Virus record (IMG/VR): IMGVR_UViG_3300045988_110853 | Coordinates: 68,077 to 132,076 of that record | DNA length: 64,000 bases | DNA from: a virus | Reading direction: 5' to 3' (one strand) | In this document: piece after piece, positions 1 through 64,000 of the stretch | Position numbering within the stretch: position 1 is the stretch's first letter | How the letters are laid out: each line of letters starts with the position of its first letter | Notes under the pieces: generated by a model | Databases searched by the model: none | What the model was told of the DNA's origin: nothing | What the model saw: the letters and a program-made list of their open reading frames with translations, nothing else | Made by a program: the position numbers and the translations under genes

Positions 1-30
1 GTGTTTTTTTCAAAATTTTTGCGGTCTTTC

Positions 31-174
31 TCAATATACGAAAAATAAGAAATTAAGCAAAATTAGCACAGGAATAGCGTAGACGATATTAAAAGAGTCC
101 CACCCGAGACTTTCACAGGCGTAAGCAAAAATAAAGCCAAAAACGAGGCCGAAAATGCCGATTAAAATAATCAT
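31..174 (-). CDS. small membrane protein (about 47 aa, two hydrophobic helices)
   Basis: Start ATG overlaps the TGA stop of the upstream gene (ATGA coupling). An AGAGGA Shine-Dalgarno sits 6 nt upstream. The coordinates are trimmed from the track ORF 31..216. Confidence 0.4.
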   Translation of the reverse strand: MIILIGIFGLVFGFIFAYACESLGWDSFNIVYAIPVLILLNFLFFVY

Positions 175-434
175 TCTAAATCCTCTATATGACCATAGTG
201 TTCGTTGATATGCCATTCAAGATAGGCATTAGTCGCAATCTGAATTTCCCTATCCAGCCAATCATAAAACTCTTCGGGGTCGCAGGTCGCGCGTTCATCA
301 ATAATATCAATAAGAGAAACGCGATGAGCGAGAAATTCCGAAATATCAAGAGAATCCATAGAAGAAAGAAGTTCTTCCACACATTCTCCGCGAGTAGGGA
401 ACTTTTCAGTAGAAAAATCGTGAGTGTAATACAT
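171..434 (-). CDS. hypothetical early protein (87 aa)
   Basis: Intact ORF with an AAAGGGGA ribosome-binding site 7 nt upstream. A promoter (TAGACA-N17-TATACT) lies at 466-494. The stop codon is TGA. Confidence 0.6.
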   Translation of the reverse strand: MYYTHDFSTEKFPTRGECVEELLSSMDSLDISEFLAHRVSLIDIIDERATCDPEEFYDWLDREIQIATNAYLEWHINEHYGHIEDLE

Positions 435-465
435 TGTTTATATCCCCTTTCTTTACTGTAAACAT

Positions 466-494
466 AGTATAGCAGATTATTACATTTTTGTCTA
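466..494 (-). promoter_or_regulatory. sigma-A-type promoter TAGACA-N17-TATACT
   Basis: The hexamers were read directly. It lies upstream of gene 171-434. Confidence 0.5.
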
Positions 495-552
495 TTGGTA
501 AAATACACAAATTTAGGAAAATAATTAGTTGTATTTTTAGCTAAATTTCCTA

Positions 553-581
553 TTGACAAATTGCTGGGACGGTGGTATAAT
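553..581 (+). promoter_or_regulatory. plus-strand consensus promoter TTGACA-N17-TATAAT, convergent with the early genes
   Basis: Read directly. It is followed by a GC hairpin (589-617) and then terminator 661-696. Confidence 0.5.
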
Positions 582-591
582 GGAAATTCCG

Positions 592-700
592 GCCGTGGCA
601 GGCGCAAACGGCCGGCCATTTTATCACACTATTGGATTTTTGTCAATAGGTAAAATGACTAAAAAAATGAGGTGAATTTTCACCTCATTTTTATTTGTGA
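592..700 (+). ncRNA. candidate antisense small RNA of about 105 nt (promoter 553-581, GC hairpin, terminator)
   Basis: A promoter, a structured GC stem-loop and a rho-independent terminator lie on the plus strand with no plus-strand ORF. Confidence 0.25.
661..696. terminator. hairpin GAGGTGA-attttc-ACCTC flanked by an A-run and a T-run (bidirectional terminator)
   Basis: Read directly. Confidence 0.6.
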
Positions 701-870
701 TAACTGGTAGTGATGGTTTTGAAAATCTGATAAATGCTTTCATCTTCCAGTAGCTTCTGGATAAAAGCATCAGCTTCTTCCTCGGAATCAAAACTAACCC
801 GATTGTCATAATACTGATCCCAAGGATTCTTACCGCTGTATTCGACACTGAATGTCTTTTCAATTTCCAT
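691..870 (-). CDS. hypothetical acidic protein (59 aa; MEIEKTFSVEYSGKNPWDQYYDNR...)
   Basis: Hand-translated; it falls below the ORF-track length cut-off. A GAGGGGAG ribosome-binding site precedes it and the stop is TAA. The overlapping track ORF 624..863 looks non-protein-like and runs across a terminator. Confidence 0.5.
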   Translation of the reverse strand: MEIEKTFSVEYSGKNPWDQYYDNRVSFDSEEEADAFIQKLLEDESIYQIFKTITTSYHK

Positions 871-872
871 TT

Positions 873-1064
873 TTAGTTCTCCCCTCTCATTGACCGCTCA
901 TAATTCTCAATCATGCAACGAACCATCATACCGCCGACGGAATAAGAAGGGGCAGGCTTGCCATTCACATAGTCCTTGATGATGATTTTTTCATCTTCGT
1001 TTAACTGGTTAATGCCCTCTTTGATAGCGTTAATGAGTTCCCAATTGTAAGAAGTTTCAAGCAT
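873..1064 (-). CDS. hypothetical protein (63 aa)
   Basis: Start assigned at MLETSYN with an AAAGGAAAGGA ribosome-binding site. The promoter TTGACA-N17-TATAAT at 1095-1123 is embedded in a hairpin. Confidence 0.55.
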   Translation of the reverse strand: MLETSYNWELINAIKEGINQLNEDEKIIIKDYVNGKPAPSYSVGGMMVRCMIENYERSMRGEN

Positions 1065-1094
1065 TTTTATCAATTCCTTTCCTTTGATGGTTTT

Positions 1095-1123
1095 ATTATA
1101 GCACAAGGGGCTTATTTTGTCAA
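1095..1123 (-). promoter_or_regulatory. consensus promoter TTGACA-N17-TATAAT embedded in hairpin 1101-1134
   Basis: The -35 lies in the hairpin loop and the -10 immediately 3' of the stem. Confidence 0.6.
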
Positions 1124-1142
1124 GCCCCTTGTGCTATTTTTT

Positions 1143-1595
1143 TTAGCGCTCAGATACGATACTCAGATAGCGGTTAATCATATCCATTTCGCAACCCATG
1201 TCCCGCCAATCGCAAACCACATACCCAATGAGTTCGCCGTCTGTGGTAATCGGATAAACGCCGTAAGTGCTATTATAAGCAAATGGCTTTCTTTCATCTT
1301 CCCAATCAATAGGAGTGTAGGCCGGGAAGTTTTCCATACCCCGCAGTTTCACGGTAGTGTCATAGATTGCAATAGGACGCAGACCGGAATTTGATGCCAT
1401 TGTAATAGCGGTTCGCATAGCATCTTCGCTCAGCGAGCCAAGCACCGAATACCTCTTGAAGCAAACGCAGTCGTTATCTTCAATGAAGATTTCCAGCGGG
1501 TCGCCCTCGCGGATTTTCAGAGTGCGCCGAATCTCTTTCGGGATAACCACACGTCCAAGGTCATCAATTCTGCGAACAATACCAGTAGCTTTCAT
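1143..1595 (-). CDS. AbrB/SpoVT-family (swapped-hairpin, MazE-fold) DNA-binding regulator with an extra C-terminal domain of about 100 aa
   Basis: The N-terminus MKATGIVRRIDDLGRVVIPKEIRRTLKIREGDPLEIF closely resembles the Bacillus AbrB/SpoVT N-domain (MKSTGIVRKVDELGRVVIPIELRRTL...). The gene has its own promoter at 1626-1654 and an AAAGGGG ribosome-binding site. Confidence 0.75.
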   Translation of the reverse strand: MKATGIVRRIDDLGRVVIPKEIRRTLKIREGDPLEIFIEDNDCVCFKRYSVLGSLSEDAMRTAITMASNSGLRPIAIYDTTVKLRGMENFPAYTPIDWEDERKPFAYNSTYGVYPITTDGELIGYVVCDWRDMGCEMDMINRYLSIVSER

Positions 1596-1625
1596 TTTAA
1601 TTTTCCCCTTTCATTTGATACATTA

Positions 1626-1654
1626 AGTATAGCAGAACAAAAGACTTTTGTCAA
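1626..1654 (-). promoter_or_regulatory. promoter TTGACA-N17-TATACT for the AbrB-like gene
   Basis: Read directly. Confidence 0.6.
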
Positions 1655-1659
1655 GCCTT

Positions 1660-2133
1660 TTATTCAAGATTTTTGCTTTCCGCGACAAAATATTTTGCTT
1701 CATACTGATTTGCGATAGCCTTGACTTTTGCGCTTTCCTTTTGGGTCGCGCAGTAAAAATTGAAAAGCGTATGTTTATCGCTCAATTCAATGTAAGAGTG
1801 TGGGACGTCATGTAAATCAAAATCAATGGTATTAGTGTATTTTGTCGGGACAGTCAGCTCGACTTTCCAAAGTTTATCCTTGCGCGCCTTTTCCTCAATC
1901 CACTTGACAAGGTAAACGCCCACGAAATTACAAACGGCAGTAATAGCCATTTTCAACCAAATAGGCATACCGTCCGCGGAAGTCAGCACAATTACATAGG
2001 AATAAAAACCGTATGTAATAGCATTGATGAAAGATGCGCTAAACTTTCCGCCCTTGACAGTCAAAATGCTTTTGATAGTTGACAGAATCACATTCACCGC
2101 CGTGCAAAGCGCGAACAGAAGAATTGTATTCAT
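1660..2133 (-). CDS. membrane protein (N-terminal TM helices plus a soluble C-terminus), 157 aa
   Basis: Intact ORF with hydrophobic N-terminal segments. The stop is TAA. Its start overlaps the stop of the next gene (ATGA). Confidence 0.55.
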   Translation of the reverse strand: MNTILLFALCTAVNVILSTIKSILTVKGGKFSASFINAITYGFYSYVIVLTSADGMPIWLKMAITAVCNFVGVYLVKWIEEKARKDKLWKVELTVPTKYTNTIDFDLHDVPHSYIELSDKHTLFNFYCATQKESAKVKAIANQYEAKYFVAESKNLE

Positions 2134-2369
2134 TCAATCACCTCAATATCGCAGTAAATACAGTCGGTAATATCGACGTATTCTTCAAAACTCATTCGCT
2201 TATCATCGCGGTGTGTAAAGTCAATGTAAGCATTTTCACCGTGGAGATTGTTTTCTTCATTGTAGGCGTGAGTGGCGTAGTCAAAAGCCTTGATAGCATC
2301 GGCTTCATTATAGACTACAATTTCCTTGACTTCGGGAGCATCATACCAAATAGTATATTTCTTTTTCAT
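2130..2369 (-). CDS. hypothetical protein (79 aa)
   Basis: Start at MKKKYTIWYD with an AAAGGAAAGGG ribosome-binding site. The track start is upstream at a GTG. The stop is TGA. Confidence 0.55.
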   Translation of the reverse strand: MKKKYTIWYDAPEVKEIVVYNEADAIKAFDYATHAYNEENNLHGENAYIDFTHRDDKRMSFEEYVDITDCIYCDIEVIE

Positions 2370-2442
2370 TATTATCACCCTTTCCTTTTTCTATTATAAT
2401 AATATCATATTATAATAGAAATGTCAATAGAGAGTTTTTAAT

Positions 2443-2601
2443 TTACTCTTTTAATTTTTCTAATAGGTCATCAGCACATTCATAGCTGATGCTCCGGCGG
2501 TCGCACTCGTTGGACAAAGGACAACAAGCGCAGTCATTAAAGGTTTCCGTCCAAGAGCGCAACCAGTCAATCAGGCGTAGAGTATCAACTTCTTCATACA
2601 T
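2443..2601 (-). CDS. cysteine-rich small protein (52 aa; ...CACCPLSNECDRR...)
   Basis: Hand-translated. An AAAGGAG ribosome-binding site lies 8 nt upstream. It overlaps the stop of the upstream gene and ends in TAA. Confidence 0.45.
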   Translation of the reverse strand: MYEEVDTLRLIDWLRSWTETFNDCACCPLSNECDRRSISYECADDLLEKLKE

Positions 2602-2938
2602 TGTTTTCAGTCTCCTTTACTCGGACAAAAAAGACCTTGTTATAGATTTTTGTTGCTTTAAGGTCAATCCAAAAATACACATTTCCGCATACTCGATAGA
2701 TTTTACAAGTTTCTCCGCTAACCTTTTTGACTTCCTCAAACTTCTCGGGCGTAGTAGGGTGGAAAATTGTCAGTTTGAGAAACATCGAATAGAAAGTTAA
2801 AGGAACGAACCCGATAATAATAGCAATCCACGCGAGAATGTCAGTTAAGGTATTTCTCCATTCACACCATTCATCAGTAATTGTAGCGAACGCAATACCC
2901 ACACAAAACGCGAGAATCAACCAATACCAAGCTACCAT
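2594..2938 (-). CDS. membrane protein (114 aa)
   Basis: Intact ORF with hydrophobic N-terminal helices and an AAAGGGGGGGA ribosome-binding site. Confidence 0.55.
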   Translation of the reverse strand: MVAWYWLILAFCVGIAFATITDEWCEWRNTLTDILAWIAIIIGFVPLTFYSMFLKLTIFHPTTPEKFEEVKKVSGETCKIYRVCGNVYFWIDLKATKIYNKVFFVRVKETENNV

Positions 2939-2989
2939 TGTTTTATCCCCCCTTTATTTGATGTATACATTTTACCAGATTATGGGAAT

Positions 2990-3166
2990 TTTGTCTATTG
3001 GCAGAATAGCCAAAAATCCGCTCGAAAATTTGTTGAATCTACATCTTGACAAAAACTCGGCGCGCCACAGTCGTTCGCGCGCCGGCCATTTTATCACATT
3101 TAAGGAACTTTGTCAATAGTGAAATTAAACAAAAAAAATCTCCCAAATTTGGGAGATTTTTCATTT
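2990..3166. repeat. intergenic cassette copy B (stem CGGCGCGCC..GGCGCGCCG, covariant with copy A)
   Basis: The stem-loop lies at 3050-3078 and is followed by ggccattttatcac as in copy A. Confidence 0.6.
3131..3166. terminator. hairpin TCTCCCAAATTTGGGAGA with flanking A/T runs
   Basis: Read directly. Confidence 0.6.
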
Positions 3167-3332
3167 AATTTTCTACTGCTTCAAGGTCGGCGAGAATGGG
3201 GATAAGCTTATCCTCAATGAGCGAAACGCGGTTAATCATTTCTTGGTCGGGGGTAGGAAGCTTCTGAATCCCATAACGCGCCATCATACAGACCTTTTCG
3301 ACAACTTCGCTAAGCTTTTCCTTATTTTCCAT
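3165..3332 (-). CDS. hypothetical protein (55 aa)
   Basis: Start at MENKEKL with a TAAGGAGA ribosome-binding site. The stop is TAA and a terminator follows at 3131-3166. Confidence 0.5.
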   Translation of the reverse strand: MENKEKLSEVVEKVCMMARYGIQKLPTPDQEMINRVSLIEDKLIPILADLEAVEN

Positions 3333-3441
3333 TTTTCTATTCTCCTTAAAATAAATTTTTTGGAAAGGGTGGCAGTTGATAGGCTCAACTGCCAAAGCCA
3401 TAGGAAAGGGGGAGAGAAACGCGAACAAATGTTCGGTTTTA

Positions 3442-3681
3442 TCAGGGAATAATCAGTTCCGCATCGTAGACAGGCCGAACCATACAGGGCGCGCCAAAGC
3501 AGTCGAGATTGTAAGTGTCCAAATTGAGAGCGTTCCATTCTTCTGCGCCGGTATTTTCATCAACCACTGACGCAGTTTTGATGTAATAGACGTTTCCGGA
3601 AGCGGGGTCTTGAAAAATCATACCTTCGGGGAGGTCTTCAAATGCAACCATTTTGTTGCTATGCTTAACAGTAATTTTCAT
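3442..3681 (-). CDS. hypothetical protein (79 aa)
   Basis: An AAGGAG ribosome-binding site lies 8 nt upstream of the ATG (MKITVK...). The stop is TGA. Confidence 0.55.
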   Translation of the reverse strand: MKITVKHSNKMVAFEDLPEGMIFQDPASGNVYYIKTASVVDENTGAEEWNALNLDTYNLDCFGAPCMVRPVYDAELIIP

Positions 3682-3686
3682 TTCAT

Positions 3687-4040
3687 TCACTCCTTATTAT
3701 AAAAGCGGTAAGCCCATTCAACGATTTCGTGGCTTGTAGTAGTCCATTCCTTTTTGGGGCTGTCAAACTTTTCCGCGTATTTTTTGACGTAGTCGTTGTA
3801 TTCCATGCGTGCGGTATCGTATGCTCCAATAGCTACAAGCAAGGACTGTTTTGCTTTTTCAGCATCAGAGACGGCTTTCTTGCGGTCTGCGCCCTCGGGG
3901 TAAAGGTCGATTACGCCTAAACGAGTAATGACTTGTGTTGTTTTTTCATACACGCGGTCGCGCTCTTCCCAAACCTCATAGAGCAGTTCGTCCGCGCGAT
4001 TCTCATAGGGATTGAATGGCTTTTTCTTCTTACCGAACAT
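3687..4040 (-). CDS. hypothetical protein (117 aa, MFGKKKKPFNPYENRADELLYEVWEERDRV...)
   Basis: The C-terminal 117 aa of the track ORF 3687..4328 are protein-like. The upstream part runs through intergenic sequence and the stop of the next gene. Confidence 0.5.
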   Translation of the reverse strand: MFGKKKKPFNPYENRADELLYEVWEERDRVYEKTTQVITRLGVIDLYPEGADRKKAVSDAEKAKQSLLVAIGAYDTARMEYNDYVKKYAEKFDSPKKEWTTTSHEIVEWAYRFYNKE

Positions 4041-4368
4041 TTTTCTTTTTCTCCTTTTCTTTCTTGTTCCAAATTCTGTCGAAGAACGCATTTGCGAGAA
4101 CACGCTTGTAAAGGTTATCAGGCATAGGGCGTTCGCCGTGCTTATTTCTCCAAATCGCGGTGATTTTATCAATATCCGCGATATAGGCGGTAATGAGTGT
4201 GCCGTCCGTAGCACTACGAACAAGAAGAACGCCTGTTGTAGTGATAGTGTAGAGGACATCTTCCTCAACGCTGTCGATATATGGCTCACCAATACCGATA
4301 TTGTCATAGATGAAGAACAAGCGGTCAATGCGGTCTTGCGTGGCGTGTTTTGACATTCTGATAAGCAT
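4030..4368 (-). CDS. hypothetical protein (112 aa)
   Basis: Start at MLIRMSK with an AGAAAGAGG ribosome-binding site. A promoter lies at 4406-4434. Confidence 0.55.
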   Translation of the reverse strand: MLIRMSKHATQDRIDRLFFIYDNIGIGEPYIDSVEEDVLYTITTTGVLLVRSATDGTLITAYIADIDKITAIWRNKHGERPMPDNLYKRVLANAFFDRIWNKKEKEKKKNVR

Positions 4369-4405
4369 TTGATTTACCTCTTTCTTTCTCTCTTGGATTG
4401 ATTGT

Positions 4406-4434
4406 ATTATACCATATAGGGAGGGGCTTGTCAA
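4406..4434 (-). promoter_or_regulatory. promoter TTGACA-N17-TATAAT within hairpin GGGAGGGGCTTGTCAAGCCCCT
   Basis: Read directly. Confidence 0.6.
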
Positions 4435-4440
4435 GCCCCT

Positions 4441-4590
4441 TTAATACAATTGTTCCCCATCGTGGTAGCGCTCATATTCCGCTTCAAGGAAGTCGAGAAT
4501 AGTTTCAAAGTCGTCTGCGTCCGCGGGGTCTGCAAAGGTCTTTTCAAGAACTTCGTTAGTGTGTCTATTGTAAACTCGAACCATATCCAT
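4441..4590 (-). CDS. hypothetical acidic protein (49 aa, MDMVRVYNRHTNEVLEKTFADPADADDFETILDFLEAEYERYHDGEQLY)
   Basis: Hand-translated with an AGAAAGAGGTAAG ribosome-binding site. The stop is TAA. Confidence 0.45.
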   Translation of the reverse strand: MDMVRVYNRHTNEVLEKTFADPADADDFETILDFLEAEYERYHDGEQLY

Positions 4591-4659
4591 TTTACTTACC
4601 TCTTTCTTGATTGTATATGTATTATATCATGCGAAAGGGCTTTTGTCAAGCCCTTTTTA

Positions 4660-4866
4660 TCAGAAATGATAATTTCTGATGATGACGTCGAACTTGGGAG
4701 CATATACGGTTTTCCACTGTTCTTCAAGGGTCTTATCATTCGTGCGATATGCTTCCCACGAGACTGCGCCATAGGCGTTGTGCTTGAAAAGCTCGGCATC
4801 ACTGGGCATTTGCTCGGCATAGAGAAGCTGGGTCTTGATAAAAGAATGAATGTTGTAGTTAGTCAT
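4660..4866 (-). CDS. hypothetical protein (68 aa)
   Basis: Start at MTNYNIHS. It has a conserved leader with a GAGGT ribosome-binding site. A promoter TAGACA-N17-TATACT lies at 4906-4934. Confidence 0.5.
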   Translation of the reverse strand: MTNYNIHSFIKTQLLYAEQMPSDAELFKHNAYGAVSWEAYRTNDKTLEEQWKTVYAPKFDVIIRNYHF

Positions 4867-4905
4867 TTTATTTACCTCATCTTTCTGTTCCCTTGGAACA
4901 ATTAT

Positions 4906-4934
4906 AGTATAGCAAATGCTTAGGCATTTGTCTA
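4906..4934 (-). promoter_or_regulatory. promoter TAGACA-N17-TATACT
   Basis: It lies upstream of the conserved leader of gene 4660-4866. Confidence 0.5.
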
Positions 4935-4944
4935 TTGACGGATC

Positions 4945-4974
4945 GCACAAAATTGGGAAAAATAATTTGTGCAA
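4945..4974. promoter_or_regulatory. inverted repeat GCACAAAATT-N9-AATTTGTGCAA (operator-like)
   Basis: Read directly. Confidence 0.4.
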
Positions 4975-4992
4975 ATTTTCGCAACTTTTTGC

Positions 4993-5021
4993 TTGACAAA
5001 TTGCTGGCCCTGTGATATACT
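4993..5021 (+). promoter_or_regulatory. plus-strand promoter TTGACA-N17-TATACT, convergent with the early genes
   Basis: Same architecture as 553-581. A GC hairpin lies at 5029-5055 and a terminator at 5109-5140. Confidence 0.5.
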
Positions 5022-5029
5022 GAAAATTC

Positions 5030-5140
5030 CGGCCGCAGCGTGCGTTGGCGGCCGGCCGAATTATACCACATTGAGATGGTTTTGTCAATAGTCAAATGAA
5101 ACAAAAATTTCAGGCGAGATTTGGTTATCTCGCCTGAAAA
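5030..5140 (+). ncRNA. candidate antisense small RNA of about 105 nt, a paralogue of the 592-700 element
   Basis: Same promoter/hairpin/terminator arrangement as at 592-700. Confidence 0.25.
5109..5140. terminator. hairpin CAGGCGAGAT..ATCTCGCCTG plus AAAA
   Basis: Read directly. Confidence 0.6.
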
Positions 5141-5347
5141 TTATTCGTCCCAAATAGCTCCCGCAATCCAAAAGTATTCATAGCGGAGTTTTGACTGAAT
5201 CGCAAATAAAGAATCTGCGATTTCTCCACCAATTTCCCGGTCATCTGCGACTGAAAGTGTTTGGCTTTCTCGCGCGATTCTTTGCGCCAGCTTTTCAAGG
5301 GCTTCCGCCTGTTCTTTCAAAGCCTGCGGAATAGTTTTTTCATTCAT
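5141..5347 (-). CDS. hypothetical protein (68 aa)
   Basis: Start at MNEKTIP with a GGAAAGGGG ribosome-binding site. The stop is TAA. Confidence 0.5.
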   Translation of the reverse strand: MNEKTIPQALKEQAEALEKLAQRIARESQTLSVADDREIGGEIADSLFAIQSKLRYEYFWIAGAIWDE

Positions 5348-5349
5348 AA

Positions 5350-5694
5350 TCAATTCCCCTTTCCGAAATTAGAAGTTAATTCTAATGTATGTCCGCACTC
5401 GTCGCAATACCAATAGTAATAAACCGTGCCGTATTTACCATGAGAAGCATTTACAAATTTCATTTCATTTCCGCAGATAGAACAATAGCCATCATTCCAC
5501 GCTTTTTTGTCGGCATTATGTTCTGCGATTATCGCGCCCGTCATACCATAGCCAAGAGCGCACGAAATGAGAATACCGACTAACAATCTCACTATTGGGT
5601 GGTGTTTATCCAGATTACACCAGCAGATAAGGCAAACAAATAGTGCCATAATTGCACTAAGGATTCCACCAATAATTAAGAATTCTGCGCTCAT
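5350..5694 (-). CDS. membrane protein with a C-terminal CxxC...CxxC zinc ribbon (114 aa)
   Basis: Start at MSAEFLIIGG with a GGAAAGGGGAAATAAAAATG ribosome-binding site. The sequence contains ...YCSICGNEM...YCDECGH.... Confidence 0.55.
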   Translation of the reverse strand: MSAEFLIIGGILSAIMALFVCLICWCNLDKHHPIVRLLVGILISCALGYGMTGAIIAEHNADKKAWNDGYCSICGNEMKFVNASHGKYGTVYYYWYCDECGHTLELTSNFGKGN

Positions 5695-5696
5695 TT

Positions 5697-5768
5697 TTAT
5701 TTCCCCTTTCCGCATTTAACGCATTGAGCGTGTGTTCCGCACTTTCCATCGCAATAAGGACATTCCAT
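5697..5768 (-). CDS. possible 23-aa zinc-ribbon microprotein (MECPYCDGKCGTHAQCVKCGKGK)
   Basis: Hand-translated with an AAAGGAAAGGGG ribosome-binding site. A promoter lies at 5799-5827. Its stop overlaps the ribosome-binding site of the next gene. Confidence 0.3.
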   Translation of the reverse strand: MECPYCDGKCGTHAQCVKCGKGK

Positions 5769-5798
5769 TGATTTATTCCCCTTTCCTTTGATACATTA

Positions 5799-5827
5799 AG
5801 TATAGCAGAAAAGGGGCTATTTGTCAA
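5799..5827 (-). promoter_or_regulatory. promoter TTGACA-N17-TATACT within a hairpin
   Basis: Read directly. Confidence 0.55.
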
Positions 5828-5846
5828 GCCCCTTTTCTCATTTTTT

Positions 5847-6209
5847 TTATTTTTCTTTTCTGATGGAATAGTAGGCTCTATTCCCTTTCTGCGTGCGGGT
5901 CAACTTTCTGTCAATCCAACAAAGATAACCGCAATACCACGAAATAGTGGAGCAGGAATATTCTTTGCCAGTTTCACGGTAAAGAATAAACTGAATCTCA
6001 GTAGGACGCAGGGGCTTTTCTGCCTTTGAGAGAACATCGAGCATCATGTTTTTCATCATGGTGTTGCGGATTTCCTGTTTCAGCTTCTGCGCTTCCTTGG
6101 CTTCCTGATACTGTAAGCAAGCCCTCTCCGCGTGAATTTTGTCAATCCCCTCGAAAGTGCCATTGTCAAGAAATTTCTTCAAAAGACTATAAGTTTCACC
6201 GTTAATCAT
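5847..6209 (-). CDS. hypothetical protein, possibly a winged-helix DNA-binding regulator (120 aa)
   Basis: Intact ORF with an AAAGGGGAAC ribosome-binding site. A promoter lies at 6241-6269. The C-terminus ...KGNRAYYSI... resembles a wHTH wing. The call is tentative. Confidence 0.5.
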   Translation of the reverse strand: MINGETYSLLKKFLDNGTFEGIDKIHAERACLQYQEAKEAQKLKQEIRNTMMKNMMLDVLSKAEKPLRPTEIQFILYRETGKEYSCSTISWYCGYLCWIDRKLTRTQKGNRAYYSIRKEK

Positions 6210-6240
6210 TTTGTGTTCCCCTTTCTTTTACTATACTTGT

Positions 6241-6269
6241 ATTATATCATCTACTTCTGGATTTGTCAA
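6241..6269 (-). promoter_or_regulatory. promoter TTGACA-N17-TATAAT
   Basis: Read directly. Confidence 0.6.
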
Positions 6270-6309
6270 GGGCTTTTTGGAAAAAGAGGGAAAAATTTTC
6301 CCTCTTTAT

Positions 6310-6582
6310 TTATCCCCAAAAAACCGAAAGAACGCCGTCAATGTAGCTGGTTTTATAACCATAATTCTGCATGATAGTTTTGCAAGCCTGCTTGACGCCC
6401 TTTTCCTTTAATGAAGCAAGAGAACATTCATAAAGTGTTTCTCCCGTTCCTGCCACTCGCTCAATTTCTGGCATGATGTGGTCTTCGATGAACGCCCGCG
6501 CAAGGGCATTATTTTTAGCTTGAATTTCTTTGCGGACTTCTTCGGCTTTGCGCGTCATTTCATAAGCGTATTTAATTTCCAT
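6310..6582 (-). CDS. hypothetical protein (90 aa)
   Basis: Intact ORF with an AAAGGGAG ribosome-binding site. A promoter lies at 6613-6641. Confidence 0.55.
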   Translation of the reverse strand: MEIKYAYEMTRKAEEVRKEIQAKNNALARAFIEDHIMPEIERVAGTGETLYECSLASLKEKGVKQACKTIMQNYGYKTSYIDGVLSVFWG

Positions 6583-6612
6583 TTTGTTTTCTCCCTTTCT
6601 CTTGATGCTTTT

Positions 6613-6641
6613 ATTATAGCATATAGGGCTTGTTTTGTCAA
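6613..6641 (-). promoter_or_regulatory. promoter TTGACA-N17-TATAAT embedded in hairpin 6617-6650
   Basis: Read directly. Confidence 0.6.
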
Positions 6642-6659
6642 GCCCTATATGCTATTTTT

Positions 6660-6968
6660 TTAGCAGTAGGCGAGATTCCCGCGCGCCCAGCCATATACGC
6701 TGATTTGATTGCACGCTTTGCCAATTTCGAGCGCCTGCTTCTTGGTCTGGACTCTCTTGGACTTGTCGATATAGTAGATGCCATTCGCGAACCAAACACC
6801 GCAGTTTCCGCCATATTCCTTGACCGCGTTAATGGCTTCGCGTGCGGTCTTACATTCCACGCCATCGGTAGCAACCTGCCAGCCGGACTTGTAATTGACT
6901 TTCTTGCCATATTTAAGGGTCAGACCGTCGTTTTCAACGAGCTTACGAATGGAACGAATGTTAATCAT
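6660..6968 (-). CDS. hypothetical phage protein (102 aa)
   Basis: Intact ORF with a GGAAAGGGAAAAC ribosome-binding site. The stop is TAA. The antisense track ORF 6630..7016 is rejected. Confidence 0.55.
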   Translation of the reverse strand: MINIRSIRKLVENDGLTLKYGKKVNYKSGWQVATDGVECKTAREAINAVKEYGGNCGVWFANGIYYIDKSKRVQTKKQALEIGKACNQISVYGWARGNLAYC

Positions 6969-7059
6969 AATGTTTTCCCTTTCCGGTTTGTTTGGGTTTT
7001 CCTTCCCTTACTGTGATTATAGTATAGCACCGATTCGGGATTTTGTCTATTGGCAGAAT

Positions 7060-7089
7060 ACACAAACTTTCACCATAAAAATTGTGCAA
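7060..7089. promoter_or_regulatory. inverted repeat ACACAAA-N14-ATTGTGCAA (operator-like)
   Basis: Read directly. Confidence 0.35.
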
Positions 7090-7165
7090 ATGGTCTATTG
7101 ACAGCAAATTCCGGCCGCGCCTGGCGTGCACGGCCGGCCGAATGAATATGCAAAATGGAGCGTAT

Positions 7166-7208
7166 AAAAATTCAGCGGATTTTTATGCAATCCGCTGAAT
7201 TTTCATTT
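7166..7208. terminator. hairpin ATTCAGCGGAT..ATCCGCTGAAT with flanking A/T runs
   Basis: Read directly. Confidence 0.6.
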
Positions 7209-7215
7209 CAAATTT

Positions 7216-7455
7216 TTAACCATCAACATAAATGATAAGAATATCGCCCTTAGCTTTCAAACCAGTGACAGGCAATCCCAGCACCCATTCTTCACTTGCA
7301 CCCAAAAAATTGCCATTCAAAGTCATATGACCCTTGCGGTCTTTGAGATAACGGCCATCAGTGTTTTCATTTATCACTTCGACGCCGTTCCCCTCATAGA
7401 ACATCAACGCACCTTTTACCGTGCCAATCACATTTTTAACCATGCTTAAAGTCAT
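7216..7455 (-). CDS. hypothetical protein (79 aa)
   Basis: Start at MTLSMVKN. Its leader of about 45 nt is identical to that of gene 4660-4866. A promoter TTGACT-N17-TATACT lies at 7486-7514. Confidence 0.5.
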   Translation of the reverse strand: MTLSMVKNVIGTVKGALMFYEGNGVEVINENTDGRYLKDRKGHMTLNGNFLGASEEWVLGLPVTGLKAKGDILIIYVDG

Positions 7456-7485
7456 TTTGTTTACCTCATCTTTCTGTTCCCCTTG

Positions 7486-7514
7486 GAACAATTATAGTAT
7501 AGCATAGGGTATAG
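7486..7514 (-). promoter_or_regulatory. promoter TTGACT-N17-TATACT
   Basis: Read directly. Confidence 0.55.
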
Positions 7515-7532
7515 CAAAAGTCAATAGTCAAA

Positions 7533-7575
7533 ATGGTAAAAAGAATCGGCAGGATTTTGTGTATCCTGCCGATTC
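7533..7575. terminator. hairpin GAATCGGCAGGAT..ATCCTGCCGATTC plus TTTT
   Basis: Read directly. Confidence 0.6.
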
Positions 7576-7577
7576 TT

Positions 7578-7772
7578 TTAGTCTTCCCAACTCTCGATGA
7601 CTTCGCCGGTCATAGCGTCGATAATGTCAACCGAAAGAACATTATCTGCGTCGGCGAACTTCTGACCGAGGGCGTATGCGTTTTCCTGTCCCGCGACAGA
7701 CACTTCATAGCGATAGCGGTTGTTATCACCAGCCTTGTAGTTGTAGTAGTTAACAGAAACGATAAATAACAT
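7578..7772 (-). CDS. hypothetical protein (64 aa)
   Basis: An AAAGGGGAAC ribosome-binding site precedes it. A promoter lies at 7803-7830. The stop is TAA. Confidence 0.5.
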   Translation of the reverse strand: MLFIVSVNYYNYKAGDNNRYRYEVSVAGQENAYALGQKFADADNVLSVDIIDAMTGEVIESWED

Positions 7773-7802
7773 TTTTTTGTTCCCCTTTCTTTTTATACTC
7801 TT

Positions 7803-7830
7803 ATTATAGCACGGTTTTAGGATTTGTCAA
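7803..7830 (-). promoter_or_regulatory. promoter TTGACA-N16-TATAAT
   Basis: Read directly. Confidence 0.55.
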
Positions 7831-7854
7831 TAGTTTTTTTGAAAAAAGTTTGAA

Positions 7855-7892
7855 AAAAAATAAGGGCGTTTCCGCCCTTATTTTTCATAAAC
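7855..7892. terminator. hairpin AAGGGCG-TTTC-CGCCCTT with flanking A/T runs
   Basis: Read directly. Confidence 0.6.
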
Positions 7893-8135
7893 GATAATGT
7901 TGTTGCCTAACTTTTCAACGCGAGAATCTTCACAAAAGTGATAGGTAAAATCCGCGTAAAGATGTTTGAGAAATTCGCGTCTCCATTCGCGGGACTTCGG
8001 CTCTAATTCAAAAAGAATGTAAAGCGTTTCCTCTAATCGGTCGAGAAAGTTTTCAGTGTCCGCGATGTTGAACTTGCCCGCGAGCTTTGGCGTGGGGTTA
8101 TAAGCGCTAATAGTGAGAATGTTGTAAGTTGTCAT
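7878..8135 (-). CDS. hypothetical protein (85 aa)
   Basis: An AAAGGAGA ribosome-binding site precedes it. A promoter lies at 8166-8194. Confidence 0.5.
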   Translation of the reverse strand: MTTYNILTISAYNPTPKLAGKFNIADTENFLDRLEETLYILFELEPKSREWRREFLKHLYADFTYHFCEDSRVEKLGNNIIVYEK

Positions 8136-8165
8136 GGAAAAATCTCCTTTTCATTTGATGTTTTT

Positions 8166-8194
8166 ATTATACACGATAGTATGGAACTTGTCAA
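8166..8194 (-). promoter_or_regulatory. promoter TTGACA-N17-TATAAT
   Basis: Read directly. Confidence 0.6.
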
Positions 8195-8199
8195 TACTT

Positions 8200-8240
8200 A
8201 AAATAGAAAAAAGAGAAGTTTTTTCAACTTCTCTTTTTCA
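8200..8240. terminator. hairpin AGAGAAGTT..AACTTCTCT plus TTTT
   Basis: Read directly. Confidence 0.55.
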
Positions 8241-8328
8241 GCTTCTTTTCTGCCCATTCAATCAGCGCGCCCGCGGTGATTGTGCCAACGTAAATGAAAA
8301 GTAAAACTAAACCATCATGCAAACTCAT
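8224..8328 (-). CDS. possible 34-aa membrane microprotein (MSLHDGLVLLFIYVGTITAGALIEWAEKKLKKRS)
   Basis: A GGAGG ribosome-binding site lies 9 nt upstream. It has a single hydrophobic helix. A terminator follows. Confidence 0.35.
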   Translation of the reverse strand: MSLHDGLVLLFIYVGTITAGALIEWAEKKLKKRS

Positions 8329-8329
8329 T

Positions 8330-8458
8330 TTAATATTCCTCCACATACTCTGTAAAGACAAGCTCCCAGTCCGGGCCGAGATCCGGAGTTTTGCAGTATA
8401 ATGACTGTCGAATGTCATGCTCATTAGTGATTTTGTTGATAAACTCGAATTCATACAT
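8330..8458 (-). CDS. hypothetical small protein (42 aa, MYEFEFINKITNEHDIRQSLYCKTPDLGPDWELVFTEYVEEY)
   Basis: Hand-translated with a GAAAAGGAG ribosome-binding site. A promoter lies at 8490-8518. The track ORF 8224..8454 in another frame is probably an artefact. Confidence 0.4.
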   Translation of the reverse strand: MYEFEFINKITNEHDIRQSLYCKTPDLGPDWELVFTEYVEEY

Positions 8459-8489
8459 TGTTGTTATCTCCTTTTCTTATTGTATCTAC

Positions 8490-8518
8490 ATTATAGCAGA
8501 CAACAGGGCATTTGTCAA
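8490..8518 (-). promoter_or_regulatory. promoter TTGACA-N17-TATAAT
   Basis: Read directly. Confidence 0.6.
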
Positions 8519-8524
8519 TACCAT

Positions 8525-8562
8525 TTATAAAAAAATGTACGAGGTTTAATCCTCGTACATTT
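8525..8562. terminator. hairpin TGTACGAGG..CCTCGTACA with flanking A/T runs
   Basis: Read directly. Confidence 0.55.
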
Positions 8563-8842
8563 CCATTAACGATTTGATTTTTTCAATCGCATTTTCAATT
8601 TCTTCTACATAGTCTGCTTGTTCTTCGCTTGCGCGCATTGCCTGTTCATATGCGTCATAGATGGCTTCGCACTGTTCACGGGTATATTCTTCTTCTGGTG
8701 CGTGCTCCATGGCGACGACTGCCGCCCACGCGAGCGTTTCCGCGTCATCGAGGTTATCAGCCTTTTCCGTGGCAGTGGTAAGTTCGTGTTCGAGGCGCGT
8801 TTTTTCGAGCGAGAGGGTCTTGAGAAATTCGGTATTAGTCAT
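8546..8842 (-). CDS. acidic hypothetical protein (98 aa)
   Basis: An AAAAGGAGA ribosome-binding site precedes it. A promoter lies at 8875-8902 and a terminator at about 8520-8560. Confidence 0.55.
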   Translation of the reverse strand: MTNTEFLKTLSLEKTRLEHELTTATEKADNLDDAETLAWAAVVAMEHAPEEEYTREQCEAIYDAYEQAMRASEEQADYVEEIENAIEKIKSLMEMYED

Positions 8843-8874
8843 TGTGGTGTATCTCCTTTTCTTTTGATACCTCT

Positions 8875-8902
8875 ATTATAGCACTTCTGGACTGAATGTC
8901 AA
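8875..8902 (-). promoter_or_regulatory. promoter TTGACA-N16-TATAAT
   Basis: Read directly. Confidence 0.55.
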
Positions 8903-9180
8903 TAGGTTTTTGAAAAAAATATTTATTCATCAGGGCTGTATAAATATTCATGTATAAATATTCATTTTCGGGTGCATAAAGGCGACTGGCATAATGCACA
9001 AATTCGTTTGAAAATTTTTGTGCAACTTGCCTATTGCAAAACTCGGCGCGCTGCGGCCCACAGCGCGCCGGCCAAATGTATATGTATGATTATTCATGTA
9101 TATTCATTGCATATTCATTGTATATTTATTCATACATAATATGCAAAAATAGAGAGAGACTTAATAAGCCTCTCTCCACA
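8893..9180. repeat. intergenic cassette copy E, with flanking TATTCAT heptamer repeats
   Basis: The stem-loop lies at 9044-9073. Seven TATTCAT copies lie at 8925-8970 and 9090-9135. Confidence 0.6.
8996..9025. promoter_or_regulatory. inverted repeat GCACAAA-N14-TTTGTGCAA (operator-like)
   Basis: Read directly. Confidence 0.4.
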
Positions 9181-9526
9181 CCTTGATTATTTCATCATCT
9201 GCTATATCATCTGTGTCATTGTCGTTTATCCACAAAAGCAGAAAATCATTATCGTCAATGGTCATATTCTCAACTTCCCATTGGTTGCCGCGTTCGTCCA
9301 GTAGCGTGATAGTGTTACCATTTCGGGAAGCGACCTCTGCGCCGATAAAGCGTATGCTTCCTCTCTCTGTGCCAGCGCCACACCATTCATCTAATGCGGT
9401 GAGGTCGTAGGACTGCGGCGCTTCCTCGCAGGCTTCCGCGGTTGCGTGGTCATGGAATGAGCCGAAGAAAGACACGGAGAGAATGATGGCAATGACCATG
9501 GTGATGATTTTGGAAATGTTTTTCAT
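9161..9526 (-). CDS. secreted or membrane-anchored protein (121 aa; N-terminal signal/TM, acidic C-terminus)
   Basis: Intact ORF with an AGAAAGAGG ribosome-binding site. It has a hydrophobic N-terminus. Confidence 0.55.
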   Translation of the reverse strand: MKNISKIITMVIAIILSVSFFGSFHDHATAEACEEAPQSYDLTALDEWCGAGTERGSIRFIGAEVASRNGNTITLLDERGNQWEVENMTIDDNDFLLLWINDNDTDDIADDEIIKVWREAY

Positions 9527-9548
9527 TTTGTTTTACCTCTTTCTTACT

Positions 9549-9692
9549 TTATAGGTTAGTAGCGATAGTGACAACAGCAATAAGCATGAGCGTGCTTGAG
9601 ATAGCTTTACCTATGCTCTTGCTATCTATGGCATAGACAAAATTATATGCGCTTATAGCGGTAAGCACAATAATAGCGGCAATGATAGACAT
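9549..9692 (-). CDS. possible 47-aa membrane protein
   Basis: Hand-translated with an AGAGGGGAG ribosome-binding site. The sequence is two hydrophobic segments. Confidence 0.35.
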   Translation of the reverse strand: MSIIAAIIVLTAISAYNFVYAIDSKSIGKAISSTLMLIAVVTIATNL

Positions 9693-9722
9693 GGCATATG
9701 CTCCCCTCTTTGAGCGAGTGGG

Positions 9723-10196
9723 TTAAACCCACTCGCTGAATAACTCACTGATGAAGTCATCGTGTACGTCATCAGGCAGTTGATCGATGGTGCACTCATA
9801 GGTGCTTACCACGGTAAGCGATGAGCCATTCTCAAGGTTCTCGCGCTCAAACTTATCACGCTCGCCAGACGAGAGGAAAAATGCGGTATAATCGTAAGTG
9901 TCTTCTCCATCATTGATGGAATAGTCCACCACCTTAAAGCGTGTTTTGTTCCAGAGGTTCGCTATGATGGACAAATCCATGGCCAGCTCTTCCTCGCGGC
10001 GGACAGCTTCGAGAGACGCCTTATACTTGCGCCATGCGGCTACCGTAAAGTCTCTTATGCCGCACCCAATAAGACAATGGTATTCCTCTAAGTCTTTGAT
10101 AACCAGTTTACGTCCCTCGCGCACCATATCCCAAGCATCTTCCGCCATTGCGTTGATGGTGACAGCATCATATTTATGCAAGCCCTGAATTTTCAT
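9723..10196 (-). CDS. hypothetical protein (157 aa)
   Basis: Intact ORF with a GGGAAGGG ribosome-binding site. A hairpin at 9712-9735 overlaps the stop. Confidence 0.55.
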   Translation of the reverse strand: MKIQGLHKYDAVTINAMAEDAWDMVREGRKLVIKDLEEYHCLIGCGIRDFTVAAWRKYKASLEAVRREEELAMDLSIIANLWNKTRFKVVDYSINDGEDTYDYTAFFLSSGERDKFERENLENGSSLTVVSTYECTIDQLPDDVHDDFISELFSEWV

Positions 10197-10277
10197 TGTG
10201 TAGCCCTTCCCGCGCTTTTTGCGCTATCGTGTTATATGTAGGTATGTTCCCCCTGTGGGGAGTGAGGGCTTGCGCCC

Positions 10278-10571
10278 TCACTTTGCAATCTTTGCGGTAA
10301 CGGAAGCCGCACGCGGCGCGCCGACTTTCTTGTACTTATCAAAGCACTCGGCATAGAGTTTCGGCGCCTTGTTGCGGAACATCACCGTGTCGAGCGTTTC
10401 AGTAGCCTTGCCGCCCTTGCCAACAATAACAGTAAACTTATTGTAAGTAAAGGTAACGCTTTCGCCGTTAGCTTCCTCGCGGGCTTCTGCCTTGAGTAAT
10501 TCTAATTGTTCCTTGAGCACGTCTATCTGCGCGGAAAGCTCACACATCTTTTTAATTTTGTTGTTCGTCAT
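10278..10571 (-). CDS. hypothetical protein with an N-terminal coiled coil (97 aa)
   Basis: Start at MTNNKIKK with an AAGAGGA ribosome-binding site. The stop is TGA. A hairpin at 10261-10282 overlaps the stop. Confidence 0.55.
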   Translation of the reverse strand: MTNNKIKKMCELSAQIDVLKEQLELLKAEAREEANGESVTFTYNKFTVIVGKGGKATETLDTVMFRNKAPKLYAECFDKYKKVGAPRAASVTAKIAK

Positions 10572-10666
10572 TTTGTAAATCCTCTTTTCATGTATTTTGC
10601 TGTTCGGTGTTCCGCCGTTCAGCATGGTTACATGGTAGCAGATTCAGCCACGGGATACAATTGACG

Positions 10667-10712
10667 GATTGCACAAAGATTTGTTTTGTACGGGGCGGGC
10701 TTTTGTGCAATC
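10667..10712. promoter_or_regulatory. perfect 11-bp inverted repeat GATTGCACAAA-N24-TTTGTGCAATC (candidate operator) at the early/late junction
   Basis: Read directly. Related half-sites GCACAAA/TTTGTGCAA also lie at 4945-4974, 7060-7089, 8996-9025 and 503-538. Confidence 0.45.
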
Positions 10713-10999
10713 TACCGCCGGGCGGCACCCTTGCATCATACCTTTGCATTTTTATTCACTCAAAAATGAATAAAACCTGCATGGGGCGGGGTGTATTTCG
10801 GGAAAAATAAATTTTTATTTATTATTTTTTCTTTTGCCTGGTCAAAACACAATCTAAATCAATTTTCAATTTCAAATTACGGATTAAAACAATAATCTTA
10901 AATTACGATTTTTTCTTTCTGCCCCTTTTAGGCTTCTCTCTCCACATAAGGGTATATAATCCAGAAGTAGCAGAATAAGTAGCTTTCTGCTGATACTTT

Positions 11000-11395
11000 T
11001 TAGCAACTGCCTTCAATGGACTGAGTGGTTTCCGCATTTAATTTTTCCTCCATATATTCGATTAATTTATCTTTATATTTACAACTATCAATATATTTAT
11101 TAATAGTATCTATATCATATTTTTCCATTAAATGCTCTAATACATATTTGTATTTGTTTAACTGATATTCTTCCTGTTCTTTTTTAGTGCTTAATTGAGC
11201 CTTTTCCGCGTCTGATAAAGGTCTGTAAGTAATTGTTCTTGATCCATTATCCTTTTTCTCAATACGTATTGTTTTAAACAATTTCCAATCTCTTACAAAA
11301 GGATCTTTATCTCTTGTTGCATTAAAATATTCTTGTTCTAATCTAAATATTACCGCATCTATCCCTCTTACTTCAAAAGGCTGGTTCCGCTCCAT
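11000..11395 (-). CDS. hypothetical protein (131 aa), in the AT-rich region
   Basis: Start at MERNQPF with a GGGAGGA ribosome-binding site. The stop is TAA. Confidence 0.5.
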   Translation of the reverse strand: MERNQPFEVRGIDAVIFRLEQEYFNATRDKDPFVRDWKLFKTIRIEKKDNGSRTITYRPLSDAEKAQLSTKKEQEEYQLNKYKYVLEHLMEKYDIDTINKYIDSCKYKDKLIEYMEEKLNAETTQSIEGSC

Positions 11396-11765
11396 CTTCA
11401 ATATCCTCCCATTCAAATGTTCCATCATCTAATTCATATACAAACGCTTGCTTATAAAATGATGAAACAATTCCATCATTTGTAATTCCTTTTGGGCTAT
11501 TTTTCGCATCATGGAAACAATTATAAACAATTAATCCTTGCGTTTCATATCGCGAAAAATCTACTGCTCTTCCCTCAAAATCATAATTATAAAATATATT
11601 TAACAATAGCATACATTCATATTGCGCGATCGGCCATTTATTTAATTCTTTCTATTGATTTTCCATTTTCTAATATAGCACCCAGAAAGCTTTTCTATAT
11701 AACCATAAAAAAAGGAGCGATGCTACTAACGCACAACTCAATATTACAATAAAAACAATTTTCAT
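11373..11765 (-). CDS. hypothetical secreted/membrane protein (130 aa) containing 2 in-frame TAG sense codons
   Basis: The track ORF 11373..11612 extends in frame through two TAG codons to an ATG at 11765. That ATG is preceded by AAAAGGAG. The sequence starts MKIVFIVILSCALVASLLF.... The stop is TGA. Confidence 0.5.
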
Positions 11766-11907
11766 AAATACTCCTTTTCTTTTTTTTCTTATAATAATGA
11801 TAAAATAAAAAAAATAAAATGTCAAGTTGTGGCGCGTGCTTGGGCGAAAGTTATTTGTTTTATTAAAAAAATTTTTAAATATAAAAAGAAAAATTTTTAA
11901 ATGAAAC

Positions 11908-11936
11908 TTGACAGAAAAAATTTTTTCAAGTATAAT
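11908..11936 (+). promoter_or_regulatory. consensus promoter TTGACA-N17-TATAAT at the head of the plus-strand late/structural operon
   Basis: Read directly. A GGAGGT ribosome-binding site and ATG 11961 follow. Confidence 0.6.
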
Positions 11937-11960
11937 ATAAATATAGACTGGAGGTAAAAA

Positions 11961-13016
11961 ATGATAAAACTTGATTATTCTTTACAAACTCCAGAAGAAA
12001 GAAATCAATTAGTCGAACAAATTTTGGCTGATAATCCAGATCCGCCTGAGAAATATTTAGAAATTTTAGCAGACTATTTGGTTCTTTGTATGGAGAAACA
12101 AGAAAAAAAGGAGAAAAAATTATTAACTGATAACCGTATGGCAACAGTTAATAAACGTGAAACTTCTTTTGAAGGTCTTGTTTCCCAACTTGAAAATGGC
12201 GAAGATGGAATTTATAATTTAATTACAGATAATAGAAATACAATATTTCAACCACATATTACAATTACAAAAAAAGATTTAGAAGAAATACCAAGTTTAA
12301 ATTAGTTAAGAGAAGCCATTAATGTTTGGGAGGCTAAATTAAAAGTAACAGAAGGCAAGGATGCTTTTGTTATTAAAAAGGCTCTTATTGAAATGCGTAA
12401 AGATTAGTATGTTATGAAAAATGCTTATCGTCGTCCAATAGTGCCTACAAAATTAACCAGATCAAAGTCTTATATTCCATTAGATGATAAAACATTTATT
12501 TTTGATGATGATGGTTTTCCCATTCCCGATGGAATTAGTTTATTAAGACCTGAAATATGTTCTGCGGTTTTATGTAATTATTCCCGATTAAAGCAAGATA
12601 GTTGGGGCGAATATGATAAAGATTTATGGTATTTAATGGAGGATTTTGATAAGCTTTGTGATAAAGCCTTAGCTAATTATCCTCTTTATGATAGAATCGT
12701 TGAATATAAAATTGATGGTTTACAAAATATTGACATTCAAGAGAAAATACAAATGGAATTTGGTATTAAACATAGTCTTGAATATATTTCAAGTTTATGG
12801 CGTAATAAAATTCCAAAATTAATTGCTTCGACTGCGGAAGATGAATATTTAGATAATTATTATTTAAATGTTGAAAAAGGTAAATATAAAAAATGTAGTC
12901 GTTGTGGTAAAATAAAATTAGCTCATAATAAATATTTTAGTAAAAATAAAACAAGTAAAGATGGCTTTTATAGTATTTGTAAAAGTTGTCGAAATTCTAA
13001 GGCCAAAAAATCTTAA
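11961..13016 (+). CDS. hypothetical protein with a C-terminal CxxC...CxxC zinc ribbon (351 aa; 2 in-frame TAG)
   Basis: It follows a consensus promoter at 11908-11936 and a GGAGGT ribosome-binding site. Track ORFs 11961..12305 and 12414..13016 lie in the same frame and are joined by TAG codons. The real stop is TAA. Confidence 0.6.
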
Positions 13017-13065
13017 TATTGTCCTTTTGTTTATAATAAATAGTTGAAAGGAGAATATTTTATTT

Positions 13066-14253
13066 ATGGCTGAAACATATTATTGCGAAAAATGTAATCG
13101 TACAATGAATGGCACGGAATTCTATTCATCTAATAATTTAGAAAAATATCCTAATGATGGTAAATTTCCTGTGTGCAAAAAATGTATGACAATGCACGTC
13201 GATAATTGGAATCCAGATACTTATTTATGGATTTTACAAGAAGCGGATGTTCCTTATGTTCCAGATGAATGGAATAAATTAATGGAAAAATATGGGCGCG
13301 ATCCGCAGTCTATGACCGGTATGACGATTCTTGGACGTTATTTGTCAAAAATGAAACTCAAATAGTTTAAAGATTATCGCTGGAAAGATACAGAATTTTT
13401 ATAGTAGATGGCAAATAATAAATTAGAGCAAACTATGAAACGTCAAGGATACGATGCTCAATAGATTGCAACTGCTATTGAAAAAAGTTCTATTACTATT
13501 CCAGAAGGGGAACTAAAAGAGCCGGTTTATGCTCCACCGCCTAATGCCCCTACGGAAGATTATTTCGCACAATAGAGTGGTGAAGTGGAACAAGAGTTAG
13601 ACTTAACTGATGAAGACCGCACTTATTTAAGGCTTAAATGGGGTAAAACTTATAAACCTGAAGAATGGGTTAAGCTTGAACAATTGTATGAAGAAATGAT
13701 GGCTTCTTATGATATTCAAGGTGCCGGACATAAAGATACGCTAAAACTAATATGTAAGACATCTTTAAAGGCAAATCAATTGATCGATATTGGTGATATT
13801 GAAGGTTTCCAAAAGATGAGCAAAGTATACGATAGCTTGATGAAGTCTGGTAAATTTACCGCTGCTCAAAACAAAGCAGAATCAGGTGAATTTGTTGATT
13901 CAATTGGCGAATTAATTGAATTATGTGAAAAAGAAGGATATATTGAAAGATATTATGTTGAATAGCCACATGATAAAGTGGATTTAACTATTCAAGATAT
14001 GCAACGTTATACTCGCACTCTTATTGAAGATGAAACTAATATTAGCACAATGGTAGAAAAGGCTTTACGCGAAAATGCTAAAGAAGATGAAGAGAAAGCA
14101 AAGAACGCGGAAAGTGATATCGTTGATGATGCTGATTTAAGTATTGAAGAACTTGAAAAAACTATTAAAGATAGTGATTACGCGGATTTTGAGGATTTTA
14201 AAGAATAGGAATCCGCGCAAGATAATGAGTTCTTATAGAGTTTGGATAAGTAA
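13066..14253 (+). CDS. hypothetical protein with an N-terminal zinc ribbon (395 aa; 7 in-frame TAG, two adjacent). It may be the terminase small subunit, judged only by its position upstream of the large terminase.
   Basis: A GAAAGGAGA ribosome-binding site precedes it. Track ORFs 13066, 13585 and 13978 share one frame and are joined by TAG. It ends in a TAA that overlaps the ATG of the large terminase (TAATG). Confidence 0.55.
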
Positions 14254-15992
14254 TGGCATTACAAGATTTATTATAGTTAAGTGATAGTCGCAGAAAAATA
14301 GGTCTATCACCTGAACGAGTAGAAGCGGTGATGCCTACTATCCGCAAATACGTTGCCTTTTGGAGAGAATATCCTGATTTATTTGTAGATTTTATGGTGC
14401 GAGGAAGACGCACTGAAATAAAAGATGGAGAATTTAATTTTTATTTTTATTAGAGAGTATTTCTCCGTTCTGTTATGCGTTATTAGTATGTTTACGCGGT
14501 TTTCCCTCGTGCTTATTCTAAATCATTTTTGTCTGTTATGGCATTAATGATTAGATGTATTTTATATCCTGGTGCGCATTTGTTCGTTACTTCTGGAGGT
14601 AAAGAGCAAGGTGCTAGTATTCTTCATGATAAAGTTCAAGAAATATGTGAACTTATTCCAAGCTTTAATCGAGAAATTGATTGGAGCCGAGGAAAAACTC
14701 TTGAAGGAAAAGATAAAGTTAGATATGTATTTAAAAATGGTTCAGTTTTGGATAACCTCGCAGCTCGTGAAAGCACTCGTGGTCAGCGTCGTCATGGTGG
14801 ATTAATGGAAGAGTGTGTTGGTATTGATGATGCCATTCTTCGTGAAGTTATTATTCCTGTTATGGCAATTTCTCGTAGAGCTAAAGATGGCACTACCAAT
14901 GAACAAGAGCCATTAAATAAATCACAAATCTATATTACTACTGCTGGTTATAAGGGTACGTTCCCTTATGATAGACTTATTGGTTTCTTAGTTCGTATGG
15001 TGACTTAGCCCGATCGTTGTATGGTATTAGGCGGAACATGGCGAACTCCTGTTGCGGTAGGATTACAAAGTAAAACATTTATTACTGACCAAAAGAATGA
15101 AGGAACTTATAATGAAGCTTCATTCGAACGTGAATATGAATCTAAATGGTCAGGAACTGTTGAAGATGCTTTCTTTAATGGAGAGCATTTTGATAGAAAT
15201 AGAAAATTATTATAGCCTGAGTATGAAGCTTCTGGACGTGCAGGCGCGCAAGCTTATTATGTACTTTCTGTAGATGTAGGTCGTAAAGGATGCGATTCAG
15301 TAGTTTGTGTATTTAAAGTAACACCACAAGCACAAGGCCCAGCTATTAAATCATTAGTAAATATGTATACTATGTCAGATGATCATTTTGAAGATTAGGC
15401 TATTAAATTAAAGAAATTATTTTATAAATATAAAGCTAAAACTTTGGTTATAGATGGTAATGGTTTAGGTATTGGACTTTTAGATTATATGGTAAAATCT
15501 CAAAATGATGAAGATGGTGAATTTTTACCTGATTTTGGTGTTGAGAATGATGATGATGGATACTATAAAAAATATCGCACACCAAATACTCAATTTGATG
15601 CTATGTATGTTATTAAAGCAAATGCTCCAATAAATACTGAATGTCATGCTAATGCTCAGACTCAATTACAAGCGGGTAAGGTAAAATTCTTAATAGATGA
15701 GAGAACGGCTAAAGAAAAATTATTAGCTACTCAAAAAGGTTCAAAAATGACTCCTGAACAAAGGGCAGATTATTTAAAACCATTTACTTTAACCTCCATA
15801 TTAAAAGAAGAAATGATGAATTTACGCGAAGAAAATGAAGGTATTAATATTATCTTAAAATAGGCAAATCGCGGAATTCGTAAAGATAAATTTTCGGCTT
15901 TTGAATATGGATTATATTATTTAAAACTTGAAGAAGATAAAAAGAAAAAACGTAAAAAGTTTAATGCGGCTGATTGGTGCTTTTTAAATTAA
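14253..15992 (+). CDS. terL: terminase large subunit (579 aa; 7 in-frame TAG)
   Basis: Track ORFs 14529, 15021 and 15444 share one frame. A P-loop-like motif VFPRAYSKS is present. An ATPase segment reads IYITTAGYKG...VLGGTWRTP. A nuclease segment reads LSVDVGRKGCDSVVCV...LVIDGNGLGIGLLDYM. The gene ends in TAA at 15990-15992. Confidence 0.85.
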
Positions 15993-16004
15993 GGAGGGTG
16001 GAAA

Positions 16005-16361
16005 ATGCGTGCTTCAAGAGGAGAAATTAAAATTGAAGAAATCTTAGAAGAAGCAGGACTACCTTTTAAAATGGAATATATTTTTCCAGATTTAAAAAGC
16101 CCAAGCGGGCGTCCACTTCGTTTTGATTTTGTTATATTTGATGATGATGGAAAAATTGATTTCATTATTGAGTATTAGGGAAAATAGCATTATGAAGCCA
16201 GTTCTAAATTTGGCGGAAAACGCGGTTTATACCAGTAGCAATATAATGATAATCAAAAAAGACGTTTTTGCGCTTTACATGATTTTAGATTAATAGAGAT
16301 TCCATATACCGACGAAAACCTTATTTCTTATGATTATATAATGAAATTAGCAGGTTATTAA
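16005..16361 (+). CDS. DUF559/Vsr-like (restriction-endonuclease-fold) nuclease, 118 aa, 4 in-frame TAG. A homing-endonuclease-like insert between the terminase and portal genes.
   Basis: A GGAGGGTGG ribosome-binding site precedes it. The motif LRFDFVIFDDDGKIDFIIEYQGKQHY resembles the DUF559 pattern ...DF.....VE.DG..H. It ends in TAA. Confidence 0.5.
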
Positions 16362-16374
16362 AGGAGGTGGAACT

Positions 16375-18024
16375 TTGGATACGCAAGATCGTAATGATTA
16401 GATTCATGCTAAAGGTTTTGATATTTATAATAGTCGTTATGAATATAATTATAATGACACTATGGATTATGCCAATAGAAAAATAAAAGTTGGCACAAAA
16501 ACTTTAGATGATGCTATTTTAAAACTTGGTGATTATAGTAAGATTAGATACCCAGGTCAAACTCGTATTATCACGAAACCTGATGTGCTTCGCGCACTCG
16601 CGGAAAGAGATTTAAATGCTTTGCGATACATTTCTAATTTTTATTATGATATAAGTGGTGTATATCAACGAGTTTGTAATTATGTTGCTTTTTTATACCG
16701 CTATGATTGGTATATTGCAGCCGAAACTTATGATGATAATGTAAAAGAAGAAAAAGTTTTAAAAGATTTTTATAGAATGTTGAATTATTTTGATAATAGT
16801 TATATTAAAAAGATTTGCGGAGATATTGCTTTACAAGTCGTTAAAAATGGATGCTATTATGGATATATAGTTCCTTCAGAGAAAAATCTAATTTTACAAG
16901 AATTGCCAGTTAGATATTGTAGAACACGTTATAGTGTAAATAATACCCCAGTTGTCGAATTTGATATGCGATTTTTTGATACTTTTAGAGATATGAATTA
17001 CCGCTTAAAGGTATTAAAATTATTCCCAGAAGAATTTGCTAAAGGTTATGTTTTATATAAGCAAGGAAAACTTGCTTTAGAAGAAGCGGTTGGATGCTAG
17101 CATACTGGTAGTTGGTATGTTCTTGAGCCAGAAAATTGTATTAAATTTAATATTAATAATAGTGATGTTCCTATTTTTGTAAATTCTATTCCTACTATTA
17201 TGGATTTAGATGCAGCGCAAGATCTTGACCGCAAGAAACAAATGTAGAAGTTGCTTAAAATTTTAGTCCAAAAGCTCCCAATGGATAAAAATGGCGATTT
17301 GATATTTGATGTTGATGAAGCCAGAGATATCCATAATAATGCCGTTTAGATGTTATAGAGGGCTATTGGAGTAGATGTTTTAACTACATTTACTGATGTA
17401 GATTCTATTGATATGTCTGATAAGAATACTACTACAACGACAGATGATTTAGCTAAAGTTGAACGTAGTGTTTATAATTCATTAGGTATTTCATAGAATT
17501 TATTTAATACTGATGGTAATATGGCTTTAGAAAAATCAGTATTAAATGATGAATCTACAATAAGAAGTTTAATTTTATAGTTTAATATATTCTTTAATAG
17601 AATTATTGAAAAAAAGAGTAGTAATAAGAAATATAATTTTAGATTTTATTTATTAGAAACTACTCAAAATAATTATCAAACACTTTCTAAAATGTATAAA
17701 GAACAAGCGCAAATGGGACAATCAAAACTATTGTCTTAGATTGCTCTTGGACATTCATAGAGTTTTATTCTTAATGCAGCTCATTTTGAAAATGAGATTT
17801 TACATTTAAGTGAAATTATGATTCCTCCTCTTATGAGTTCTACTATGGGTAGTGAAGATATTTTGGGTTTAAAAGGTTCATCATCTAATAATAAAACTCA
17901 AAATAATTCAGGAAGTTCAGGTTCTGGAACTGCTAAAGCTTCTAATGGCGAGGCAGGACGTCCGGAGAAACCTGATGATTAGAAAAGTGAAAAAACTATT
18001 CAAAATAAAGAAGCAATGAAATAA
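16375..18024 (+). CDS. portal protein (549 aa; about 15 in-frame TAG)
   Basis: A TTG start lies 7 nt after AGGAGGTGG. The track ORF 16462..17100 and downstream fragments share one frame. The call rests on position after terL and on size. It ends in TAA. Confidence 0.6.
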
Positions 18025-18033
18025 GGAGGATTT

Positions 18034-19620
18034 ATGAAACATACAAGTATTAAATTAAATACACCTTGTGAGTTTATAAATATAACTCCTGTAAATCCTT
18101 TAATTTCTAAATGCCAAATTAAGGTTTGTTATGTAGATGATAAACCTAATCGTAACAAAAGCGTAATTACTAAAGATGTAGCGACTGAGATGGCTAATAG
18201 CCTTCCTGGCAGTCCTATTGTTGGCTTTTTTAATGAGAATGCTGAAGATTTTGAAGAACATAATAGGATAATTGAATTATCTAATGGCGAATTTAGAATG
18301 AGAGATAATACTCGCCCTTATGGTTTTGTTGATCTTGGAGCTAAAGTTTGGTTTTAGAAATTTTTGGATGATGGTGTTGCCGAACGTGAGTATTTAATGA
18401 CTGAAGGTTATTTGTGGACTGGTTAGTATCCTGAATGTAAACGTGTAGTTGATAAAGGGAATAATCATTCTATGGAGCTTGATGAAAAAACATTAAATGC
18501 TACGTGGGCAAAAGATAGTAATGGAAAGCCTTAGTTTTTTATTATAAATAAGGCAATTATTTCTAAACTTTGTATTTTGGGAGAAGAAAATGAACCTTGT
18601 TTCGAAGGCTCCCAAATCAATGTGAATTTTTCATTCGATGATGGTTTTAAGAACACTTTGTTCTCCATGATGAATGAACTTAAAGAATTTATGAAAGAAG
18701 GAGGACCCAAAGTGTTTACACAATATGCTGTTGAAATTGGCGATAGTTTGTGGAATTCTCTCTGGTCTTATGTTGAGACTAAATATCCTGGCGAGCCTAG
18801 TAGTTATTGTTCTATTTATCGCATTGAAGGCGTTTATGAAGATGCTGGACAAAAGTTTGCTATTCTTCAAAATAGACAAGACCAAAAATATTATCGCATG
18901 GACTTTTCTCTTACCGATGTAGAAGGCTTTGTTCCTTCTGATGCTTTAACTGAAGTAACTAAGTCTTATACTCCGGCAGCAGAGCCTCAGTTTGCTCTTG
19001 TTGATGTTGAAGCTTTTGAGACTGATTATGCTTCAAAGAAAAAGGCTGAGGAAGAGGACAAAAATAATAAATCTAATGGCCAAAACCCTGATAATAAATC
19101 AGAGGGCAATGATAATAAAAAGAACCCTGATAATGGGGAACCCTCTAATAAGTCTGATAAAGGCGACAATGGCGAGAATGATGATGATAAAAAGAAAAAG
19201 AAAAATTATTCTCTTGAGGACGTTGTTGAATATACTGAACTTAAAGCTCAGTATGATGAATTACAGACTAAATTCGCGGCTCTTGAAACTGAAAATAATA
19301 GCTTGAAAGAGCAAATTGCTCCACTTGCTGAATTTAAAAATGCCGCTGAGAAGAAAGATAAAGAAGATATGATTGCTAAATTCTATATGCTTTCTGATGA
19401 AGATAAGGCTGATGTTGTTGAAAATATTGATAAATATTCTCTTGATGATATTGAAGCTAAATTATCTGTTATTTGTGTTCGCAACAAGGTGAGTTTCGAC
19501 CTTGACGAAAATAATAAGCCCAATGGTGCTACTACTTTTAATTTGAACGATAATGGTTCAGAAGATGATGATATGCCCGCTTGGGTGAAGGCGGCTTTTG
19601 CTACCGCCAACAAAAATTAA
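18034..19620 (+). CDS. putative scaffolding protein with an N-terminal domain, a low-complexity K/D/N-rich linker and a C-terminal coiled coil (528 aa; 3 TAG)
   Basis: A TAAGGAGG ribosome-binding site precedes it. Track ORFs 18034 and 18577 share one frame. The coiled coil reads LEDVVEYTELKAQYDELQTKFAALETENNSLKEQI.... It sits between the portal and capsid genes. Confidence 0.5.
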
Positions 19621-19637
19621 TAAGGAGGACATACTAA

Positions 19638-20555
19638 ATGTTTAAAGACTTTTTGAATAAGAATCTTCCTATTAAGTCTCAGGCAAAGTATGTTGAGTTT
19701 GGTTACGGTCAGGTCGAGCCTAATCACCTTTCCGCACAAAGAAATGCTCAAATCTATGCTCAACTTCCTGCCAATAAAGACATTGAGATTCTTGAAAACG
19801 GTCAGTTTGTAAAGTATGACTATGCTGCTAATGGTAATGGTATTGGCGAAGTCAACTTCACTGGCGAAGGTGAATGGATGCTCGTTTATAACGAAATTAA
19901 GCTTTATCGTGATCATTATGATGGCAGTAAGCAGTGGGATTGCGAATTTGCTATGATTAAAGATGACTATCAGGCTCGTGTTTATAGCCCTTATGATTGG
20001 GAGCATACCGAGGTTGAATATGGTGGTCGTTTCTGGAACGGCGTTGATGAAAAGGGTCAAACCTATAAGTTAATCAATCAGACCGTTTCCGCAGATCAGG
20101 GTTTAAAGACTGTTACTATTGCTGGTCGTGTTTATGATGTTGATGAAACCGGCAAATTTACTTATGATGGTAATGAATATACTCTTGATAGTAATCATCA
20201 GGTTGCTAATGTTCCTGTAAAGTATTACTATGATAAGCTTCTTACTGATGTTCCTGATATGTATGAAATGAATTGGACTAATGATCCATATCATAAGTTA
20301 GGTATTTATCATGAGAAGTTCATGGAATCTGGCACTTCTATGGTTCCTCGTGTATTTAAGACCATGATTGGTGATCTTTATACTACTAATATGATTAATG
20401 AAGAGACTCTTGCTGTTGGAGATAAGCTTTCTCCTTCTGCTGCTACAAAGGGTATTCTTAGCAAAACTGGTGACGATTCAATGACCTGGTAGGTTGTTAA
20501 AGTTTATACTATGCCTGATGGTCAAAAGGGCGTCAAGGTAATGCGTATTAAGTAA
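19638..20555 (+). CDS. hypothetical head-module protein (305 aa; 1 TAG near the C-terminus)
   Basis: A TAAGGAGG ribosome-binding site precedes it. It ends in TAA at 20553-20555. Confidence 0.6.
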
Positions 20556-20572
20556 GAAAGGAGAAAAGGATA

Positions 20573-21679
20573 ATGTTAGATAAAAATAATTTAATTGCTC
20601 TTATGAAGCAAGTTGCTAAGGCTGATCCTTCTGCTCCTGTTGCTTATAGTTATGAGGGAAAAAATCTTAGTTATGAAGCCTTAAATGAAACTCTTCGTAA
20701 TGAAATGAATGAGTTAGCTGGTACTTATGCTCTTTATCGTGAAAATAAGAATCTTATTTTCTCTATGATTGAGCAGACTCTTGATGAGGTTCTTCCTAAG
20801 AAAGTTATTCAGCAATATGATCAGTTTGCTGAGGTTAAGACTTTCGCTCAGGGTGATAAGCCTATTTTCCGTCGTCCTCTTAATAATCGTGCTCGTGCTA
20901 AGTAGTTTGTAACTCGCGTTGGTCTTGCTGGTATTTATGAAGTCTTCAAGCTCGGACCTAAAGAGAATGAAGCCTTCGAGGTACGTACTAGCGCTATCGG
21001 CGGAGCTGCTCAGATTGGCTTCGAAGAGTTCCTTGATGGTCGTGTTGATTTCGGTGAAGTAACCAAGATCATCATGGATGGTATGGATGAACTTATTTAT
21101 AAAGAAGTCGCTGCTGCTCTTAGATCTTCTATCAATCAGCTTCCTCCTGCTAACCGCGTTGCGGCTGCCGGATTTGATGAAGCTGCTATGGATCGTTTGA
21201 TTACCATTGCTTCTGCTTATGGTACTCCTACTATTTATTGTACTTATGAGTTCGCTGTTAAGATGATTCCTCATGAGGCTTGGAGATATACTGAAGCTAT
21301 GAAGAATGAGCTTTGGAATAATGGTCGTCTTGCTACCTATAAGGGCACTAAGGTTATTATTCTTGAGCAGGGCTTTGAAGATGAAACCAATACTCGTAAG
21401 GTTATTGATCCTGGTTATGCTTGGGTTATTCCTACGGGCGCTGATGGTAAGCCTGTAAAGATTGCTTTCGAAGGTGGCACTATTGTTGACGAGTTCAATA
21501 ATTATGATCGTTCTCGTGAGATTCAGGTTTACAAGAAGGTTGGCGTAGTTTGTATGCTTGCTAACAACATCTGTGCTTATGTTGATACTTCACTTCTTGG
21601 TCAGATGTATACTTGGAATTATGATGGAGTCACTGGTAAGGTTATCACTTATGATGGCCGTCTTGATGGCACTGTTTAA
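20573..21679 (+). CDS. major capsid protein, presumed HK97 fold (368 aa; only 1 TAG)
   Basis: An AAAGGAGAAAAGG ribosome-binding site precedes it. Track ORFs 20573 and 21074 share one frame. The call rests on size and position. A strong terminator hairpin follows at 21695-21745. Confidence 0.6.
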
Positions 21680-21694
21680 TTTAATATAAATTAT

Positions 21695-21745
21695 TCCATG
21701 GGGAGAAGGGATTAAACTCCCTCTCCCCATATTTTTGTTTTATGA
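21695..21745 (+). terminator. strong hairpin GGGGAGAAGGGA..TCCCTCTCCCC plus a T-run after the capsid gene
   Basis: Read directly. Confidence 0.7.
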
Positions 21746-21765
21746 GTAAAAGGAGAAATTGAATA

Positions 21766-22359
21766 ATGATTAATAATGAAGATATTTATAATGTAAAAAA
21801 TAGAAGCACTAGTGTAGTTGTTTATACTATTCCTGATACTAATTTGCGCCGTGAATTTGCGCCCGGTGAGACTAAGCGCATTCCATTTGGTGAATTAGAG
21901 AAGTTGACTTATCAAGCGGGTGGCCGCGAATTGATTGCTAATTTTTTACAGATTTTAGAGCCAGAAGTAACTCATACTCTTAACGTTCATACTGAACCTG
22001 AATATAATATGTCAGAGCAGCAAGTTGCTGATTTAATTCTTAATGGCTCATTAGATGCTTTTTTAGACGCTCTTGATTTTGCTCCTATTGGAATTATTGA
22101 TTTAATCAAGAATTTGTCTGTTAGCCTTCCTATTACTGATATTAATAAGCGTAGAGCTTTGAAGGAAAAAACTGGGTTTGATGTTGATAAAGCTATTGCT
22201 AATGATATCGCTAGTAAAGAAGAAGATACTATTGTAGAGAAAGAACCTGCGGCTAAGCGTCGTGTAGTAAGAGAAGAACCTGTTACTCAAGGTCGTCGCA
22301 CAAGCGGTTCTGGATATAAAGTAATTAATAAAACCGAGGAAACTTCCTCCAAGAAATAA
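21766..22359 (+). CDS. hypothetical head protein (197 aa; no TAG)
   Basis: An AAAGGAGA ribosome-binding site precedes it. It is an intact ORF ending in TAA. Confidence 0.6.
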   Translation: MINNEDIYNVKNRSTSVVVYTIPDTNLRREFAPGETKRIPFGELEKLTYQAGGRELIANFLQILEPEVTHTLNVHTEPEYNMSEQQVADLILNGSLDAFLDALDFAPIGIIDLIKNLSVSLPITDINKRRALKEKTGFDVDKAIANDIASKEEDTIVEKEPAAKRRVVREEPVTQGRRTSGSGYKVINKTEETSSKK

Positions 22360-22378
22360 TTTATAGGAGGGCGATTAA

Positions 22379-22951
22379 GTGGGAACATTATTCTCAACTG
22401 TTTATAATCGCTTTCTTAACAAGGTTACTGATGATATGTATCTGGAGTTAACTCCCGAAGATACTTTAAGAGATTTATAGAATCTTATAATAGATGCTAT
22501 CCCTGGATTTGAATTTCCACGAAAAAATCTTTTAGATTATAATTTAGATGTTGCTACTATTAATGAATCTGATGCTACGCCTGATGATTTCATTGTAGGA
22601 ACAGTATGGGGAGAGCTTCCAGAACCGGGTGAAGAACCTCAAGTTTTAGTTGATAGATCCAGTTTTAATTGTGATCTAACTGAAGAAGAAATTAATATTC
22701 TAGCTATTTTAATGATGTGTGGTTGGACGCAAAGACAAGTCACTTCAATTGAGAACACTCGAATGAAATATAGTGGCTCTGATTTTAAATTTACTTCTTA
22801 GGCAAATCATTTATCTAAATTATTAAATTTACTAGGTGAATGCCAAAGATAGTCTCACCATATGTAGCGTTTATATAAACGTAGACGCTTAAATGACAAA
22901 GGTGAGTATGAATCTAATTGGGATGTATTTAAAAGTCGGTATGATTACTAA
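22379..22951 (+). CDS. putative head-tail connector/adaptor protein (190 aa; 4 TAG)
   Basis: A GTG start lies 8 nt after GGAGGG. It ends in TAA. The call rests on position only. Confidence 0.45.
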
Positions 22952-23249
22952 ATATAATTTTGATATTCCAGTAGAAAGTATAAAGGTCAATTGTTTGCGC
23001 TTAACCAACCAATTATGGAAATTAATTCCAATGCGCGAAAACAATGAAGATTGGCATAAATAGTTAGAAACTGTTATAAATGAAATTGTGGGGTTTAGTG
23101 TGATTTTTAGCGCTGAACCCCTTTATTTATAGCTATTAAACAAACTTGAGGGATTATAGAATCAAGATACTGATTTTAATTTTTATCGTAAGACTGTTTT
23201 TGAAACAATTAGTCTTTTATAGGAGATAAATTATGGCATCAGGGTTTGA
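22941..23249 (+). CDS. hypothetical small structural protein (102 aa; 4 TAG)
   Basis: The ATG overlaps the end of the previous gene. A frame of 103 codons free of TAA and TGA in AT-rich DNA is unlikely by chance. It ends in TGA and overlaps the next start. Confidence 0.4.
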
Positions 23250-24297
23250 TTATAGTAGTAAGCAACCTTTTAGATTACAACAAGGTCGCTTGGGAATTTA
23301 TGATAAACCACCCTTTGAAGGTAGCCCTGTTGAAGGCGTTAATTATACAGCGGTTCGGCTCGGTCAAATGGGCGGAAACCGCCAACAAGAACGTATGATT
23401 TTGTCTAAGCGTAGAAGTTTAGATAGAGCAGTATGGAATTCATACCAAGCCGCGGAAATTATTAAATAGGATGCGGAATATAAAAAACCTATTAGATGTT
23501 TGATTAATCCTAATAAATTAAAATAGGATTATGATGATAAGATTTTGTCTGTTGGAAATGAATATTAGTTTAAGCCAGGAGATATTTTTGAATGGTGTGG
23601 AACTAATACTTATTGGATTTGTTATCTTTAGGATTTGACTGAATTAGCTTATTTTAGAGGAGATATTAGAAAATGCTCTTATAAAATAAATTGGGTAGAT
23701 GAGGGAGAGAAAAAGTCTACTTATGCAGCAATTCGCGGTCCTGTAGAAACGAAAATTAATTATATTCAAAAACATGAAATTAGCGTAGATAATCCTAATT
23801 ATTCATTAAATATTTTATTGCCTAAAAATAAAGATACTTTAAGTTATTTTAGACGTTATACTAAATTCTATTTAGATAGTTAGGATGAGGGAGACAATTT
23901 AATTTGTTGGCGCGTTGAAGCTGTAGATTCCATAAGTATGCCTGGTATTTTAGAAGTCAATGCGACTGAATATTATATTAATGAGTAGGAAGATAATTTA
24001 GATGATAAGACTGTTGGTTCTTTAATTGCGGAACCGATTGATCCAAATCCTACAACAACTGATATTATAGGGGAAACGTTTATTTTTCCAAAGAAAACTT
24101 ATACTTATTATTTTGATGGTGAAGTTGTTTTAGAATGGAAAATAAAAAATAATAAAAAGTTGCCGGTTTCTTTAAAAATTATTAAAGAAGCAAAAAAACC
24201 AACAGTCGAAATAAGTTGGACTTCTGGATATAGTGGATAGTTCGATTTACTATATGGAGATTATAAAAAAACGATAATTGTTCAATCATTGTTTTAA
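23233..24297 (+). CDS. hypothetical structural protein (354 aa; 7 TAG)
   Basis: A TAGGAGATAAATT ribosome-binding site precedes it. Track ORFs 23233 and 23635 share one frame. It ends in TAA. Confidence 0.55.
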
Positions 24298-24312
24298 GGA
24301 GAAAAAGGTGTT

Positions 24313-24894
24313 ATGAAGATTGATGGAGTAAAAATTCCTAAATCCAGTTTCTTATCTATGGAAAAGGATTTAGAAATTGTCGTAAATCATTTATGTAAAA
24401 ATGAAAGATTAAAACGTTTATTGTATTATACTACCCCAGATGCTATAGACAAGCCAAATCTGGATGATGAACAAATGATTTAGTTATTTAAGAAAAATAT
24501 TAAATTAATTCCTAAATTATACGTTGATGGTAGTGTTTTAAATTATGTCGTAATTAGTTTTGATAATTTTATTCCTAATGATACAAATCCAGAATTTAGA
24601 GATAATATTATTGAATTCGATATAGTTTGTCATTATGATTAGTGGCATTTAAAAGATTATTAGTTACGTCCTTATCGCATTGCTGCGGAAATAGATAGTA
24701 TGATAGATAAAACACATTTAACAGGTATTGGAAAATTAGAATTTCTTGGTGGTAACCAAATTATTTTAACTGATGAATACGCTGGTTTATGTCTTATGTA
24801 TACTGCTATTCATGGAGAAGAAGATAAGAAATTTATGCCAAATCCCAATGATGAAGAAAGATTTTTAAAAGACTTTTAGGATAGAACTAAATAA
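24313..24894 (+). CDS. hypothetical neck/tail-completion protein (193 aa; 4 TAG)
   Basis: An AAGGAGAAAAAGG ribosome-binding site precedes it. Its TAA overlaps the next ATG (TAATG). Confidence 0.5.
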
Positions 24895-25619
24895 TGGATT
24901 TACGTTTAGGCTTAATGTGCGGAATTGATTTACCAATACCAGAACTTTAGGCTACAATTCATTAGCCAAAGATAAAAGAGATTGCTTTTGTTGGTGAAAA
25001 AGATTTCTTCCTTGGGGTTCAATGTCTTTGTATTGATAAAAATATAATAGCCAATTAGGGCGAAAGTCTTTTAGTTAATACGAATAATTTTTAGATATTT
25101 ATGACAATGATGAAAGAAAAAGAGATGGCTGAAAAAAAAGATTCAGTTATAAATGTTTTTTCTCTTATATTTCCAAAATATAAAACTTTATTTACTCCAA
25201 GATCTATCATTTTACAAAGTGATACTTAGATAATGATTGATGATTCAAATTTTGAAATTCTTTAGGAATATTTAAAGGAAATATTTTGTTTTAAATCTTC
25301 TGTGTCTCAAGAACTGGGTTTTAACCCTGCTAATGATACTGCTAAAAAAATTGCAGATAAATTAATGAGAGGTAGATAGAGAGTTGCTGAATTAAATGGT
25401 TCAGCTAATGTTAGTATATTTAGTTAGTATCTTTCAATGCTTACTGTAGGTTTAGATTCAATGTCTCTACAGGATTTAATGGATTTAACAATGTTCCAAC
25501 TTTTTGACCTTGTTGAAAGATATTAGCTTTATATTAATTGGGATATTGATATTCGGTCAAGGCTAGCGGGCGGAAAACCTGATGGCAAACCGGAGAACTG
25601 GATGAAAAATATCCATTAA
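24894..25619 (+). CDS. hypothetical protein (241 aa; 9 TAG)
   Basis: Start is coupled to the upstream stop. It ends in TAA at 25617-25619. It is very TAG-rich. Confidence 0.45.
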
Positions 25620-25643
25620 ATTTATTAAGGAGGAAAATAACCT

Positions 25644-26642
25644 ATGAAATTTGGTGTTCGCGAAATTTGCGATGTCGTTTTAAAGGCTAAGGCAACTCAG
25701 AAGGTTGGTAATAAAATCTTCTATAGAAATGAGCCAGTTATTTATTTCGACACTTTGAAAACTTCCAGTATGGAAGGCGCTGCTACCACTGTATATGCAC
25801 AGGGAGGACGCGGTAATGCTCGTTTAGTAGCCTGGGAAGGTGAGCGTACTGTTACCTTTACAATGGAAGATGCTCTTATTTCTCCAGAAGGTTTCATGAT
25901 TCTTTCTGGTGCTGGTCTTGTTGAAGCAAGTGCTACTAGTACTATTAAACAGCATGTTACTGAAACTGTAGATAAATCACAAATTGATAGTACAACTACT
26001 GAAGGACAAGTTACTATTCGTGTTTCTAAAAAGCCCTATCTTCCAACAGACGAACAAGAGAATTTTGCTTATGTTATGTTTGTCAAAGATGGCGAAATTA
26101 TCACTGAGCCTTTTATTCCTGTCCATGAGGAGTTAACTGCTAAGAAAGATACTAACGGTAATGAATATTTTGAATTAACTCTTAAAACTCCACATGATGA
26201 TTATATTGCTGGCACAGGTAATTATACTTTTAATGAAAAGAATGGCCTTCCAGCAGCCGCGGCATATGATAGCGCTATTGTTGATTATTATACTGAAAAG
26301 GCTAGTGGCGCTCAACAGATTGAGATTACTGCTGATAAATTCGGTGGTAACTATTATCTTGAAGCCTCTACTTTATTCCGTGATCAAAATGGTGTTGATA
26401 TGCCTGCTGAATTTATTATTCCTAACTGCAAGATTCAGTCTAACTTCACCTTTACAATGGCTTCTTCTGGTGATCCTTCTACTTTCACCTTTACTATGGA
26501 TGCTTTCCCTGACTATACTCGTTTTGACCACAGTAAGAAAGTTCTTGCTGCAATTCAAATTATTGAGGAAGGCGGAGCTAGTGACCTCCATCGTACTATG
26601 ACTGCTCACGACGAGGCTCACAATGCTTCTTTCACTGACTGA
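25644..26642 (+). CDS. major tail (tube) protein (332 aa; no TAG)
   Basis: A TTAAGGAGG ribosome-binding site precedes it. It is an intact ORF ending in TGA. The call rests on position upstream of the chaperone-like gene and the tape measure. A terminator follows at 26826-26866. Confidence 0.55.
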   Translation: MKFGVREICDVVLKAKATQKVGNKIFYRNEPVIYFDTLKTSSMEGAATTVYAQGGRGNARLVAWEGERTVTFTMEDALISPEGFMILSGAGLVEASATSTIKQHVTETVDKSQIDSTTTEGQVTIRVSKKPYLPTDEQENFAYVMFVKDGEIITEPFIPVHEELTAKKDTNGNEYFELTLKTPHDDYIAGTGNYTFNEKNGLPAAAAYDSAIVDYYTEKASGAQQIEITADKFGGNYYLEASTLFRDQNGVDMPAEFIIPNCKIQSNFTFTMASSGDPSTFTFTMDAFPDYTRFDHSKKVLAAIQIIEEGGASDLHRTMTAHDEAHNASFTD

Positions 26643-26816
26643 TGATTATTAAAGGTAAACGTTGGAACATCCAAAAGAAAACTGAGGAAGTAAAAAACAA
26701 CAATACCAAGAAAGAGAAAAAAGCTGTTAAATCTATCAAGGTTCCTGAAGAACCTGTGATTTCTGAAGAAGAAATTGATGAGGTCAGCAAATTCTTTAAT
26801 TTAGATAAAGAATAAT
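26643..26816 (+). CDS. possible small lysine-rich ORF (57 aa) just after the tail-protein stop
   Basis: An ATG abuts the TGA of the upstream gene. There is no ribosome-binding site. It could be a frameshift extension or a small gene. Confidence 0.2.
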
Positions 26817-26825
26817 TTTATGGGA

Positions 26826-26866
26826 GAGAATAGAAATATTCTCTCCCATTTTTTTTATTTAGAGAG
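26826..26866 (+). terminator. hairpin GGGAGAGAATA..TATTCTCTCCC plus a T-run after the major tail protein
   Basis: Read directly. Confidence 0.7.
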
Positions 26867-26880
26867 AAAGGAGAGATAAT

Positions 26881-27987
26881 ATGAATTCATTATAGAGAAG
26901 TATTAAGGCCAGTCCAAGAGAAATGAATACAGAAGATTTTTTAAAGAAATCTTATGAATTTACAAAAAGAAGTATGAGTTAGAAATTAAGAGCAAGAGAT
27001 ACTTCTGAAAAACAAGCTAAAAAATTAGAAGAATTCTTTCAAAGTATTCAAAATAGATAGCTTGGAAATCCTATCGAAAATATCCAAATGAGTGAATTAT
27101 TAGATGCTTTAGAATAGATTAATCCTTAGCTTTTTAATTCAATGAAATATTTATTTACTACGCCAGATAACTATGGAGATTCTAATGATGCGCATGGTAA
27201 ATATTTTGAAGGAGTTATTGCGGAAGCGGTTGCCACTGCGGAGAATTATTTTGCTGGTAATAAAACTATGACTATAAGTGGAAGTAGTAAAAAGGCTGGA
27301 ACCGCTTCTGTTAACCTTATAGATTTAGCAAAGAATTTAGATGAAGATACAAAAAGTCTAATGAATGATATTTATTAGAAAACTGCCCAAGAAATGAAAA
27401 AAGATAGTGAAGCTGCATCTTCTACAATAAAAGGAGTTTCTGGCAAAGCGGATATTATAGGAATTTAGTAGAATTATACAATATAGAAAACTAGTCATTT
27501 AGAATTAGATGAAGAAATTTATGATGCTTTATTAAATGCTACTTTTACTGCGAAAAATTATATGTCTAACACTTAGATTGAATTAGGATCTACTAATCCT
27601 TTTCGTGTTTTTATGACTATGATTCCTCTTGGAGGAGCTACAAGTAAAATTTAGAGATATTACCGTATGTTGGCTTGTAAATAGAAGCACTTTCCTGATA
27701 AGCATCCTGATGCACCAAAGTATTTTTATAGATTAAGAGCTATTTATGAATTAACTGGTGGAAAATCTAATTATACTAATACTGTATTAAATAAGCTAAT
27801 AGGTGGAAATTATACTAAATTTTTAGTTTTAAATTTATAGGGATATATAAGAGTTATTCCTACTTAGAGTGTCATAAAAGAGCTTATTGACAATATTGAT
27901 GATGATTAGTTTAATAAAGATATAGATTGGCAAAAGGCTTTATATGGACGTATTAGGATTAATCAAAATAAGTTTAGTGAAATTTAA
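26881..27987 (+). CDS. hypothetical protein (368 aa; about 17 in-frame TAG, the highest density in the window)
   Basis: A GAGAAAGGAGAG ribosome-binding site precedes it. The track ORF 27142..27378 is an internal fragment. It ends in TAA at 27985-27987. Confidence 0.5.
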
Positions 27988-27989
27988 AA

Positions 27990-28018
27990 TTGACTAAATA
28001 GAAAATTTTTTGTATAAT
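27990..28018 (+). promoter_or_regulatory. internal promoter TTGACT-N17-TATAAT upstream of the chaperone-like gene
   Basis: Read directly. Confidence 0.5.
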
Positions 28019-28045
28019 ATAATAAAGAGTAAAAGGAGGCTAATT

Positions 28046-28579
28046 ATGGCTAAAATTTCATATACTAAATTAGGAATTGGCAAGGAAGAATTGAATAAAG
28101 TTCAGACTGTAGAATATAATGATCAAACCATTGAAGTAAAGCAATATCTTCCAGTTGCAGAAAAGAGTGAATTAATTACTCGTGTATTAAATAATTCTGT
28201 AGATGAAGATAATGGATATTATAATCTTTTAAAGATGGATATGCATCTTGCACTTGAGATTGTTTATGCTTATAGCAATATTAATTTTACAGAAAAGCAA
28301 AAAGAGGATTCAGCGAAGCTTTATGATATGCTTAATGCTTCAAAGGTGCTTAATCTTATTATTGGTCTTATTCCAGAGGGGGAGTTTTATTATTTAAATA
28401 AGACTGTCCATGAAATGGCTAATAATATTGTGGCTTATCGCAATTCCGCGATGGGAATTATGGAGCGCATTACTACTGATTATAGCAATTTAAATTTTGA
28501 TGCTAGCACAATTCAGAAAGAGCTTGCCGATCCTAATAATATGACTTTATTGAAAGATATTCTCACTAAATTGGGCTAA
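28046..28579 (+). CDS. putative tail assembly chaperone (177 aa; no TAG)
   Basis: Its own promoter TTGACT-N17-TATAAT lies at 27990-28018 with an AAAGGAGG ribosome-binding site. The track start at 28010 is probably too far upstream. A terminator follows at 28621-28665. Confidence 0.45.
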   Translation: MAKISYTKLGIGKEELNKVQTVEYNDQTIEVKQYLPVAEKSELITRVLNNSVDEDNGYYNLLKMDMHLALEIVYAYSNINFTEKQKEDSAKLYDMLNASKVLNLIIGLIPEGEFYYLNKTVHEMANNIVAYRNSAMGIMERITTDYSNLNFDASTIQKELADPNNMTLLKDILTKLG

Positions 28580-28620
28580 TTAAATTATTTAATTTAATTA
28601 ATTTTTTAAAGTCATTAGAG

Positions 28621-28665
28621 TAATGGGGATAAGAGTATTTTATTACTCTTATCCCCTTTTTATTT
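28621..28665 (+). terminator. hairpin GGGGATAAGAGTA..TACTCTTATCCCC plus a T-run
   Basis: Read directly. Confidence 0.65.
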
Positions 28666-28708
28666 TTATTTTGCAAAGTAAAAATTAAGAGAGAAAGGAG
28701 ATTTTTTG

Positions 28709-31700
28709 ATGGCTAAACAATTAAATAGTTATCAAGTTAATTTACAATTTAATGCAAATACTACATAGGCGAAAACGCAATTGCAAGATTTGCAAACGAC
28801 CCTTGATGCTATTATAAAGGAATCTGTGGCGGGAGTCTCTAAAGGAGATTTTAATTTAACTAAAAGATTAAACGAAGCGCAGATAGCGGCATCAAAACTA
28901 CAAACCATTTTAGCTCAAACTACTAATGTAGAAACGGGAAAAATGGATTTAACAAGATTTTCTCAATCTTTAAAATAGAGTAATTTAGATTTAAAAAAGA
29001 TATAGAATAGTTTACTTGAGCTTGGGCCTTCTGGACAAAAAGCTTTTATGTCTTTAGCTCAATCTATTGTTGAAGCTGATGTTCCATTAAAAAGAACAAA
29101 TTTATTAGTTTCTGAATTATGGACAACTTTAAAGAATACAGCTCGTTGGTAGATTTCTTCTAGTGCATTACATGCATTTATGGGTACTATTCAATCTGCT
29201 TATGGATATGCCAAAGATTTAAATGAATCTTTAAATGATATTCGTATTGTTACTGGACACAATATTGAATATATGGATAAATTTGCTGAAAGAGCAAATA
29301 AAGCGGCGAAAGCGTTAAATGCTACTACATTAGATTACACTAATGCTTCTTTAATTTATTATCAATAGGGTTTAAGTGATGAAGAAGTAGAAAAAAGAAC
29401 AGATATTACTGTTAAAATGGCTAATGTCATTAAACAAAATGCTGATATTGTTTCTGATCAATTGACTGCGATTTGGAATAATTTCTATGATGGCTCTGAC
29501 TCTCTAGAACATTATGCTGATGCGATGGTGCGCTTAGGTGCAGATACCGCGTCTAGCTCTGATGAAATTGCTGGCGGTCTTGAAAAATTTGCGGCAGTTG
29601 CTAATACAATTGGTTTAAGCTTTGATAATGCAGCAGCTGCATTGGCTACTATTACTGCTACAACTCGTCAAAGTGAAGATGTAGTAGGTACTTCTTTAAA
29701 GACTATTTTTGCTCGTATTCAAGGTTTAAAATTAGGCGAGACTTTAGAAGATGGCACTACTTTAAATCAGTACTCACAAGCTCTTGCAGCTGTTGGAGTT
29801 AATATTAAAGACTCCAATGGACAATTAAAGGATATGGATATCATTCTTGATGATTTGGGGCACAAATGGTCAACAATTAGTAAAGATCAACAGGTAGCTT
29901 TAGCTCAGCAAGTAGCTGGTATCCGTTAGTACAACCAATTAATTGCTTTAATGGATAATTTTGATTTTTATCAAGAAAATATTCAAAGAGCAAAAGAAGC
30001 AGATGGTTCTTTACAAGAACAAGCTGATATTTATGCTGAAAGCTGGGAAGCTGCTCGTGATCGTGTGCGTGCAGCAGCCGAAAGCATTTATGATGATTTA
30101 GTTGATGATAAATTCTTTATTAGTTTATCTGATGCAATTGCTGGAGCTTTAGACGCTATTGATAAATTAATTGATTCTATAGGAGGTCTCCCAGGAGTAA
30201 TTGCCGCTCTTGGAATGATATTTACTAAAGTGTTTAAAGTTCAAATGGGCGAGGGCGTTAATAATTTAGTTTTTGGCCTTTAGTCTTTAGTTGGACTTAC
30301 AAAAAAGAGTGCAGTTTCTCTTAAACAAGAAGCTTATAATCGAGCTTCTAATATGGCTTTTGATACTGGTACTGAAGTTGGAGATAGATAGGGAGAATCA
30401 TTAAAATAGACTTTAGACTTAAAGAAAAGAATATATGATATATCTGAAAATATTACAAAAGAGGAAAAGCAATAGCTTGAAGGGTTAATTGAAATTAATC
30501 GAGCTTATAATGAACAGGCTATAAAAGCAGCTCAAAAAAAAGATTAGGCTAGTGAGAATCTTCAAAATACTCGCATGGATCTTAGAGCGCGCATAAGAAG
30601 AAATTCTGCCACTGGAGAAGTAGAGAAAAATTTAAATACTTTTGGAAATGTTCAATAGCAAATGAGTGGAATTATTAAAACTGGTTTGCGAGGAAGTAAA
30701 GCTTTAGACGGACTTAATAAAGCATTAAAAGAAGGAAGTCCATTAGGAAAAGCTTTTGAGGGTAGAATGAATACAATTCAGTAGGCTTTAATTAAAGTAG
30801 ATAGATCTGAAGCAGCTGAATCTATTGGAAATTTTGTTAAAGAGTTAAAGGACGGAACTATAACAGTAGATTAGTTCTTGAAAAAAGTAAATAATGTTGT
30901 CACTAAAGAAAATTTAATGGCTGATGCTACATTTAAAGCAGCAACTGTTCTTGAGGATGACTTTGGTAAAAAAGTTAAAATTAACGGTGAGGATTGTCAA
31001 AAGCTTGCTGAAGATATGACTGAAGTTATTGTAACAACAGATAAATTAAATACTACTAATAAGCAAGTTGCTGGGTCTTATGAAAAAATAAAAGCTGCAA
31101 TTGAAAATTATAAAAATGCTACTGGAGATTTAGGGTAGAAATTAATTTCTATGGTTAATGGTTTTTCTTCATTGGCTATGGGATTGGCTTCCATTAAGAG
31201 TATTTTTGATACTTTATCTGATGAAGATATGTCATTCTTTGATAAGCTTTTGTCAGTTAGTATGTCTTTAGGCATGGGTATTTCTATGACCGTTTCTGGT
31301 TTATCTACTATGGCTAAAGCTTATAAAGAATTGGCAGAAGCTAAAATTTTAGATAATATAAAGACTTCGCTTAATACGGCTATTACAGAGATTAATAATG
31401 TGGTAAAAGCTTAGGCAGCCGCCAGAACAGGAGCTCAAACAGAAGCTACCGGTAGATAGGTATTGGCTGAAAGCAAACTTACAAAAAATATAATATTGTA
31501 GAATGCCGCTTGGTTAGTCCGTAATAAACAGATGTCCGCAACAGCAGCTCTTGGATTAAGTTTAGCTGGTACTATATTAGTTGTAGTTGCAGCTGCAGCA
31601 GCTTTAGTACTTATATCTAAAGCAGTTTATAATTCCATTCATAAAGAAGAAATAGCAGCTGAAGCAGCAGCTAAAGCGGCTTCAGATCTTGGTAATGCTT

Positions 31701-34700
31701 ATGATGAGTGTCGTGAAAAGTATCAGCAAATGATTGATGAGTTTAATGAATACAAAGATGCCATAGATGCTTTGGATAATTTAACTAAAGGAACTCAAGA
31801 ATATCGTGATGCTTTAGAGGAAGCTAATCAAAAGGCTTTAGAATTAATCCAAAATAATCCTGATAAATTTAATAAAGATGATTATTATTGGGATGATAAT
31901 AAATTAGTTATTAAAGATACAGCTATGTCTCGTGTAGCTGAAACCAGTAGACAAGAGACTGTAGATTTATAGGCTACTTCTGCTATGGCTAATGCCAATA
32001 ATGCTCAAGCATAGGCAAATTTATAGAAAAAAAATCTTGTCGATACTGTCACTGGTTCTTTACGCAACACAACTGGCATAGATAAAACTATTGACGCTTA
32101 TTTAAATAGTGATAGAGTTGCTGTTGATAAGGAAGACTTAAAAGATATCCTTAATCTTGATAATGGTATAGACGATAAGGCTTTAATTAATGTCCTTTGG
32201 CGCAATATTGATGCTTTAAATGAGTTAAGAAATACCATGGATGGGGTTGAAACCTCTTTTGATCTTGCTAGTAAAACCGCAGCAAGAGCGCAATGGTCTG
32301 GTTCTGGTAAAGAAAATACTAAAGCTGGAAAAATGGCGCTTGAAGGTGGCGGAAGATTATATAATAATCTTTATGCTGAGGGAGAAAATACTGTTAAAGG
32401 TTATTCATTAGACACTAATTGGGCTGCCTATGAAAAAATGAATAATTTGAATTCTCTAAAAGGATATAAACGTTCTATTAAAAGCGATAAAGTTGAATAT
32501 AGTTATTATGATGAGAATGGTGAAAAGATAACTTAGGAAATCAGTAAAGAAGCTATTCAAATCGCGGCCGCAACCCAATATGCTAATGATAGGATTGGAG
32601 AAGCTTTAGATAGTTTATATCAAAATATTGCTAAAGCTAACAAAGATGGTCTTGATAGCGTAGGGAAATATTTATCAACAGAAAATTTTGATAATATGAC
32701 AAAAGGCGAGCTTAAACAATTTTAGGGATTAACTGATGATTAGTTAAGGGAATATGGAATTGATAAACAAGCTATCGAAGAAGCTAAAAAAGTTGTATTT
32801 GATGAAATTGATGGTCTTAATGAAGCTATGAGTGATTAGATCACGGTTGGAGTAAATAAGACTTTAAAAGAAAATATTTAGAATTTCGGCTCTGAAGGTA
32901 AAGATGCCTATATTAGTGCTATCAATCAAATTGGTGAATCTATTGATTGGAATGCTTTATCACCAGAATCTTAGGCTGAGGCTTGGAATAAGATTTCTAA
33001 TATTAATTGGTTTGATTTCGATGCTCAACGCCAAGCTGAAAACTTAATTAAAGAAATGGGCGGAGATGTTTCTACTCTTGGAGATAACTGGGATAAAGCT
33101 TTTAGTTAGATGCGTAAAGCTGGAGATGTTGTTCCAGTATTAACTGATATTAAAGAGCGTCTTGATAAAATAGATAGTATTACTAAAGACATGAAAATCG
33201 GTAAGATTTTAGAAAAAGAAGATTATGATACTTTAGTAAATTATAATAGTGAATTGGCAAGATATTTTACTATTTTATCTGATGGATCTGCTGTTTTTGT
33301 AGGTGATCCTCTCGATTTCCAGTAGATGATTAAATCCACTAAGCAAGATGAATTAAGTAGAACTATAAATGGATATCAAAATGCTATTGATTAGTATTAT
33401 GCGGGAGCTGAAGAACTTAAAAAAGCGGGTGGATTAGATTAGATTCGAGAAGTTGGTTCTGAAAATGTTAATAGCCAATTAGCATTTTTAAAGACTTAGA
33501 ACTACGATGAAACATAGATTTCTGATTGGATTGGTAAGCTTGCTAATTCTAGAGGATAGGATATTGATACTTTAAAAGCTATTGCTGAAGCAGTTAATGA
33601 AGTTGGTGATTCTTTCTTATCTAGCAAAGATAGTATAGAACAATATACAGCAAGTAGTCAATAGGCTATGAATGAATTGGCAATGACCACCGAAACTGCT
33701 CAAGAAGCAGAAGAAATGCTTAAAAATGGTAGTATCAATGAAATGGCTTATAATATGAGTGCCATGCAGCGTATGTCTGGTGAAAAATGGGAAAATTTAG
33801 ATTCATCTGAAGTAAATAAATATGCAGATTCTTTAATGAAGACAGCTAAAAGTTCTAAACTATTAAGTGATGAACTTGTAAATAATAAAGAGGCCGCTGA
33901 AGATGTAGCTCTTTATACTATAAAAATGAATAATGGCGTAGAGAAATTGAAAAATGGTTTTAGTGGATGGGCTGATATATTAAAGAAATCTGATTCTGCT
34001 TCACAGGAATATTATGATGCAATGATTGATATTAAAGATGCCATGTCTGATGTACTTGGGGTTTCAGAAGAATTTTTAACTGATGAGTTTATTACTAAAA
34101 ATTTAACTGATATAGGTAAGGCGGCAGAAGGTGACGCTGATGCTATAGATCGTTTGGCAGCCGCGGCAAGTAAAGATATTCTTTTAAATGTTGATTTTGT
34201 TTAGGATAATAAGCAATTACAAGATGTTTTATTATCAATGCATGATAAATTAGCGGCAGAAATTCCAGATATAAAAATTGGTACAACTTTTGAAGGTCAA
34301 GATGATTTAGTTAGATAGGCTCAAAATATTATCGGCACAGCGAAAATGACCGCCGAATAGGCAAATGCTTATTTTAGTGCCATGGGCTTTGAAACTAAAT
34401 TTAAAGTTGAACCTCAAGAAGTTGAATAGAGAACTCCAATAGTACATACTAGATAGTCAATAGTTGACGCGGGATTTAAAGACGGAGTTCCTTATTGGGA
34501 AACAACAACAGAAACTTGGAATGACGGATATAGTATTCAAAAAGGTTATGTTGATGCTATTGCTATGGCGACCTCTCCTGATGGAACGAAAACTCCGATT
34601 ATTGAAAGTATGACTAGTAAGCCTACTGGAATTATGAATAATAGTTCAAAGACTAATAGAGGTACTACAGGCTCAAGCAAAGGTGGAGGAAGTAAAAATA

Positions 34701-37627
34701 AACCAACCAAGGGAGACCTAACTAAAAAAAGCGATGTTGTTGATCGGTATAAAGAAATTACTGATAATATCAATGATACTACTCGTGCTTTAGACAAAGC
34801 TAATAAATCGGTAGATAGGCTTTGGGGTAAAGCTCATCTTGATGCAATGGCTAAAAGCAATAAGTTAACTTTAAAAGAAGTTGATTTATTAAAACAAAAG
34901 CAAAAAGAAGCTTAGGCTTATTTAAAAACAGATAAAGCTACTTTATAGCAAGCTGCGAAAAAAGCTGGAATTACTTTCACATTTGATGAAGATGGTGATA
35001 TTTCTAATTATACTGATTAGATGACTAAACTTTATAATTAGCTCATAGCTGCTTAGAATAAAGCAAATTCTTTTTCCACAAAAGATGCTCAAGATGCTTA
35101 TAAAGAAGCAACTTTAGACCCGATTCAAGAGAAAATCAATGAGTTGAAAGATGCTATTAAGCAATATGAAGATACAAGAGATTTAGTCGAAGAATTAACT
35201 GATGATATTCAAGATAAAATAAACGAATGGCAAGATAGAAATTATCAAATGCTTACTTATGAAGTTGAAATAAAAGTTCAATTAGATGAAAATGACACTA
35301 AAAAATTAGAATATTATTTCGATAAATTAAGTGATAATATTTATAAAGCTGCTGAAGCTCTTGGATATTTACAAGGTCAATTTGATCCAGTAATTAGTCA
35401 GTTAGGAACTTATGAAAATTTCTATGGCTAGTTAAATAGCGCTTATTCTAATGGAGAAATTTCTCAAGAAAATTATATTGAAGGCTTGTAGGATGTGTAT
35501 GACAGTACATTAGATAATTTAAATGCTTTGTAGGATTTAGATAAAGAAATGCTTGAATACTATGGTAATACTATAGATTTGGCAAATGATGAATTGTCTA
35601 AATATACAGATCATATGGAACATTTAACCAGTGTATTAGATCATTATCGCTCTATTATTACTTTGTTAGGTAAGGATAAAGATTATGATAAAGTCTTATC
35701 AGTTCTAAATGGAACTGCTTAGACTAAGAAAAATAACTTTGATGTTTCTAAACAATGGTATGAGAGTTTGAAACGTGAACGTGATGCTGCGGCCGCGGCC
35801 TTAGCCAATTCGACCGATGAAGCGGAACGTGAAGTGCTTCAAAAGAATTACGATGCTATATTAGCCGCGTTCGATGAAGCGGAAGAGGATATGCTCTCTA
35901 AAGCAGAAGAATATGGCGAAGCATTAAAAGAAATTCTTACTACGAAGATGGAACAAGCTGCTGATGAAATGAATAAGCAATTAAGCACCACTAAAGTAAG
36001 TATTAATGGTAATAATTTTAATATTTCTGGTTGGGATGCTTTAAATGATGCTTTAGATAGAATGTCTTCTTATCAAGATGAATATTTAACAAAAACTAAT
36101 CAGATTTATGAAATGAATAAACTACTTAATAATGTTAATTAGGCTATTGATAAGACAAATAATCAAGCAGCTAAAAATAGATACCAGCAATTTACCAAAG
36201 AAATTGAATAGTTAAGAGATAAAGATAAATTAAGTCAATTAGAATTAGAAATTGCTTAGGCTAAATATAAAGTGCTTGAAGCACAGATCGCATTAGAAGA
36301 AGCTCAAAATGCGAAATCTACTGTTAGATTACAACGCGATAATGAAGGTAATTTTGGTTATGTATATACCGCAGACCAAGAGAAAGTAAATGACGCACAA
36401 TAGGCTTTGGCAGACGCGGAAAATGACTTGTATAATATTCGTCTTAATGCGACAAATAAATACGGCCAGCAAAAACTCCAATATGAGAAAGAGCTGGCTG
36501 AAAAGCTCGCGGAACTTGATTAGAAGGCCGCGGAAGATGCAGTTTACCGCGAGACTACGTATCAGCAAGAGCGCGCTTTGGTAATTCAACAATATACTGA
36601 TTTGATTACTACTGCTGGAAATCTTTATGCGAAAGCACAAGAGGAAGATAGTAGAGTAGTTCAAGACGCTTGGGTAAATTCTTTTGATATCATTAAAGAT
36701 AATAGTAATAGTTGGAAAGATACTATTACTGAAAATACTAATATTATTAATGACACATTTAAAGAATGGCAAGATAGTATGGATGAAATCACTAAGATTG
36801 TTGGTGATGATTTAAAAGATACTCAATAGAAAGTTAAAGATGTCACCGATGAAAGTGATAAACTTTATCAAGAAGTATCTAATAAAGTTATTCCTGCTCT
36901 TGAAAGTGAATTAAGTTCTGTTCGTAGTGCAACTGAAGCCTGGGCGCAACATCGTCAGTAGTTGCTTGATACTATTAGAGCTTATGAAGAGCTTTTAGAT
37001 GCCATTCAAGCAACATTACGTGCTTAGAGCGGATTTGGTAATAGCGGTTCTAGCGGTGGAGATACTGACTGGGCGGCGATGATGGGTACTGTAGCTTATG
37101 GTTCCGCTCAATATAATCAGTATAAGAGAAACCGCGAGGAAAAAATTGCTAATGGTGGTAGTATTAATGAAGATACTACGGCTCGAGTTGATGCGTATTA
37201 TAAATTGTTAAGTGAAGGAAAAATCTCTGGTAGACTTCCTAACGGTAAGTATAGTTTTACTCAACTTACTGATTAGGAGTGGAGAGATTTAGTCGGATTT
37301 AGAAGTGGCGGTTATACCGGCACTTGGAACGATGATGGCAAGTTAGCTTTCTTACATCAGAAAGAATTAGTTCTTAATGCTGATGATACTGAAAATATGT
37401 TAGCTTCTATTCAATTAGTTAGATAGATTGCCAAACAATTAGATTTCAATAGTCAACAAATTTCTACTCTTTCATCTTCTGGATTTACTGTTAGTTCTCA
37501 AGATGGAACATTAGAATAGAATGTTAAAATTGAAGCTAGCTTCCCGAACGCAACTGATAGATATGAAATTCAAGAAGCATTTAATACATTAGTTAATGTA
37601 GCTTCTCAATATGCCAATAGAAAATAA
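28709..37627 (+). CDS. tail tape measure protein, about 2972 aa, with about 95 in-frame TAG codons
   Basis: A GAGAAAGGAG ribosome-binding site precedes it. Fifteen track ORFs (28781, 29180, 29417, ... 37079) all lie in frame 2, and a codon-by-codon walk found no TAA or TGA in frame. A TP901-family tape-measure core sits at about 29417-29929 (...DEIAGGLEKFAAVANTIGLSFDNAAAALATITATTRQSEDVVGTSLKTIFARIQG...). A TM segment reads MSATAALGLSLAGTILVVVAAAAALVLI. A GGSSGG-rich C-terminus follows. It ends in TAA. Confidence 0.8.
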
Positions 37628-37631
37628 AATT

Positions 37632-37672
37632 AAGGGTGAGGTCGCGGACTTCACCCTTTTTCTTTTTGGGTA
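37632..37672 (+). terminator. hairpin GGGTGAGGTCGCGGACTTCACCC plus a T-run after the tape measure gene
   Basis: Read directly. Confidence 0.7.
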
Positions 37673-37740
37673 ATTATATTGAATAAAATTAATTAATTTT
37701 TTAGAAAATTATAGAGTAATGAGTAAAAGGAGGGATTATT

Positions 37741-40700
37741 TTGGCTGATAACGCACTAAATATTCAAGAAAGTTTATGTCAAGCAATGAGTATTATTGCT
37801 AATTCAAGTGTTGATAAAGTTAAATTTGATAGCACTATTGAATGTACTATTATTGATGCGACTGATAAACTTATTGGTAAGTATAAGGTTAAAAATGAAT
37901 CTTATGCGGAATTTTATGCTTATTCCCAAATAACCACTTATAACAAAGATGATAAAGTGTATGTATAGATCCCAAAAGGAGACTATAATAGCACTAAATT
38001 TATTGTTGGTAAAAAGACTGATAAAAATGAAGATAAGCCATATAATTTTGTTAATCCTTTTAATACTTTTATTGATTTAACTGGAAACTTTTTTGTTGCT
38101 AAAGATAATAACAAAGAAGTTTGGAGTATTTTAGCCAATGGTAGTGAAAAAGAAATTGAGATTACCCCAAAAGGCGGAATTACTTTTACTGATGAATAGC
38201 AAGGATTTACGCGGTTGGGCCTGCGCGCTGATTTTCGCGCCTGGCTTGAAACGCTCGGCGTAGTCAGTGGTAATTATGGATTAAAATTAAATATATATGG
38301 TATAAAAGATGATACCGCAGATAATATTAAAAAGATAGAAGCAAGTATCAAAAATAATGGAGAAGTTCCTTTGATAGCATCTATTGATTTAGATACTAAT
38401 GATATGTATGGTAATCCTTATAATTTTGAAGGATATTATTCTCAAGAAATTGTCATTGATACAAGCGCGGTAGCAAAAATATACAATATAAAAATATACC
38501 TTTATCAAAAAGGTAATTTTAAAGATAGTAATAATGATTTAATTAGCTATACTAATGATTTTAATATGTCAGTCCCGCCTAATAATATTTTTGTAAAAGA
38601 TATATATATGGGATTAGGTATTTCTGCCGATGAAATTGAAAATGAATATGTAAGATTATATTCATTAGATGGAAGTACCTATGTAATTGATGATAAAGGT
38701 TAGATTGATTCTAAAACCATTAGACTAAAATGGGTTCATTTTGATGAAGATGGTAATAGAGTCCAAATAACCGAGCATAAAAAAGAGGACACATTTGAAG
38801 TTCGTTGGTATATGTATGAATTTGGGGCACCTTCCGCTGATGACTATTCTGGTGTCTATTGGACTGCGATTGAAGATAATAAAAATAATTTCTTTTATTA
38901 GCTAAAACCGCGTTCTAATAAAAATCAAGAACAAGTTAAAGTAATTATTTTATATAATGGAAAAGTTTATAGAAGTAATATAATTACTTTTAATAATGAG
39001 AAACAAGTTCCTAATGATGCAACCATTGATAGCTTAAATGCTTTATCTATTTATTGTGAAGATTAGACTAATGGTAATTATTTAATTTATAATTAGGCTA
39101 ATTATTTAATGAATAGATCAGATGGTAAGATTAGTCGTAAATTAACTTTACATTTTGATTCTAAGACTTATGCTATTACTAATGGTATAATTGGTAAGAA
39201 TCAAAATGGAGAAAGTAAATTAGTTGAGGCATAGAGAGTAATTTGGTAGATTCCTATTAAAAATACTATGCTTAATTTTGGCGTTAAAGATGATGGAACT
39301 GATGCTACTTATAAAGAAGTTGTAATTGATTTAACTAATGAAAATGTTAATGTGTCTCCTGGAGAGTTTTCTTTAGATTATACTATTAATACTTTTTATA
39401 GTGCTAATAAATCTAATAATACTGTAATTGCCAAAGTGGAAAAAGATGGTATCGTTTATACTGCTATCAAGGATTTTACTTTTGGATAGGCAGGAACCAA
39501 TGGCACTGATTGTACTTTGGTAATTGATATGGTTGCCCATGAAAACTTAAATAATAAAGTATTTACTGCTATTAGAAGTGGTGTGAGAGATAAGTATATT
39601 TTTAAGGCTTAGTTATATGATAATGAAGGCAAAGAAGTTACTAATTTTAATAACTGTAAATGGGCCTGGAAATTCATGGATGGTTCAACGGTTAATAGTG
39701 TTAGTTTAAATAATGAAAATGAATAGAGTTGTAAGTTAAGTGTTAATACTACAAATTCTATAATGAATAATTTAATTATTTTATAGGTGACACTATCTGG
39801 TTGGGGAGATTATGATTTAACCGCTTATTATCCAGTTCCTATTATGACTTTAGATAACGCTTATATAAATGGCCCAACTGAAGTAATTTATTTAAGTAAT
39901 GGCGAACCTGTATTTTCTAAAGAGCCTTATAAATTATTTGAAAATGGTAAAGTAGATAATAATGCGACTTGGAGTATTTATCCTACTGGATCTACAGATA
40001 AATTTATTGGTTAGATTAAATATAATGAAAAGAAAAAAGAATATAGATTAAGTCCTATGAATTTTTATGTTGATGGTGTAAGTACTTATGGAGTTCAAGG
40101 AAAATAGAGTGATAATGTAGTTTGGAGCCAACCTATTTTAGTTATTTAGAATAAATATCCATCAGCAATGGTAAATAAATGGGATGGATAGTTAAATATA
40201 GACGATAGTAATAATTTTATTGGTGTTGCTTAGATTGCGGCTGGTAAAAAAGAAAATAATAATACATTTACTGGCGTTTTAATGGGGTCTTTTGGTGATG
40301 GTAATGCCGATAGCAGTCTTAGTAAAAACACTGGGGTTTATGGCTATTATCAAGGTAAGTAGGTTTATGCTTTAAAAGATGATGGAACCGCAACATTTGG
40401 TAAATCTGGAAATGGTTAGATTGAAATTAAAGGCGATTCTGGAAAAATAAAATCTGCTGGTTATGATAATGGCAATGGTCTTTTAATTGATTTATTGAAT
40501 AATAAAATAGATGGAATAAAAAATGATAATAGTGTATTTTAGTTAAGTTAGAGCGAACCTTTTTTAAAAATAAATACCCCCGTGGAAAATAGTAATTAGA
40601 CACCAACTACTTTATTAAGTGTTGGAGCTAGCACTTATTATTTATAGTCAAAAAATTATAATGCTTCCACTAATACTGGCACTTATTTTAATTTGAACAC

Positions 40701-41190
40701 AGGAAATATTACAACAAATAATATTACTGTAAATAGTGGAACATTTAAAGATGATATTATTATTAATTATAATGGTGTAGCTGGGTCTACTTGGACCTAT
40801 GGCAATTAGAGTTTAAATTATATATTGAATAAGATTGGAAGTACGGCAGCTGAAGCTAGTAAAGCTGCTAAGGAAGCTAAAGATCTTACTGAAGCATCTG
40901 TAGGATGGATTGACAGAATAGATCAAGCTTAGGGTAGAGCTGATGAAGCTATTAGTGGACTATCATATGTTGGTGAAGTTCTTAATTATAAAAGAGAAAC
41001 TGGAAATGTCTATTTGCATTATTGGGGGCAAACGGGCTACGGATAGCCTCGAGTATATTTAGACGGCACTATCGCGGGTTTATCCGCTGGAAGAAGTGCT
41101 TTAAATGTGTCTGATACATCTGTTTATTTACAGGGAGAAGTAAAAATAATTGGTTCATTAACAGTTAATGGAAAAGAAATTACTGGTTAA
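37741..41190 (+). CDS. distal-tail-like protein with a long C-terminal fibre-like extension (about 1149 aa; about 35 TAG)
   Basis: A TTG start follows AAAGGAGGG. Track ORFs 37741, 38215, 39268 and 39787 share frame 1. It ends in TAA. The C-terminus has a beta-rich fibre-like sequence with a coiled segment. Confidence 0.55.
38196..38275 (+). other. GC-rich island of 80 nt (about 60% GC) inside an otherwise about 30% GC gene
   Basis: The sequence is CAAGGATTTACGCGGTTGGGCCTGCGCGCTGATTTTCGCGCCTGGCTTGAAACGCTCGGCGTAGTCAGTGG. It contains a GCGCG..CGCGC hairpin. It resembles the GC-rich hairpins of the early-region cassettes. Confidence 0.5.
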
Positions 41191-41207
41191 AAAGGAGAAA
41201 AAGGAAA

Positions 41208-41384
41208 ATGAATGAAAGAGATATTAATTTCTTAAAGGTTTTATATAATACTCTTTCTTTGGTAACAACCAAAGGAGAAGACACTATTCTTATGGGAGAG
41301 TGCTTAAAACAATTAAGAGATTTTACGAATAGATTGGTAGATCTTCAAGAGGAGAAGAATAACGAAAATAATTAGGAGGGATAA
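41208..41384 (+). CDS. small protein (58 aa; 1 TAG that lies inside the next gene's Shine-Dalgarno)
   Basis: An AAAAGGAGAAAAAGG ribosome-binding site precedes it. It ends in TAA just before the next ATG. Confidence 0.4.
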
Positions 41385-41385
41385 A

Positions 41386-44274
41386 ATGGTTAATAAATTA
41401 TATCCACCTATTATACCTGGAACTTTACCAGCATTTGTTGGTTAGGAAATTACCATTCCATTTCAAATGAATCGTGCGGTTAGTATGGTAGAGGTTTCAG
41501 GATTGTGTTATATAATTAAAACAGTATCAAGCAATGTTGTAATTGCTTAGGGAACAACCGCGGATTTTAGTCCAAGCAAAGTCCGCGGTTGCTTGGAACA
41601 AGGTTTTATTACTTTCAATATAAATCTTAAATCAATTACTAATAATGGAAAACCCATTCAATATAAATTGAATCCAGGTTAGTCTTATAAAATTCAATTA
41701 GCATATATTAATACTAGTGGAGTGGTTGGATATTATTCTACAGTTGGTATTGCTAAATGTACAACTAAACCAGCAGTTTATATAAAAGGTTTTGAAGATA
41801 ATTTAGTAGGAATAAACAAAACAGATTTTATTGGAGTATATAGTCAAAAAGAAAAAAATGATGATATTACTGAAAAAGTTTATTCATATAGATTTAAAGT
41901 ATATGATGAAAATGGTAATATTTTTGCTGATAGCGGGGAGCAATTACATAACTCAATTAATGATACAGAATTAAATGAAAGCTATGATAGTTTTGAATTA
42001 AATAAAGAATTACAAAAAAATAAAAATTATTTTATTCAATATTCTATAACCACTATTAATAACTATGAAGCAGAAAGTATTCGTTATCAAATTATTAATA
42101 GAGAAACTATTAATCCAGAATTACAAGCAACTCTTTCTGCGATTATGGATGAAAATAATGGATATGTAAAAATTAATTTAAATGGAATCCGTGATAAAAA
42201 GACAGGATTAGAGATTCCCGCGACAGGAGCTTTTGCTTTATTAAGAGCCAGTAGTGAAGATGATTTTAATACTTGGAACACGGTATTAAAATTTAAATTA
42301 GTTGGCGAAACTCCATCAAGAGAATTATATAGAGATTTTACTGTCGAGCATGGATTTAGTTATCAATACGCAGTTCAGCAATATAGTGATGAAACCGCGG
42401 TCCGCAGTAATAAAATCTTTTCTAATACTGTATATAGTATTTTTGAAGATAGTTTCTTATACAGTAATGGATAGTTATTAAAAATAAGATTTAATCCAAA
42501 AGTAAGTAGTTTTAAAATTAATACTCTTGAAAGTAAAACTGATACTATTGGAAGTCAATATCCTTATATTTTTAGGAATGGGAATACTTATTATCACGAA
42601 TTCCCGGTAAGTGGTTTAATTTCTTATCTTATGGATGAAGACCACTTATTTATGGATAAATTAGGTGATGATGAAATTAAGGATTTTACATCAACTGATT
42701 TAACTGATTATAATATCAATATAGAACGTCAATTTAAAACTAAAGCTTTAGAATTTTTGACTGATGGAGAACCTAAGTTATTTAAGTCTCCAACCGAAGG
42801 AAACTTTATTGTGCGTTTATTAAATGTAAGTTTGAGTCCAGAAGATAAATTAGGTCGTATGCTTCATACATTTAGCGGAACCGCTTATGAAATTGATAAA
42901 GTTAGCTTTGATAATCTTACTACTTATGGATTTATTGATGCAGACCCACCCGAAAGCGAAATTCTTAAATGGGATAGCATTTCTTTTGATGGATGGTATA
43001 AAATTAATGGGTATATTGATGATGTAAATACCTATATTGATAATTTAAAAGATGAAAATTTAACTTAGGCAGAAATTAATAAATTACAAGCAAATAAACA
43101 AACTTGTTTAGATAATTTATTACAAACATTAAGTTTTTATCCTATGTTTGAATTGCTTTATGACGGAAATCATTATAGTTTATAGACCAAAGATATTTTA
43201 GCTAATTCTCCTGCGATAACGATTCGATTTGAAGGCTTTGCTCCTGGAGATAAATTCAGTATTGATGGAGAAGAAATCGTTATTGGTATTACGGGTGCTT
43301 ACTTAATAGATCATGTTGCTCCAATTTATAGCGTTAAAGTAATTGAATTATCTGATGCGGGTTTACAACAAGGAACTATTGTGTATTCTTATTATGGTAA
43401 ACAAGCAAGTAAGTTTGATACTATTAATGACATTCAAGTAGCGGATTTGCCTTTAGAACAATACTATGGAACTGAAGGCAATATTTTAAATCTTTATAAT
43501 GATGATTTTAAATACAAAGTAACATAGATTTATTTCTTGCGTTTTACTAAACGTGATGTATAGAAATTATATACAAGTAATAAAGTTAATTTTTATACTA
43601 CTCCCGGCGGAGCAATTAGCGAAGAAGGAGAAAAAGATCATTCTGTAGAAATTAAACGTGCGGATTTTGATCCTACTTTAATTTATCATATTTATTTGGT
43701 AAGTCAAACTAAAGAACAAGATTACTATATTGATGGATATACTAAGAAAGAAATTTATGATTCTGGTGTATTAGTTAGTGAAAAGAATTGGGCTTGTAAT
43801 ATTAGAATAAATGAAGATGATAAACAAATTATTGGTATTGATTAGAAGAATGAATATTAGATTAAAGACTTAAGTGATATTACTTCTATTGAAATCGATC
43901 CAGGTGTTTTATGCGAATTATCAGTCCAACGTCAAGAAGTAGTTTATTCTTTTGAAAATGATAATCAAACTACTTATAGAATTTTTAATGGTTAGAATTA
44001 TATTACAACCACAATTTATCAATTAAAGCAAAATTGGTTAAGAGCTAAGAAGGCCTTAAAAGATTTTAAAGAATTAGAACAAGATAAAAGTAATCCTGAT
44101 TTCACTAAAGATGATCCATTCTATAATGTAAATTAGAATAATATTTAGACTTGTGTAAAAAATTATAATAATAAAGTAGCAGAATTACAAAAGACAGTTG
44201 ATGAAACATATACTTTATTTATTGATACTTTAAGAAAGGCGGCAGAGGATTATGAAGACTCAAAGACAATATGA
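41386..44274 (+). CDS. tail-tip or baseplate structural protein (962 aa; about 17 TAG)
   Basis: A TAGGAGGGATAAA ribosome-binding site precedes it. Track ORFs 41722 and 42631 share one frame. It ends in TGA. The call rests on position after the Dit-like gene. Confidence 0.55.
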
Positions 44275-46558
44275 TACCGACTTTCTTAAAAAATTAGATG
44301 AATTCAAACATAAAGTAGTTTATGCTCGTATTGAACTATTAACATTTGATGAATTGCCAATAGAGAGCATAGAGGGCAAGATAACCGGCGGATCGATTAA
44401 TATTGATGGGACATCTGCGGTCCGTCGGTCTTGTTCCCTTACTATGATGACTAATGAGAAATTATATAGACAATATTCTTGGGGTTTAAATTCTAAATTT
44501 AGTTTGGCTATTGGATTGGAAAATAAGATTGATAGTAAATATCCAGATATTATTTGGTTTAATCAAGGTATTTATTTAATTACTTCTTTTAATACTTCTC
44601 AAAGTGCTAGCTCATATAGTATATCTATTCAAGGTAAAGATAAAATGTGCTTACTGAATGGAGATTTGGGGGGAGATTTACCTGCTTCTATAGATTTTGG
44701 GTAGGAAGAAGTAATTACCTATACTTATAATAAACAAGATAATATAACCAAAGATAACTACATAAAAGGTAAATATTGCTATATTGTCAATAGTGAGGAA
44801 GAAGCTAAGAAACATAATGTTTATTATATTTCTACTTAGAATAAACAAACTACTTATTATGTTTTAGATGAAGAAGAATTTAGTAATAGAGAATATTATT
44901 TAAGAGAAAGTTATTTAAATTTAATTCAAATTCCTATTTAGACTATTATTAAAAAACTTCTTACAGTTTATGGCAAAGAAAAAGAAAGTAATATAGTTAT
45001 TAATGATTTAGATCAATATGGTTATGAATTATTGGCTAATAAATGTGATGAAACTATGTATTTCTTTAAAGACACGCAAACTAATAGAATAATTAATGCT
45101 TCAATAGGGACATTACCAGATTTATTAGATGTAAATAATGTAAAAATAACTGATACAAGCAATATTAAATTTGATAATTTAGATAGTAATAAACTATTGG
45201 ATGATGCTCCTGAGCCAACTAAAGTAAGATTAGTAAACAATGGGACTATTTATACTATTGTAAGTCGAACAACTAATGAAACAGTTGGTTATCGTATTTG
45301 TGATTTGGTTTACGCTGGAGATCTTATCACCAGTGTTGGTGAAAATGTGGCTAGCGTGTTAGACAAAATTAAAAATATGTTAAGTTGTTTTGAATATTAT
45401 TATGATATAGATGGTAGATTTATTTTCCAAAGAAAGAAATTTTATGAATATTAGTCTTGGACTAGTATAGTAAATAATTCTAACGGAGATAGTTATATTG
45501 AGCCTGCGGTTTATTCTTCATCTTCAATTTATTCGTTTAGAGACGGATAGACAATTATTTCTTTTAATAATACTCCACAAATTGCCAATTTAAGAAATGA
45601 TTTTTCTATTTGGGGATAGAGAGAAAGTGCGAGTGGGGCCGAAATTCCTATTCATCTAAGATACGCGATAGACCAAAAACCTATTTAGTATACTACGATT
45701 ATTGTAAATGATAATGATATAAATAGATATAAATCTACGATGTATAATAATAATATTTTTGATACTATGAATCCGCAATTAGAACAAAAAACTTATAAAA
45801 ATAAATGGTATTAGAGTGAAAATGAACCGGGGGTTATTTATTGCGACTGGCGTGAAGTTTTATATCGTATGGCCGTAGATTATTATCAATATAATTACGC
45901 AGATGATTTTGCCAGTAAAGTTGCGGCCGCGAATCCTAACCTTTATCCTTCTGGAATAACCGGTTATGAGACTTATTATGTAGATTTATTCTCCTTTTGG
46001 AGAGACATTTATGATTATGATAAGTTAGATTTCAAGGAAGAAGTAAAAAATAATCCTGAGAATTTAAATTTCTGGTTTGATTTTATTGGGGAAGAAAATG
46101 CGGATATTGCTAAATATTCAGTCCAATTAATTGGAGATAGAACAAAAGCAATTAATGATACTAATGTAAAAGTTATATGTTATAGAGATACACCCGATGT
46201 ATTATTTATGACATAGACTGATTATGATTCTATTATTTAGAATAACTATCCAACAGAAAGTGGATATATTTGGATTAATATTCCTTCTGGATATGATAAT
46301 TATTTTAAAATTAGTTCTAAGAGTAAAAGTGCGGTTGATGAGATTGAGGATTTGCTTTATACGACCGCTTACTGCGCGGAGAGCGTTTCAATTTCTACTA
46401 TTCCAGTTTATTATTTAGAGCCTAATAATAGAATTTATATTGAAGATAAAAGAAGTGGCGTTGAAGGAGAATATTTAGTTAATAAAATAACTATTCCATT
46501 AACTTATAATGGTTCAATGTCTATTAGTGCCACCAAAGCGATATCAAGAGTATATTAA
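44252..46558 (+). CDS. baseplate or minor structural protein (768 aa; about 14 TAG)
   Basis: Track ORFs 44252, 45032, 45869 and 46352 share frame 2. It ends in TAA. Confidence 0.55.
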
Positions 46559-46571
46559 GGAGGACCACTAA

Positions 46572-46916
46572 ATGGCAAGAAAGATAAGACAAATTCGTTA
46601 TTATGGTGAAGGTCTTAATTCTAAGAACTATCCAAGTGATGTTAATATGAGTAAATTAATTACAGGAACCGCATTTAAAAATAATAATCAAAATGTATTA
46701 ATTACTCAATTAGGTATTTAGACTTTGCCAGGAACGAAATTTTATTTAAATGATAGCACTAATGCTATTATTGTTGGAAATACTGGTATTTATGAATTAG
46801 ACTTAGAAGGTATTTCTACTATTAATTTGATTAAATTTGATAGAAGCTCTATGAATTTGATTAATCAAAATCAAGAAGCATATCTTATTATAGATTATTT
46901 ATTTGAGGAGGGTTGA
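46572..46916 (+). CDS. small structural protein (114 aa; 1 TAG)
   Basis: A TAAGGAGG ribosome-binding site precedes it. It ends in TGA. Confidence 0.5.
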
Positions 46917-46918
46917 TA

Positions 46919-49189
46919 ATGGGTTTTTATGGTAATATAACTAATACTTCAAAAACAACCTTTACTTTTGATAAAATTTACAGTAATAGACTTCAAATGG
47001 ATAATAGTTGTACGAGTGATGGTATATTTTTAGGACGCTATGTTTTAGTTGAATATGGTCTTCCTGCCACTCAATATTTAGTAGGATATCTTGATAATAA
47101 AATTATGTATGATGATCCTTCTGATAGAAGTGATTCTCATATTATTTTATGTGAAAATGGAAAATTAGTAAAAGTTAAAAGAAGTAATCAATGGTACTTA
47201 TATGTAGGAAATGTAACCGCGAGTGGGACTAAAGAGTGGAAATATCTTACTAGAATTACTAATGACAGAGTTGATGATGAATAGTATAATTTAAATTATC
47301 AAATAGATTATCCTGTTTATGGCCGTGGCTATGACTCTACCGTTTGGATAAAACAATATATCAATAATCAAGAGACTTATGTTTAGATTGCTGAATTAAA
47401 TACTGTTGTTCCTAATTTCTCAATTTATCCACTACTTCCTCAAGATCCCTATGTCGCAGTTGATGATAATAGTATCGTATATTAGCCAGGTAAATATTAT
47501 TATTATGATGAAACTGATAGTCATTATAAATTAGATAATAATGATATTAAAACTGAGGGGCGCGTTTATTATTTAGAAAGTGAACTTGGACCTGCGATAA
47601 CCACAGATCAAAGTAGCACAAATTTACTTTATAAATTAAGAGTTCCTACTAATTTCCAACTTGATTTAGACGATAATAATATTTATTATAATAAAGAAGG
47701 ATTTAGTAAGACAAAGCATTTTCGTGATGATAAAACAGAAAATACTATTAATTATAAATTAAGTTAGTCAGGATATAGATTTTATTATAATGTAGAATAG
47801 GATAATGTTGTTGGTGAGCCGATCGAAGATGGCTACGACCGCAAATCTCTTGTTGTAAAGCTTCCTGCTCTTGGTAATGCGGTATGTGATACCTATGATT
47901 TACTTTACGGCCAAAACCGCAATGATTCTGCCACTAATTTTGATAGAACTAACATCAAGGGTGCTTTAAATACTCTTAATAGAAAAATGAGTTTAGATAA
48001 GTTAGATACTAATAAGCTTATTTATTTTTCCACTGAAACAGATAGCGATATTGATGATAATTATATGAAATCTGCGACTATTGAAGGAGATAATTTAATT
48101 TCCGTAGATGCTGACATTGAGAAGAATAGTGGAGTTATTAAAGTTACTCATAATAATTTAGATGTGAATAAAGCATCAAAAACTTATGGCAAAGACGTGG
48201 ATTTTGGTACTTTTGGCTCTTCTATAAAATTACCTAAATTATCTACTGATAGAGCAGGTCATATTGTAAAAGAAGAAACATTTTCAGTTAGTATTCCAAA
48301 AGGTTCTTATACTAATACTAAAGAAGGTAATGTTTTTACTTCTTTAAGTTTCATTGATACTACTGGAGCTTTAAGTAGCGAGAAATCTTATTTAGGAACT
48401 TTAGCATTAGGTGAAGGGTATACTATTAATAATAAATTAAATACTATTACTAAGGATACAACTCTTAATGATAGTATTAATAAATTAATTAATAATAGCG
48501 ACAGTAAATATAATACTTTATTGGGTCAACCTAATAATAGTTTTGGTAAAGATACTATCCCGACTCTTTATGGATTAAGATAGGGGATTAATGCTGATAG
48601 GGATAGTATTGGCAATTTAAGTGATAAGATTGATGTATTGAACGGAACTGTATCTACAACCAATTCAGTTGCTTATAACATTAAGTAGGCTATTGATAAA
48701 TTAGATAAAACTGATAATAAAGTAGATAAACAATTTGTTACGGCGGTAGAAGAAAAAGATGGTTTAATAACTGTTTCAAGAAGCGCTTTACAAGAAAATG
48801 ATTTACCTATTACTTTTGATGGAACTTATAGTAGTAGTAATAAAGTTGCTACTATGAGTAGTTTAAATACTTTAAAAACTAACCTTTTAGGTGGTTATAC
48901 TGGTACATTAGCTGATATAAATACTTTAGCAAGTGGCAAATTAAATGAAAGCGCGGTGCGCGGTCTTACATATAATGCGACTTCTGGAGATAATGGAGCT
49001 AAAACAGTAGCAGGAATGTTTGATTTAATTGTAGTTTTACAAAATAAAAATGCGGAATTGAGTAAAACTATTAAAGCATTATAGGATAAAGATATAGAAT
49101 TAAATGATTTAATTACTGGGTTAAGAACTGATGTTGATGCTTTAAAGAATAATTCAAACAATACTAACACTCCGTCTGAAACAACTTAA
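46919..49189 (+). CDS. tail fibre protein (756 aa; about 13 TAG)
   Basis: A GAGGAGGG ribosome-binding site lies 6 nt upstream. Track ORFs 46913, 47987 and 48854 share one frame. It ends in TAA. A terminator lies at 49204-49236. Confidence 0.55.
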
Positions 49190-49203
49190 TTTAAATAAAG
49201 GGT

Positions 49204-49236
49204 TTGGTCTTAATAGGCCAAACCCTTTTAGTATTG
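49204..49236 (+). terminator. hairpin GGGTTTGGTCTTAATAGGCCAAACCC plus TTTT
   Basis: Read directly. Confidence 0.65.
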
Positions 49237-49277
49237 ATTAAAAAGATTTTATAAATAATAGAAAGGAGTCGATTATC

Positions 49278-49859
49278 TTGCCTAATACATTAAATAAATA
49301 TGTAAAATTTGTCAGAGGTTCTAAAACTGCTTTTGAAAGTTTAGGAACAAAAAGAGACAATGATACTTTATATTTTATTTATGAGGAAAATGATTCTTCT
49401 GGAGAACTTTATTTAGGTAGTCGTCTAATTTGCGGTGGAATTAGTTCCGCGGGTAAGTTAAGCGATTTGAGTGATATTGTTCTCAATGAAGTTAAAACAA
49501 ATCAAGTTTTAATTTATGATGAAGAACAGAAAAAATGGGTTAATTAGGGTTTAGAAAATAATGAAACTTTAATTAATTCTATTGTTGAAAAATTATCTAC
49601 GGAAGAAAATTTAGCTAAGTTAGCTCCTGTTTTTAAGGGTATAGTTCCAGGCTTAGTCCCAGTTTCTTTACACGAAACTAAAGGGAAACATATTCTTACT
49701 GATGCTGGTACATGGATCGATATGCCAGTAGGAACATTAACTTAGGGAGATATGGAAACAATCAATATAGCTAATAAATATTTAGTAGATAAAGGTCCTG
49801 ATAATTTGGTAACTCGTGTTGAAGCAGTCGAACAAACTGTTTCTTGGGCTGATATTTAA
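49278..49859 (+). CDS. fibre-associated protein (193 aa; 2 TAG)
   Basis: A TTG start lies 9 nt after AAAGGAG. It ends in TAA. Confidence 0.45.
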
Positions 49860-49873
49860 AGGAGTGAAAAAGA

Positions 49874-51520
49874 TTGAACGTTAAGTTTTTAAAAGGCTCT
49901 CAAGCCGAATTTGAAAATGTGGCAGGTAGATATAAACCTGGTGCGTTTTATTTAGTAATTAATGATAATAAGTCTGCGGATGATTATAAAAAACCAAGTC
50001 GTCTTTATTATGGTGTAGATGAAAATAATTGCGTTCCTGTAAATTAGGGCATTAATGTAGTTGATACTACAGCAGGTTTACCTCAAAGTTTTAACCAAAA
50101 TACAGCAGGCGAATTTTATTATGTAAAAGATAAAAATATTTTATGTATTAATAATGGTAAAGGCTGGATTCAAACAAATACTGATACTGTTTTGGATACT
50201 GATAAAAAGAATAGTAATGTGTCAGTAAATATTAGTCCCAATAATGCCAATGGAGCTTCTATAACTAATACTATTGCTGATAGTAGTGGTAACGTTATTA
50301 CTGAGACTTATGATATTATTGGTAGTGATTATATTCAAGTTGAAGTAATTCCTGCAACTAATGATAAAGGTGTAGACACTATTAAACTTAGTTTAACAGG
50401 AGTTAATTATCAATTAAGCTCTTCTTTAAGTAAAAAAACTTTAAATGTTAATTTAAAAAATGCCGATACTGATGCTGGTAATTTTAATATTATCGCCGGT
50501 AGTAATGTTAATATTGCCGAAAGCTCTGCGGGCAATTATACTTTAAGTGTCGATAAAGCAGTTAATGATATTAACGTAATTAATCATGCTACTGGTACTG
50601 GTTTTACTGCTTCTATTAGTGGTCCTGGTGTCGAAGGAGCTGGTAATAGTACAACTTTATCTGCTGATATTGATCCAGAAATTGCTTTAGAAGGCAAGGA
50701 TGGCAGTTATAAATTTAAAGATGGTGTTTTAACTCTTCCTGTTTATAGTAAACAAGATATTGATAATCAGCTTAGAACTATTAACGCTATGATATTCCGT
50801 GGCGGATTCCAGGTTAAAGATGGAGCCATTATTTATGATAGCGCTGATATTACTGAAATTGCTGAAGGGAATACCTTTATTTATACTGGCGCTGAAGACA
50901 CTCTTTGGAACGGTCATTACTTACGTCCTGGAGATTTAATTATCGCTTCTGGCAAAGAAGTTGATGGTGTTATTACTGGTACTATTACTTGGACTTATGT
51001 TCCTTCTGCTGATGATCCTGTTACTGAGGTCGAAGGAGCTGATGATAATAGTAATGCTGGATTTATTATTAAGCTTGGTCCTACTAAAGAACTTTTAAAT
51101 TATGTTCTTAAAGGTGAAGAAGGTATTGAGTTAGAAGTAAAAGCTCAAACTGGTTCAGTAGTGAAAGAAATTACTATTAAACATAGTAATACTTTAACTG
51201 TAAATACTCCAGTCCTTCAAGATTATGCCGATGAGTAGACTATTGTTATTAATGAACCAACTGAAATTGATGCTCAAGGCCATGTAATTAAATCTACTAA
51301 AAAAACATTTACTGTAAAGAATACTCACCAAGAAATTGCCAACGCAGATTATACAGTAAATGGTACTGATACTTTAATTCCTAATCTTAAAGTTGCTGGT
51401 GCTGATCTTGAAGGTAAACCACTTGTTTTCGCCAGTGATAGCTTAAAGGTTAATGTTTCAGCGGCGACCGCAGCTGATGATGCTAAAGTTAGTTTTGAGT
51501 TAGAGTGGGGAACATTCTAA
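49874..51520 (+). CDS. tail fibre or receptor-binding protein (548 aa; 2 TAG)
   Basis: A TTG start follows AAAGGAG. The track ORF 50192..51238 shares the frame. It ends in TAA. A terminator lies at 51566-51615. Confidence 0.5.
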
Positions 51521-51565
51521 GGGCAATACTATTTAATAATAAATATAATTTTTTCTATTTTATAT

Positions 51566-51615
51566 AGAAGAATGTTTTTTATGGGGAAAGATGAAATATT
51601 CTTTCCCCATATTTT
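51566..51615 (+). terminator. hairpin ATGGGGAAAGA..TCTTTCCCCAT plus a T-run
   Basis: Read directly. Confidence 0.65.
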
Positions 51616-51639
51616 TTTTAGGATAGAAAGGAGTAAATT

Positions 51640-54600
51640 ATGTCTAAGATACATTTTCGTCCTGTATAGGGTCCAGAAGAAAAGATAAAAGCATATCCAC
51701 AAACTGATGGATATTTTTATGTGGCGACAGATACCGGACGAGTTTATTTAGATACAGCGACTGAAAATAAAATACCAATAGGCTCAAGTGGCGTTTAGGT
51801 AATTTATGGAACTGAAAAAGAAGTCGGGATTGATTATGATGCGGATGAGAACCCAATCGGATATTCAATTCGTTTATCTAATTTATCAAGTTCTAATCCT
51901 CATATAAATGATTTAATTTTAAATAGCGATGGAGCATTTTATCGTATTAAAGGATTTAAATTAAATGATGATAAAGAAGAAGTCGCAAGTTGTGAAAAAC
52001 TATTAGCGGGCGGTGGAAGCCAAGATCAAGAAGTTAAAGTAAATGGTACTGTGTCTTTAACTTTAGACGGACCTACTGATGTGCTTAATGGCGAATCAGT
52101 AAGTGTAACCGCTCTTGTAAAATGTAGAACAATAAATGGAGAACCAGTTCTTGATTCTGTCGAAGGTACTTTAACTATTAGATAGAAAAAGAGCGATGGT
52201 TCTTGGGAAGATATTTATAGTGAAGCAAAAACCTATCAACATAATAAGCCAATTACTACTGATATTTCTGCTTATTTAAGAAATTCTTCTACACATGAAA
52301 TTGAGTTTATCGTTAGTAAAAATAGTGATCCTACTAATAACCATTTTTCTACTACTAAAAAGACTCAATTTGTAACAACTCATGAATTAACTCTTCAATG
52401 GCAAGAAAGTAAATTTAATAATAATTTGCCTTTTGATAATAGCCAAATTAATGTTTCTTGGCTAATGTCTAATAAAGTAAATAGTGCTATCGAAATTTAT
52501 TTTGATAATTATTTAATTTTAAATAGAGAATATAGTAGCACTAGTACTAGAGATGAAGATAGTTTTGCTATAACAAAAAATACTGTTATTATAGATACTA
52601 ATAATGATTCTACAATAACATTAGCAAATTATTTTCTTCATGGAGAACATACTATTAAAGCTAAACTTTATTTAGTTAATGGTGGCGAGAAAGGAAATGG
52701 AACTGATTTCATTGAAAAAGAAATTGTTATTTTAGATAGAAGCAGTAAAACTCCTTTAATTTGGACTGGTGATTTTAAAACAGAATATTATACCTATGAA
52801 ACTATTAGGATTCCTTTTAGAGTATATGACCCTAATGTAACGATTGCTAAAGTTAATTTGTATAAAAATGGTGTTTTATTAAGTACTCGTGAAGTTACTA
52901 ATTAGAATGAATGGCAATATTGGGAAATTACTAATCTTTCTGTTAATGATAGTTCTTATTATACAATTAAAGTAGGAACTGAACCATATGATTATTCTCG
53001 TAATTTTACTTTTATTATTAAAATTGATCCATTAAGAAATATGGAATTAGCTAGAAATAATGAAACAGATTTAAAAGTTAATTTTGTTGCTACTGGACGT
53101 TCTAATTCTGAAAGTAAACTAAGTCGTGAAACATTAGAAATTAAAGGAAAATATGCAGAATTTAAAAATTTTAATTGGTATAATAATGGTTGGATTTTTG
53201 ATGATAATAATACTACTTGTTTAAGGGTTAGTAATGGTGCTGAAGTCTCCATTCCTATTGGACAATTATCTTTTGATAATAGTTCTTCTACTCCTACACA
53301 TAGTATTGAAATTCAATTTAAAATTAGAAATCCACAAAATTATTCTAAGGTAATTACTAAATATACTCGTTATAAATCGAGCGATGAATCAGAGATTAAA
53401 AATTGGGTTGATGATGATGCCTGGAATGAATTTTAGAAACAAACTATTTATGTTAATTATGATGAATTTTTAACTAAAAAATATTTATTAGAGCATCCTG
53501 AAGCTCCAAGGTATGATGATTTAACTTATAATGGTTTATCACAAGTATTTAATTTAAATAATCTTGTTTGCGCTTATGGATCTCTAACAGAACCTTTAGG
53601 CATTTATTTTAGTCCACAAGATGCTACATTTACAGCAAATGGAGCTGATGAAACTGTGTCTGTGGATTTTGTTGAAGATGAAATGTTATATTTATCATTT
53701 GTTTATACGAATGCTAAAAGTGGACAAATAGGTGGAGATTCTAAATTATTAGAAATTTTCTTAAATGGAGTTTTAACTAGTGTCGCTCGTCGTGCTTCTG
53801 ATGCTTCTTCATGGACTATAAACTCTGATTCAATTAAATTTATGTCTAATGCTTGTGATATTGATATTTATAGTATTAGAGTCTATGATGTTAGTTTAAC
53901 TATTCCTGATGTGGTGTAGAATTATGCTTTTGATAAGAAAGATATTAACCAATGGGATTAGAAAGACTTATACGAATATAATACTGATTTAAATGATTAT
54001 TTGTTCTCTTACCGTAAAATGCTTGATTATAACATAGATCACAACGACAAACCTTTAATGCCTTATATTATTTTAAAAACAACTTAGAATAATAGTGAAA
54101 ATACAAATAATAGATTGCCTTATAGTAAAAGCGTAGAACCCCAAAAAGGAACTATGGAATTTGTAAATGTTCCATTAGATACTGCTTATGCAAAAGGCGA
54201 GCTTGATAAAATAGTTGAAAAAGAAGGATGGAAGCCTGTTATAGATAGTGATACCAATGAAATAAAATATACTGCGGTATAGAATTATTATTTACATCAT
54301 TGTCCTAGTTTTATAACTCTTTTTGATAAAGCAACTTTTTAGGTTCAGGGCACTTCTTCTCGAAATTATCCAAGACGTAATTATAAAGCTAAATGTAAAG
54401 AAGCTATGTTTATGAATAGAGGACCTTTTGAATCTATTTATAAAGAGGAAGAAGCCAATGATAATTTAAATACAAAAAGTAAAAGTTATCTTGAATTTTT
54501 CTATATGGACAATAATACTGTTGGTACTACTAAATTTACTTTAAAGATTGATTTTATGGAATCTTCTGGAGATTATAATAGAGGATTTGCTAATTTAGTT

Positions 54601-57600
54601 AATGAAACTTATTCTAAGCATCCGATAGAAGATTATCAAGATTCTTTTGATAAATATAACTTATATGGAGATGTTAATGATTATAGGACTTCTGTAAAAG
54701 GATATCCTGTTTTAGCATTCCATTGGCCCTCTACTAATGATAATGAATATAGTGAAAAAGATATTATTTATATCGGAAAATATAATATGTTGTTAGATAA
54801 AGGCTCTGATGAGTGTTATGGATTTAAGCCTAATAAAAAAATATTATAGAATTAGATTGAAGGGACTCCAAAAGTAAGAGATATTGTTGAGTGCTGGGAA
54901 TTTTAGAATAACTCAAGAACATACTGCTCTTTCCGTGATCCTTGGAATAGATATAAATTATCTTTTAGACCTCCATTAATGGATGATATTAATTCAGCAG
55001 GTTATTTGACTTCTGGTGGGGCTCCAATGGTTGCTGATTCTTTTGAAGTTAGATATAATTCTAATGATGATTTAATCGGTGATGTATTATTTAAATGTAC
55101 TTCTGCTGAAGCTACTGATGCTGATAAAATAATTAAATATACTGATGGTATAAATAATACTGTTCCTAGTAGATTAAAATCAGAAATAATTGTTGATGAA
55201 ACTACGGGAACTAAACATAAATAGTGGACTATTACAAATCCAGGCCAAGAACCTGTTATATTTGATATAAAGAAAAGAAAGACTTCTCGTGAGTTATTGT
55301 TAGCTTTAATGTCAAATTGGGAAGATGCTGTTAGTTGGGTTTGGAGTACTTGTTTAGATTGCAGTATCGATTTTGATGGAACTTTATATGAAATTCCATC
55401 AATGGGAAAATATGAAGAAATAGATTTAGCTTAGGCTAAATATGAAGTAAATAAATATTATATATTTGATAAAACTGATGAAAATGGCAATGACACTTAT
55501 AAAATTGCCACTGAAGGATTTAACTCAGAGGAAAAATATTATATTTATAATAATGATAGTAAAGCTTATAGTATAATTAAATTAACTGATGATGATAATA
55601 AGATTTATTAGATTAATAAATATTATATTTTATAGGACACAAATAATAAAATATATGTTTTAGACTCAGAAAAATTTAATCCATATATAACTTATTATTC
55701 TTTTATTGAAGATGAAAATTAGATTGATGATAAATGGTTATTATCTGCCCCAGTAACCTATAATTCAATTACTTATACTAAAGATAGCAAAGAATATCGT
55801 CAAGCAAAGTTTAAAAATGAATTAAGTAATTATTTTAATATTGAATATTTAGCAACTTATTTCTTAATGACTGAAATTTTTGAATGTTATGACTCTCGTG
55901 GTAAGAATGCAATGTTTGCTTCTTGGGGTCCACAGAAAGGAAATATTGAAAAATCTACGGGAATTTAGCATTATATTTGGTATCCTATTTTCTATGATAT
56001 TGACACTCAATTAGGTATTAATAACACTGGTATTCCATCATTTGAATATTACGTTGATGCTACCAAAGAAGGAAGTTATTCTACTAATGATAGTGTATTA
56101 TGGAATAATTTTTATACTTTCTTTGAAAGTAAAATTATTGATAAATATAAATAGTTAATGGGTCAAACAAATGAATCTTATAGTCCAAGTAAAGTTCAAC
56201 AAATTTTCAAAAGAGGAGAAAAAATTACTTCTAAAAAGAATGACATTGTTGATAAATGGTATAAAACTGATCCGAGTTTATTCCCAGGAAGCTATGTTGT
56301 ATAGGGCGAACGTCCTATCATTGCTTTAAATTTGGATGAAGAATACAAATATATTATTCCAACCAATTCAAAAGCTTTAGAAGCTCAAGGCGGAATTTTT
56401 GGCCGAATCAACGAAACAGGTCAATATGTTAGAGAAACTGATTAGTATTTTTACGCTTTATAGGGCGACCGCAATCTTTATCGTTCTCAATTCTTAACTA
56501 ATCGTCTTAATTATATTGACTCTTGGTTAACTCTTGATGAATATTCTGCTGATGGAGGCAGTAATAAAGTTAGAAGCCGTATTTCTGCTAATAATCCAGA
56601 TACTACTTCTGATAAATGGGTTGAAGGAGCTACTGAAGGGTCTGGATTAATCAATTCTCAATATTGGAAAGATAATGTTGAGTTTGGGACTAAAAATCAT
56701 ATGTTTGATGGTGAATATTGGATTAATATAGAACCAGCACGTAGAGCTTATGTTACTGTTGGAACAGATACATCTAATTTCCAATCTTAGAAGTATGATG
56801 GTTTAATTCCTGTTAGATTTGAAGCTCCTGACTTAAAAAGGGGCATTATGTCTAGCCCCAATTATCGTGAATAGTTGTATTATATTTATGGTTTAGAGTA
56901 GATGAAATCTCTTGGAGATTTAAGTAAGTTATATTTTTAGGAATTTTCTTTAAATGGTAAAGCAAGTAAATTAGTTGATTTATTATTAGGATATGATGGA
57001 CTCTCAGAAGAAGGAGAAACATATCATAATAATAAAGTTAATAATTGGAGTTTTCCAAGTGAGGGAATGCCATTATTAAAAGAAATGAATCTCTGTGGAA
57101 TTCAATTTACAAATCCAATGTCTTTAGATTTAAGCAAAAGTGAAAAATTAGAAAACTTTAGAGATACTGATTCAAATATTTCTAAAGTCCAATTTGCTGA
57201 AGGTGTTGCTTTAAATACTTTATATTTAACTGATTATACAAATTATTTAAGTTTAATTGAAGCAAATCTTTTAACTAAATTAATTACTAGTTATGTTCGT
57301 CCAACTCTTAATACCCTTACTAATCGTCTCGAAGTCGCAGAAGAAAATAAAGGATTATACATTAAAGGTTTAACTGATACTAATGATAATTCCATTAAAA
57401 CGAATATAAAAACTTTTGATATTCGTGGGGGTAATTTAGATTATTACTCTTATGAGTTACTAAGACGTTATTACATTGGGTGTGAAAATAGTAAATTAAC
57501 TGGATGTGGAGTTAATTTAACTAATGTTTAGTGGAGTCCTTATAGACTATTAAATGATGATAAAGTTGAATTAGATAGTGTTAATATTGAGTATTATAAA

Positions 57601-59346
57601 GATAACGGGCATTTTCAATTAGAAAAAATTAACCCAGAAGATGTAAGTAAAATTACTCCAAGCGAAATAAAAAATAATTTAATTTATTATTATGATAATA
57701 GTGTAAATGGATATGATAATATTCACAATAAAGTTATTGATTATACTTTATTACGTAGTTTATATGATAAAGCTCCTGTTTGTTTTAAAGGTATTAATTA
57801 GATTTATCCTAATATAACTGGTATTATTTATATTGAAAATACTCAAGAGATAGAAGAACACGTAATTCAAGAAGAACTATAGAGTATTTATCCTAATTTA
57901 ACTATTTTTGTAAAAAATGTTAAGAAAGAGTATTCTGCTAAGTTTGTCCTTGAGCAAGAAGACGCAAATGGAGTATTAACTCAAGAAATTTTAAAAACTT
58001 AGAAATTACCTTTATTAAGCACCAAGTTCTTTGATAATCCTACTGATTCTTCAAGTGAAACTTATATCTCTTTTGGTAGTTTACAAGAAAAAATGCCAAC
58101 CTATAACTTTAAAGGTTGGGAAGACGATACTGGTGAATTAGTAATTACAGTTGGAAAAGATGTAAATGAAAAAGATGCTGTTTTAAAAGACAATTGGGGT
58201 TCTTTATCCTTACAATCTAATAAAATAGATTATATTTTTAAAGCAAGATTTGAGCGTAAGTCTTATACAATTACTTTTGTTAATGGCGACCGCGTTATTA
58301 ATGATTCAACTGTAAAGAAAGTATTTAATTATGGCGAAAGAATTACAGTTCCAGAGGAATTTTATTACTTTAATAATACAGAAGTAACAGATTTACCAAA
58401 CGGAGAGGATTCTTTAGAATGGACTTGGAGATAGACAGGATGGGCTGATAAAGAAGGAGTTAAAATTGATTTAACAAGATAGTTAGCTTATGCTGACCGC
58501 GAATTCTATGCTGTTGGAGAACCAGTTAGTGTTTATGATAATATCTTAGTTAATGATTCCACTCATAAATATTATGATATTATAAATTCTGATGGAGAAT
58601 TATCATTTGTAATGACTGATTTAGCTAAGAATTTAAAGGGTAAAATTACTTTACCTACAACTTATAATGGTTAGCCAATTACAAGAATTAGATATAGTCA
58701 AGTTAATCCATCCGCTTCTGTGGGTATCCAAGTAAATCCTAATATTACAGCAGTATTTTTTGCTCCAAAAGACAGTAATAAAATTTCTGTAATAGATGAT
58801 TATGCTTTTACTTTAGATAGTGGATTGGAATATTTTTAGTTTAGTGACTGTTTAAAGAAAATTGGTATTAAGGCATTTTATCAATGTCCTTTAAGTCGTA
58901 ATAATATAATTCCTTATTCTTCTTCTACGGAAGGTTTAACTTTTGGAGCTCAAGCGTTCTATCAAAGTAAGATGGGCTCTTATTCTCCTTATAATTTAAT
59001 TATAGAGGGATGTAAAGATGGTATTCTTAACTTTGATGTAAATGCATTCTCTGGTTAGACAATTTTAAATATGTCTGGTAATTAGTTTAAGGGCTATACT
59101 GGTGCTATTCAAGTATAGATTGGTACTAATAAACATCCAATTAAATAGATTACAGCAGATAGTTCTGGACATGTTTTCACTCCTCGTTAGACTGGCATGC
59201 CTACTGTCGCTAATGGATATACAGGTCGTTTTAGATATTATTATGTTGCTAGTTATGGTGAAAGTGTTAAGAATACTTTACATAGAATTTATGAAGCAAT
59301 GATATCTAATAGAGCAAACTTTGAAGAAGAACCTATTGTAAAGTGA
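51640..59346 (+). CDS. giant multidomain virion protein of about 2568 aa (about 70 TAG). It contains a BspA-type leucine-rich-repeat region and a segment resembling the CotH-kinase fold.
   Basis: An AAAGGAG ribosome-binding site precedes it. Seven track ORFs (52426 ... 58093) all lie in frame 1. The stretch 55201-57120 was verified codon by codon. BspA-like LRR segments read ...LEYFQFSDCLKKIGIKAFYQCPLS.... LRR segments also lie at about 57.0-57.5 kb. A CotH-like segment reads ...GKNAMFASWGPQKGN...HYIWYPIFYDIDTQLGINNTG. It ends in TGA. Confidence 0.6.
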
Positions 59347-59355
59347 GGATAAAAT

Positions 59356-59556
59356 ATGGAAAAAGAAATTGTTTATAGATATATGGGTTCTAATGGCATT
59401 ATTGAATCTTCTATATAGTTAGCAGGAGTGCCTGCGACTAAATTATATAGATTAATTACGGATTATAATAAAAAATTAACGAGAGATGGAAAAGAATTCT
59501 TTTCCATCTCTCCTTTAGTTCCCGAAGATGAATTAGAAGAATGGCATGAGGTTTAA
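59356..59556 (+). CDS. small protein (66 aa; 1 TAG)
   Basis: A GTGAGGATAAAAT ribosome-binding site precedes it. It ends in TAA. A terminator follows at 59583-59635. Confidence 0.4.
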
Positions 59557-59582
59557 ATAGGCCAGAATACATTGATTTAAAT

Positions 59583-59635
59583 ATAAAAAAAATTAGGTTA
59601 AATAGGAAAAGAAACTATTTAACCTAATTTTTTTA
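59583..59635 (+). terminator. hairpin ATTAGGTTAAATAG..CTATTTAACCTAAT plus a T-run
   Basis: Read directly. Confidence 0.6.
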
Positions 59636-59652
59636 GAAAGGAAGAGATAGAT

Positions 59653-61335
59653 TTGATAGTTAAAAATGATAGTGTTATCGAACAAGCTAAATGGGAAGAG
59701 CTTCAAAAGAAAATCAATACTTTAGCTAAAGATAACTCAATAAAAAACGTTAATGGAAAAATCGTTGAAATAAAATCTATTGAAGACTATTATAGTAATA
59801 TCACTGGTATCGTTCAAATGAAGAAATTAGATCCATCTGTTCTTCGTATACCTTTAGATGAACCTATTATAAATATAAATGCTGATACTCGTCAAATTGA
59901 ATTAACTAAAGAATTTGGAAAAACGCAATTACTTACTGTTGAAAACGATCATTTGGCAGAAACAATTTATTTTCAAATTGATAGATATTTTGATTTACAA
60001 GATTTAGCGGCTGATGATATTAAAATTTATATTCAGTATTATTTAAACGATCAAGTTCAAGGTTATTCTGAAGCTATTTGTCCTGATATTGGAACTGCTG
60101 GAAAATTGATTTTTGGATGGCAAATTAGTGATGAAGTGACTAGTGAATCTGGTACTTTATAGTTTTCTATTATTTTCTTTAAAAAGAATCCAAAAGATAA
60201 TAATAATTTAATGTATGTATTTAATACATTACCAGCGCAAATGGTTATTAATAAAACTTTAGACATTGATGAAGATTTAATCACTGCTTAGCCTGTTGAT
60301 TATTTAACTGGTTATTTAGAAAGCCTAATTGATTCAAAGAAATCTGCTGGTTTTGGTGTCCCTGATAATGTTGCTTTCTTGGCAAGTATTTTAAATGATA
60401 AATCTGTTTATTTGACAGGGGATAAATTATATGCTTTAGCCTATAATGATACTTTAAATAATCCAGATAATACTACTATTGAGTATAAATGGATTTGTAA
60501 TTATAGAGGAACTAATACTGAATTAAAAAGCGGTATTGGCTATGAATATAAGAAAATTATTGAAGATAATAGTATTTTTAGTGGAGATATGGTTTATAAT
60601 GAAAAATTAACTTATTTCACTAAAAATGGAGATTCTTATATTAATAGTAGTAGTGATATTAATCTTGAAAACTACACTGCCAAGAAGAATGATCTCTATC
60701 TAAAAGTTCAGTATTGCGAAGTTGATGGATGTGGAAGCTATAGCGTCACCGCATTCGGCGCAACCGCCAATCAAGTAAGCAAAGAAGTTAAATGGACTGG
60801 ATTGGCTATTTCTGTTGAAGGAATTAGTGAAGATTTTAGAATTGTTCTTGATCCTTCTCCTGATAATGGATGCTATTATGGTTCTTCTAATACTATTACT
60901 GCTGTTGGATAGAATGATAAAGGCGTCCAGTGTACTTATCTTTGGAAAAAGAATGGTTCTGATTTTAGTACTGATAAAACTGTAACTTTAACTGAAGAAG
61001 ATAATTACACTTTATCAGTTCATGGTTATAAAAATAAAGATAGTATCGATTATCCTACAATTAGTTTCACTAATTATTTTGACCCAACTAATTTAGTTCC
61101 TATCATTGATAAAAAAGTTAAAATTGAGAATGGAAAATATATTGTTACAGTTACTAATACTAGTGAATTAGGCAATGGTATTTATGAATATCAATGGAAA
61201 AATGCGTAGGGTGCTACTTTAAAGACAACTTCTGATAATTCAACAGAAGTAGATGAAAATATTACTCAAGGAGCTGTAATTATCCAGAAGGGTGAAAGAA
61301 AATCGCAACCAGGAACCTTTAAGATTGAGGGGTAA
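59653..61335 (+). CDS. structural protein, fibre or baseplate, with Ig-like repeats (560 aa; 4 TAG)
   Basis: A TTG start follows GAAAGGAAG. Track ORFs 59653 and 60379 share one frame. It ends in TAA. Confidence 0.5.
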
Positions 61336-61340
61336 GATAA

Positions 61341-61961
61341 ATGATAACTAATCCAACTGATTATTATAGTGTTTTACATCAAATACAAGATGAAAATTTT
61401 CCAGTTAAATATCCCGCTCTTCCCGCCCCAGAAGATGAGAAGTTGGTTTAGATAGATTTAAATTCAAGAACTATTAGTAATGAAAATAATTATATCACAG
61501 TTGAAGGCGATCACGCTGCTGAAATTATTTATTTTGAAATAGATAGATATTTTGATACTATGGATTTAACTAATATGATGTGTATTATTTAGTATATTAA
61601 TGCTGATAATGAAAAACGCATTTATCCAGTCCCATATTATGATACTTTAACTCATAAAGATAAAATTATTTTTCCTTGGGTTTTAAATTATAGTGCTACT
61701 AAGAAATCTGGCACTTTGAATTATATGATAACTTTTTATAAAATAGAAAAAGATTCTAATAATTTATTATATAATTTAAATACGTTACCAGCAAGCCTTT
61801 AGGTTTATTCTAAACTTAATTTAGATTCTATTGTAAAAGAAGAAGATTATTATGTAATTGATGATAGTCAAGTAGTACAACAAATTTGGGAGCGTTTAGC
61901 GCGTTTAGAAGGATTTGTTGGTGGTAATGGGTTGGATGTTTATTGGATTGTTCTCGAATAA
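61341..61961 (+). CDS. paralogue of the N-terminal domain of the upstream gene (206 aa; 3 TAG)
   Basis: It shares the motif GDHAAEIIYFEIDRYFD with NDHLAETIYFQIDRYFD of the upstream gene. It ends in TAA. A terminator lies at 61975-62005. Confidence 0.45.
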
Positions 61962-61974
61962 ATAAACCAAATGG

Positions 61975-62005
61975 TATAGAATTATTAATTTAATTCTATA
62001 CCATT
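61975..62005 (+). terminator. hairpin GGTATAGAATTA..TAATTCTATACC
   Basis: Read directly. Confidence 0.5.
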
Positions 62006-62034
62006 AATTTATAGAAAGGAGTTATTGAAGATCG

Positions 62035-63006
62035 ATGGCTCTATTTAAAATTTTAAAAGGTGATTCAGATAGATTAGTCACCTATGATGCGAAAGCGGTT
62101 AATGGGAAAATACCTTTTCCATCTTTAGATTCTGGAAAAACTTTATTTACAACAGTAGAAAGCACTCCTATTACAGAGGGTTACGCTTATTTTACAGAAG
62201 ATACTCATAAATTTTATATTGATACTGCGGATAAAAGATTAAATTTATATACCGACCATGCGGATTATGCTACTTATGATGAAAATGGTCGTAATTTAGC
62301 AGAATTGTCAGAAGTATCTTATGAAAATATTGATGATACTGGAGGGCAAATTGGAGTAATAAATATTAATGGTATTGAATATCCTGTTACTTGTCCTGCT
62401 GATATTGCTGGAAAAACTATAAATAAATATACTTTTGATGTTAGCGCAGATTAGACAGTTTTTAATATTCCTTTTAATTTTAGTGATAGTAGTACACTTA
62501 CTCTTTATTATAATGGCATTATGATTTAGGAAACAGAAAATTATACTATAAATGGTAATACTATTACTTTAAATGGTTGGAAAGGTGAGTAGGGAGATTT
62601 TCTAACCGTAATGGGTATTGAAGGAGCAGCGGGAGTTAATGTTGATGAAGATATTGTTCGTATCCAAACTGAATTAAATAAAGCTTTAGAAAAAATTAAT
62701 TCTTCTACCGAAAATTTAATTTACAAAAATAAATCTAATATATTAACTAAAGATGGTAAAATTACTATGGATAGTACTTATATCCCAACGCAGGACATGG
62801 ATTTAGTAACTAAAAAATACGTTGACAATGCCACTCCTCCTACAGTTGGAACTACTACTGATTATTCTATTTATATTGGATCAACACAGCCTGCTTCTGG
62901 CACCGCGCCTTTAATATGGATAGATACAACTGCTAAAACTGGCACTTTTAAATATAGAACTTCTACCACAGGCACTTGGACACCTGTTCCCGTGGCTTGG
63001 ATTTAA
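62035..63006 (+). CDS. tail fibre or structural protein (323 aa; 3 TAG)
   Basis: An AAAGGAG ribosome-binding site precedes it. Track ORFs 62035 and 62611 share one frame. It ends in TAA. Confidence 0.5.
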
Positions 63007-63040
63007 TATAAATTTATTGTAAGAAAAAGGAGATAATATT

Positions 63041-63451
63041 ATGGATCAAAATTTGATTAATCAATTATTTCAAGTATGTTTGATTCCTATGCTTGGCGCT
63101 TTAACTACTTTTATAGTTATTTGGATTAAAGCAAAAAGTGCGGAATTACAAAAGAAAACTGATAATGACATCTTAAATAAATACGTTTAGATGGCTACTG
63201 ATACAATTACCAACTGTGTTATTGCCACTAATCAAACTTATGTAAATTCTCTTAAAGAGCAAGGTAAATTTGATGAAGCCGCACAAAAAGAAGCCTTTTA
63301 GAAAACTTATCAAGCAGTATTACTTATTTTAAGTGATGATGCTAAAGAATATTTAAATAATGCTTTTGGTGATTTGAATAAATATTTACAAGAAAAGATT
63401 GAATCTACAGTAAATAATTATCGTACTCCAAGTGATGATTTAAAACAATAA
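63041..63451 (+). CDS. putative holin (136 aa; one N-terminal TM helix and a charged C-terminus; 2 TAG)
   Basis: An AAAAAGGAGA ribosome-binding site precedes it. The sequence starts MDQNLINQLFQVCLIPMLGALTTFIVIWIKAK.... It is the last gene of the late operon and ends in TAA. Confidence 0.35.
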
Positions 63452-63461
63452 AAATAAGGGA

Positions 63462-63490
63462 GACATTCTTAATTGAATGTCTCCCTTATT
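63462..63490. terminator. bidirectional hairpin AAGGGAGACATTC..GAATGTCTCCCTT plus a T-run between convergent genes
   Basis: Read directly. Confidence 0.65.
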
Positions 63491-63494
63491 TTTT

Positions 63495-64000
63495 TTATCT
63501 AAATGGATTTTTCCATCGTCGATTAATTTCTTCATATCCTTTTTTAGGAAAATATAAAACTTCACCATTTTTAAAAGTTAAATTATCTTTATTCATTATT
63601 TTAATTTGATTTAAATTAATAATTAAGCTCGGTGGAATAAATACAAAATCTGGATGATAAACTAAAGTCCCTATATAATTTTCAAAAGAAGTTTTTAGAG
63701 TTTTACTATTTAAAACTTCATCTTCTAAATGACAACATAAGTTTCGTTTTTGAATATCAGCATATAAAACTTTATTTAAATCAATTTTTATTTCTCCTTC
63801 TGGAGTATCTAAATATTTATATTCACGTCTTTTTTCTTCTCTAACTTCATGTAAAATAGAAAAAATTTTTTCTTCACTAACCGGTTTCTTGACAAAATTA
63901 AATGCCTTTACTTCATAAGAAGCTACTCCATAGCTTGTTTGAGAGGAAACAAAAATTATTTTTCCAATATACCCGCTTGTCCTTAAAAGATGAGCTATTT
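63495..64000 (-). CDS. LytTR-family (AgrA/ComE-like) response regulator, C-terminal part; the gene continues past the window edge
   Basis: The receiver-domain end reads ...KIIFVSSQTSYGVASYEVKAFNFVKKPV. The LytTR-like DNA-binding domain reads ...IKIDLNKVLYADIQKRNLCCHLEDEVL...DFVFIPPSLIINLNQI.... It is convergent with the holin-like gene, and a hairpin at 63462-63490 lies between them. Confidence 0.55.
   Translation of the reverse strand, partial: IAHLLRTSGYIGKIIFVSSQTSYGVASYEVKAFNFVKKPVSEEKIFSILHEVREEKRREYKYLDTPEGEIKIDLNKVLYADIQKRNLCCHLEDEVLNSKTLKTSFENYIGTLVYHPDFVFIPPSLIINLNQIKIMNKDNLTFKNGEVLYFPKKGYEEINRRWKNPFR

What the first reader, a model, noticed from the sequence alone, without database searches (positions are those of the whole stretch)
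4945..10712. Recurrent inverted repeat GCACAAA...TTTGTGCAA is a candidate operator set
A palindromic motif recurs at 503-538 (degenerate), 4945-4974, 7060-7089, 8996-9025 and 10667-10712. The last copy is a perfect 11-bp inverted repeat, GATTGCACAAA-N24-TTTGTGCAATC. Each copy sits just upstream of a -35 hexamer inside the cassettes. The perfect copy lies in the roughly 370-bp non-coding gap that separates the early and late modules. This fits a dimeric repressor or activator that co-ordinates the early operons and the early-to-late switch. Candidate binders encoded nearby are the AbrB/SpoVT-like protein (1143-1595) and the possible winged-helix protein (5847-6209).
Basis: seen in the sequence. 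Interest (0 to 1): 0.6.

Follow-up and report, generated by a model that had tools for sequence, protein, structure and literature searches.

The report
Conserved two-part operator at phage promoters
A split palindrome (TTGCACAAA, 14 or 24 free bases, TTTGTGCAA) sits at a fixed distance upstream of some early promoters of this gut phage and of hundreds of related and unrelated phage contigs, so it is almost certainly a protein-binding control site, but the protein that binds it is still unknown.

Summary
The motif is real. Three exact copies (4945-4972, 8996-9023, 10671-10708) against 0.00 expected. One further copy has one mismatch per arm (7060-7087). The copy at 503-538 cannot be told from chance on its own.

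Its properties point to a DNA site read by a protein with two DNA-binding heads, not to a hairpin:
- The arms are conserved as sequence and the spacer is free.
- The spacer length is quantised. In the viral collection N14 and N24 each gave at least 120 hits; N12 and N19 gave 8 each.
- Arm changes are not compensatory (2 of 52).
- The promoter-proximal arm ends 8/9, 18/19 or 29/30 bp before a -35 hexamer.

The 370-bp gap lies inside the leftward early module. The real divergence is at about 11.83-11.91 kb, next to a phage sigma-factor-like gene.

Both proposed binders exist: a SpoVT-like protein and a winged-helix protein. Neither tracks operator type. The same N24 palindrome also sits in both terminal repeats of unrelated 13-kb phi29-like phages that lack both proteins. 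I therefore favour a host-encoded binder, but this is untested. My bacterial genome scan used the wrong spacing (N10).

The parts
10667..10712 (.). Long-form palindrome GATTGCACAAA-N24-TTTGTGCAATC (cassette 6)
   Evidence: highest matrix score, 32.7
8994..9025 (.). Short-form palindrome ATGCACAAA-N14-TTTGTGCAA (cassette 5)
   Evidence: score 32.0
7058..7089 (.). Short-form palindrome with one mismatch per arm, ATACACAAA-N14-ATTGTGCAA (cassette 4)
   Evidence: (score 15.3, borderline)
4943..4974 (.). Short-form palindrome TCGCACAAA-N14-TTTGTGCAA (cassette 3)
   Evidence: score 29.3
3008..3037 (.). Degenerate copy in cassette 2 (AGCCAAAAA ... TTTGTTGAA).
503..534 (.). Degenerate copy in cassette 1. 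The promoter-proximal arm ATACACAAA is kept; the distal arm is eroded.
   Evidence: (not above noise)
10632..10660 (-). Weak promoter TTGTAT-17-TACCAT (TGC before the -10), 8 bp downstream of the proximal arm of the perfect copy. It drives 10571-10278.
7021..7049 (-). Promoter TAGACA-17-TATACT, 8 bp from the palindrome, with TCCCGAA in its spacer. It drives 6968-6660.
4906..4934 (-). Promoter TAGACA-17-TATACT, 8 bp from the palindrome. It drives 4866-4660 and the genes downstream.
2969..2997 (-). Promoter TAGACA-17-TAAAAT of cassette 2
466..494 (-). Promoter TAGACA-17-TATACT of cassette 1
4993..5021 (+). Opposite-strand promoter TTGACA-17-TATACT, 18 bp from the other arm. It fires into the G+C-rich hairpin. 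A counterpart lies at 553-581, where the spacing to the degenerate distal arm is about 20 bp.
   Evidence: 18-bp class
5029..5055 (-). G+C-rich hairpin CCGGCCG..CGGCCGG followed by AATTTT on the minus strand (terminator-like). Counterparts at 589-615, 3058-3085, 7111-7137 and 9044-9070.
5060..5088 (-). Consensus promoter TTGACA-17-TATAAT immediately upstream of the hairpin (also at 618-646 and 3088-3116). It is convergent with the plus-strand promoter.
5847..6209 (-). Winged-helix protein: a long helix (residues 21-62) followed by a winged helix (69-116). A divergent member of the ~120-aa family ('fam3') that co-occurs with the motif.
1143..1595 (-). SpoVT-like protein: AbrB-type N-domain plus a shortened C-domain
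11961..13016 (+). Context: sigma-factor-like gene with two in-frame TAG codons, the first gene of the rightward module

Best explanation
The palindrome is a two-part DNA operator. A symmetric protein with two separated DNA-reading heads (an extended dimer or a dimer of dimers) binds TTGCACAAA and TTTGTGCAA. The two arms lie two helical turns apart (N14) or three (N24), on one face of the helix.

The site is placed in a fixed rotational register upstream of the -35 of a sub-class of sigma-A-type early promoters. The centre of the short-form site is at about -60 at the 8/9-bp distance and about -70 or -81 at the 18/19- and 29/30-bp distances; the long (N24) form is centred about 5 bp further upstream. 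From there the bound protein touches RNA polymerase and modulates initiation at the adjacent promoter, and in two cassettes also at the divergent promoter on the other side.

Shown:
- the sequence constraints, the spacing quantisation and the promoter phasing;
- conservation across hundreds of phage contigs.

Inferred:
- that a protein binds;
- that it acts through RNA polymerase contact;
- the direction of the effect. I lean towards activation or conditional tuning of promoters with weaker -35 elements in this phage.

Binder: not identified. I think a host-encoded factor is the most likely (about 0.45 of the weight). The reason is that an unrelated phi29-like phage family, which lacks both phage candidates, carries the same operator in its terminal repeats.
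For: Non-randomness: 3 exact copies against 0.00 expected in the window.

Footprint in relatives: arms are conserved and spacers differ in phages whose conserved protein is only 68-83% identical.

Spacing:
- Arm-to-arm start distances over distinct instances: 22 bp (57 times), 32 bp (28), 38 bp (12), with few others.

Not a pairing element: of 52 instances with one change in each arm, only 2 are compensatory; about 2.5 are expected by chance.

Phase to the promoter: the distance from the proximal arm to the -35 is 8 (70 times), 9 (11), 18 (13), 19 (2), 29-30 (9) or 33 (6).

Distinct promoter sub-class: -35 TAGACA in 25% against 3.5% of 1980 other strong promoters; CCCGA in the spacer in 16% against 2%. 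In the window, all four TAGACA promoters are the palindrome-linked ones.

Host factor:
- At least 15 complete 13-kb genomes with inverted terminal repeats and phi29-like genes carry the N24 palindrome plus the same aatGTCAATAGACA in both repeats. They have no fam3 and no SpoVT-type gene.
- Closely related phages carry different palindromes in the same slot. One type matches the clostridial Rex consensus.
- Neither phage candidate co-varies with operator type.
Against: - There are no binding or expression data.
- The one scan of bacterial genomes used N10 instead of N14, so no host site with the phage geometry has been seen.
- The fixed 8-bp distance could partly reflect common descent of whole cassettes rather than selection, although the 18- and 29-bp classes argue otherwise.
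- Many palindrome-linked promoters in relatives are already near-consensus, which fits repression better than activation.
- fam3 co-occurs strongly with the motif, and both canonical fam3 genes of this phage lie behind palindrome-bearing cassettes. This is what an autoregulated phage repressor would look like.
Confidence: 0.6

Rival explanations
1. The binder is phage-encoded: the ~120-aa winged-helix family (fam3). This phage has two canonical copies just outside the window and the divergent copy at 5847-6209. The long helix would form an extended dimer that spans two turns. The protein would accumulate early and then feed back on the palindrome-linked promoters, including those ahead of its own genes (early shut-off or autoregulation).
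For: - fam3 is among the three families most often found next to the motif in loci chosen by the motif alone (24 of 43 loci, 39 members).
- Two-by-two table in loci fetched with another gene: motif and fam3 32, fam3 only 10, motif only 1, neither 36.
- 0 of 8 N12 control loci and 0 of 120 bacterial loci carry fam3.
- The fam3 profile hits 5850-6227 (E 5e-7).
- The structure model shows a 42-residue helix plus a winged helix, and the best fold matches are DNA-binding domains of Fur, Zur, BlaI and PadR.
- The canonical copies at L411 13856-14230 and 16465-16842 each lie 420-500 nt behind a cassette.
Against: - The co-occurrence is confounded by shared ancestry. An exonuclease and a HAD-like protein co-occur just as well.
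- The recognition helix (S/T-N/T-Q-K/R-V-S-A-L-L) is the same in phage groups whose slot holds TTAGACGT-N3-ACGTCTAA instead.
- The phi29-like phages with the same palindrome have no fam3.
- Close homologues of 5847-6209 itself occur only in near relatives, whereas the motif is far more widespread.
Confidence: 0.2
2. The binder is an AbrB/SpoVT-type tetramer: the phage SpoVT-like protein (1143-1595), the host's own SpoVT or AbrB, or both. Its two N-domain dimers would each read one arm. This would tie early phage transcription to the host's sporulation state.
For: - The phage N-domain is 37/38 identical to B. subtilis SpoVT. Any site it reads would therefore also be read by the host protein, which could explain sharing between unrelated phages.
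- A tetramer with two DNA-binding modules fits two short sites that lie whole helical turns apart (established knowledge of AbrB and SpoVT architecture).
- No SpoVT consensus is known, so nothing contradicts this (PMC5061766).
- The phage also encodes a SASP-like protein.
- SpoVT-type genes lie within about 10 kb of the motif in 7 of 120 motif-selected loci.
Against: - About 36 phage loci with the identical N-domain have the 8-mer only at chance level.
- No palindrome is present upstream of six full-length spoVT genes that I examined.
- Sister groups with the same N-domain carry other palindromes.
Confidence: 0.12
3. The cassettes, palindrome included, are mobile promoter-terminator units like the PeSLs of T4-type phages. 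They would be kept similar by recombination and would serve gene shuffling. The palindrome would then be a passenger or a recombination signal, not a regulator site.
For: - The window and its left flank hold eight repeated units of terminator, G+C-rich hairpin, palindrome and promoter, flanking small genes of unknown function.
- Early gene content is highly mosaic among close relatives.
- PeSLs are composite terminator/early-promoter repeats that mediate shuffling (PMC2839356, PMC4122927).
Against: - Homogenisation by recombination would conserve the spacer as well as the arms; here only the arms are conserved.
- It does not explain the N14/N24 quantisation across the whole viral collection.
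- It does not explain the occurrence in terminal repeats of unrelated phages.
- The two roles are not mutually exclusive.
Confidence: 0.05
4. The arms pair with each other as an RNA hairpin (processing or stability element, attenuator) or as a DNA cruciform.
For: - The site is a perfect inverted repeat.
- It lies downstream of an upstream promoter in three cassettes and so could be transcribed.
Against: - There is no excess of compensatory changes (2 of 52).
- A 10-bp step in loop length has no meaning for a hairpin.
- No Rfam family matches.
- No U-tract follows the arms.
Confidence: 0.03

Closest known systems
Binding sites of phage phi29 regulator p4 (5'-CTTTTT-15 bp-AAAATG-3')
   Same: Short inverted arms about two helical turns apart with an A/T-rich spacer. 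They are read by an elongated dimer, lie upstream of promoters in a Firmicutes phage, and act through RNA polymerase contact. They can activate a promoter with a poor -35 and repress strong early ones (PMC3100819; the polymerase-contact part is established knowledge).
   Different: The arm sequence is different. This site also has a second allowed spacing, one helical turn longer. No p4 homologue was looked for or seen. Copies are spread over many cassettes rather than one control region. The element is also present in unrelated phages.
Class I activator sites (CRP-type, centred near -61.5, -71.5, -82.5)
   Same: An inverted repeat centred near -60, -70 or -81 with strict face-of-helix dependence relative to the -35. 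The promoters involved have weaker -35 elements.
   Different: CRP-type sites are 22 bp with arms one turn apart; here the arms are two or three turns apart. Activation has not been shown.
PeSL promoter-terminator cassettes of T4-type phages
   Same: Repeated composite units of a stem-loop terminator plus an early promoter, flanking small variable genes in a plastic early region (PMC2839356, PMC4122927).
   Different: PeSLs have no described operator. Here a palindrome slot sits between terminator and promoter, and its content differs between phage groups. The host is Gram-positive and the phage family is different.
Host-regulator boxes in phage early regions (Spo0A boxes of phi29 and Nf; Rex operators)
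   Same: Phages of spore-forming Firmicutes place sites for host regulators at early promoters (PMC2731898). Sister clades of this phage carry exact Rex-consensus boxes TTGTTAA-N4-TTAACAA in the same slot.
   Different: The window's palindrome matches neither Spo0A boxes nor the Rex consensus. Its binder is unknown.

Membership tests
Protein-bound operator acting on an adjacent promoter | Arms conserved as sequence across relatives while the spacer varies | tested here: met
   Half-site positions A3, A5 and A6 are almost invariant.
Protein-bound operator acting on an adjacent promoter | Allowed arm spacings differ by whole helical turns | tested here: met
   N14 and N24 each at least 120 hits; N12 and N19 8 each. 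Distance histogram.
Protein-bound operator acting on an adjacent promoter | Fixed position or phase relative to core promoter elements | tested here: met
   8/9, 18/19 or 29/30 bp to the -35
Protein-bound operator acting on an adjacent promoter | A specific protein binds and changes transcription | not testable with these tools
   Needs gel-shift or footprinting assays and reporter assays
phi29 p4-type regulatory site | Arms CTTTTT / AAAATG separated by 15 bp | tested here: not met
   The geometry is similar (centre-to-centre 21 bp) but the arm sequence is GCACAAA / TTTGTGC
phi29 p4-type regulatory site | A p4 homologue is encoded by the phage | not tested
   No search with p4 was run. None of the 30 early proteins has a relevant family hit.
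Rex operator | TTGTGAA-N4-TTCACAA or TTGTTAA-N4-TTAACAA, 18 bp | tested here: not met
   The window palindrome has other arms and a 14/24-bp spacer. The feature is met only by sites in sister clades L021 and L029.
RNA hairpin or intrinsic terminator | Pairing maintained by compensatory changes; U-tract after the stem | tested here: not met
   2 of 52 compensatory. No T-run follows the arms. No Rfam hit.
PeSL-like mobile promoter-terminator cassette | Repeated composite terminator plus early promoter flanking variable small genes | tested here: met
PeSL-like mobile promoter-terminator cassette | Gene gain and loss breakpoints fall in the repeats | not tested
   Only presence or absence of genes was compared
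SpoVT/AbrB operator | Matches the regulator's consensus site | not testable with these tools
   No SpoVT consensus exists (PMC5061766)

The most novel reading that the evidence does not exclude
At least two unrelated families of gut Firmicutes phages have independently wired the same bipartite site for a still unnamed host regulator into their early control regions. One family is the ~100-kb TAG-recoded group of this window; the other is a group of 13-kb phi29-like phages. The host regulator could be an AbrB/SpoVT-type tetramer. Sister clades plug other host-regulator boxes, including exact Rex boxes, into the same slot between terminator and promoter. Early phage transcription would then be a swappable read-out of host physiological state (redox, sporulation). 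The phage sites would reveal the unknown recognition sequence of that host regulator.
Probability: 0.3. Interest if true: 0.8.

Novelty: new variant of a known kind. Interest (0 to 1): 0.55.

Why it matters
Regulator sites in uncultivated gut phages are almost unknown. This one has unusually clean comparative evidence: hundreds of instances, a clear spacing rule and a clear phase rule. It is therefore ready for direct binding tests.

The slot architecture of terminator, exchangeable palindrome and promoter suggests how these phages re-wire early transcription.

If the binder is a host protein, the phage sites would define its recognition sequence. They would also show phages that sense host state before committing to lysis. 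If the binder is the winged-helix family, that would give a function to a widespread family of unknown phage proteins.

Tried and rejected
- Near-identity DNA search of 1-12000 against deposited phages: no match.
- Rfam on the early region and on the left flank: only sub-threshold noise.
- Full-text search for the two 8-mers: primers only.
  - Its more than 120 hits have a different geometry. They include Oscillospiraceae sites between mutS2 and an HPr-like gene, Bacteroidales sites ahead of acyl-CoA ligase genes, and others.
  - I do not count them as host sites for the phage operator.
- A first viral scan used N12 by the same slip. I kept it as a negative control and added N19.
- SpoVT autoregulation through this motif: no palindrome upstream of six full-length spoVT genes.
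- Discriminating residues in SpoVT-type N-domains between motif-rich and motif-poor loci: none.
- Co-variation of the fam3 recognition helix with operator type: none.
- Pfam, PHROGs and NCBIfam on the 30 early proteins: only the SpoVT/AbrB domain and a near-threshold SASP hit.
- Autoregulation test by distance: only about 31 of 116 fam3 genes have a palindrome within about 470 bp upstream.
- tRNA search for a TAG suppressor in the window and the left flank: none.

Full report
**What the window is.**
- Bases 1 to about 11,800 are a leftward (minus-strand) early region of small genes in the standard code, with 39-42% G+C.
- It holds about twenty consensus sigma-A-type promoters, TTGACA-17-TGnTATAAT.
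- From 11,961 the genes run rightward at about 30% G+C. They give long reading frames only if TAG is read through, up to 2,981 codons.
- The first rightward gene (11961-13016, two in-frame TAGs) matches the PHROG sigma-factor family (E 3e-35). It also matches genes annotated as sigma factor in ~140-kb Enterococcus phages.
- The window is part of a 196-kb human gut metagenome contig, which I retrieved as L411. L411 extends 8.8 kb beyond the left edge of the window.

**The observation.**
- GCACAAA-N(10-40)-TTTGTGC occurs exactly three times, at 4945-4972, 8996-9023 and 10671-10708. Shuffles gave 0.00.
- A position-weight scan built from distant relatives ranks 10667-10712, 8992-9027 and 4941-4976 far above everything else (scores 29-33). 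7056-7091 is borderline (15.3; the best shuffle reached 15.9). The copy at 503-538 is not above noise.
- Single arms are not enriched in the window, and no copy lies in the 52 kb of rightward genes.
- The copies belong to six repeated cassettes, which I number 1 to 6 from the left end of the window (cassette 1 at about 480-640, cassette 6 at about 10,660-10,720). Read on the minus strand, a cassette has this order:
  1. a bidirectional terminator;
  2. in three cassettes, a consensus promoter;
  3. a G+C-rich hairpin followed by A(A/G)TTT;
  4. in two cassettes, a consensus promoter on the opposite strand;
  5. the palindrome;
  6. 8 bp;
  7. a promoter with a sub-consensus -35 (TAGACA four times, TTGTAT once);
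  8. a ribosome-binding site and a gene.
- Two more cassettes lie just left of the window.
- The 370-bp gap that holds the perfect copy is flanked by two minus-strand genes. The true divergence of the two modules is at 11,826-11,907.

**Conservation.**
- The sigma-like protein retrieved 80 related loci at 68-100% identity.
- In these loci, and in loci fetched with the SpoVT-like protein, the arms aTTGCACAAA / TTTGTGCAAt recur while the spacers differ.
- Over distinct instances, the start-to-start distance between arms is 22 bp 57 times and 32 bp 28 times. There is a minor 28/38 series.
N12 and N19 gave 8 each. The allowed spacings therefore differ by one helical turn.

**DNA site or hairpin?**
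- 206 distinct instances are perfect, 126 have one mismatch, and 52 have one mismatch in each arm.
- Only 2 of those 52 keep complementarity, which is the chance expectation.
- Positions A3, A5 and A6 of the arm almost never change.
- The arms are conserved as sequence, not as a stem, and no Rfam family matches. I reject the hairpin reading.

**Relation to promoters.**
- For nearly every palindrome there is a strong sigma-A-type promoter on one side.
- The proximal 8-mer ends 8 bp (70 times), 9 (11), 18 (13), 19 (2), 29-30 (9) or 33 (6) before the -35 hexamer.
- With a 17-bp spacer, the short-form site is centred near -60 at the 8/9-bp distance and near -70 or -81 at the 18/19- and 29/30-bp distances; the long (N24) form is centred about 5 bp further upstream. 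These are the classical face-specific positions of upstream activators.
- Palindrome-linked promoters form a distinct sub-class when compared with 1,980 other strong promoters in the same loci:

| Feature | Palindrome-linked | Other promoters |
|---|---|---|
| -35 TAGACA | 25% | 3.5% |
| -10 TATACT | 37% | 16% |
| CCCGA in the spacer | 16% | 2% |

- A G+C-rich stem of at least 7 bp lies within 100 nt upstream in 59 of 181 cases, against 10 of 181 random windows.
- I infer a regulator that contacts RNA polymerase. The sign of regulation is open. The weaker -35 elements in this phage suggest activation. The many near-consensus promoters in relatives suggest repression of the phi29 p4/A2c kind (PMC3100819).

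**Who binds?
- 1143-1595 is SpoVT-like:
  - It has PF04014, a partial match to TIGR02851, and 37/38 identity to B. subtilis SpoVT over the N-domain.
  - The identical N-domain occurs in about 36 phage loci where the motif is at chance level.
  - Full-length spoVT genes in my loci have no such palindrome upstream.
  - No SpoVT consensus is known (PMC5061766).
- 5847-6209 had no family hit. Its model (pLDDT 94) is a 42-residue helix plus a winged helix. The best fold matches are the DNA-binding domains of Fur, Zur, BlaI and PadR.
- Unbiased clustering of reading frames in 43 motif-rich loci, chosen by the motif alone, put a ~120-aa winged-helix family ('fam3') among the three most frequent families:
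  - It occurs in 24 loci with 39 members.
  - Its profile hits 5850-6227 (E 5e-7).
  - It also hits two canonical genes 2.3 and 4.9 kb left of the window (E 5e-40 and 2e-37). Each lies behind a cassette with a hybrid site GCACAAA-N24-TTTGGTT.
  - In loci fetched with another gene, motif and fam3 go together: 32 both, 10 fam3 only, 1 motif only, 36 neither.

**Why I still do not name fam3 as the binder.**
- Sister phage groups that share fam3 and the SpoVT-type N-domain carry other palindromes in the same slot:
  - TTAGACGT-N3-ACGTCTAA, 24-25 copies per 20 kb in L107 and L110;
  - TTAGACGAA-N-TTCGTCTAA in L140;
  - TTGTTAA-N4-TTAACAA in L021 and L029, which is the Rex consensus used for Clostridia (PMC9600882).
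  - These are documented.
- The fam3 recognition helix does not change with operator type.
- Among the N24 hits are at least 15 complete 13.1-14.3-kb linear genomes with perfect inverted terminal repeats and 50% G+C:
  - They encode a DNA polymerase, a head protein, a packaging ATPase and an upper collar connector of phi29 type.
  - They carry the N24 palindrome followed by aatGTCAATAGACA in both terminal repeats.
  - They have no fam3 and no SpoVT-type gene.
- The same operator in two unrelated phage families is most simply explained by a host-encoded binder. A regulator supplied in trans during co-infection cannot be excluded.
- I could not test the host directly. My single scan of bacterial genomes used N10 by mistake. 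Its many hits, for example between mutS2 and an HPr-like gene in Oscillospiraceae, have a different geometry and are reported only as a side observation.

**Verdict.**
- The operator interpretation is supported.
- The early-to-late switch is not supported.
- The binder is unresolved. My weighting is: host factor about 0.45, fam3 about 0.2, AbrB/SpoVT-type about 0.12, and the rest other.
- In kind this is an upstream promoter operator inside promoter-terminator cassettes. It resembles phi29 p4 sites in geometry and T4 PeSLs in organisation. It has a new sequence, a two-length spacing rule and an exchangeable slot.

Noticed in passing
window 11958-64000 (+ strand): The rightward genes need TAG read-through; ORFs then reach up to 2,981 codons. 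The leftward early genes use the standard code and have about 10% higher G+C. No tRNA gene is in the window or in the 8.8 kb to its left, so the suppressor must be encoded elsewhere.
   Followed up: partly
window 11961-13016 (+): A sigma-factor-like gene (phrog_5767, E 3e-35) with two in-frame TAG codons sits directly behind a consensus sigma-A promoter (11908-11936). It is a likely driver of middle or late transcription, and it itself depends on TAG suppression.
   Followed up: partly
L412-L524, e.g. L424 (13,100 bp), L419, L434, L450: At least 15 complete linear contigs of about 13 kb have perfect inverted terminal repeats and phi29-like genes. They carry the N24 palindrome plus GTCAATAGACA in both terminal repeats, 15-60 nt from the ends. 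L419 starts with sequencing-adapter remains, which suggests a true DNA end.
   Followed up: partly
L107, L110 (about 24 copies each), L140 (14 copies); L021, L029, L052: Sister phage groups have other palindromes in the same slot between terminator and -35. These are TTAGACGT-N3-ACGTCTAA, TTAGACGAA-N-TTCGTCTAA, exact Rex-consensus boxes TTGTTAA-N4-TTAACAA, and TTGTTCACAA arrays.
   Followed up: partly
window 553-646 and 4993-5088: Two consensus promoters face each other across the G+C-rich hairpin, with start points about 25 nt apart. The minus-strand promoter would give a hairpin RNA of about 40 nt ending at AATTTT. The plus-strand promoter would give an antisense RNA of about 110 nt ending at the bidirectional terminator. 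The plus-strand promoter, including its spacer (AATTGCTGGGGCTGTGG), is conserved in distant relatives.
   Followed up: partly
window 1098-1137, 5807-5838, 6616-6655: These are terminator hairpins that carry the next promoter's -35 (TTGACA) in the loop and its TGCTATAAT -10 in and after the 3' arm. Terminator and promoter overlap completely.
   Followed up: no
window 8920-9140: Seven or more copies of ATGAATA(W3-4)ATACA flank cassette 5 on both sides, and one copy lies in cassette 4 (7143-7155). They resemble ARG-box or iteron arrays (from memory) and are unexplained.
   Followed up: no
window 3422-3435: CGAACAAATGTTCG is a perfect match to the Gram-positive LexA (Cheo) box consensus as I recall it. 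It lies in the intergenic region upstream of the gene 3332-3165.
   Followed up: no
window 873-1064 (-): A 63-aa protein has a near-threshold match to alpha/beta-type small acid-soluble spore proteins (21.6 bits; the cut-off is 22). Together with the SpoVT-like gene this points to a spore-forming host.
   Followed up: no
L411 13340-13420 and 15890-15960 (left of the window): Hybrid sites GCACAAA-N24-TTTGGTT lie in the two cassettes ahead of the canonical winged-helix genes. Cassette 2 of the window has a similar TTTTGGCT proximal arm. This may be a second half-site specificity.
   Followed up: no
phage loci L001-L162 and L291-L410; window 7027-7033: TCCCGAAA recurs in the 17-bp spacer of palindrome-linked promoters (16% against 2%). 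Its reverse complement TTTCGGGA recurs inside palindrome spacers. This may be a second recognition element.
   Followed up: partly
L163-L282 (bacterial genomes): TTGCACAAA-N10-TTTGTGCAA, a different spacing, gave more than 120 hits in bacterial genomes. They lie at conserved intergenic places: between mutS2 and an HPr-like gene plus uvrC in Oscillospiraceae, ahead of acyl-CoA ligase and outer-membrane genes in Bacteroidales, and ahead of an XRE-type gene in gut Alphaproteobacteria.
   Followed up: partly
L411 13440-13560 and 15985-16130: Stretches of 100-150 nt with no called gene (the first holds only a very short ORF) lie between successive promoters ahead of the winged-helix genes; the second is visibly G+C-rich, and each ends in a terminator-like hairpin. 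They may be small RNAs. There is no Rfam or tRNA match.
   Followed up: partly

What the first reader, a model, noticed from the sequence alone, without database searches (positions are those of the whole stretch)
8925..9135. Tandem TATTCAT heptamer array flanking the GC hairpin in cassette E
Seven copies of (A)TATTCAT lie on either side of the 9044-9073 stem-loop. Three lie upstream at about 8925-8970. Four lie downstream at about 9090-9135. The spacing is about 10-11 bp, so they fall on one face of the helix. This resembles iterons or a multimeric regulator binding array. It is present in only one of the five cassettes. That copy could be a replication origin or partition site rather than a promoter region.
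Basis: seen in the sequence. Interest (0 to 1): 0.5.

Follow-up and report, generated by a model that had tools for sequence, protein, structure and literature searches.

The report
Phased TATTCAT operator-like repeat array
Seven TATTCAT repeats around a GC hairpin in a gut phage's early-gene region are real and conserved, and they most likely form a docking array for a DNA-binding regulator just upstream of an early promoter, not the phage's replication origin or partition site.

Summary
Seven exact TATTCAT copies, all on the + strand, lie at 8924, 8945 and 8959 and at 9091, 9101, 9112 and 9127, on either side of the 9043-9071 GC hairpin. No other heptamer in the 64-kb window clusters as tightly.

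The window is a roughly 97-kb TAG-recoded tailed phage. The array sits in its hypervariable early region, in the gap between the terminator of a 121-aa gene and the consensus sigma70-type promoter of a 98-aa gene.

The roughly 245-bp module is optional. Six of 16 near-identical IMG/VR relatives have it. The other ten carry a perfect clostridial Rex-box consensus palindrome in exactly that slot, at the same distance from the -35 hexamer.

The repeat unit is an 11-12-bp near-palindrome (ATGAAT|ATTCAT). The left array is the best-conserved segment of the locus. The right array varies in copy number (2-6) and orientation but keeps the motif.

Best reading: a cooperative binding array for an unidentified dimeric regulator (confidence 0.5). 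An origin or partition role is not supported: the module is dispensable, no Rep or Par genes are nearby, and the GC-skew minimum lies at 11.8 kb.

The parts
8924..8965 (+). Left array: three TATTCAT units (8924-8930, 8945-8951, 8959-8965). The last two are part of a perfect 14-bp tandem repeat, TGTATAAATATTCA x2 (8937-8964). The array lies at about -56 to -97 relative to the start site of the 98-aa gene promoter.
   Evidence: It is 96-100% identical in 17 related copies, more conserved than the flanking gene.
9076..9138 (+). Right array: a degenerate inverted unit ATGTATA (9076-9082), then four direct units at 9091, 9101, 9112 and 9127 (TGATTATTCAT, TGTATATTCAT, TGCATATTCAT, TATTTATTCAT). The array is bracketed by the 9-bp inverted repeat TATGTATGA/TCATACATA.
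   Evidence: At least 8 alleles in relatives differ in copy number (2-6) and unit orientation.
9043..9071 (.). GC hairpin of cassette E. An 11-bp stem, followed on the - strand by GAGUUUUGC.
   Evidence: Relatives carry three hairpin alleles with compensatory stem changes.
8995..9024 (.). Inner inverted repeat TGCACAAA-N14-TTTGTGCA, between the left array and the hairpin. It is also present in cassettes C and D.
   Evidence: (I6).
8903..8923 (-). A/T-rich UP-element-like tract (TAGGTTTTTGAAAAAAATATT on the + strand) between the -35 hexamer and the first TATTCAT unit.
   Evidence: Read from the sequence. The same tract occurs in the distant relative L038. The match to the UP-element consensus rests on my own knowledge.
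8875..8902 (-). Sigma70-type promoter of the 98-aa gene: TTGACA-16-TATAAT, 12/12 match, with TG before the -10.
8546..8842 (-). Downstream gene: an acidic 98-aa helical protein with no family assignment.
9149..9179 (-). Intrinsic terminator of the upstream 121-aa gene. It forms the right boundary of the module.
   Evidence: (z = -5.5).
9161..9526 (-). Upstream gene: a 121-aa protein with an N-terminal hydrophobic segment. Homologs occur in siblings both with and without the module.
7142..7152 (-). Solitary inverted unit TGCATATTCAT next to the cassette D hairpin (7108-7144).
   Evidence: Conserved in L012, L016 and L042.

Best explanation
The repeats are a cooperative binding array for a dimeric, sequence-specific DNA-binding protein. 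Its identity is unknown, and it could be encoded by the host or the phage. Each unit is an 11-12-bp near-palindrome (A-T-R-n-A-T-A-T-T-C-A-T, ideal form ATGAAT|ATTCAT), the size of one dimer site. In the right array, successive units are about one helical turn apart, which would put bound dimers on one face of the DNA.

The array occupies the regulatory slot that exists in every early intergenic region of this phage family, between the upstream gene's terminator and the UP element and -35 of the next strong sigma70-type early promoter. The left array starts 21 bp from the -35, at about -56 to -97. From there it would modulate RNA polymerase recruitment at the 98-aa gene promoter. The right array sits on the hairpin flank where other cassettes carry either a promoter or a Rex box. 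It would add binding sites, and perhaps bridge to the left array across the hairpin.

Shown: the sequence anatomy, the conservation pattern, and the allelic equivalence with a Rex-operator consensus. Inferred: that a protein binds, which protein it is, and whether it represses or activates.
For: (1) The cluster is far beyond chance.
(2) The unit logo extends to T-R-n-A-TATTCAT. Position -4 is an invariant T and the 3' flank is variable. This makes a near-palindrome, perfect (ATGAATATTCAT) in L042-type alleles.
(3) Allelic slot. Ten near-identical siblings lack the module and carry TTGTTAATTTTTTAACAA between the same terminator and promoter, 22 nt from TGTCAA. This is a 0-mismatch match to the clostridial Rex-box consensus TTGTTAANNNNTTAACAA (PMC5367854). 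The window's first unit is 21 nt from its TGTCAA.
(4) In relatives, some GC hairpins have a Rex-like box on the right flank, where cassettes D and E have ATGAATA units.
(5) More distant relatives have other arrays of 11-bp period next to GC hairpins. In L038 they are built from Rex half-sites, and the same locus holds 8 Rex-like boxes against 0.02 expected. In L021, 4+4 Rex-like boxes flank the last hairpin.
(6) Selection. The left array is 98-100% identical in the six relatives found without bias, where the adjacent gene is 88-93% identical. Between the window and L042 the right array is only 65% alignable and its flank is 61-72% identical, yet it keeps 4-5 exact units of the same motif.
(7) The arrays have no RNA structure signal (z = -0.6 to -0.8), and the motif switches strand between alleles. 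Both point to a duplex-DNA function.
Against: No binding protein was identified. None of about 30 early proteins has a recognisable HTH or RHH domain, apart from one AbrB/MazE-domain protein (1143-1595) that also occurs in siblings without the module. The 157-aa gene (9723-10196) that co-occurs with the module is acidic, and its confident model (pLDDT 89) matches no DNA-binding fold. The left-array spacings (21 and 14 bp) are not all in helical phase. A site at -56 to -97 is unusual for a simple repressor. The right array tolerates mutated units (L227) and inversions, so the constraint on each unit is weak. Eleven of the 17 comparison copies were retrieved using the left-array sequence itself, which biases their conservation figures. 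Module presence is also confounded with haplotype block structure.
Confidence: 0.5

Rival explanations
1. The array is a neutral or nearly neutral AT-rich minisatellite. It arose by replication slippage and local template switching from one hairpin-adjacent unit (as seen in cassette D) and has no function of its own.
For: The right array shows the hallmarks of slippage. Copy number ranges from 2 to 6, with perfect 11-bp tandem runs in L007 and L226. There are local inversions, and L227 has mutated units. Cassette D has a single unit at the same place. Unrelated genomes contain many TATTCAT tandem repeats.
Against: The left array is the most conserved segment of the locus. The right array keeps the same motif as the left array even though its flanks have diverged by about 30-40%. 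The slot is occupied by a bona fide operator consensus in siblings.
Confidence: 0.15
2. The array is a DNA-level decoy or nucleoprotein insulator. It titrates a host DNA-binding regulator, or builds a protein roadblock that works with the GC hairpin to insulate early cassettes, rather than regulating the adjacent promoter.
For: The arrays are associated with GC hairpins across the family. In L038 and L021 they are far larger than any promoter would need: about 25 units over 470 bp, and 8 boxes over 850 bp. Their units match host-regulator consensus sequences (Rex) or half-sites. In the window, the heptamer equals an ARG-box half-site, with 4 sites at <=1 mismatch against 0.9 expected.
Against: Seven sites is a small sponge. 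In siblings the equivalent element is a single box at a fixed promoter distance, which looks like ordinary regulation. The ARG-box match is at chance level at <=3 mismatches and lacks the canonical box pairing.
Confidence: 0.15
3. The array is an iteron-type replication origin. An initiator binds the repeats and opens the adjacent AT-rich DNA.
For: There are direct repeats in two clusters, AT-rich surroundings and a nearby structure-forming element. Motifs differ between lineages, as expected for iteron/initiator co-evolution.
Against: The module is absent from 10 of 16 near-identical siblings that keep both flanking genes. No initiator-like gene is nearby. The skew minimum is at 11.8 kb. The units are 11 bp and near-palindromic, unlike typical 17-22-bp iterons (my own knowledge). 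Relatives have several such arrays per genome.
Confidence: 0.06
4. The array is a centromere-like partition site, resembling R1 parC (ParMRC) or tubC (TubZRC).
For: Two clusters of repeats of about 11 bp flanking a central segment resemble R1 parC, which has 5+5 11-bp iterons around a 39-bp promoter core, bound by one ParR dimer per iteron (PMC2241845).
Against: No ParM, ParR, ParA or TubZ-like gene is adjacent or anywhere in the early region. The central segment holds a GC hairpin, not the promoter. The module is dispensable. The genome looks like that of a lytic-type tailed phage with a host-takeover early region.
Confidence: 0.05
5. The array is a packaging or DNA-entry signal, such as a pac-type terminase site or an injection-pause site like the phage T5 injection-stop region.
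For: The 3+4 repeats around a central site recall the 4+3 hexamers of the P1 pac site (my own knowledge). The array lies 1.7 kb from a family-conserved noncoding element in which two contigs end.
Against: The module is dispensable in siblings. It is about 5 kb from the terminase genes. No evidence for genome ends at this site was found.
Confidence: 0.04

Closest known systems
Rex operator (Rex box, clostridial consensus TTGTTAANNNNTTAACAA) upstream of promoters
   Same: It occupies the identical intergenic slot in sibling phages, at the same 20-23-bp distance from the -35. It is a palindromic dimer site, and in relatives it occurs singly, in tandem and next to GC hairpins.
   Different: The sequence is different, and there is no Rex box in the window. 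Here the site is iterated 3+4 times with an 11-12-bp unit, and the binder is unknown.
R1 parC / ParR, two sets of five 11-bp iterons (PMC2241845)
   Same: Repeats with a period of about 11 bp in two clusters flank a central segment. The implied stoichiometry is one dimer per unit, and R1 parC doubles as a promoter operator.
   Different: There are no parM or parR genes. The central segment is a GC hairpin of about 125 bp rather than a 39-bp promoter core. The units are near-palindromic and change orientation between alleles. The module is optional.
Omega-repressor heptad arrays of plasmid pSM19035 (my own knowledge, not checked here)
   Same: Heptad units in variable number and in direct or inverted orientation lie upstream of promoters and are bound cooperatively by dimers.
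   Different: The omega heptads are contiguous (7-bp period, WATCACW), whereas here the period is 10-11 bp or more. No ribbon-helix-helix gene was found.
ARG boxes of ArgR/AhrC (TNTGAATWWWWATTCANW; PMC5291005)
   Same: The heptamer ATGAATA/TATTCAT equals an ARG half-site. Four 14-mers of the form TGTAT-WWWW-ATTCA occur in the module, and one 18-mer has a single mismatch.
   Different: There is no canonical pair of boxes 2-3 bp apart. Matches at <=3 mismatches are at chance level in the window. L042-type right arrays lack the N4-spaced inverted halves.
Promoter-early stem-loop (PeSL) cassettes of T4-type phages (my own knowledge)
   Same: Small early genes are each flanked by a conserved promoter and stem-loop, in a hyperplastic region that is shuffled between close relatives. 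A crossover in L015 lies exactly at the -35.
   Different: PeSLs are not described with phased operator-like arrays or with 80-90% GC hairpins.

Membership tests
Iteron-type replication origin | Indispensable cis site, conserved among close relatives | tested here: not met
   10 of 16 informative relatives with >=97% sigma identity lack the whole module but keep both flanking genes.
Iteron-type replication origin | Cognate initiator gene overlapping or adjacent | tested here: not met
   Pfam and PHROG scans of about 30 early proteins found no Rep, O or DnaA-like family.
Iteron-type replication origin | Strand-compositional (GC-skew) switch at the site | tested here: not met
   The cumulative skew minimum is at about 11.8 kb, where transcription diverges. 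There is no inflection at 8.9-9.1 kb. Skew in phages largely tracks transcription, so this is weak evidence.
Iteron-type replication origin | Initiation of DNA synthesis at the site | not testable with these tools
   Needs marker-frequency or 2-D gel mapping.
ParMRC-type centromere (parC) | Arrays of direct repeats immediately upstream of a parM-parR operon, with the par promoter between or next to them | tested here: not met
   The downstream gene is an acidic 98-aa protein with no family. No ORF over 213 aa exists in the early region, and there are no actin-like or RHH hits. The defining features are taken from PMC2241845 and PMC9426499.
ParMRC-type centromere (parC) | Two clusters of repeats of about 10-20 bp bound cooperatively | tested here: inconclusive
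   Two clusters exist (3+4) and the right one has a 10-11-bp period. Binding was not testable.
Transcription-factor operator array in an early-promoter upstream slot | Fixed position relative to a promoter | tested here: met
   The first unit is 21 nt upstream of the -35 of a 12/12 consensus promoter. The position is kept in all 17 related copies, including L015, where the downstream gene is replaced.
Transcription-factor operator array in an early-promoter upstream slot | Unit with dyad symmetry of dimer-site size | tested here: met
   The logo is T-R-n-A-TATTCAT. The perfect 12-bp palindrome ATGAATATTCAT occurs in L042, L006 and L016-type alleles.
Transcription-factor operator array in an early-promoter upstream slot | Slot demonstrably used for operators in homologous genomes | tested here: met
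   A perfect Rex-box consensus sits in the same slot in 10 siblings, 20-23 nt from the -35.
Transcription-factor operator array in an early-promoter upstream slot | A protein binds and changes transcription | not testable with these tools
   Needs EMSA or footprinting and reporter assays.
ARG box (ArgR/AhrC operator) | 18-bp palindrome TNTGAATWWWWATTCANW | tested here: inconclusive
   One 1-mismatch site lies in the right array (9117-9134), and four more have 2-3 mismatches. At <=1 mismatch there are 6 hits against 0.9 expected. At <=3 mismatches there are 119 against 118 expected.
ARG box (ArgR/AhrC operator) | Tandem pair of boxes separated by 2-3 bp (my own knowledge of E. coli operators) | tested here: not met
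   Centre-to-centre distances are 14 bp (left) and 36 bp (right).
Structured RNA / sRNA | Conserved secondary structure, or a match to a known family | tested here: not met
   No Rfam hit at gathering threshold. The arrays fold no better than shuffled sequence. The motif changes strand between alleles.

The most novel reading that the evidence does not exclude
The TATTCAT array may be one version of a family-wide, undescribed type of phage early-region element: a GC hairpin flanked by lineage-specific arrays of operator sites or half-sites for host metabolic regulators. Siblings and relatives use perfect Rex boxes or Rex half-site arrays. The window uses units that look like ARG-box or ArsR-type operator half-sites. 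On this reading, these gut phages would wire host-takeover genes to the host's physiological state, or would sponge host regulators, and would swap the sensed regulator by exchanging modules.
Probability: 0.15. Interest if true: 0.7.

Novelty: new variant of a known kind. Interest (0 to 1): 0.4.

Why it matters
If the array is a regulator docking site, near-identical gut phages differ in which regulator controls the same early promoter: a Rex-type box in ten siblings, the TATTCAT array in this lineage. That would be strain-level rewiring of host-takeover gene control by swapping cis modules. The module also gives a compact, testable handle (about 245 bp) for finding the regulator and the host of an uncultivated TAG-recoded phage family. 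Finally, it removes a false candidate for the replication origin.

Tried and rejected
(1) Scanning GTDB genomes for three phased TATTCAT units gave 120 or more unrelated tandem repeats with no homology to the window, so it gave no clue to the host.

(2) A cognate binder in the co-varying gene block. The 157-aa gene 9723-10196 occurs in every module-bearing genome and in no module-less sibling. However, it lies in the same haplotype block, it is acidic, its family is tiny and unannotated, and its confident model matches no DNA-binding fold.

(3) The AbrB/MazE-domain protein (1143-1595) as binder. It is also present in module-less siblings.

(4) An RNA-level role. There is no Rfam match and no structure signal, and the motif flips strand between alleles.

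(5) A late or phage-sigma promoter motif. Late intergenic regions contain nothing TATTCAT-like.

(6) A sigma70 promoter within the right array. The best candidate (TTGCAT-18-TACAAT on the - strand) has a 3/6 match at the -35 and was not called by the scan.

(7) Small ORFs crossing the module. They have no ribosome-binding site and run through the hairpin, and the inversions in relatives would destroy them.

(8) Resemblance to a DnaA box. TTATTCATA against TTATNCACA was compared by eye only; position 8 differs in every unit, and I did not pursue it.

(9) Megablast against the phage collection found no close cultured relative.

(10) I considered a wedge-model DNA curvature calculation but did not run it, because I could not verify the parameters.

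Full report
**Context.** The window is part of a tailed phage. From about 12 kb to 64 kb, genes run on the + strand at about 30% GC. They form long ORFs only if TAG is read as a sense codon: 2973, 2568 and 1149 aa, against a maximum of 396 aa under the standard code. This block opens with a sigma-factor gene (11961-13016, phrog_5767, E = 9e-55), followed by the large terminase and the portal. Positions 1 to about 10.9 kb are different. GC is about 40%, the code is standard, and small genes lie on the - strand. Most of these genes have their own near-consensus sigma70-type promoter (CCTATTGACAAA-N17-TGnTATAAT), a Shine-Dalgarno site and an intrinsic terminator. Five GC-rich hairpins (80% GC or more) lie about 2 kb apart in this early region; these are the 'cassettes' A to E. 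IMG/VR holds 475 contigs that encode a relative of the sigma factor. Contig lengths of about 97 kb, or up to twice that, suggest a genome of roughly 97 kb. Some related contigs are labelled human gut metagenome.

**The observation.** Seven exact TATTCAT copies, all on the + strand, start at 8924, 8945 and 8959 and at 9091, 9101, 9112 and 9127. They flank the hairpin with stem 9043-9053/9061-9071. No other heptamer in the 64-kb window reaches more than 4 copies in 215 bp, and 100 Markov simulations gave maxima of 3-5. TRF reports a perfect 14-bp tandem repeat (TGTATAAATATTCA x2) on the left and an 11-bp period x4.2 on the right. One further inverted unit abuts the cassette D hairpin (7142-7152), and a degenerate inverted unit (ATGTATA, 9076-9082) abuts the E hairpin.

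**Anatomy of the intergenic region.** The repeats lie in the 318-bp gap between two - strand genes, 9161-9526 (121 aa) and 8546-8842 (98 aa). Read in the direction of transcription, the order is:
- the terminator of the 121-aa gene (9179-9149, z = -5.5);
- the right array;
- the GC hairpin, followed by GAGUUUUGC;
- an inner inverted repeat (9024-8995);
- the left array;
- an A/T tract that matches the UP-element pattern (8923-8903);
- a 12/12 consensus promoter with an extended -10 (TTGACA 8902-8897, TATAAT 8880-8875);
- the ribosome-binding site and start codon.

The left units therefore lie at about -56 to -97, and the first one begins 21 nt from the -35 hexamer.

**Presence and absence in close relatives.** Sixteen IMG/VR relatives with at least 97% sigma identity reach far enough upstream to be informative. 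Six carry the module (L002, L006, L007, L015, L016, L042). Ten lack all of it, roughly 8903-9147, but keep homologs of both flanking genes. An essential origin, pac site or centromere would not be expected to be dispensable in this way.

**What fills the slot instead.** In those ten siblings the short spacer between the same terminator and the promoter contains TTGTTAATTTTTTAACAA, 22 nt from the -35 hexamer. This is a zero-mismatch instance of the clostridial Rex-box consensus TTGTTAANNNNTTAACAA (PMC5367854). A second identical box sits 20 nt from the -35 of the next promoter downstream. Rex-like boxes are common in the family:
- L038 has 8 at <=1 mismatch, against 0.02 expected.
- The L021-L028 loci have 8-15 each.
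- In L021, 4+4 boxes flank the last GC hairpin within an 850-bp noncoding stretch.
- Several GC hairpins have a Rex box on their right flank (L005, L010, L014, L017, L042). This is the position the ATGAATA units hold in cassettes D and E.

The window itself has no Rex box. The TATTCAT array is therefore an allelic alternative to a recognisable transcription-factor operator, at the same distance from the promoter.

**The unit and its variation.** An exact-match metagenome scan brought the total to 18 module copies. Aligning the 30 distinct units gives T-R-n-A-TATTCAT, with an invariant T at position -4 and a variable 3' side. This is a near-palindrome of ATGAAT|ATTCAT, and the perfect 12-mer occurs in several alleles. 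The left array always has three units. The right array has at least eight alleles, where > marks a direct unit and < an inverted one: >>>>, >>>>>>, >>>, >>, <><>>>, ><<>>>, <<><, <<<<, <<<><. Spacing is mostly 10-11 bp. The window (- strand) and L042 (+ strand) share the 19-mer ATGAATATGCAATGAATAT, so part of the array has actually been inverted. The 9-bp inverted repeat bracketing it (TATGTATGA/TCATACATA) could have mediated this.

**Evidence for selection.** Between the window and L042, identities are as follows:

| Segment | Identity |
|---|---|
| Promoter, left array and inner repeat | 99.5% |
| Neighbouring 98-aa gene | 88.9% |
| GC hairpin | 88.9% |
| Right array (alignable) | 65% |
| Terminator plus 121-aa gene | 72% |
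| Next genes (9549-10196) | 61% |

Across the six relatives found through the sigma gene, the left array is 98-100% identical. The 98-aa gene is 88-93% identical in the five of them that keep it. The right array sits in the diverged block, yet still carries 4-5 exact copies of the same motif as the left array. That is hard to explain without selection for a shared binder, although slippage-driven homogenisation contributes. The other eleven copies were retrieved using the left-array sequence, so their conservation figures are biased.

**Other lineages.** More distant relatives carry different arrays next to GC hairpins. Those with a clear tandem period are TGTTCACAATT (period 11, L037-L040), GTATTAGTAGTA (period 11, L066-L070), TGTTAAATTTT (period 11, L059) and ATTATGTGCTATTT (period 14, L018); L047 has looser TATTGTGT repeats. 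In L038 the unit is a Rex half-site (TTCACAA/TTGTGAA) repeated directly every 11 bp, in either orientation, at four places within 10 kb. Several arrays per genome and lineage-specific motifs fit a set of regulator sites better than a single origin.

**Tests of the origin and partition ideas.** The cumulative GC-skew minimum is at about 11.8 kb, where leftward early and rightward late transcription diverge. Nothing happens at 9 kb. Pfam and PHROG scans of about 30 early proteins found no initiator, ParA/B, ParM/R or TubZ/R. The only DNA-binding hits are an AbrB/MazE domain (1143-1595, E = 3e-10) and a sub-threshold SASP-like match (873-1106). R1 parC has 5+5 11-bp iterons around a 39-bp promoter core, with one ParR dimer per iteron, and it also acts as the operator (PMC2241845). 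It is the closest architectural analogue. The defining gene context is missing here.

**Search for the binder.** The 47-aa and 157-aa genes at 9549-10196 occur in every module-bearing genome that extends that far and in none of the ten siblings. They lie in the same haplotype block, so this link is confounded. The 157-aa protein is acidic and its family is tiny and unannotated. Its confident model (pLDDT 89) is a helical hairpin plus an alpha/beta domain with no significant PDB match. The AbrB-like gene is also present in module-less siblings.

Two sequence leads remain. First, the heptamer equals an ARG-box half-site (TNTGAATWWWWATTCANW, PMC5291005). One 18-mer in the right array has a single mismatch, and hits at <=1 mismatch are enriched (6 against 0.9 expected). 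But hits at <=3 mismatches are at chance level, and the canonical pairing of two boxes is absent. Second, an unrelated metagenome contig (L213) has the same 21-mer just upstream of an ArsR-family HTH gene (HTH_5, E = 5e-8), in an operator-like position. Neither lead identifies the protein.

**Conclusion.** The array is real and under constraint. It is best read as an iterated operator-type binding array in the upstream slot of an early promoter, paired with a second array on the hairpin flank. It belongs to an optional module that alternates with a Rex-type box in sibling phages. Protein binding, the protein's identity and the direction of regulation are all inferred. A mostly neutral slippage array (especially the right half), a decoy or insulator role, and an origin, centromere or packaging role remain possible, in decreasing order of likelihood.

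Noticed in passing
window 11961-64000 versus 1-10900: The late module forms long ORFs only with TAG read as sense (60 in-frame TAGs in one 2973-aa ORF). The early region uses the standard code and has about 40% GC, against about 30% in the late region. The sigma-factor gene heading the late block itself contains 2 TAG codons but has a consensus sigma70-type promoter (TTGACA-17-TATAAT at about 11908-11936).
   Followed up: partly
window 553-646 (cassette A) and 4994-5088 (cassette C): Consensus sigma70-type promoters on both strands face into the GC hairpin from about 6-10 nt away. They would produce short convergent transcripts that begin with the hairpin. Cassette B keeps only the - strand promoter, and cassettes D and E have none. 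The hairpin stems co-vary (CCGGCCG/CGGCCGG against GGCGCGC/GCGCGCC) while the loops are not conserved.
   Followed up: partly
L004 7594-7611 and 8018-8035; L038 4087-8193; L021 6821-7610; also L005, L008-L014, L017, L022-L028, L037, L039, L040: Perfect or 1-mismatch matches to the Rex-operator consensus (TTGTKAANNNNTTMACAA) recur in the early regions of relatives. They sit 20-23 nt upstream of the -35 hexamers, in tandem at 28-bp spacing, or flanking GC hairpins. L038 has 8 against 0.02 expected. A quick literature search found no report of Rex boxes on phage early promoters.
   Followed up: partly
window 10780-10920: A family-conserved noncoding element (GGGGTGTATTTCGGGAAAAA ... AAATCAATTTTCAATTTCAAATTACGG, the latter tandemly repeated 2 to 4 or more times in relatives) lies at the border between the 40%-GC variable region and the 30%-GC core. 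Two long IMG/VR contigs (L001, L003) end inside its tandem repeat. It is a better candidate than the TATTCAT array for an essential cis site or a genome terminus.
   Followed up: partly
window 1143-1595 (-) and 873-1106 (-): One early protein has an N-terminal AbrB/MazE (SpoVT-AbrB) DNA-binding domain (E = 3e-10). Its neighbour has a weak, sub-threshold match to alpha/beta-type small acid-soluble spore proteins. Together with the promoters and Shine-Dalgarno sites, this points to a spore-forming Firmicute host.
   Followed up: no
window 28706-37627 and 51640-59346 (+): With TAG read as sense there are two giant ORFs. By eye, the 2973-aa one looks like a tape-measure protein (coiled-coil with hydrophobic segments) and the 2568-aa one like a tail-fibre or host-recognition protein. 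Neither was scanned against family libraries.
   Followed up: no
L213 about 6060-6372 (unrelated metagenome contig): The 21-mer TATTCATGTATAAATATTCAT of the left array also occurs, as ATGTAAATATTCATGTATAAATATTCATGTAT, about 100 nt upstream of a gene whose N-terminus matches the ArsR-family HTH (HTH_5, E = 5e-8). This is an operator-like position in an unrelated genome.
   Followed up: partly
L038 2950-3315 (-): In the L038 lineage, a gene with a T5orf172 (GIY-YIG-related) domain (E = 5e-4, just above the Pfam cut-off) lies directly next to one of the hairpin-plus-array elements (2770-2900).
   Followed up: no
window 10743-10772: A further inverted pair, TTTATTCAC-N7-ATGAATAAA, includes an ARG-box-like 18-mer with one mismatch (TTTGCATTTTTATTCACT). 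It lies just left of the conserved noncoding element and is present in the module-bearing genomes only, degenerate in L015, L016 and L042.
   Followed up: partly

What the first reader, a model, noticed from the sequence alone, without database searches (positions are those of the whole stretch)
11373..63451. TAG stop codon is read as a sense codon throughout the AT-rich late region
Every large late gene is split by in-frame TAG codons in the six-frame track. Consecutive fragments always share a frame (for example 14529/15021/15444 for the terminase, and 15 fragments in frame 2 for the tape measure). Reading through TAG restores coherent proteins with recognisable terminase, portal, capsid and tape-measure features. 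The restored genes terminate with TAA or TGA, and a strong GGAGG ribosome-binding site plus ATG follows immediately. No gene in the 64-kb window uses TAG as its terminator. I counted roughly 350 in-frame TAG codons, including a run of two consecutive TAGs at 13408-13413. A minus-strand gene in the same AT-rich zone (11373-11765) also needs two TAG read-throughs to reach its ribosome-binding site and start. This is the signature of a stop-codon-recoded (code-15-like, TAG to an amino acid, probably Gln) phage. Standard-code gene callers would annotate this region as hundreds of fragments.
Basis: partly seen in the sequence, partly recalled or inferred. Interest (0 to 1): 0.9.

Follow-up and report, generated by a model that had tools for sequence, protein, structure and literature searches.

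The report
Gut phage reading TAG as glutamine
This window is part of a roughly 195-kb human-gut phage whose late genes read the TAG stop codon as glutamine, which is real but belongs to an already described kind of phage.

Summary
Thirty tightly packed + strand genes (11961-63451) and one minus-strand gene (11373-11765) carry in-frame TAG. There are 252 TAGs in 16,633 codons, not about 350. No TAA or TGA is in frame, and no gene ends in TAG.

Reading TAG as sense raises the longest ORF from 396 to 2,973 aa. It restores full-length terminase, portal, tape measure and holin.

TAG means glutamine. In close relatives the commonest replacement is CAA/CAG at 68 of 103 variable sites. Against a standard-code Enterococcus phage, Gln aligns at 19 of 75 sites (p = 1.6e-9).

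The window has no tRNA. Genomes of close relatives (TerL 98% identical) carry an array of at least 24 tRNAs about 33-45 kb left of the window. It lies on the early-gene strand and includes a tRNA with anticodon CUA. I could not read that region on the window's own contig.

The 46 early genes examined (32 in the window) have no TAG stops, and only one of them, a homing-endonuclease gene outside the window, has in-frame TAG. They can be read under either code.

The phage is SPbeta-like and distantly related to the published code-15 phage phAss-1. Public gene calls already translate it with TAG = Q. It is a new member of a known kind.

The parts
1..11395 (-). Early block of 32 small minus-strand genes, 40-42% GC. 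It has no in-frame TAG and no TAG stops, so it reads the same under either code.
   Evidence: The window is 100% identical to ENA contig ERZ918917 k127_108033 over this stretch.
11373..11765 (-). First leftward gene, 130 aa, function unknown, N-terminal hydrophobic segment. It has two in-frame TAGs, at 11672 and 11654.
   Evidence: A public gene call of 130 aa matches. No PHROG match.
11797..11936 (.). Divergent sigma-70-like promoters in the 195-bp gap. The minus-strand one is TTGACA-17-TATCAT at 11825-11797. The + strand one is TTGACA-17-TATAAT at 11908-11936.
   Evidence: These are consensus matches only.
11961..13016 (+). Sigma-factor-like protein, 351 aa, with TAG at codons 115 and 149. 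It is the first gene of the rightward block.
   Evidence: phrog_5767 'sigma factor', E = 3e-54, spanning residues 31-347. No Pfam hit. At least one TAG in all 24 TAG-recoded lineages where an ortholog was found.
13066..14253 (+). YonG-like protein, 395 aa, 8 TAGs including the tandem TAG-TAG at 13402-13407.
   Evidence: phrog_3314, PF27269 YonG_N.
14253..15992 (+). Large terminase subunit, 579 aa, 7 TAGs.
   Evidence: phrog_2 and others. 46-47% identical to the annotated Enterococcus phage H1 terminase. Public 579-aa proteins have Q at every TAG position.
16005..16361 (+). HNH/homing-endonuclease-like gene, 118 aa, 3 TAGs, between terminase and portal.
   Evidence: phrog_559 and phrog_9084.
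16375..18024 (+). Portal protein, 549 aa, 10 TAGs.
   Evidence: phrog_2739, E = 9e-80, spanning residues 73-546.
18034..19620 (+). YonD-like head protein, 528 aa, 3 TAGs.
   Evidence: phrog_3313, PF27290 YonD_N.
20573..21679 (+). YonB-family protein, probably the major capsid protein, 368 aa, 40% GC. It has 1 TAG here and none in any relative examined.
   Evidence: PF27364 YonB, phrog_4088.
25644..26642 (+). Tail tube protein (YomU_Tube), 332 aa, no TAG here or in any relative examined.
   Evidence: PF27173.
26881..27987 (+). 368-aa protein of unknown function. It has the highest TAG share: 15 TAGs, 68% of its Gln codons, including the tandem TAG at 27466-27471.
   Evidence: No PHROG match.
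28706..37627 (+). Tape measure protein, 2973 aa, 60 TAGs.
   Evidence: PF10145 PhageMin_Tail on the 2974-aa public ortholog..
37741..61961 (+). Nine tail, baseplate and fibre genes. They include proteins of 1149, 962, 768, 758 and 2568 aa. Together they carry 109 TAGs.
   Evidence: phrog_1887 'tail protein' for 44252-46558.
62035..63006 (+). Tail-fibre-like protein, 323 aa, 3 TAGs.
   Evidence: phrog_2710, weak.
63041..63451 (+). Holin, 136 aa, 2 TAGs. It is the last gene of the rightward block.
   Evidence: phrog_13712 'holin', E = 8e-38.

Best explanation
The window is 64 kb of a roughly 195-kb SPbeta-like tailed phage from the human gut. In this phage UAG is decoded as glutamine. 

Shown:
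- The late genes contain 252 in-frame TAGs, about 35% of all Gln codons.
- TAG is never used as a terminator.
- The early leftward genes avoid TAG altogether.
- Genomes of close relatives encode a tRNA with anticodon CUA. It sits in an array of at least 24 tRNAs on the early-gene strand, about 44 kb left of the window.

Inferred:
- Leftward transcription yields the TAG-free early proteins and later the tRNA array.
- Only when the suppressor tRNA has accumulated and been charged by host enzymes can the TAG-containing messages be translated in full. These include the sigma-like factor, terminase, portal, tail proteins and holin.
- TAG would therefore act as a translational delay on virion assembly and lysis.
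- The most abundant virion proteins (capsid, tube) are kept almost free of TAG, probably because suppression is limiting.
For: Recoding:
- ORF length and coding density rise only when TAG is sense.
- There are 0 in-frame TAA or TGA against 252 TAG in 16,633 codons.
- HMM matches span the TAGs.

Identity of the amino acid:
- Of 111 window TAG sites covered by relatives, 103 vary. The commonest replacement is Gln at 68, then Lys at 11 and Glu at 9.
- In lineage L011, 36 of 62 sites are CAA or CAG.
- Against standard-code Enterococcus phage H1, Gln aligns at 19 of 75 sites against a 4.8% background (p = 1.6e-9). Summed BLOSUM62 scores are Q +91, E +54, K +26, Y -108, L -115.

Suppressor tRNA:
- A tRNA(CUA) sits between tRNA-Val and tRNA-Tyr in 12 relatives.
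- Rfam's tRNA model confirms it at 50-56 bits.
- The start of the array is on the same IMG/VR contigs that carry a TerL 98% identical to the window's.

Early genes:
- 46 genes have 0 TAG stops, and in-frame TAG occurs only in one homing-endonuclease gene outside the window.

Other support:
- Promoters.
- TAG-free capsid and tube genes in all lineages.
- Published precedents: PMC10607447 and bioRxiv 10.1101/2021.08.26.457843.
Against: - The suppressor tRNA was found in close relatives, not on the window's own contig. I could not read that region of it.
- Strains carry three unrelated tRNA(CUA) types. One has a long variable arm like tRNA-Tyr, -Leu or -Ser, so its charging identity is not established from sequence.
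- The timing model is inference. No expression data exist.
- Some genes that are not late also contain TAG: NrdD, NrdG, RuvC, glycine-rich proteins and homing endonucleases.
- About 40 kb of the relatives' genome was never read. A release factor or an aminoacyl-tRNA synthetase could lie there.
- The host is unknown. MAG bin labels are inconsistent.
Confidence: 0.9

Rival explanations
1. TAG is read as an amino acid other than glutamine. Tyr, Leu or Ser would fit the suppressor type with a long variable arm, and Pyl is the label ARAGORN gives.
For: The type C tRNA(CUA) is 90 nt with a long variable arm. ARAGORN names all CUA tRNAs 'Pyl'.
Against: TAG exchanges overwhelmingly with CAA and CAG. 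BLOSUM sums are Q +91 against Y -108, L -115 and S -14. With TAG counted as Gln, Gln content is a normal 4.3%. Authors of the phAss-1 paper report that tRNAscan-SE assigns Gln to that phage's Sup-CTA tRNA (PMC10607447). No Pyl genes were seen, though they were not searched for systematically.
Confidence: 0.04
2. The phage has no switch of its own. The host already reads TAG as sense or supplies the suppressor, so the phage simply matches its host.
For: The host is unidentified. The suppressor tRNA was not seen on the window's own contig.
Against: The 46 early genes avoid TAG as a sense codon. That is unexpected if the host decoded it from the start of infection. Close relatives encode their own tRNA(CUA). 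Relatives at about 70% TerL identity use the standard code, with 0 TAG in about 4,500 codons. No bacterium with TAG = Gln is known to me (own knowledge).
Confidence: 0.04
3. The TAGs are real stops. The region is a decaying prophage, or the stops are assembly or sequencing errors.
For: None beyond the fragmented appearance under table 11.
Against: Only TAG interrupts genes, never TAA or TGA. The same genes recur in hundreds of independent assemblies from human and pig gut, with protein sequence conserved and TAG exchanging with Gln codons. Coding density is 98% with TAG as sense.
Confidence: 0.01

Closest known systems
phAss-1 / proposed Phassvirus group (OQ749652; Babkin et al. 2023, PMC10607447; NCBI 'Caudoviricetes code 15 clade')
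   Same: - Human-gut siphovirus-like genome with TAG read as Gln in terminase, portal, tape measure and tail genes.
- A very long tape measure protein, about 3,000 aa.
- A large tRNA array that includes tRNA(CUA).
- Two of the three suppressor types here are 77% identical to phAss-1 suppressors.
- The module layout is similar: divergent early and late arms, with NrdD/NrdG in the replication arm.
   Different: - TerL is only about 45% identical, and there is no nucleotide-level similarity beyond short patches. This is a different genus or higher taxon.
- The genome is about 195 kb, against 136 kb.
- One suppressor slot was seen in the array, against three suppressor genes in phAss-1. Two of those sit next to NrdD. 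Here the NrdD flank has no tRNA.
Alternatively coded gut phage clades of Borges et al. (bioRxiv 10.1101/2021.08.26.457843), especially the large Firmicutes-associated 'Agate' clade
   Same: - Standard-code-compatible early genes, with recoded structural and lysis genes.
- A phage-encoded suppressor tRNA.
- Close relatives differ in code and in recoding density.
- Genome in the 150-200 kb class, found in human and animal guts.
   Different: Clade membership could not be tested, because their sequences are not in the tools. No TGA-recoded relative was seen among 102 loci. No release factor was seen, but the genome was not fully read.
crAss-like phages with code 15, validated by metaproteomics (Peters et al. 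2022, PMC9523058)
   Same: The same reassignment, TAG to Gln. That paper provides the experimental proof that such phages really translate TAG as Gln.
   Different: They are unrelated Crassvirales podoviruses of Bacteroidota. Here the virion module is SPbeta-like (Yon/Yom Pfam families) and the relatives infect Bacillota.
Bacillus phage SPbeta and Enterococcus phages H1, EF1 and VRE9 (standard code)
   Same: Shared virion-module families: YonG, terminase (YonF-like), YonD, YonB, YomW, YomV and YomU. Gene order is the same, and an upstream block of small leftward genes is present.
   Different: These phages use the standard code, with 0 in-frame TAG in 3,972 aligned codons of H1.

Membership tests
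Code-15 (TAG to Gln) recoded bacteriophage | Essential phage genes are interrupted only by in-frame TAG, and reading through restores full-length homologs. | tested here: met
   252 TAG and 0 TAA or TGA in frame. ORFs reach 2973 aa. HMM matches span the TAGs.
Code-15 (TAG to Gln) recoded bacteriophage | TAG positions correspond to Gln in homologs. | tested here: met
   68 of 103 variable sites have Gln as the commonest alternative. 19 of 75 sites align with Gln in a standard-code phage (p = 1.6e-9), and Q has the best BLOSUM sum.
Code-15 (TAG to Gln) recoded bacteriophage | TAG is not used as a terminator. | tested here: met
   No TAG terminator among about 78 genes: the 30 late genes, the minus-strand gene, and 46 early genes. 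P is about 3e-8 if 20% of stops were TAG.
Code-15 (TAG to Gln) recoded bacteriophage | The phage encodes a suppressor tRNA with anticodon CUA. | tested here: inconclusive
   Absent from the window and from about 130 kb of a relative's genome. Present in the tRNA array of 12 close relatives and confirmed by Rfam. That region of the window's own contig could not be fetched.
Code-15 (TAG to Gln) recoded bacteriophage | Peptides show Gln at TAG positions. | not testable with these tools
   Needs proteomics. It has been done for crAss-like phages (PMC9523058).
Proposed genus Phassvirus (phAss-1 and relatives) | Genus-level nucleotide similarity to phAss-1. The three proposed species share 80-86% identity. 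| tested here: not met
   A distant blastn finds only a 374-bp patch at 67%. TerL is 44-45% identical at the protein level.
Wider monophyletic group around phAss-1, Enterococcus EF1 and Enterocloster PMBT10 (PMC10607447) | Shared terminase and virion-module homology and synteny. | tested here: met
   tblastn matches for about 20 late proteins, in the same order, in phAss-1 and Enterococcus phage H1. No formal phylogeny was made.
SPbeta-like virion module | Yon/Yom protein families in SPbeta order. | tested here: met
   PF27269, PF27290, PF27364, PF27256, PF27211, PF27173 and PF27287 (the last is a weak hit) on the orthologous public proteins.
'Agate' clade of Borges et al. | Placement in their TerL phylogeny. 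| not testable with these tools

The most novel reading that the evidence does not exclude
In this phage lineage TAG would be a tuned translational timer, not just an alternative code. Four observations fit that reading.
- The first rightward gene is a sigma-like factor behind a perfect host-type promoter. It carries TAG in every recoded lineage where it was found.
- The suppressor lies far downstream on the opposite, early transcription arm.
- The capsid and tube genes are kept free of TAG across all lineages.
- Strains swap three unrelated tRNA(CUA) genes in and out of one slot of the array, like a cassette.

TAG density ranges from 0 to 17 per 1000 codons among relatives at 70-98% TerL identity. 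This lineage could therefore show code change in progress.
Probability: 0.35. Interest if true: 0.5.

Novelty: new member of a known kind. Interest (0 to 1): 0.3.

Why it matters
For annotation, the region must be called with table 15. IMG's standard-code calls cut these genes into fragments.

The lineage is abundant. It appears in hundreds of human and pig gut assemblies.

It spans standard-code relatives, lightly recoded ones and heavily recoded ones within one terminase family. That makes it a convenient natural series for studying how stop-codon reassignment spreads through a genome, and which genes resist it (capsid and tube).

It adds no new principle beyond Ivanova 2014 (cited from my own knowledge), Borges 2021/2022, Peters 2022 and Babkin 2023.

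Tried and rejected
- ARAGORN and Rfam on the window found nothing. The same was true of the 8.9 kb to its left.
- I walked the genome of a 95%-identical IMG/VR relative in 10-kb steps. Four steps to the right found no tRNA. They passed the lysis genes, NrdD/NrdG, DnaE, RecD, RecJ, ligase, PhoH and endolysin.
- My expectation from phAss-1, that the suppressor would sit next to NrdD, was wrong for this lineage.
- Walking left through the early genes reached the array. The suppressor itself needed an ENA look-up and a metagenome scan.
- Attempts to reach the same region on the window's own contig failed. No returned protein was an exact match on it.
- Pfam found nothing for the sigma-like protein, TerL or portal. 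Only PHROGs and precomputed Pfam hits on orthologs were informative.
- A genome-contig scan for the host gave only inconsistent MAG bin labels: 'Mollicutes', Acutalibacteraceae, Lachnospiraceae, Treponema and Bacteroidales. I rejected it as host evidence.
- The context and position of TAG within genes showed only weak trends, with p about 0.04.
- ARAGORN's 'tRNA-SeC(tca)' calls were not confirmed by Rfam.
Full report
**Source.** The window is 32.5% G+C overall. Its first 11.6 kb is 100% identical to L003, a locus read from a 196,188-bp contig of a human gut metagenome (ENA ERZ918917, run ERR636414).

**Checking the observation.**
- Treating TAG as sense changes the longest ORFs from 396 codons to 2981, 2569, 1155 and so on. 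Treating TGA or TAA as sense gives no comparable gain.
- Under TAG-sense, 30 genes tile the + strand from 11961 to 63451 with almost no gaps. All end in TAA or TGA, and nearly all are preceded by a GGAGG-like ribosome-binding site.
- + strand ORFs of at least 100 codons cover 51% of this region under table 11 and 98% with TAG as sense.
- The genes hold 16,633 codons with 252 in-frame TAG and no in-frame TAA or TGA. The other two frames hold hundreds of each.
The tandem TAG-TAG lies at 13402-13407 rather than 13408-13413, and a second tandem lies at 27466-27471.
- The minus-strand gene 11373-11765 is real as described. It is 130 aa, has two TAGs and an AAGGAG ribosome-binding site, and is called identically in public data.

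**What the genes are.**
- PHROG profiles match across the TAG positions. The matches are:
  - a sigma-factor-like protein (11961-13016, E = 3e-54);
  - the large terminase (14253-15992);
  - an HNH endonuclease (16005-16361);
  - the portal (16375-18024, E = 9e-80);
  - a tail protein;
  - a holin (63041-63451, E = 8e-38).
- Precomputed Pfam hits on the orthologous public proteins are the SPbeta families YonG_N, YonD_N, YonB, YomW, YomV_2nd, YomU_Tube and YomO (weak). The 2973-aa protein's ortholog hits PhageMin_Tail.
- The nearest annotated phages are standard-code Enterococcus phages (H1, VRE9, EF1; TerL about 47%), Geobacillus E3, and phage phAss-1 (TerL about 45%).
- phAss-1 is filed by NCBI under 'Caudoviricetes code 15 clade'. 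It was published as a TAG-to-Gln phage with three suppressor tRNAs (PMC10607447).

**Which amino acid.**
- Public 579-aa terminase proteins 98% identical to the window's show Q at all seven TAG positions. The loci do not translate to them under table 11. Those Qs were therefore assigned by a code-15 gene caller and are not independent evidence.
- Independent evidence comes from codons. In a 97%-identical strain, 60 of 63 window TAGs are kept and the other three are CAA or CAG. In a lineage with 88% TerL identity, 36 of 62 are CAA or CAG and 5 are TAG.
- Across all fetched relatives, 111 window TAG sites are covered and 103 vary. The commonest alternative is Gln at 68 sites, Lys at 11 and Glu at 9. 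Where relatives have TAG and the window does not, the window codon is CAA or CAG at 103 of 248 sites.
- Against standard-code Enterococcus phage H1, Gln aligns at 19 of 75 TAG sites against a 4.8% background (p = 1.6e-9). The summed BLOSUM62 score is highest for Q (+91; E +54, K +26, Y -108, L -115).
- With TAG counted as Gln, Gln makes up 4.3% of residues. TAG is 35% of Gln codons.

**The early region.**
- The public gene calls give 46 genes on the window's minus strand. Thirty-two lie in the window (31-11395) and 14 lie just to its left.
- Thirty of these end in TAA and 16 in TGA. None ends in TAG. In-frame TAG occurs only in one HNH/NUMOD4 homing-endonuclease gene outside the window.
- This block is 40-42% G+C, against 28-34% for the late block.
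- The early genes therefore read the same under both codes. That argues against a host that already decodes TAG.

**The suppressor tRNA.**
- The window has no tRNA and no Rfam match.
- I walked the genome of IMG/VR relatives. Contig 3300045988_118866 (194 kb) is about 95% identical at the window's right end.
- Going right, I passed a LytTR-like regulator, dUTPase, RuvC, NrdG, NrdD, DnaE, RecD-like, RecJ-like, ligase-like and PhoH-like genes and an endolysin. No tRNA appeared.
- Going left, I passed about 30 kb more of small early genes and two glycine-rich PF12810 proteins. A tRNA array then begins about 33 kb left of window position 1, on the same strand as the early genes.
- ENA and metagenome contigs of the same phage show at least 24 tRNAs in conserved order. 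A tRNA with anticodon CUA lies between tRNA-Val(UAC) and tRNA-Tyr(GUA) in 12 relatives. It is about 44 kb left of the window.
- Rfam's tRNA model confirms these suppressors at 50-56 bits.
- The start of the array lies on the same IMG/VR contigs (126669, 118370, 126226) that carry a TerL 98% identical to the window's.
- I could not fetch this region from the window's own contig.

**Suppressor types.** Strains carry one of three unrelated tRNA(CUA) sequences in the same slot.
- Type A is 73 nt and 77% identical to the 75-nt phAss-1 suppressor.
- Type B is 73 nt.
- Type C is 90 nt with a long variable arm, and is 77% identical to the 91-nt phAss-1 suppressor.
- All three have a mismatched 1:72 pair, G73 and the loop CU-CUA-AA.
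- A weak 1:72 pair plus G73 recalls known tRNA-Gln identity elements. That comes from my own knowledge and is not a test.

**Likely mechanism.**
- The 195-bp gap at 11766-11960 holds divergent sigma-70-like promoters. One is 12 of 12 on the + strand before the sigma-like gene. The other is 11 of 12 on the minus strand before the first early gene. These are consensus matches only.
- I infer that host RNA polymerase starts both arms.
- The leftward arm gives TAG-free early proteins and, further along, the tRNA array.
- Full-length sigma-like factor (TAG at codons 115 and 149), packaging, tail and lysis proteins then appear only once the suppressor is present. This is the model of Borges et al. 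(bioRxiv 10.1101/2021.08.26.457843) applied to this phage.
- Supporting detail: the sigma-like gene has 1-7 TAGs in all 24 recoded lineages where an ortholog was found. This is not significant on its own, given the TAG densities.
- The YonB capsid-like gene and the tube gene have no TAG in any relative. The window's YonB gene is the exception, with one TAG. This suggests that suppression is limiting for the most abundant proteins.
- TAG is not confined to late genes. NrdD, NrdG, RuvC, the glycine-rich proteins and homing endonucleases have a few each.

**Distribution among relatives.** In 102 loci of the same terminase family, TAG density in the conserved virion module ranges from 0 to 17 per 1000 codons. 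The zero cases are several lineages at about 70% TerL identity, with about 4,500 codons each. No lineage uses TGA as sense. Recoding is therefore patchy and graded. This matches reports for other clades and for the phAss-1 group.

**Host.** Contigs of this phage are binned into MAGs with inconsistent labels. The SPbeta-like module and the Enterococcus, Geobacillus and Bacillus relatives point to Bacillota. No specific host can be named.

**Verdict.** The observation and the interpretation are both right, with corrected numbers. The phenomenon is well known, a distant relative with the same code is published, and public gene calls already apply TAG = Q to this phage. It is a new member of a known kind. 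Its modest extra interest lies in the exchange of suppressor tRNA types within one slot, the TAG-free capsid and tube genes, and the graded recoding among close relatives.

Noticed in passing
window 1-11400 versus 12000-64000: There is a sharp composition step. The early minus-strand block is 40-42% G+C and the late block 28-34%. Between strains the early block is also much more divergent (86-88% identity) than the late block (96.7%).
   Followed up: partly
window 11797-11825 (-) and 11908-11936 (+): Divergent near-perfect sigma-70 promoter matches (11/12 and 12/12) lie in the 195-bp gap between the first leftward gene and the sigma-like gene.
   Followed up: partly
window 20573-21679 and 25644-26642; orthologs in 30 related loci: The YonB (capsid-like) and YomU (tube) genes have no TAG in any relative. 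Their neighbours have many. Both genes are also more G+C-rich (39-40%) and prefer CAG over CAA.
   Followed up: partly
L246 12652-12724, L244 12491-12563, L247 8776-8865: Three unrelated tRNA(CUA) sequences occupy the same slot of the tRNA array (Val-[Sup]-Tyr) in closely related strains. One has a long variable arm.
   Followed up: partly
L226 17062-17132, L224 17058-17128, L244 1279-1349: The first element of the tRNA array is a low-G+C tRNA-like gene with a 6-nt anticodon loop (AUUUAA or CUUCAA). Rfam's tRNA model scores it at 46 bits. Its function is unknown.
   Followed up: partly
L246 14003-14082, L247 10580-10659: ARAGORN calls an 80-nt 'tRNA-SeC(tca)' after the suppressor. Rfam does not confirm it, so it is probably a false positive.
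   Followed up: partly
L016-L095 and L260-L281 (TerL loci): The same terminase family contains standard-code lineages (0 TAG in about 4,500 codons) and TAG-recoded ones (2-17 per 1000 codons). There is no TGA recoding.
   Followed up: yes
window 16005-16361; L003 18087-18701; L226 from about 20050; L233 11660-12304: Several HNH, NUMOD4 and GIY-YIG homing-endonuclease genes are scattered through the genome: between terminase and portal, in the early block, and inside the tRNA array. They contain TAG codons themselves, even in the otherwise TAG-free early block.
   Followed up: no
L254 23-2466 and 16171-17888: In one relative, a YcaO-domain protein lies before the tRNA array and two Mtd_N-domain proteins lie after it. 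The latter could be targets of a diversity-generating retroelement.
   Followed up: no
P0318, P0319, P0332: JGI/IMG holds 100-aa 'hypothetical protein' fragments of the 285-aa NAGPA/SPOR protein on contigs of about 194 kb. This shows that standard-code calling fragments this phage in IMG.
   Followed up: no
IMGVR_UViG_3300032167_000002 (402 kb; L035, L048); ENA scaffold of 393,622 bp (L007): The 402-kb IMG/VR contig carries two different TerL copies (87% and 76% identity). It is probably an assembly join of two related phage genomes rather than a 400-kb phage. The 393-kb ENA scaffold is similarly about twice the genome size and may be another such join, but only one TerL locus was read on it.
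   Followed up: no
window 1143-1595 (-); relatives L006-L015: The early block encodes an AbrB/MazE-fold protein. Relatives carry a FolD-like (THF_DHG_CYH) gene next to the late block that the window lineage lacks.
   Followed up: no
L226 13701-16982; L232 8604-11302: Two paralogous glycine-rich PF12810 proteins (about 435-470 aa, 4-5 TAGs each) sit just upstream of the tRNA array. They are highly variable between strains.
   Followed up: no

What the first reader, a model, noticed from the sequence alone, without database searches (positions are those of the whole stretch)
19638..28579. Recoded-TAG density falls in the genes expected to be most highly expressed
TAG density varies sharply between neighbouring late genes. 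The major capsid protein has 1 TAG in 368 codons. The protein encoded by 21766-22359 has none in 197 codons. The major tail protein has none in 332 codons. The chaperone-like gene has none in 177 codons. By contrast, 26881-27987 has about 17 TAGs in 368 codons. The gene at 24894-25619 has 9 in 241. The tape measure has about 95 in 2972. The portal has about 15 in 549. This suggests TAG decoding is slow or conditional. If so, it may pace translation of low-copy virion components, or TAG may be selected against in high-copy structural proteins.
Basis: seen in the sequence. Interest (0 to 1): 0.7.

Follow-up and report, generated by a model that had tools for sequence, protein, structure and literature searches.

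The report
Recoded TAG avoided in capsid, tail-tube genes
In this phage, which reads the stop codon TAG as glutamine, the major capsid, tail-tube and a few neighbouring genes almost never use TAG, apparently because selection on codon choice in the most heavily made proteins removes it, as it removes other poorly served codons.

Summary
The pattern is real. The window is a TAG-to-Gln recoded siphophage of about 195 kb, with a late block at 11961-63451. Five genes (19638-20555, capsid 20573-21679, 21766-22359, tail tube 25644-26642, 28046-28579) hold 2 TAG in 1379 codons. The other late genes hold 250 in 15266 (Fisher P=2e-7).

The pattern is conserved. In 30 dereplicated TAG-recoded relatives, the capsid gene, its upstream neighbour (19638-20555) and the tail-tube gene use TAG for 1-2% of Gln codons; most other genes use 25-57%. 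At conserved Gln sites, the three genes switch freely between CAA and CAG, yet TAG is 0.9% there against 36% elsewhere. The same genes carry a general high-expression codon bias. TAG is avoided as strongly as ATA.

TAG therefore behaves as a disfavoured synonymous codon, removed where expression is highest. The 'pacing of low-copy proteins' idea is unsupported: TAG sites are not conserved, and a gene with 60 TAGs requires near-complete readthrough. This is a new example of known translational selection, of moderate interest. No suppressor tRNA was found in the window; one occurs in a sister sub-clade.

The parts
19638..20555 (+). Gene directly upstream of the capsid gene, function unknown (phrog_35301). 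1 TAG (20490) in 305 codons; Gln codons TAG/CAA/CAG = 1/5/8.
   Evidence: In 30 recoded lineages, 5 TAG in 426 Gln codons. It has the strongest codon-bias score together with the capsid gene. The AlphaFold model was too poor to assign a fold.
20573..21679 (+). Major capsid protein gene. 1 TAG (20903) in 368 codons; Gln codons 1/2/9.
   Evidence: phrog_4088. tblastn matches genes annotated as major capsid protein in Bacillus siphophages. 5 TAG in 416 Gln codons across 30 recoded lineages, 26 of them with none. The window's TAG is a singleton at a CAG/CAA column.
21766..22359 (+). Unknown head-module gene. 0 TAG in 197 codons.
   Evidence: In relatives 16 TAG in 213 Gln codons (8%); 20 of 29 lineages have none.
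22436..25619 (+). Five head-tail connector or unknown genes: 22436-22951, 22893-23249, 23233-24297, 24313-24894, 24894-25619. They hold 4, 4, 7, 4 and 9 TAG; TAG is 44-67% of their Gln codons and CAG is almost absent.
   Evidence: Pooled TAG/Gln in relatives is 0.33-0.52.
25644..26642 (+). Major tail (tail tube) protein gene. 0 TAG in 332 codons; Gln codons 0/6/5.
   Evidence: phrog_2729, virion structural protein. tblastn matches genes annotated as tail tube or major tail protein in Bacillus phages. 4 TAG in 228 Gln codons across 23 recoded lineages.
26820..26849 (+). Terminator-like hairpin (13-bp stem followed by a T run) downstream of the tail-tube gene.
   Evidence: This is a consensus match only.
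26881..27987 (+). Accessory gene of unknown function with the highest TAG density: 15 TAG in 368 codons; Gln codons 15/7/0.
   Evidence: No PHROG or Pfam match. Present in only some relatives.
28046..28579 (+). 0 TAG in 177 codons. It lies between a sigma-70-like promoter match (27990-28018) and a terminator-like hairpin (28625-28656).
   Evidence: TAG-freeness is not conserved: 23 TAG in 131 Gln codons (18%) in relatives.
28709..37627 (+). Tape measure protein gene. 60 in-frame TAG in 2972 codons; Gln codons 60/109/20.
16462..18024 (+). Portal protein gene. 9 TAG in 520 codons; Gln codons 9/15/0.
   Evidence: phrog_2739, E=5e-82.
18034..19620 (+). phrog_3313 gene with a coiled-coil C-terminal part; possibly a scaffold, unproven. 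Intermediate class: 3 TAG in 528 codons.
   Evidence: TAG/Gln is 0.19 in relatives.
14253..15992 (+). Large terminase gene. 7 TAG in 579 codons. It contains the only near-fixed TAG column found: TAG in 25 of 28 recoded lineages.

Best explanation
Shown: the phage decodes TAG as glutamine, so TAG is a third synonymous Gln codon.

Inferred: in most late genes TAG drifts upward under AT-biased mutation, through CAG-to-TAG transitions, until it is about as common as CAA. CAG nearly disappears from those genes.

In the genes whose products are made in the largest amounts, selection on translation efficiency and accuracy removes TAG. These are the capsid protein, the tail-tube protein and the gene just upstream of the capsid gene; 21766-22359, 28046-28579 and 18034-19620 are affected more weakly. 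The same selection removes ATA, AGA, TTA and other poorly served codons.

The likely cost (inferred) has two sources. TAG is read only by a phage suppressor tRNA(CUA), which must compete with host release factor 1. Each TAG therefore carries a small chance of premature termination and draws on a limited tRNA. That cost scales with the number of copies translated. The TAG-rich state of the other genes is the near-neutral default, not a designed brake.
For: 1. Window statistics. TAG density is heterogeneous (P~1e-7). The five low genes hold 2/1379 against 250/15266.

2. Trade-off with CAG. The low-TAG genes use CAG for 26 of 47 Gln codons; the rest use it for 41 of 667.

3. Conservation. In 30 dereplicated recoded lineages, TAG/Gln is 0.01 (capsid), 0.01 (19638-20555) and 0.02 (tail tube). 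Most other genes show 0.25-0.57; three are intermediate at 0.08-0.19. phAss-1, with only 50% capsid identity, has 0 TAG and 15 CAG in its capsid gene and 50 TAG in its tape measure gene.

4. Site level. All 23 conserved-Gln columns in the three core genes vary between CAA and CAG among lineages, yet TAG is 6 of 657 codons. In other genes 63 of 65 such columns carry TAG in some lineage, 603 of 1671 codons (Fisher P=2e-11).

5. Specific to TAG. Lineages L042, L050 and L052 prefer CAA and AAA in these genes and still have 0-1 TAG per gene.

6. General bias in the same genes. GCT 0.76, CGT 0.65, CTT 0.57, CCT 0.74, ACT 0.75, ATA 0.00, AAG 0.63. Pooled over lineages, the core/other ratio is 0.04 for TAG, the same as for ATA.

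7. Graded relationship. PC1 of codon usage without Gln codons against TAG/Gln gives rho=-0.72, P=4e-5. A CAI-like index, with its reference genes excluded, gives rho=-0.55, P=0.007.

8. Standard-code relatives already prefer CAG in these genes: 0.42-0.71 against 0.10-0.35 elsewhere.

9. A sister sub-clade carries tRNA(CUA) inside a phage tRNA array.

10. Precedents. Phage head and tail genes are biased toward host-preferred codons (PMC2266997). Reassigned stop codons are used less in highly expressed ciliate genes (PMC10553269).
Against: - Expression level is inferred from annotation and codon bias, not measured.
- The host is unknown, so 'host-preferred codons' is untested.
- Three of the low-TAG genes have no assigned function.
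- No suppressor tRNA was found in the window or in about 93 kb of the nearest relatives' contigs. The decoding agent in this particular genome is therefore assumed from relatives.
- Shine-Dalgarno strength, an independent proxy for translation initiation, does not correlate with TAG use.
- The base after TAG shows only a weak bias (A 0.44 against 0.35 after CAA, P=0.06), so competition with release factor has no direct support.
- The lineages are related, so pooled counts are not independent events.
Confidence: 0.75

Rival explanations
1. Programmed throttle. TAG is decoded slowly or incompletely, and its density is set by selection to hold down or pace synthesis of low-copy virion parts, fixing virion stoichiometry.
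For: TAG-rich genes are mostly low-copy or accessory ones: 26881-27987 at 41 per 1000 codons, 24894-25619 at 37, tape measure at 20. Borges et al. proposed recoded stops as an extreme form of codon-based regulation of late genes.
Against: - TAG sites are not conserved. 262 of 414 TAG columns are in under 10% of lineages, and one column reaches 80%.
- TAG counts per ortholog vary widely between lineages, for example terminase 1-13.
- There is no ordering by copy number among low-copy proteins.
- TAG:CAA near 1:1 in the richest genes is what AT-biased drift through CAG would give.
- Proteins with 60 and 40 TAGs need roughly 96-99% or better readthrough per codon to be made at all (inference).
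Confidence: 0.08
2. Timing. The TAG-free genes are translated before the suppressor accumulates, or must be producible independently of the code switch.
For: 28046-28579 has its own sigma-70-like promoter match and a terminator-like hairpin, and the tail-tube gene is followed by a strong hairpin. Early genes are essentially TAG-free: about 2 in-frame TAG in 2684 codons.
Against: - The capsid gene and 19638-20555 sit 17 nt from their upstream neighbours, in one co-directional string with TAG-containing genes: portal 9, 18034-19620 3, 22436-22951 4.
- Capsid assembly needs the TAG-containing portal at the same time.
- The phage sigma-factor gene itself has 2 TAGs here and 0-7 in relatives. Late transcription may therefore already depend on suppression (inference).
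- The low-TAG genes' codon usage differs from that of early genes.
Confidence: 0.1
3. History, not selection. The capsid and tail-tube genes were recently acquired from, or are regularly exchanged with, standard-code relatives and have not had time to gain TAG.
For: Standard-code lineages are interleaved with recoded ones at 76-87% capsid identity. The region 24313-28579 is mosaic among close relatives.
Against: - Divergence at fourfold sites between the window and relatives is 0.28-0.50 in the capsid gene and 0.39-0.53 in the tail-tube gene. It is no lower toward standard-code lineages.
- Every conserved Gln column in these genes has switched between CAA and CAG among recoded lineages, so there was ample time for CAG-to-TAG.
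Confidence: 0.03
4. Composition only. Higher GC, CTAG avoidance or a different mutation spectrum in these genes lowers TAG without any selection on translation.
For: The low-TAG genes have higher GC (0.31-0.40 against a typical ~0.29) and GC3. CTAG is strongly under-represented, 44 observed against 162 expected, and C precedes in-frame TAG in 1% of cases against 11% for CAA.
Against: - The bias is structured by codon family, not a GC shift. T-ending fourfold codons, CGT over AGA, CTT over TTA and ATA at zero are all favoured patterns, while ATT and GAT remain the majority.
- Lineages whose core genes prefer AAA and CAA still exclude TAG.
- CTAG avoidance can remove only the minority of sites that follow a C-ending codon, not produce a 25-40-fold drop.
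Confidence: 0.04

Closest known systems
Stop-codon recoding in gut phages, code 15 (Borges et al. 2021 preprint, 10.1101/2021.08.26.457843; proteomic validation PMC9523058)
   Same: TAG read as Gln. Early genes are TAG-free and the structural block is recoded. Close standard-code relatives exist. Suppressor tRNA(CUA) is present in relatives. That paper states that selection enriches or depletes recoded stops in particular gene families.
   Different: The paper reports enrichment in lysis genes and depletion in integrases, and its preprint text does not mention capsid genes. Here the contrast lies inside the late block and follows expression-type codon bias. The holin is not enriched: 2 TAG in 136 codons, 14.7 per 1000 against a mean of 15.1.
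Translational selection on phage head and tail genes (Lucks et al. 2008, PMC2266997)
   Same: The most abundant virion proteins carry the strongest codon bias in the genome.
   Different: That work concerns the 61 standard sense codons and known hosts. Here the avoided codon is a reassigned stop read by a phage tRNA, and the host is unknown.
Reduced use of reassigned stop codons in highly expressed ciliate genes (PMC10553269)
   Same: Reassigned stop codons are widely used but under-represented in highly expressed genes. The authors suggest translational inefficiency or stronger selection for canonical codons.
   Different: That is a cellular eukaryote with a fully reassigned code and a modified release factor. 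In the phage, the host release factor that reads TAG is presumably still present, so the cost may come from competing termination.
phAss-1 and the proposed Phassvirus group (Babkin et al. 2023, PMC10607447; OQ749652)
   Same: A related large siphophage group (capsid 50% identical) that uses TAG as Gln and has three Sup-CTA tRNAs. Its terminase and tape measure genes contain TAG, and its capsid gene has none.
   Different: Different genus-level group with GC 44.5% and a rearranged late block. The paper does not link TAG use to expression.
Avoidance of ATA and AGA rare codons in highly expressed bacterial genes (general knowledge)
   Same: TAG shows the same core/other depletion ratio as ATA, 0.04.
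   Different: ATA and AGA are ordinary sense codons read by scarce tRNAs. TAG additionally risks termination.

Membership tests
Code-15 (TAG to Gln) recoded phage | Reading through in-frame TAG restores long, homologous ORFs. | tested here: met
   ORF coverage is 58.3 kb against 23.5 kb. The restored terminase, portal and tape measure match PHROG families end to end.
Code-15 (TAG to Gln) recoded phage | TAG aligns with glutamine in standard-code homologues. | tested here: met
   Q is the commonest residue in standard-code relatives at TAG columns: 70% in the core genes, and about 30% elsewhere, where E and K follow at 10-15%.
Code-15 (TAG to Gln) recoded phage | The genome encodes a suppressor tRNA with anticodon CUA. 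| tested here: inconclusive
   None found in the window, in flanks, or in about 93 kb of the nearest relatives. Found in sister sub-clade contigs and in phAss-1. About 100 kb of this roughly 195-kb genome type was not examined.
Code-15 (TAG to Gln) recoded phage | Early genes are compatible with the standard code. | tested here: met
   26 early minus-strand genes contain 2 in-frame TAG in 2684 codons, and all end in TAA or TGA.
Translational selection (expression-linked codon bias) | The same genes show coherent bias in many amino-acid families. | tested here: met
   PC1 of codon usage without Gln explains 39% of variance and places the capsid gene, 19638-20555 and the tail-tube gene at one extreme.
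Translational selection (expression-linked codon bias) | The bias is maintained across lineages despite synonymous turnover. | tested here: met
Translational selection (expression-linked codon bias) | The biased genes are the most highly expressed. | not testable with these tools
   Inferred only from capsid and tail-tube annotation. No expression data are available.
Translational selection (expression-linked codon bias) | Preferred codons match abundant tRNAs of the host. | not testable with these tools
   The host is unknown. The related phAss-1 is predicted to infect Clostridia. The sister sub-clade's phage tRNAs mostly read A-ending codons, most of which the core genes under-use.
Programmed recoding used as a regulatory device (site-specific readthrough or throttle) | The recoded codons sit at conserved positions. 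| tested here: not met
   Only 1 of 414 TAG-bearing columns has TAG in at least 80% of recoded lineages.
Programmed recoding used as a regulatory device (site-specific readthrough or throttle) | Preferential recoding of lysis genes, as in the Borges model. | tested here: not met
   The holin 63041-63451 has 2 TAG in 12 Gln codons, an average density. No endolysin was identified in the window.

The most novel reading that the evidence does not exclude
TAG carries a real per-codon cost from competition with the host release factor. Keeping capsid and tail-tube genes TAG-free then has two effects. It insulates bulk virion protein synthesis from the supply of suppressor tRNA. It also leaves these genes functional under either code, which could ease the repeated switches between standard and recoded code seen in this clade. 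TAG share of Gln codons would then serve as a sequence-only read-out of relative expression in uncultured code-15 phages.
Probability: 0.15. Interest if true: 0.6.

Novelty: new member of a known kind. Interest (0 to 1): 0.4.

Why it matters
It shows that a reassigned stop codon in a phage behaves as an ordinary but costly synonymous codon: common where selection is weak and purged where expression is highest.

This qualifies the view that recoded stops are mainly a timing switch for late genes. Within the late block, most of the variation is explained by drift plus translational selection.

There are practical consequences. In this clade, capsid and tail-tube genes stay intact under standard-code gene calling, while their neighbours fragment. 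TAG/Gln could also serve as a proxy for expression in uncultured code-15 phages.

Tried and rejected
- Shine-Dalgarno duplex energy as an independent expression proxy: no correlation with TAG use (rho 0.2-0.3, not significant).
- Base after TAG as a sign of release-factor competition: weak (P=0.06). Position of TAG along genes: not clearly non-uniform (KS P=0.06).
- NNC/NNY index alone: no correlation with TAG/Gln. CGY/Arg does correlate with it, as do the PC1 and CAI-like indices.
- Function of 19638-20555: no Pfam hit. The AlphaFold model built from 32 homologues had pLDDT 47.8, too poor for a fold search.
- Capsid and tail-tube proteins: no PDB sequence match and no Pfam match. Their annotation rests on PHROGs and on annotated phage homologues.
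- Suppressor tRNA: none by ARAGORN in the window, in 10-kb flanks on both sides, around NrdD, or one further step to the left. No Rfam hit in 126 kb. Pattern scans found it only in the sister sub-clade.
- Literature: I found no statement on TAG depletion in capsid genes of code-15 phages. The published Nature Microbiology version of Borges et al. is not held, so I could not rule it out there.
- An apparent link between recoding and avoidance of A-ending codons in the core genes was dropped. It varies by lineage, and one standard-code lineage (L080) shows it too.

Full report
**What the window is.** The 64-kb window has 32.5% GC. Reading TAG as sense raises the span of ORFs of at least 150 codons from 23.5 to 58.3 kb. 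Reading TGA through does not have this effect. Small minus-strand genes at 1-11500 (GC about 41%) contain almost no in-frame TAG. A plus-strand late block runs from 11961 to 63451 (GC about 30%).

The late block encodes the following:
- a sigma factor;
- large terminase, 14253-15992;
- a homing endonuclease;
- portal, 16462-18024;
- a capsid-type protein, 20573-21679;
- a virion structural protein, 25644-26642;
- a 2972-codon tape measure protein;
- large distal tail proteins;
- a holin.

The capsid and tail-tube assignments rest on tblastn matches to genes annotated as major capsid protein and as tail tube or major tail protein in large Bacillus siphophages. The nearest named relative is the TAG-recoded phAss-1, with 50% capsid identity. 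IMG/VR holds many relatives on contigs of up to about 200 kb.

**Checking the observation.** Gene by gene, the low counts are exactly as stated:

| Gene | TAG / codons |
|---|---|
| capsid 20573-21679 | 1 / 368 |
| 21766-22359 | 0 / 197 |
| tail tube 25644-26642 | 0 / 332 |
| 28046-28579 | 0 / 177 |
| 24894-25619 | 9 / 241 |

Three high counts were overestimates. Gene 26881-27987 has 15-16 TAG, not ~17. The tape measure gene has 60, not ~95. The portal gene has 9-11, not ~15.

The heterogeneity is far beyond chance: G=83, df 30, P=8e-7 per codon, and G=87, P=2e-7 per Gln codon. The five low genes together hold 2 TAG in 1379 codons, against 250 in 15266 for the rest (Fisher P=2e-7).

The low-TAG genes use CAG for 26 of 47 Gln codons. 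The other late genes use it for 41 of 667, so TAG has taken the place of CAG there.

**Is it conserved?** Eighty loci around capsid homologues (76-100% identity) were fetched. Sixty are TAG-recoded and twenty use the standard code. The two kinds are interleaved on a neighbour-joining tree.

After dereplication there are 30 recoded and 9 standard-code lineages. Pooled over the recoded ones, TAG as a share of Gln codons is:

| Gene | TAG / Gln codons | Share |
|---|---|---|
| capsid | 5 / 416 (26 of 30 lineages have none) | 0.01 |
| 19638-20555 | 5 / 426 | 0.01 |
| tail tube | 4 / 228 | 0.02 |
| 21766-22359 | 16 / 213 | 0.08 |
| 28046-28579 | 23 / 131 | 0.18 |
| 18034-19620 | 101 / 526 | 0.19 |
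| every other gene | | 0.25-0.57 |

Only the first three genes form a robust TAG-free core. The distant phAss-1 repeats the pattern: 0 TAG and 15 CAG in its capsid gene, and 50 TAG in its tape measure gene.

**Selection or history?**
- In the three core genes, all 23 conserved-Gln alignment columns vary between CAA and CAG among recoded lineages. Synonymous change has therefore been extensive. Yet TAG accounts for only 6 of 657 codons there.
- In the other genes, 63 of 65 conserved-Gln columns carry TAG in some lineage, 603 of 1671 codons (Fisher P=2e-11).
- Fourfold-site divergence from the window is 0.28-0.53 in the capsid and tail-tube genes. It is no smaller toward standard-code lineages. 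This rules out recent import.
- Lineages L042, L050 and L052 prefer CAA and AAA in the core genes and still have 0-1 TAG per gene. The avoidance is therefore aimed at TAG itself and is not a by-product of a preference for CAG.
- The window's own two core-gene TAGs (20490 and 20903) are singletons at columns where other lineages have CAG or CAA.

**Link to expression-type codon bias.**
- The low-TAG genes have a distinct, strongly skewed codon usage: GCT 0.76, GGT 0.54, CGT 0.65, CTT 0.57, CCT 0.74, ACT 0.75, AAG 0.63, ATA 0.00.
- The other late genes favour AAA 0.81, AGA 0.49, TTA 0.65 and ATA 0.20.
- The GC-richer early genes differ from both.
- The first principal axis of codon usage, computed without Gln codons, explains 39% of variance and correlates with TAG/Gln (rho=-0.72, P=4e-5).
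- A CAI-like index referenced to the three core genes still correlates among the other 23 genes of at least 150 codons. Rho is -0.55 (P=0.007) against TAG/Gln and -0.64 (P=0.0009) against TAG per 1000 codons.
- Pooled over lineages, the core/other ratio for TAG is 0.04, identical to that of ATA.
- Standard-code relatives already prefer CAG in these genes: 0.42-0.71 against 0.10-0.35 elsewhere.

**How TAG is probably decoded.**
- No tRNA lies in the window, its flanks or about 93 kb of the nearest relatives' contigs. Rfam finds nothing either.
- Pattern scans located a tRNA(CUA) in contigs of a sister sub-clade with about 90% capsid identity. It sits in an array with tRNAs that mostly read A-ending codons: Lys-UUU, Gly-UCC, Leu-UAA, Thr-UGU, Val-UAC, Pro-UGG, Arg-UCU and Ile-UAU.
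- Most of those codons are under-used by the core genes.
- phAss-1 has three such suppressors.
- For this genome, a phage suppressor competing with host release factor 1 is an inference.

**Why the pacing idea fails.**
- TAG positions are mostly lineage-specific. 262 of 414 TAG-bearing columns carry TAG in under 10% of lineages. A single terminase column reaches 80%.
- Counts per ortholog vary several-fold between lineages.
- TAG share does not follow copy number among low-copy proteins.
- A gene with 60 TAGs yields 10% full-length product only if readthrough per codon is at least 0.96, and 50% only if it is at least 0.99 (arithmetic inference). So decoding late in infection must be efficient.
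- The TAG-rich state, with TAG:CAA near 1:1 to 2:1 in the richest genes, is what AT-biased drift through CAG would produce.
- At about 99% readthrough, a capsid gene with the average TAG share would lose a few percent of output and produce truncated subunits. That is a plausible target for selection in the most heavily translated genes (inference).

**Comparison with what is known.**
- Borges et al. describe recoding of late genes, enrichment in lysis genes and depletion in integrases. They state that selection enriches or depletes recoded stops by gene family. Their preprint does not mention capsid genes.
- Here the holin has an average TAG density.
- Lucks et al. showed that phage head and tail genes are biased toward host-preferred codons.
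- In a ciliate with reassigned UAA and UAG, the reassigned codons are used less in highly expressed genes.
- The phAss-1 paper notes TAG in terminase and tape measure genes without comment on the capsid gene.
- Cook et al. found the capsid gene identifiable under the standard code in 407 of the 475 code-15 genomes where it could be identified at all. This is compatible with capsid genes often being TAG-poor, but it is not a test.
- I found no explicit report of this pattern in phages. The published version of Borges et al. was not available.

**Verdict.** It is a further instance of a known principle applied to a reassigned stop codon. It is useful but not surprising to a specialist.

**Main weaknesses.**
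- There are no expression data.
- The host is unknown.
- The suppressor tRNA for this exact lineage was not located.
- Three low-TAG genes have no assigned function.
- Three late ORFs outside the finding (49242-49859, 49868-51520, 59623-61335) were counted from stop to stop, because no ATG start is evident near the ORF start.

Noticed in passing
window 1-11500 versus 11961-63451: The early minus-strand block has about 41% GC and GC3 0.48. The late plus-strand block has about 30% GC and GC3 0.18. This is an unusually large split within one phage genome.
   Followed up: partly
whole window: CTAG is strongly under-represented: 44 observed against 162 expected, and none in the first 11.5 kb (15.8 expected). 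In-frame TAG is preceded by C in 1% of cases, against 11% for CAA. This may reflect restriction-site or general CTAG avoidance, and it limits where TAG codons can arise.
   Followed up: partly
window 11908-13016: The phage sigma-factor gene (phrog_5767) follows a perfect TTGACA-17-TATAAT match at 11908-11936. It contains in-frame TAGs at 12303 and 12405, and 0-7 TAGs in relatives. Late transcription may itself depend on suppression.
   Followed up: partly
window 26809-28018: Gene 26881-27987 has the highest TAG density and no family match. It is present in only some close relatives. It sits between a terminator-like hairpin (26820-26849) and a promoter-like site (27990-28018), like an inserted accessory gene.
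   Followed up: partly
L001-L080: Twenty standard-code relatives form at least two clades nested among TAG-recoded lineages, at 76-87% capsid identity. This implies repeated gain or loss of recoding in the clade.
   Followed up: partly
L395 3853-13337; L278 1780-1853: Sister sub-clade contigs carry a tRNA array of 14 genes that includes tRNA(CUA), Ile-UAU and Arg-UCU. Most of these tRNAs read A-ending codons.
   Followed up: partly
L278 about 661-860: This sequence resembles tRNA-Gln(UUG) of phAss-1 at both ends, but is interrupted by roughly 130 nt at the anticodon loop. ARAGORN did not call it. It may be an intron or an insertion.
   Followed up: no
L167 17525-19846 (minus strand): The anaerobic ribonucleotide reductase gene, about 7-10 kb to the right of the window in relatives, has one in-frame TAG at codon 217 of 774. 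Recoding therefore extends to a minus-strand nucleotide-metabolism gene.
   Followed up: partly
window 14253-15992, alignment column 383 of the terminase: This is the only nearly fixed TAG found: TAG in 25 of 28 recoded lineages, with CAA or CAG in the other three.
   Followed up: no
window 49868-51520 and 59623-61335: Two further late genes outside the finding have a low TAG share (0.13 and 0.17 of Gln codons) and a relatively high codon-adaptation score. They may be additional abundant virion proteins. Their starts are uncertain.
   Followed up: no
L001-L080, core genes: The preferred codons of the capsid and tail-tube genes differ between lineages: AAA/Lys ranges from 0.00 to 1.00 and CAG/Gln from 0.15 to 0.92. 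This may reflect different hosts. TAG is excluded in all of them.
   Followed up: partly
window 16005-16361: A homing-endonuclease-like gene (phrog_9084 / phrog_559) sits between the terminase and portal genes and carries 3 in-frame TAGs.
   Followed up: no
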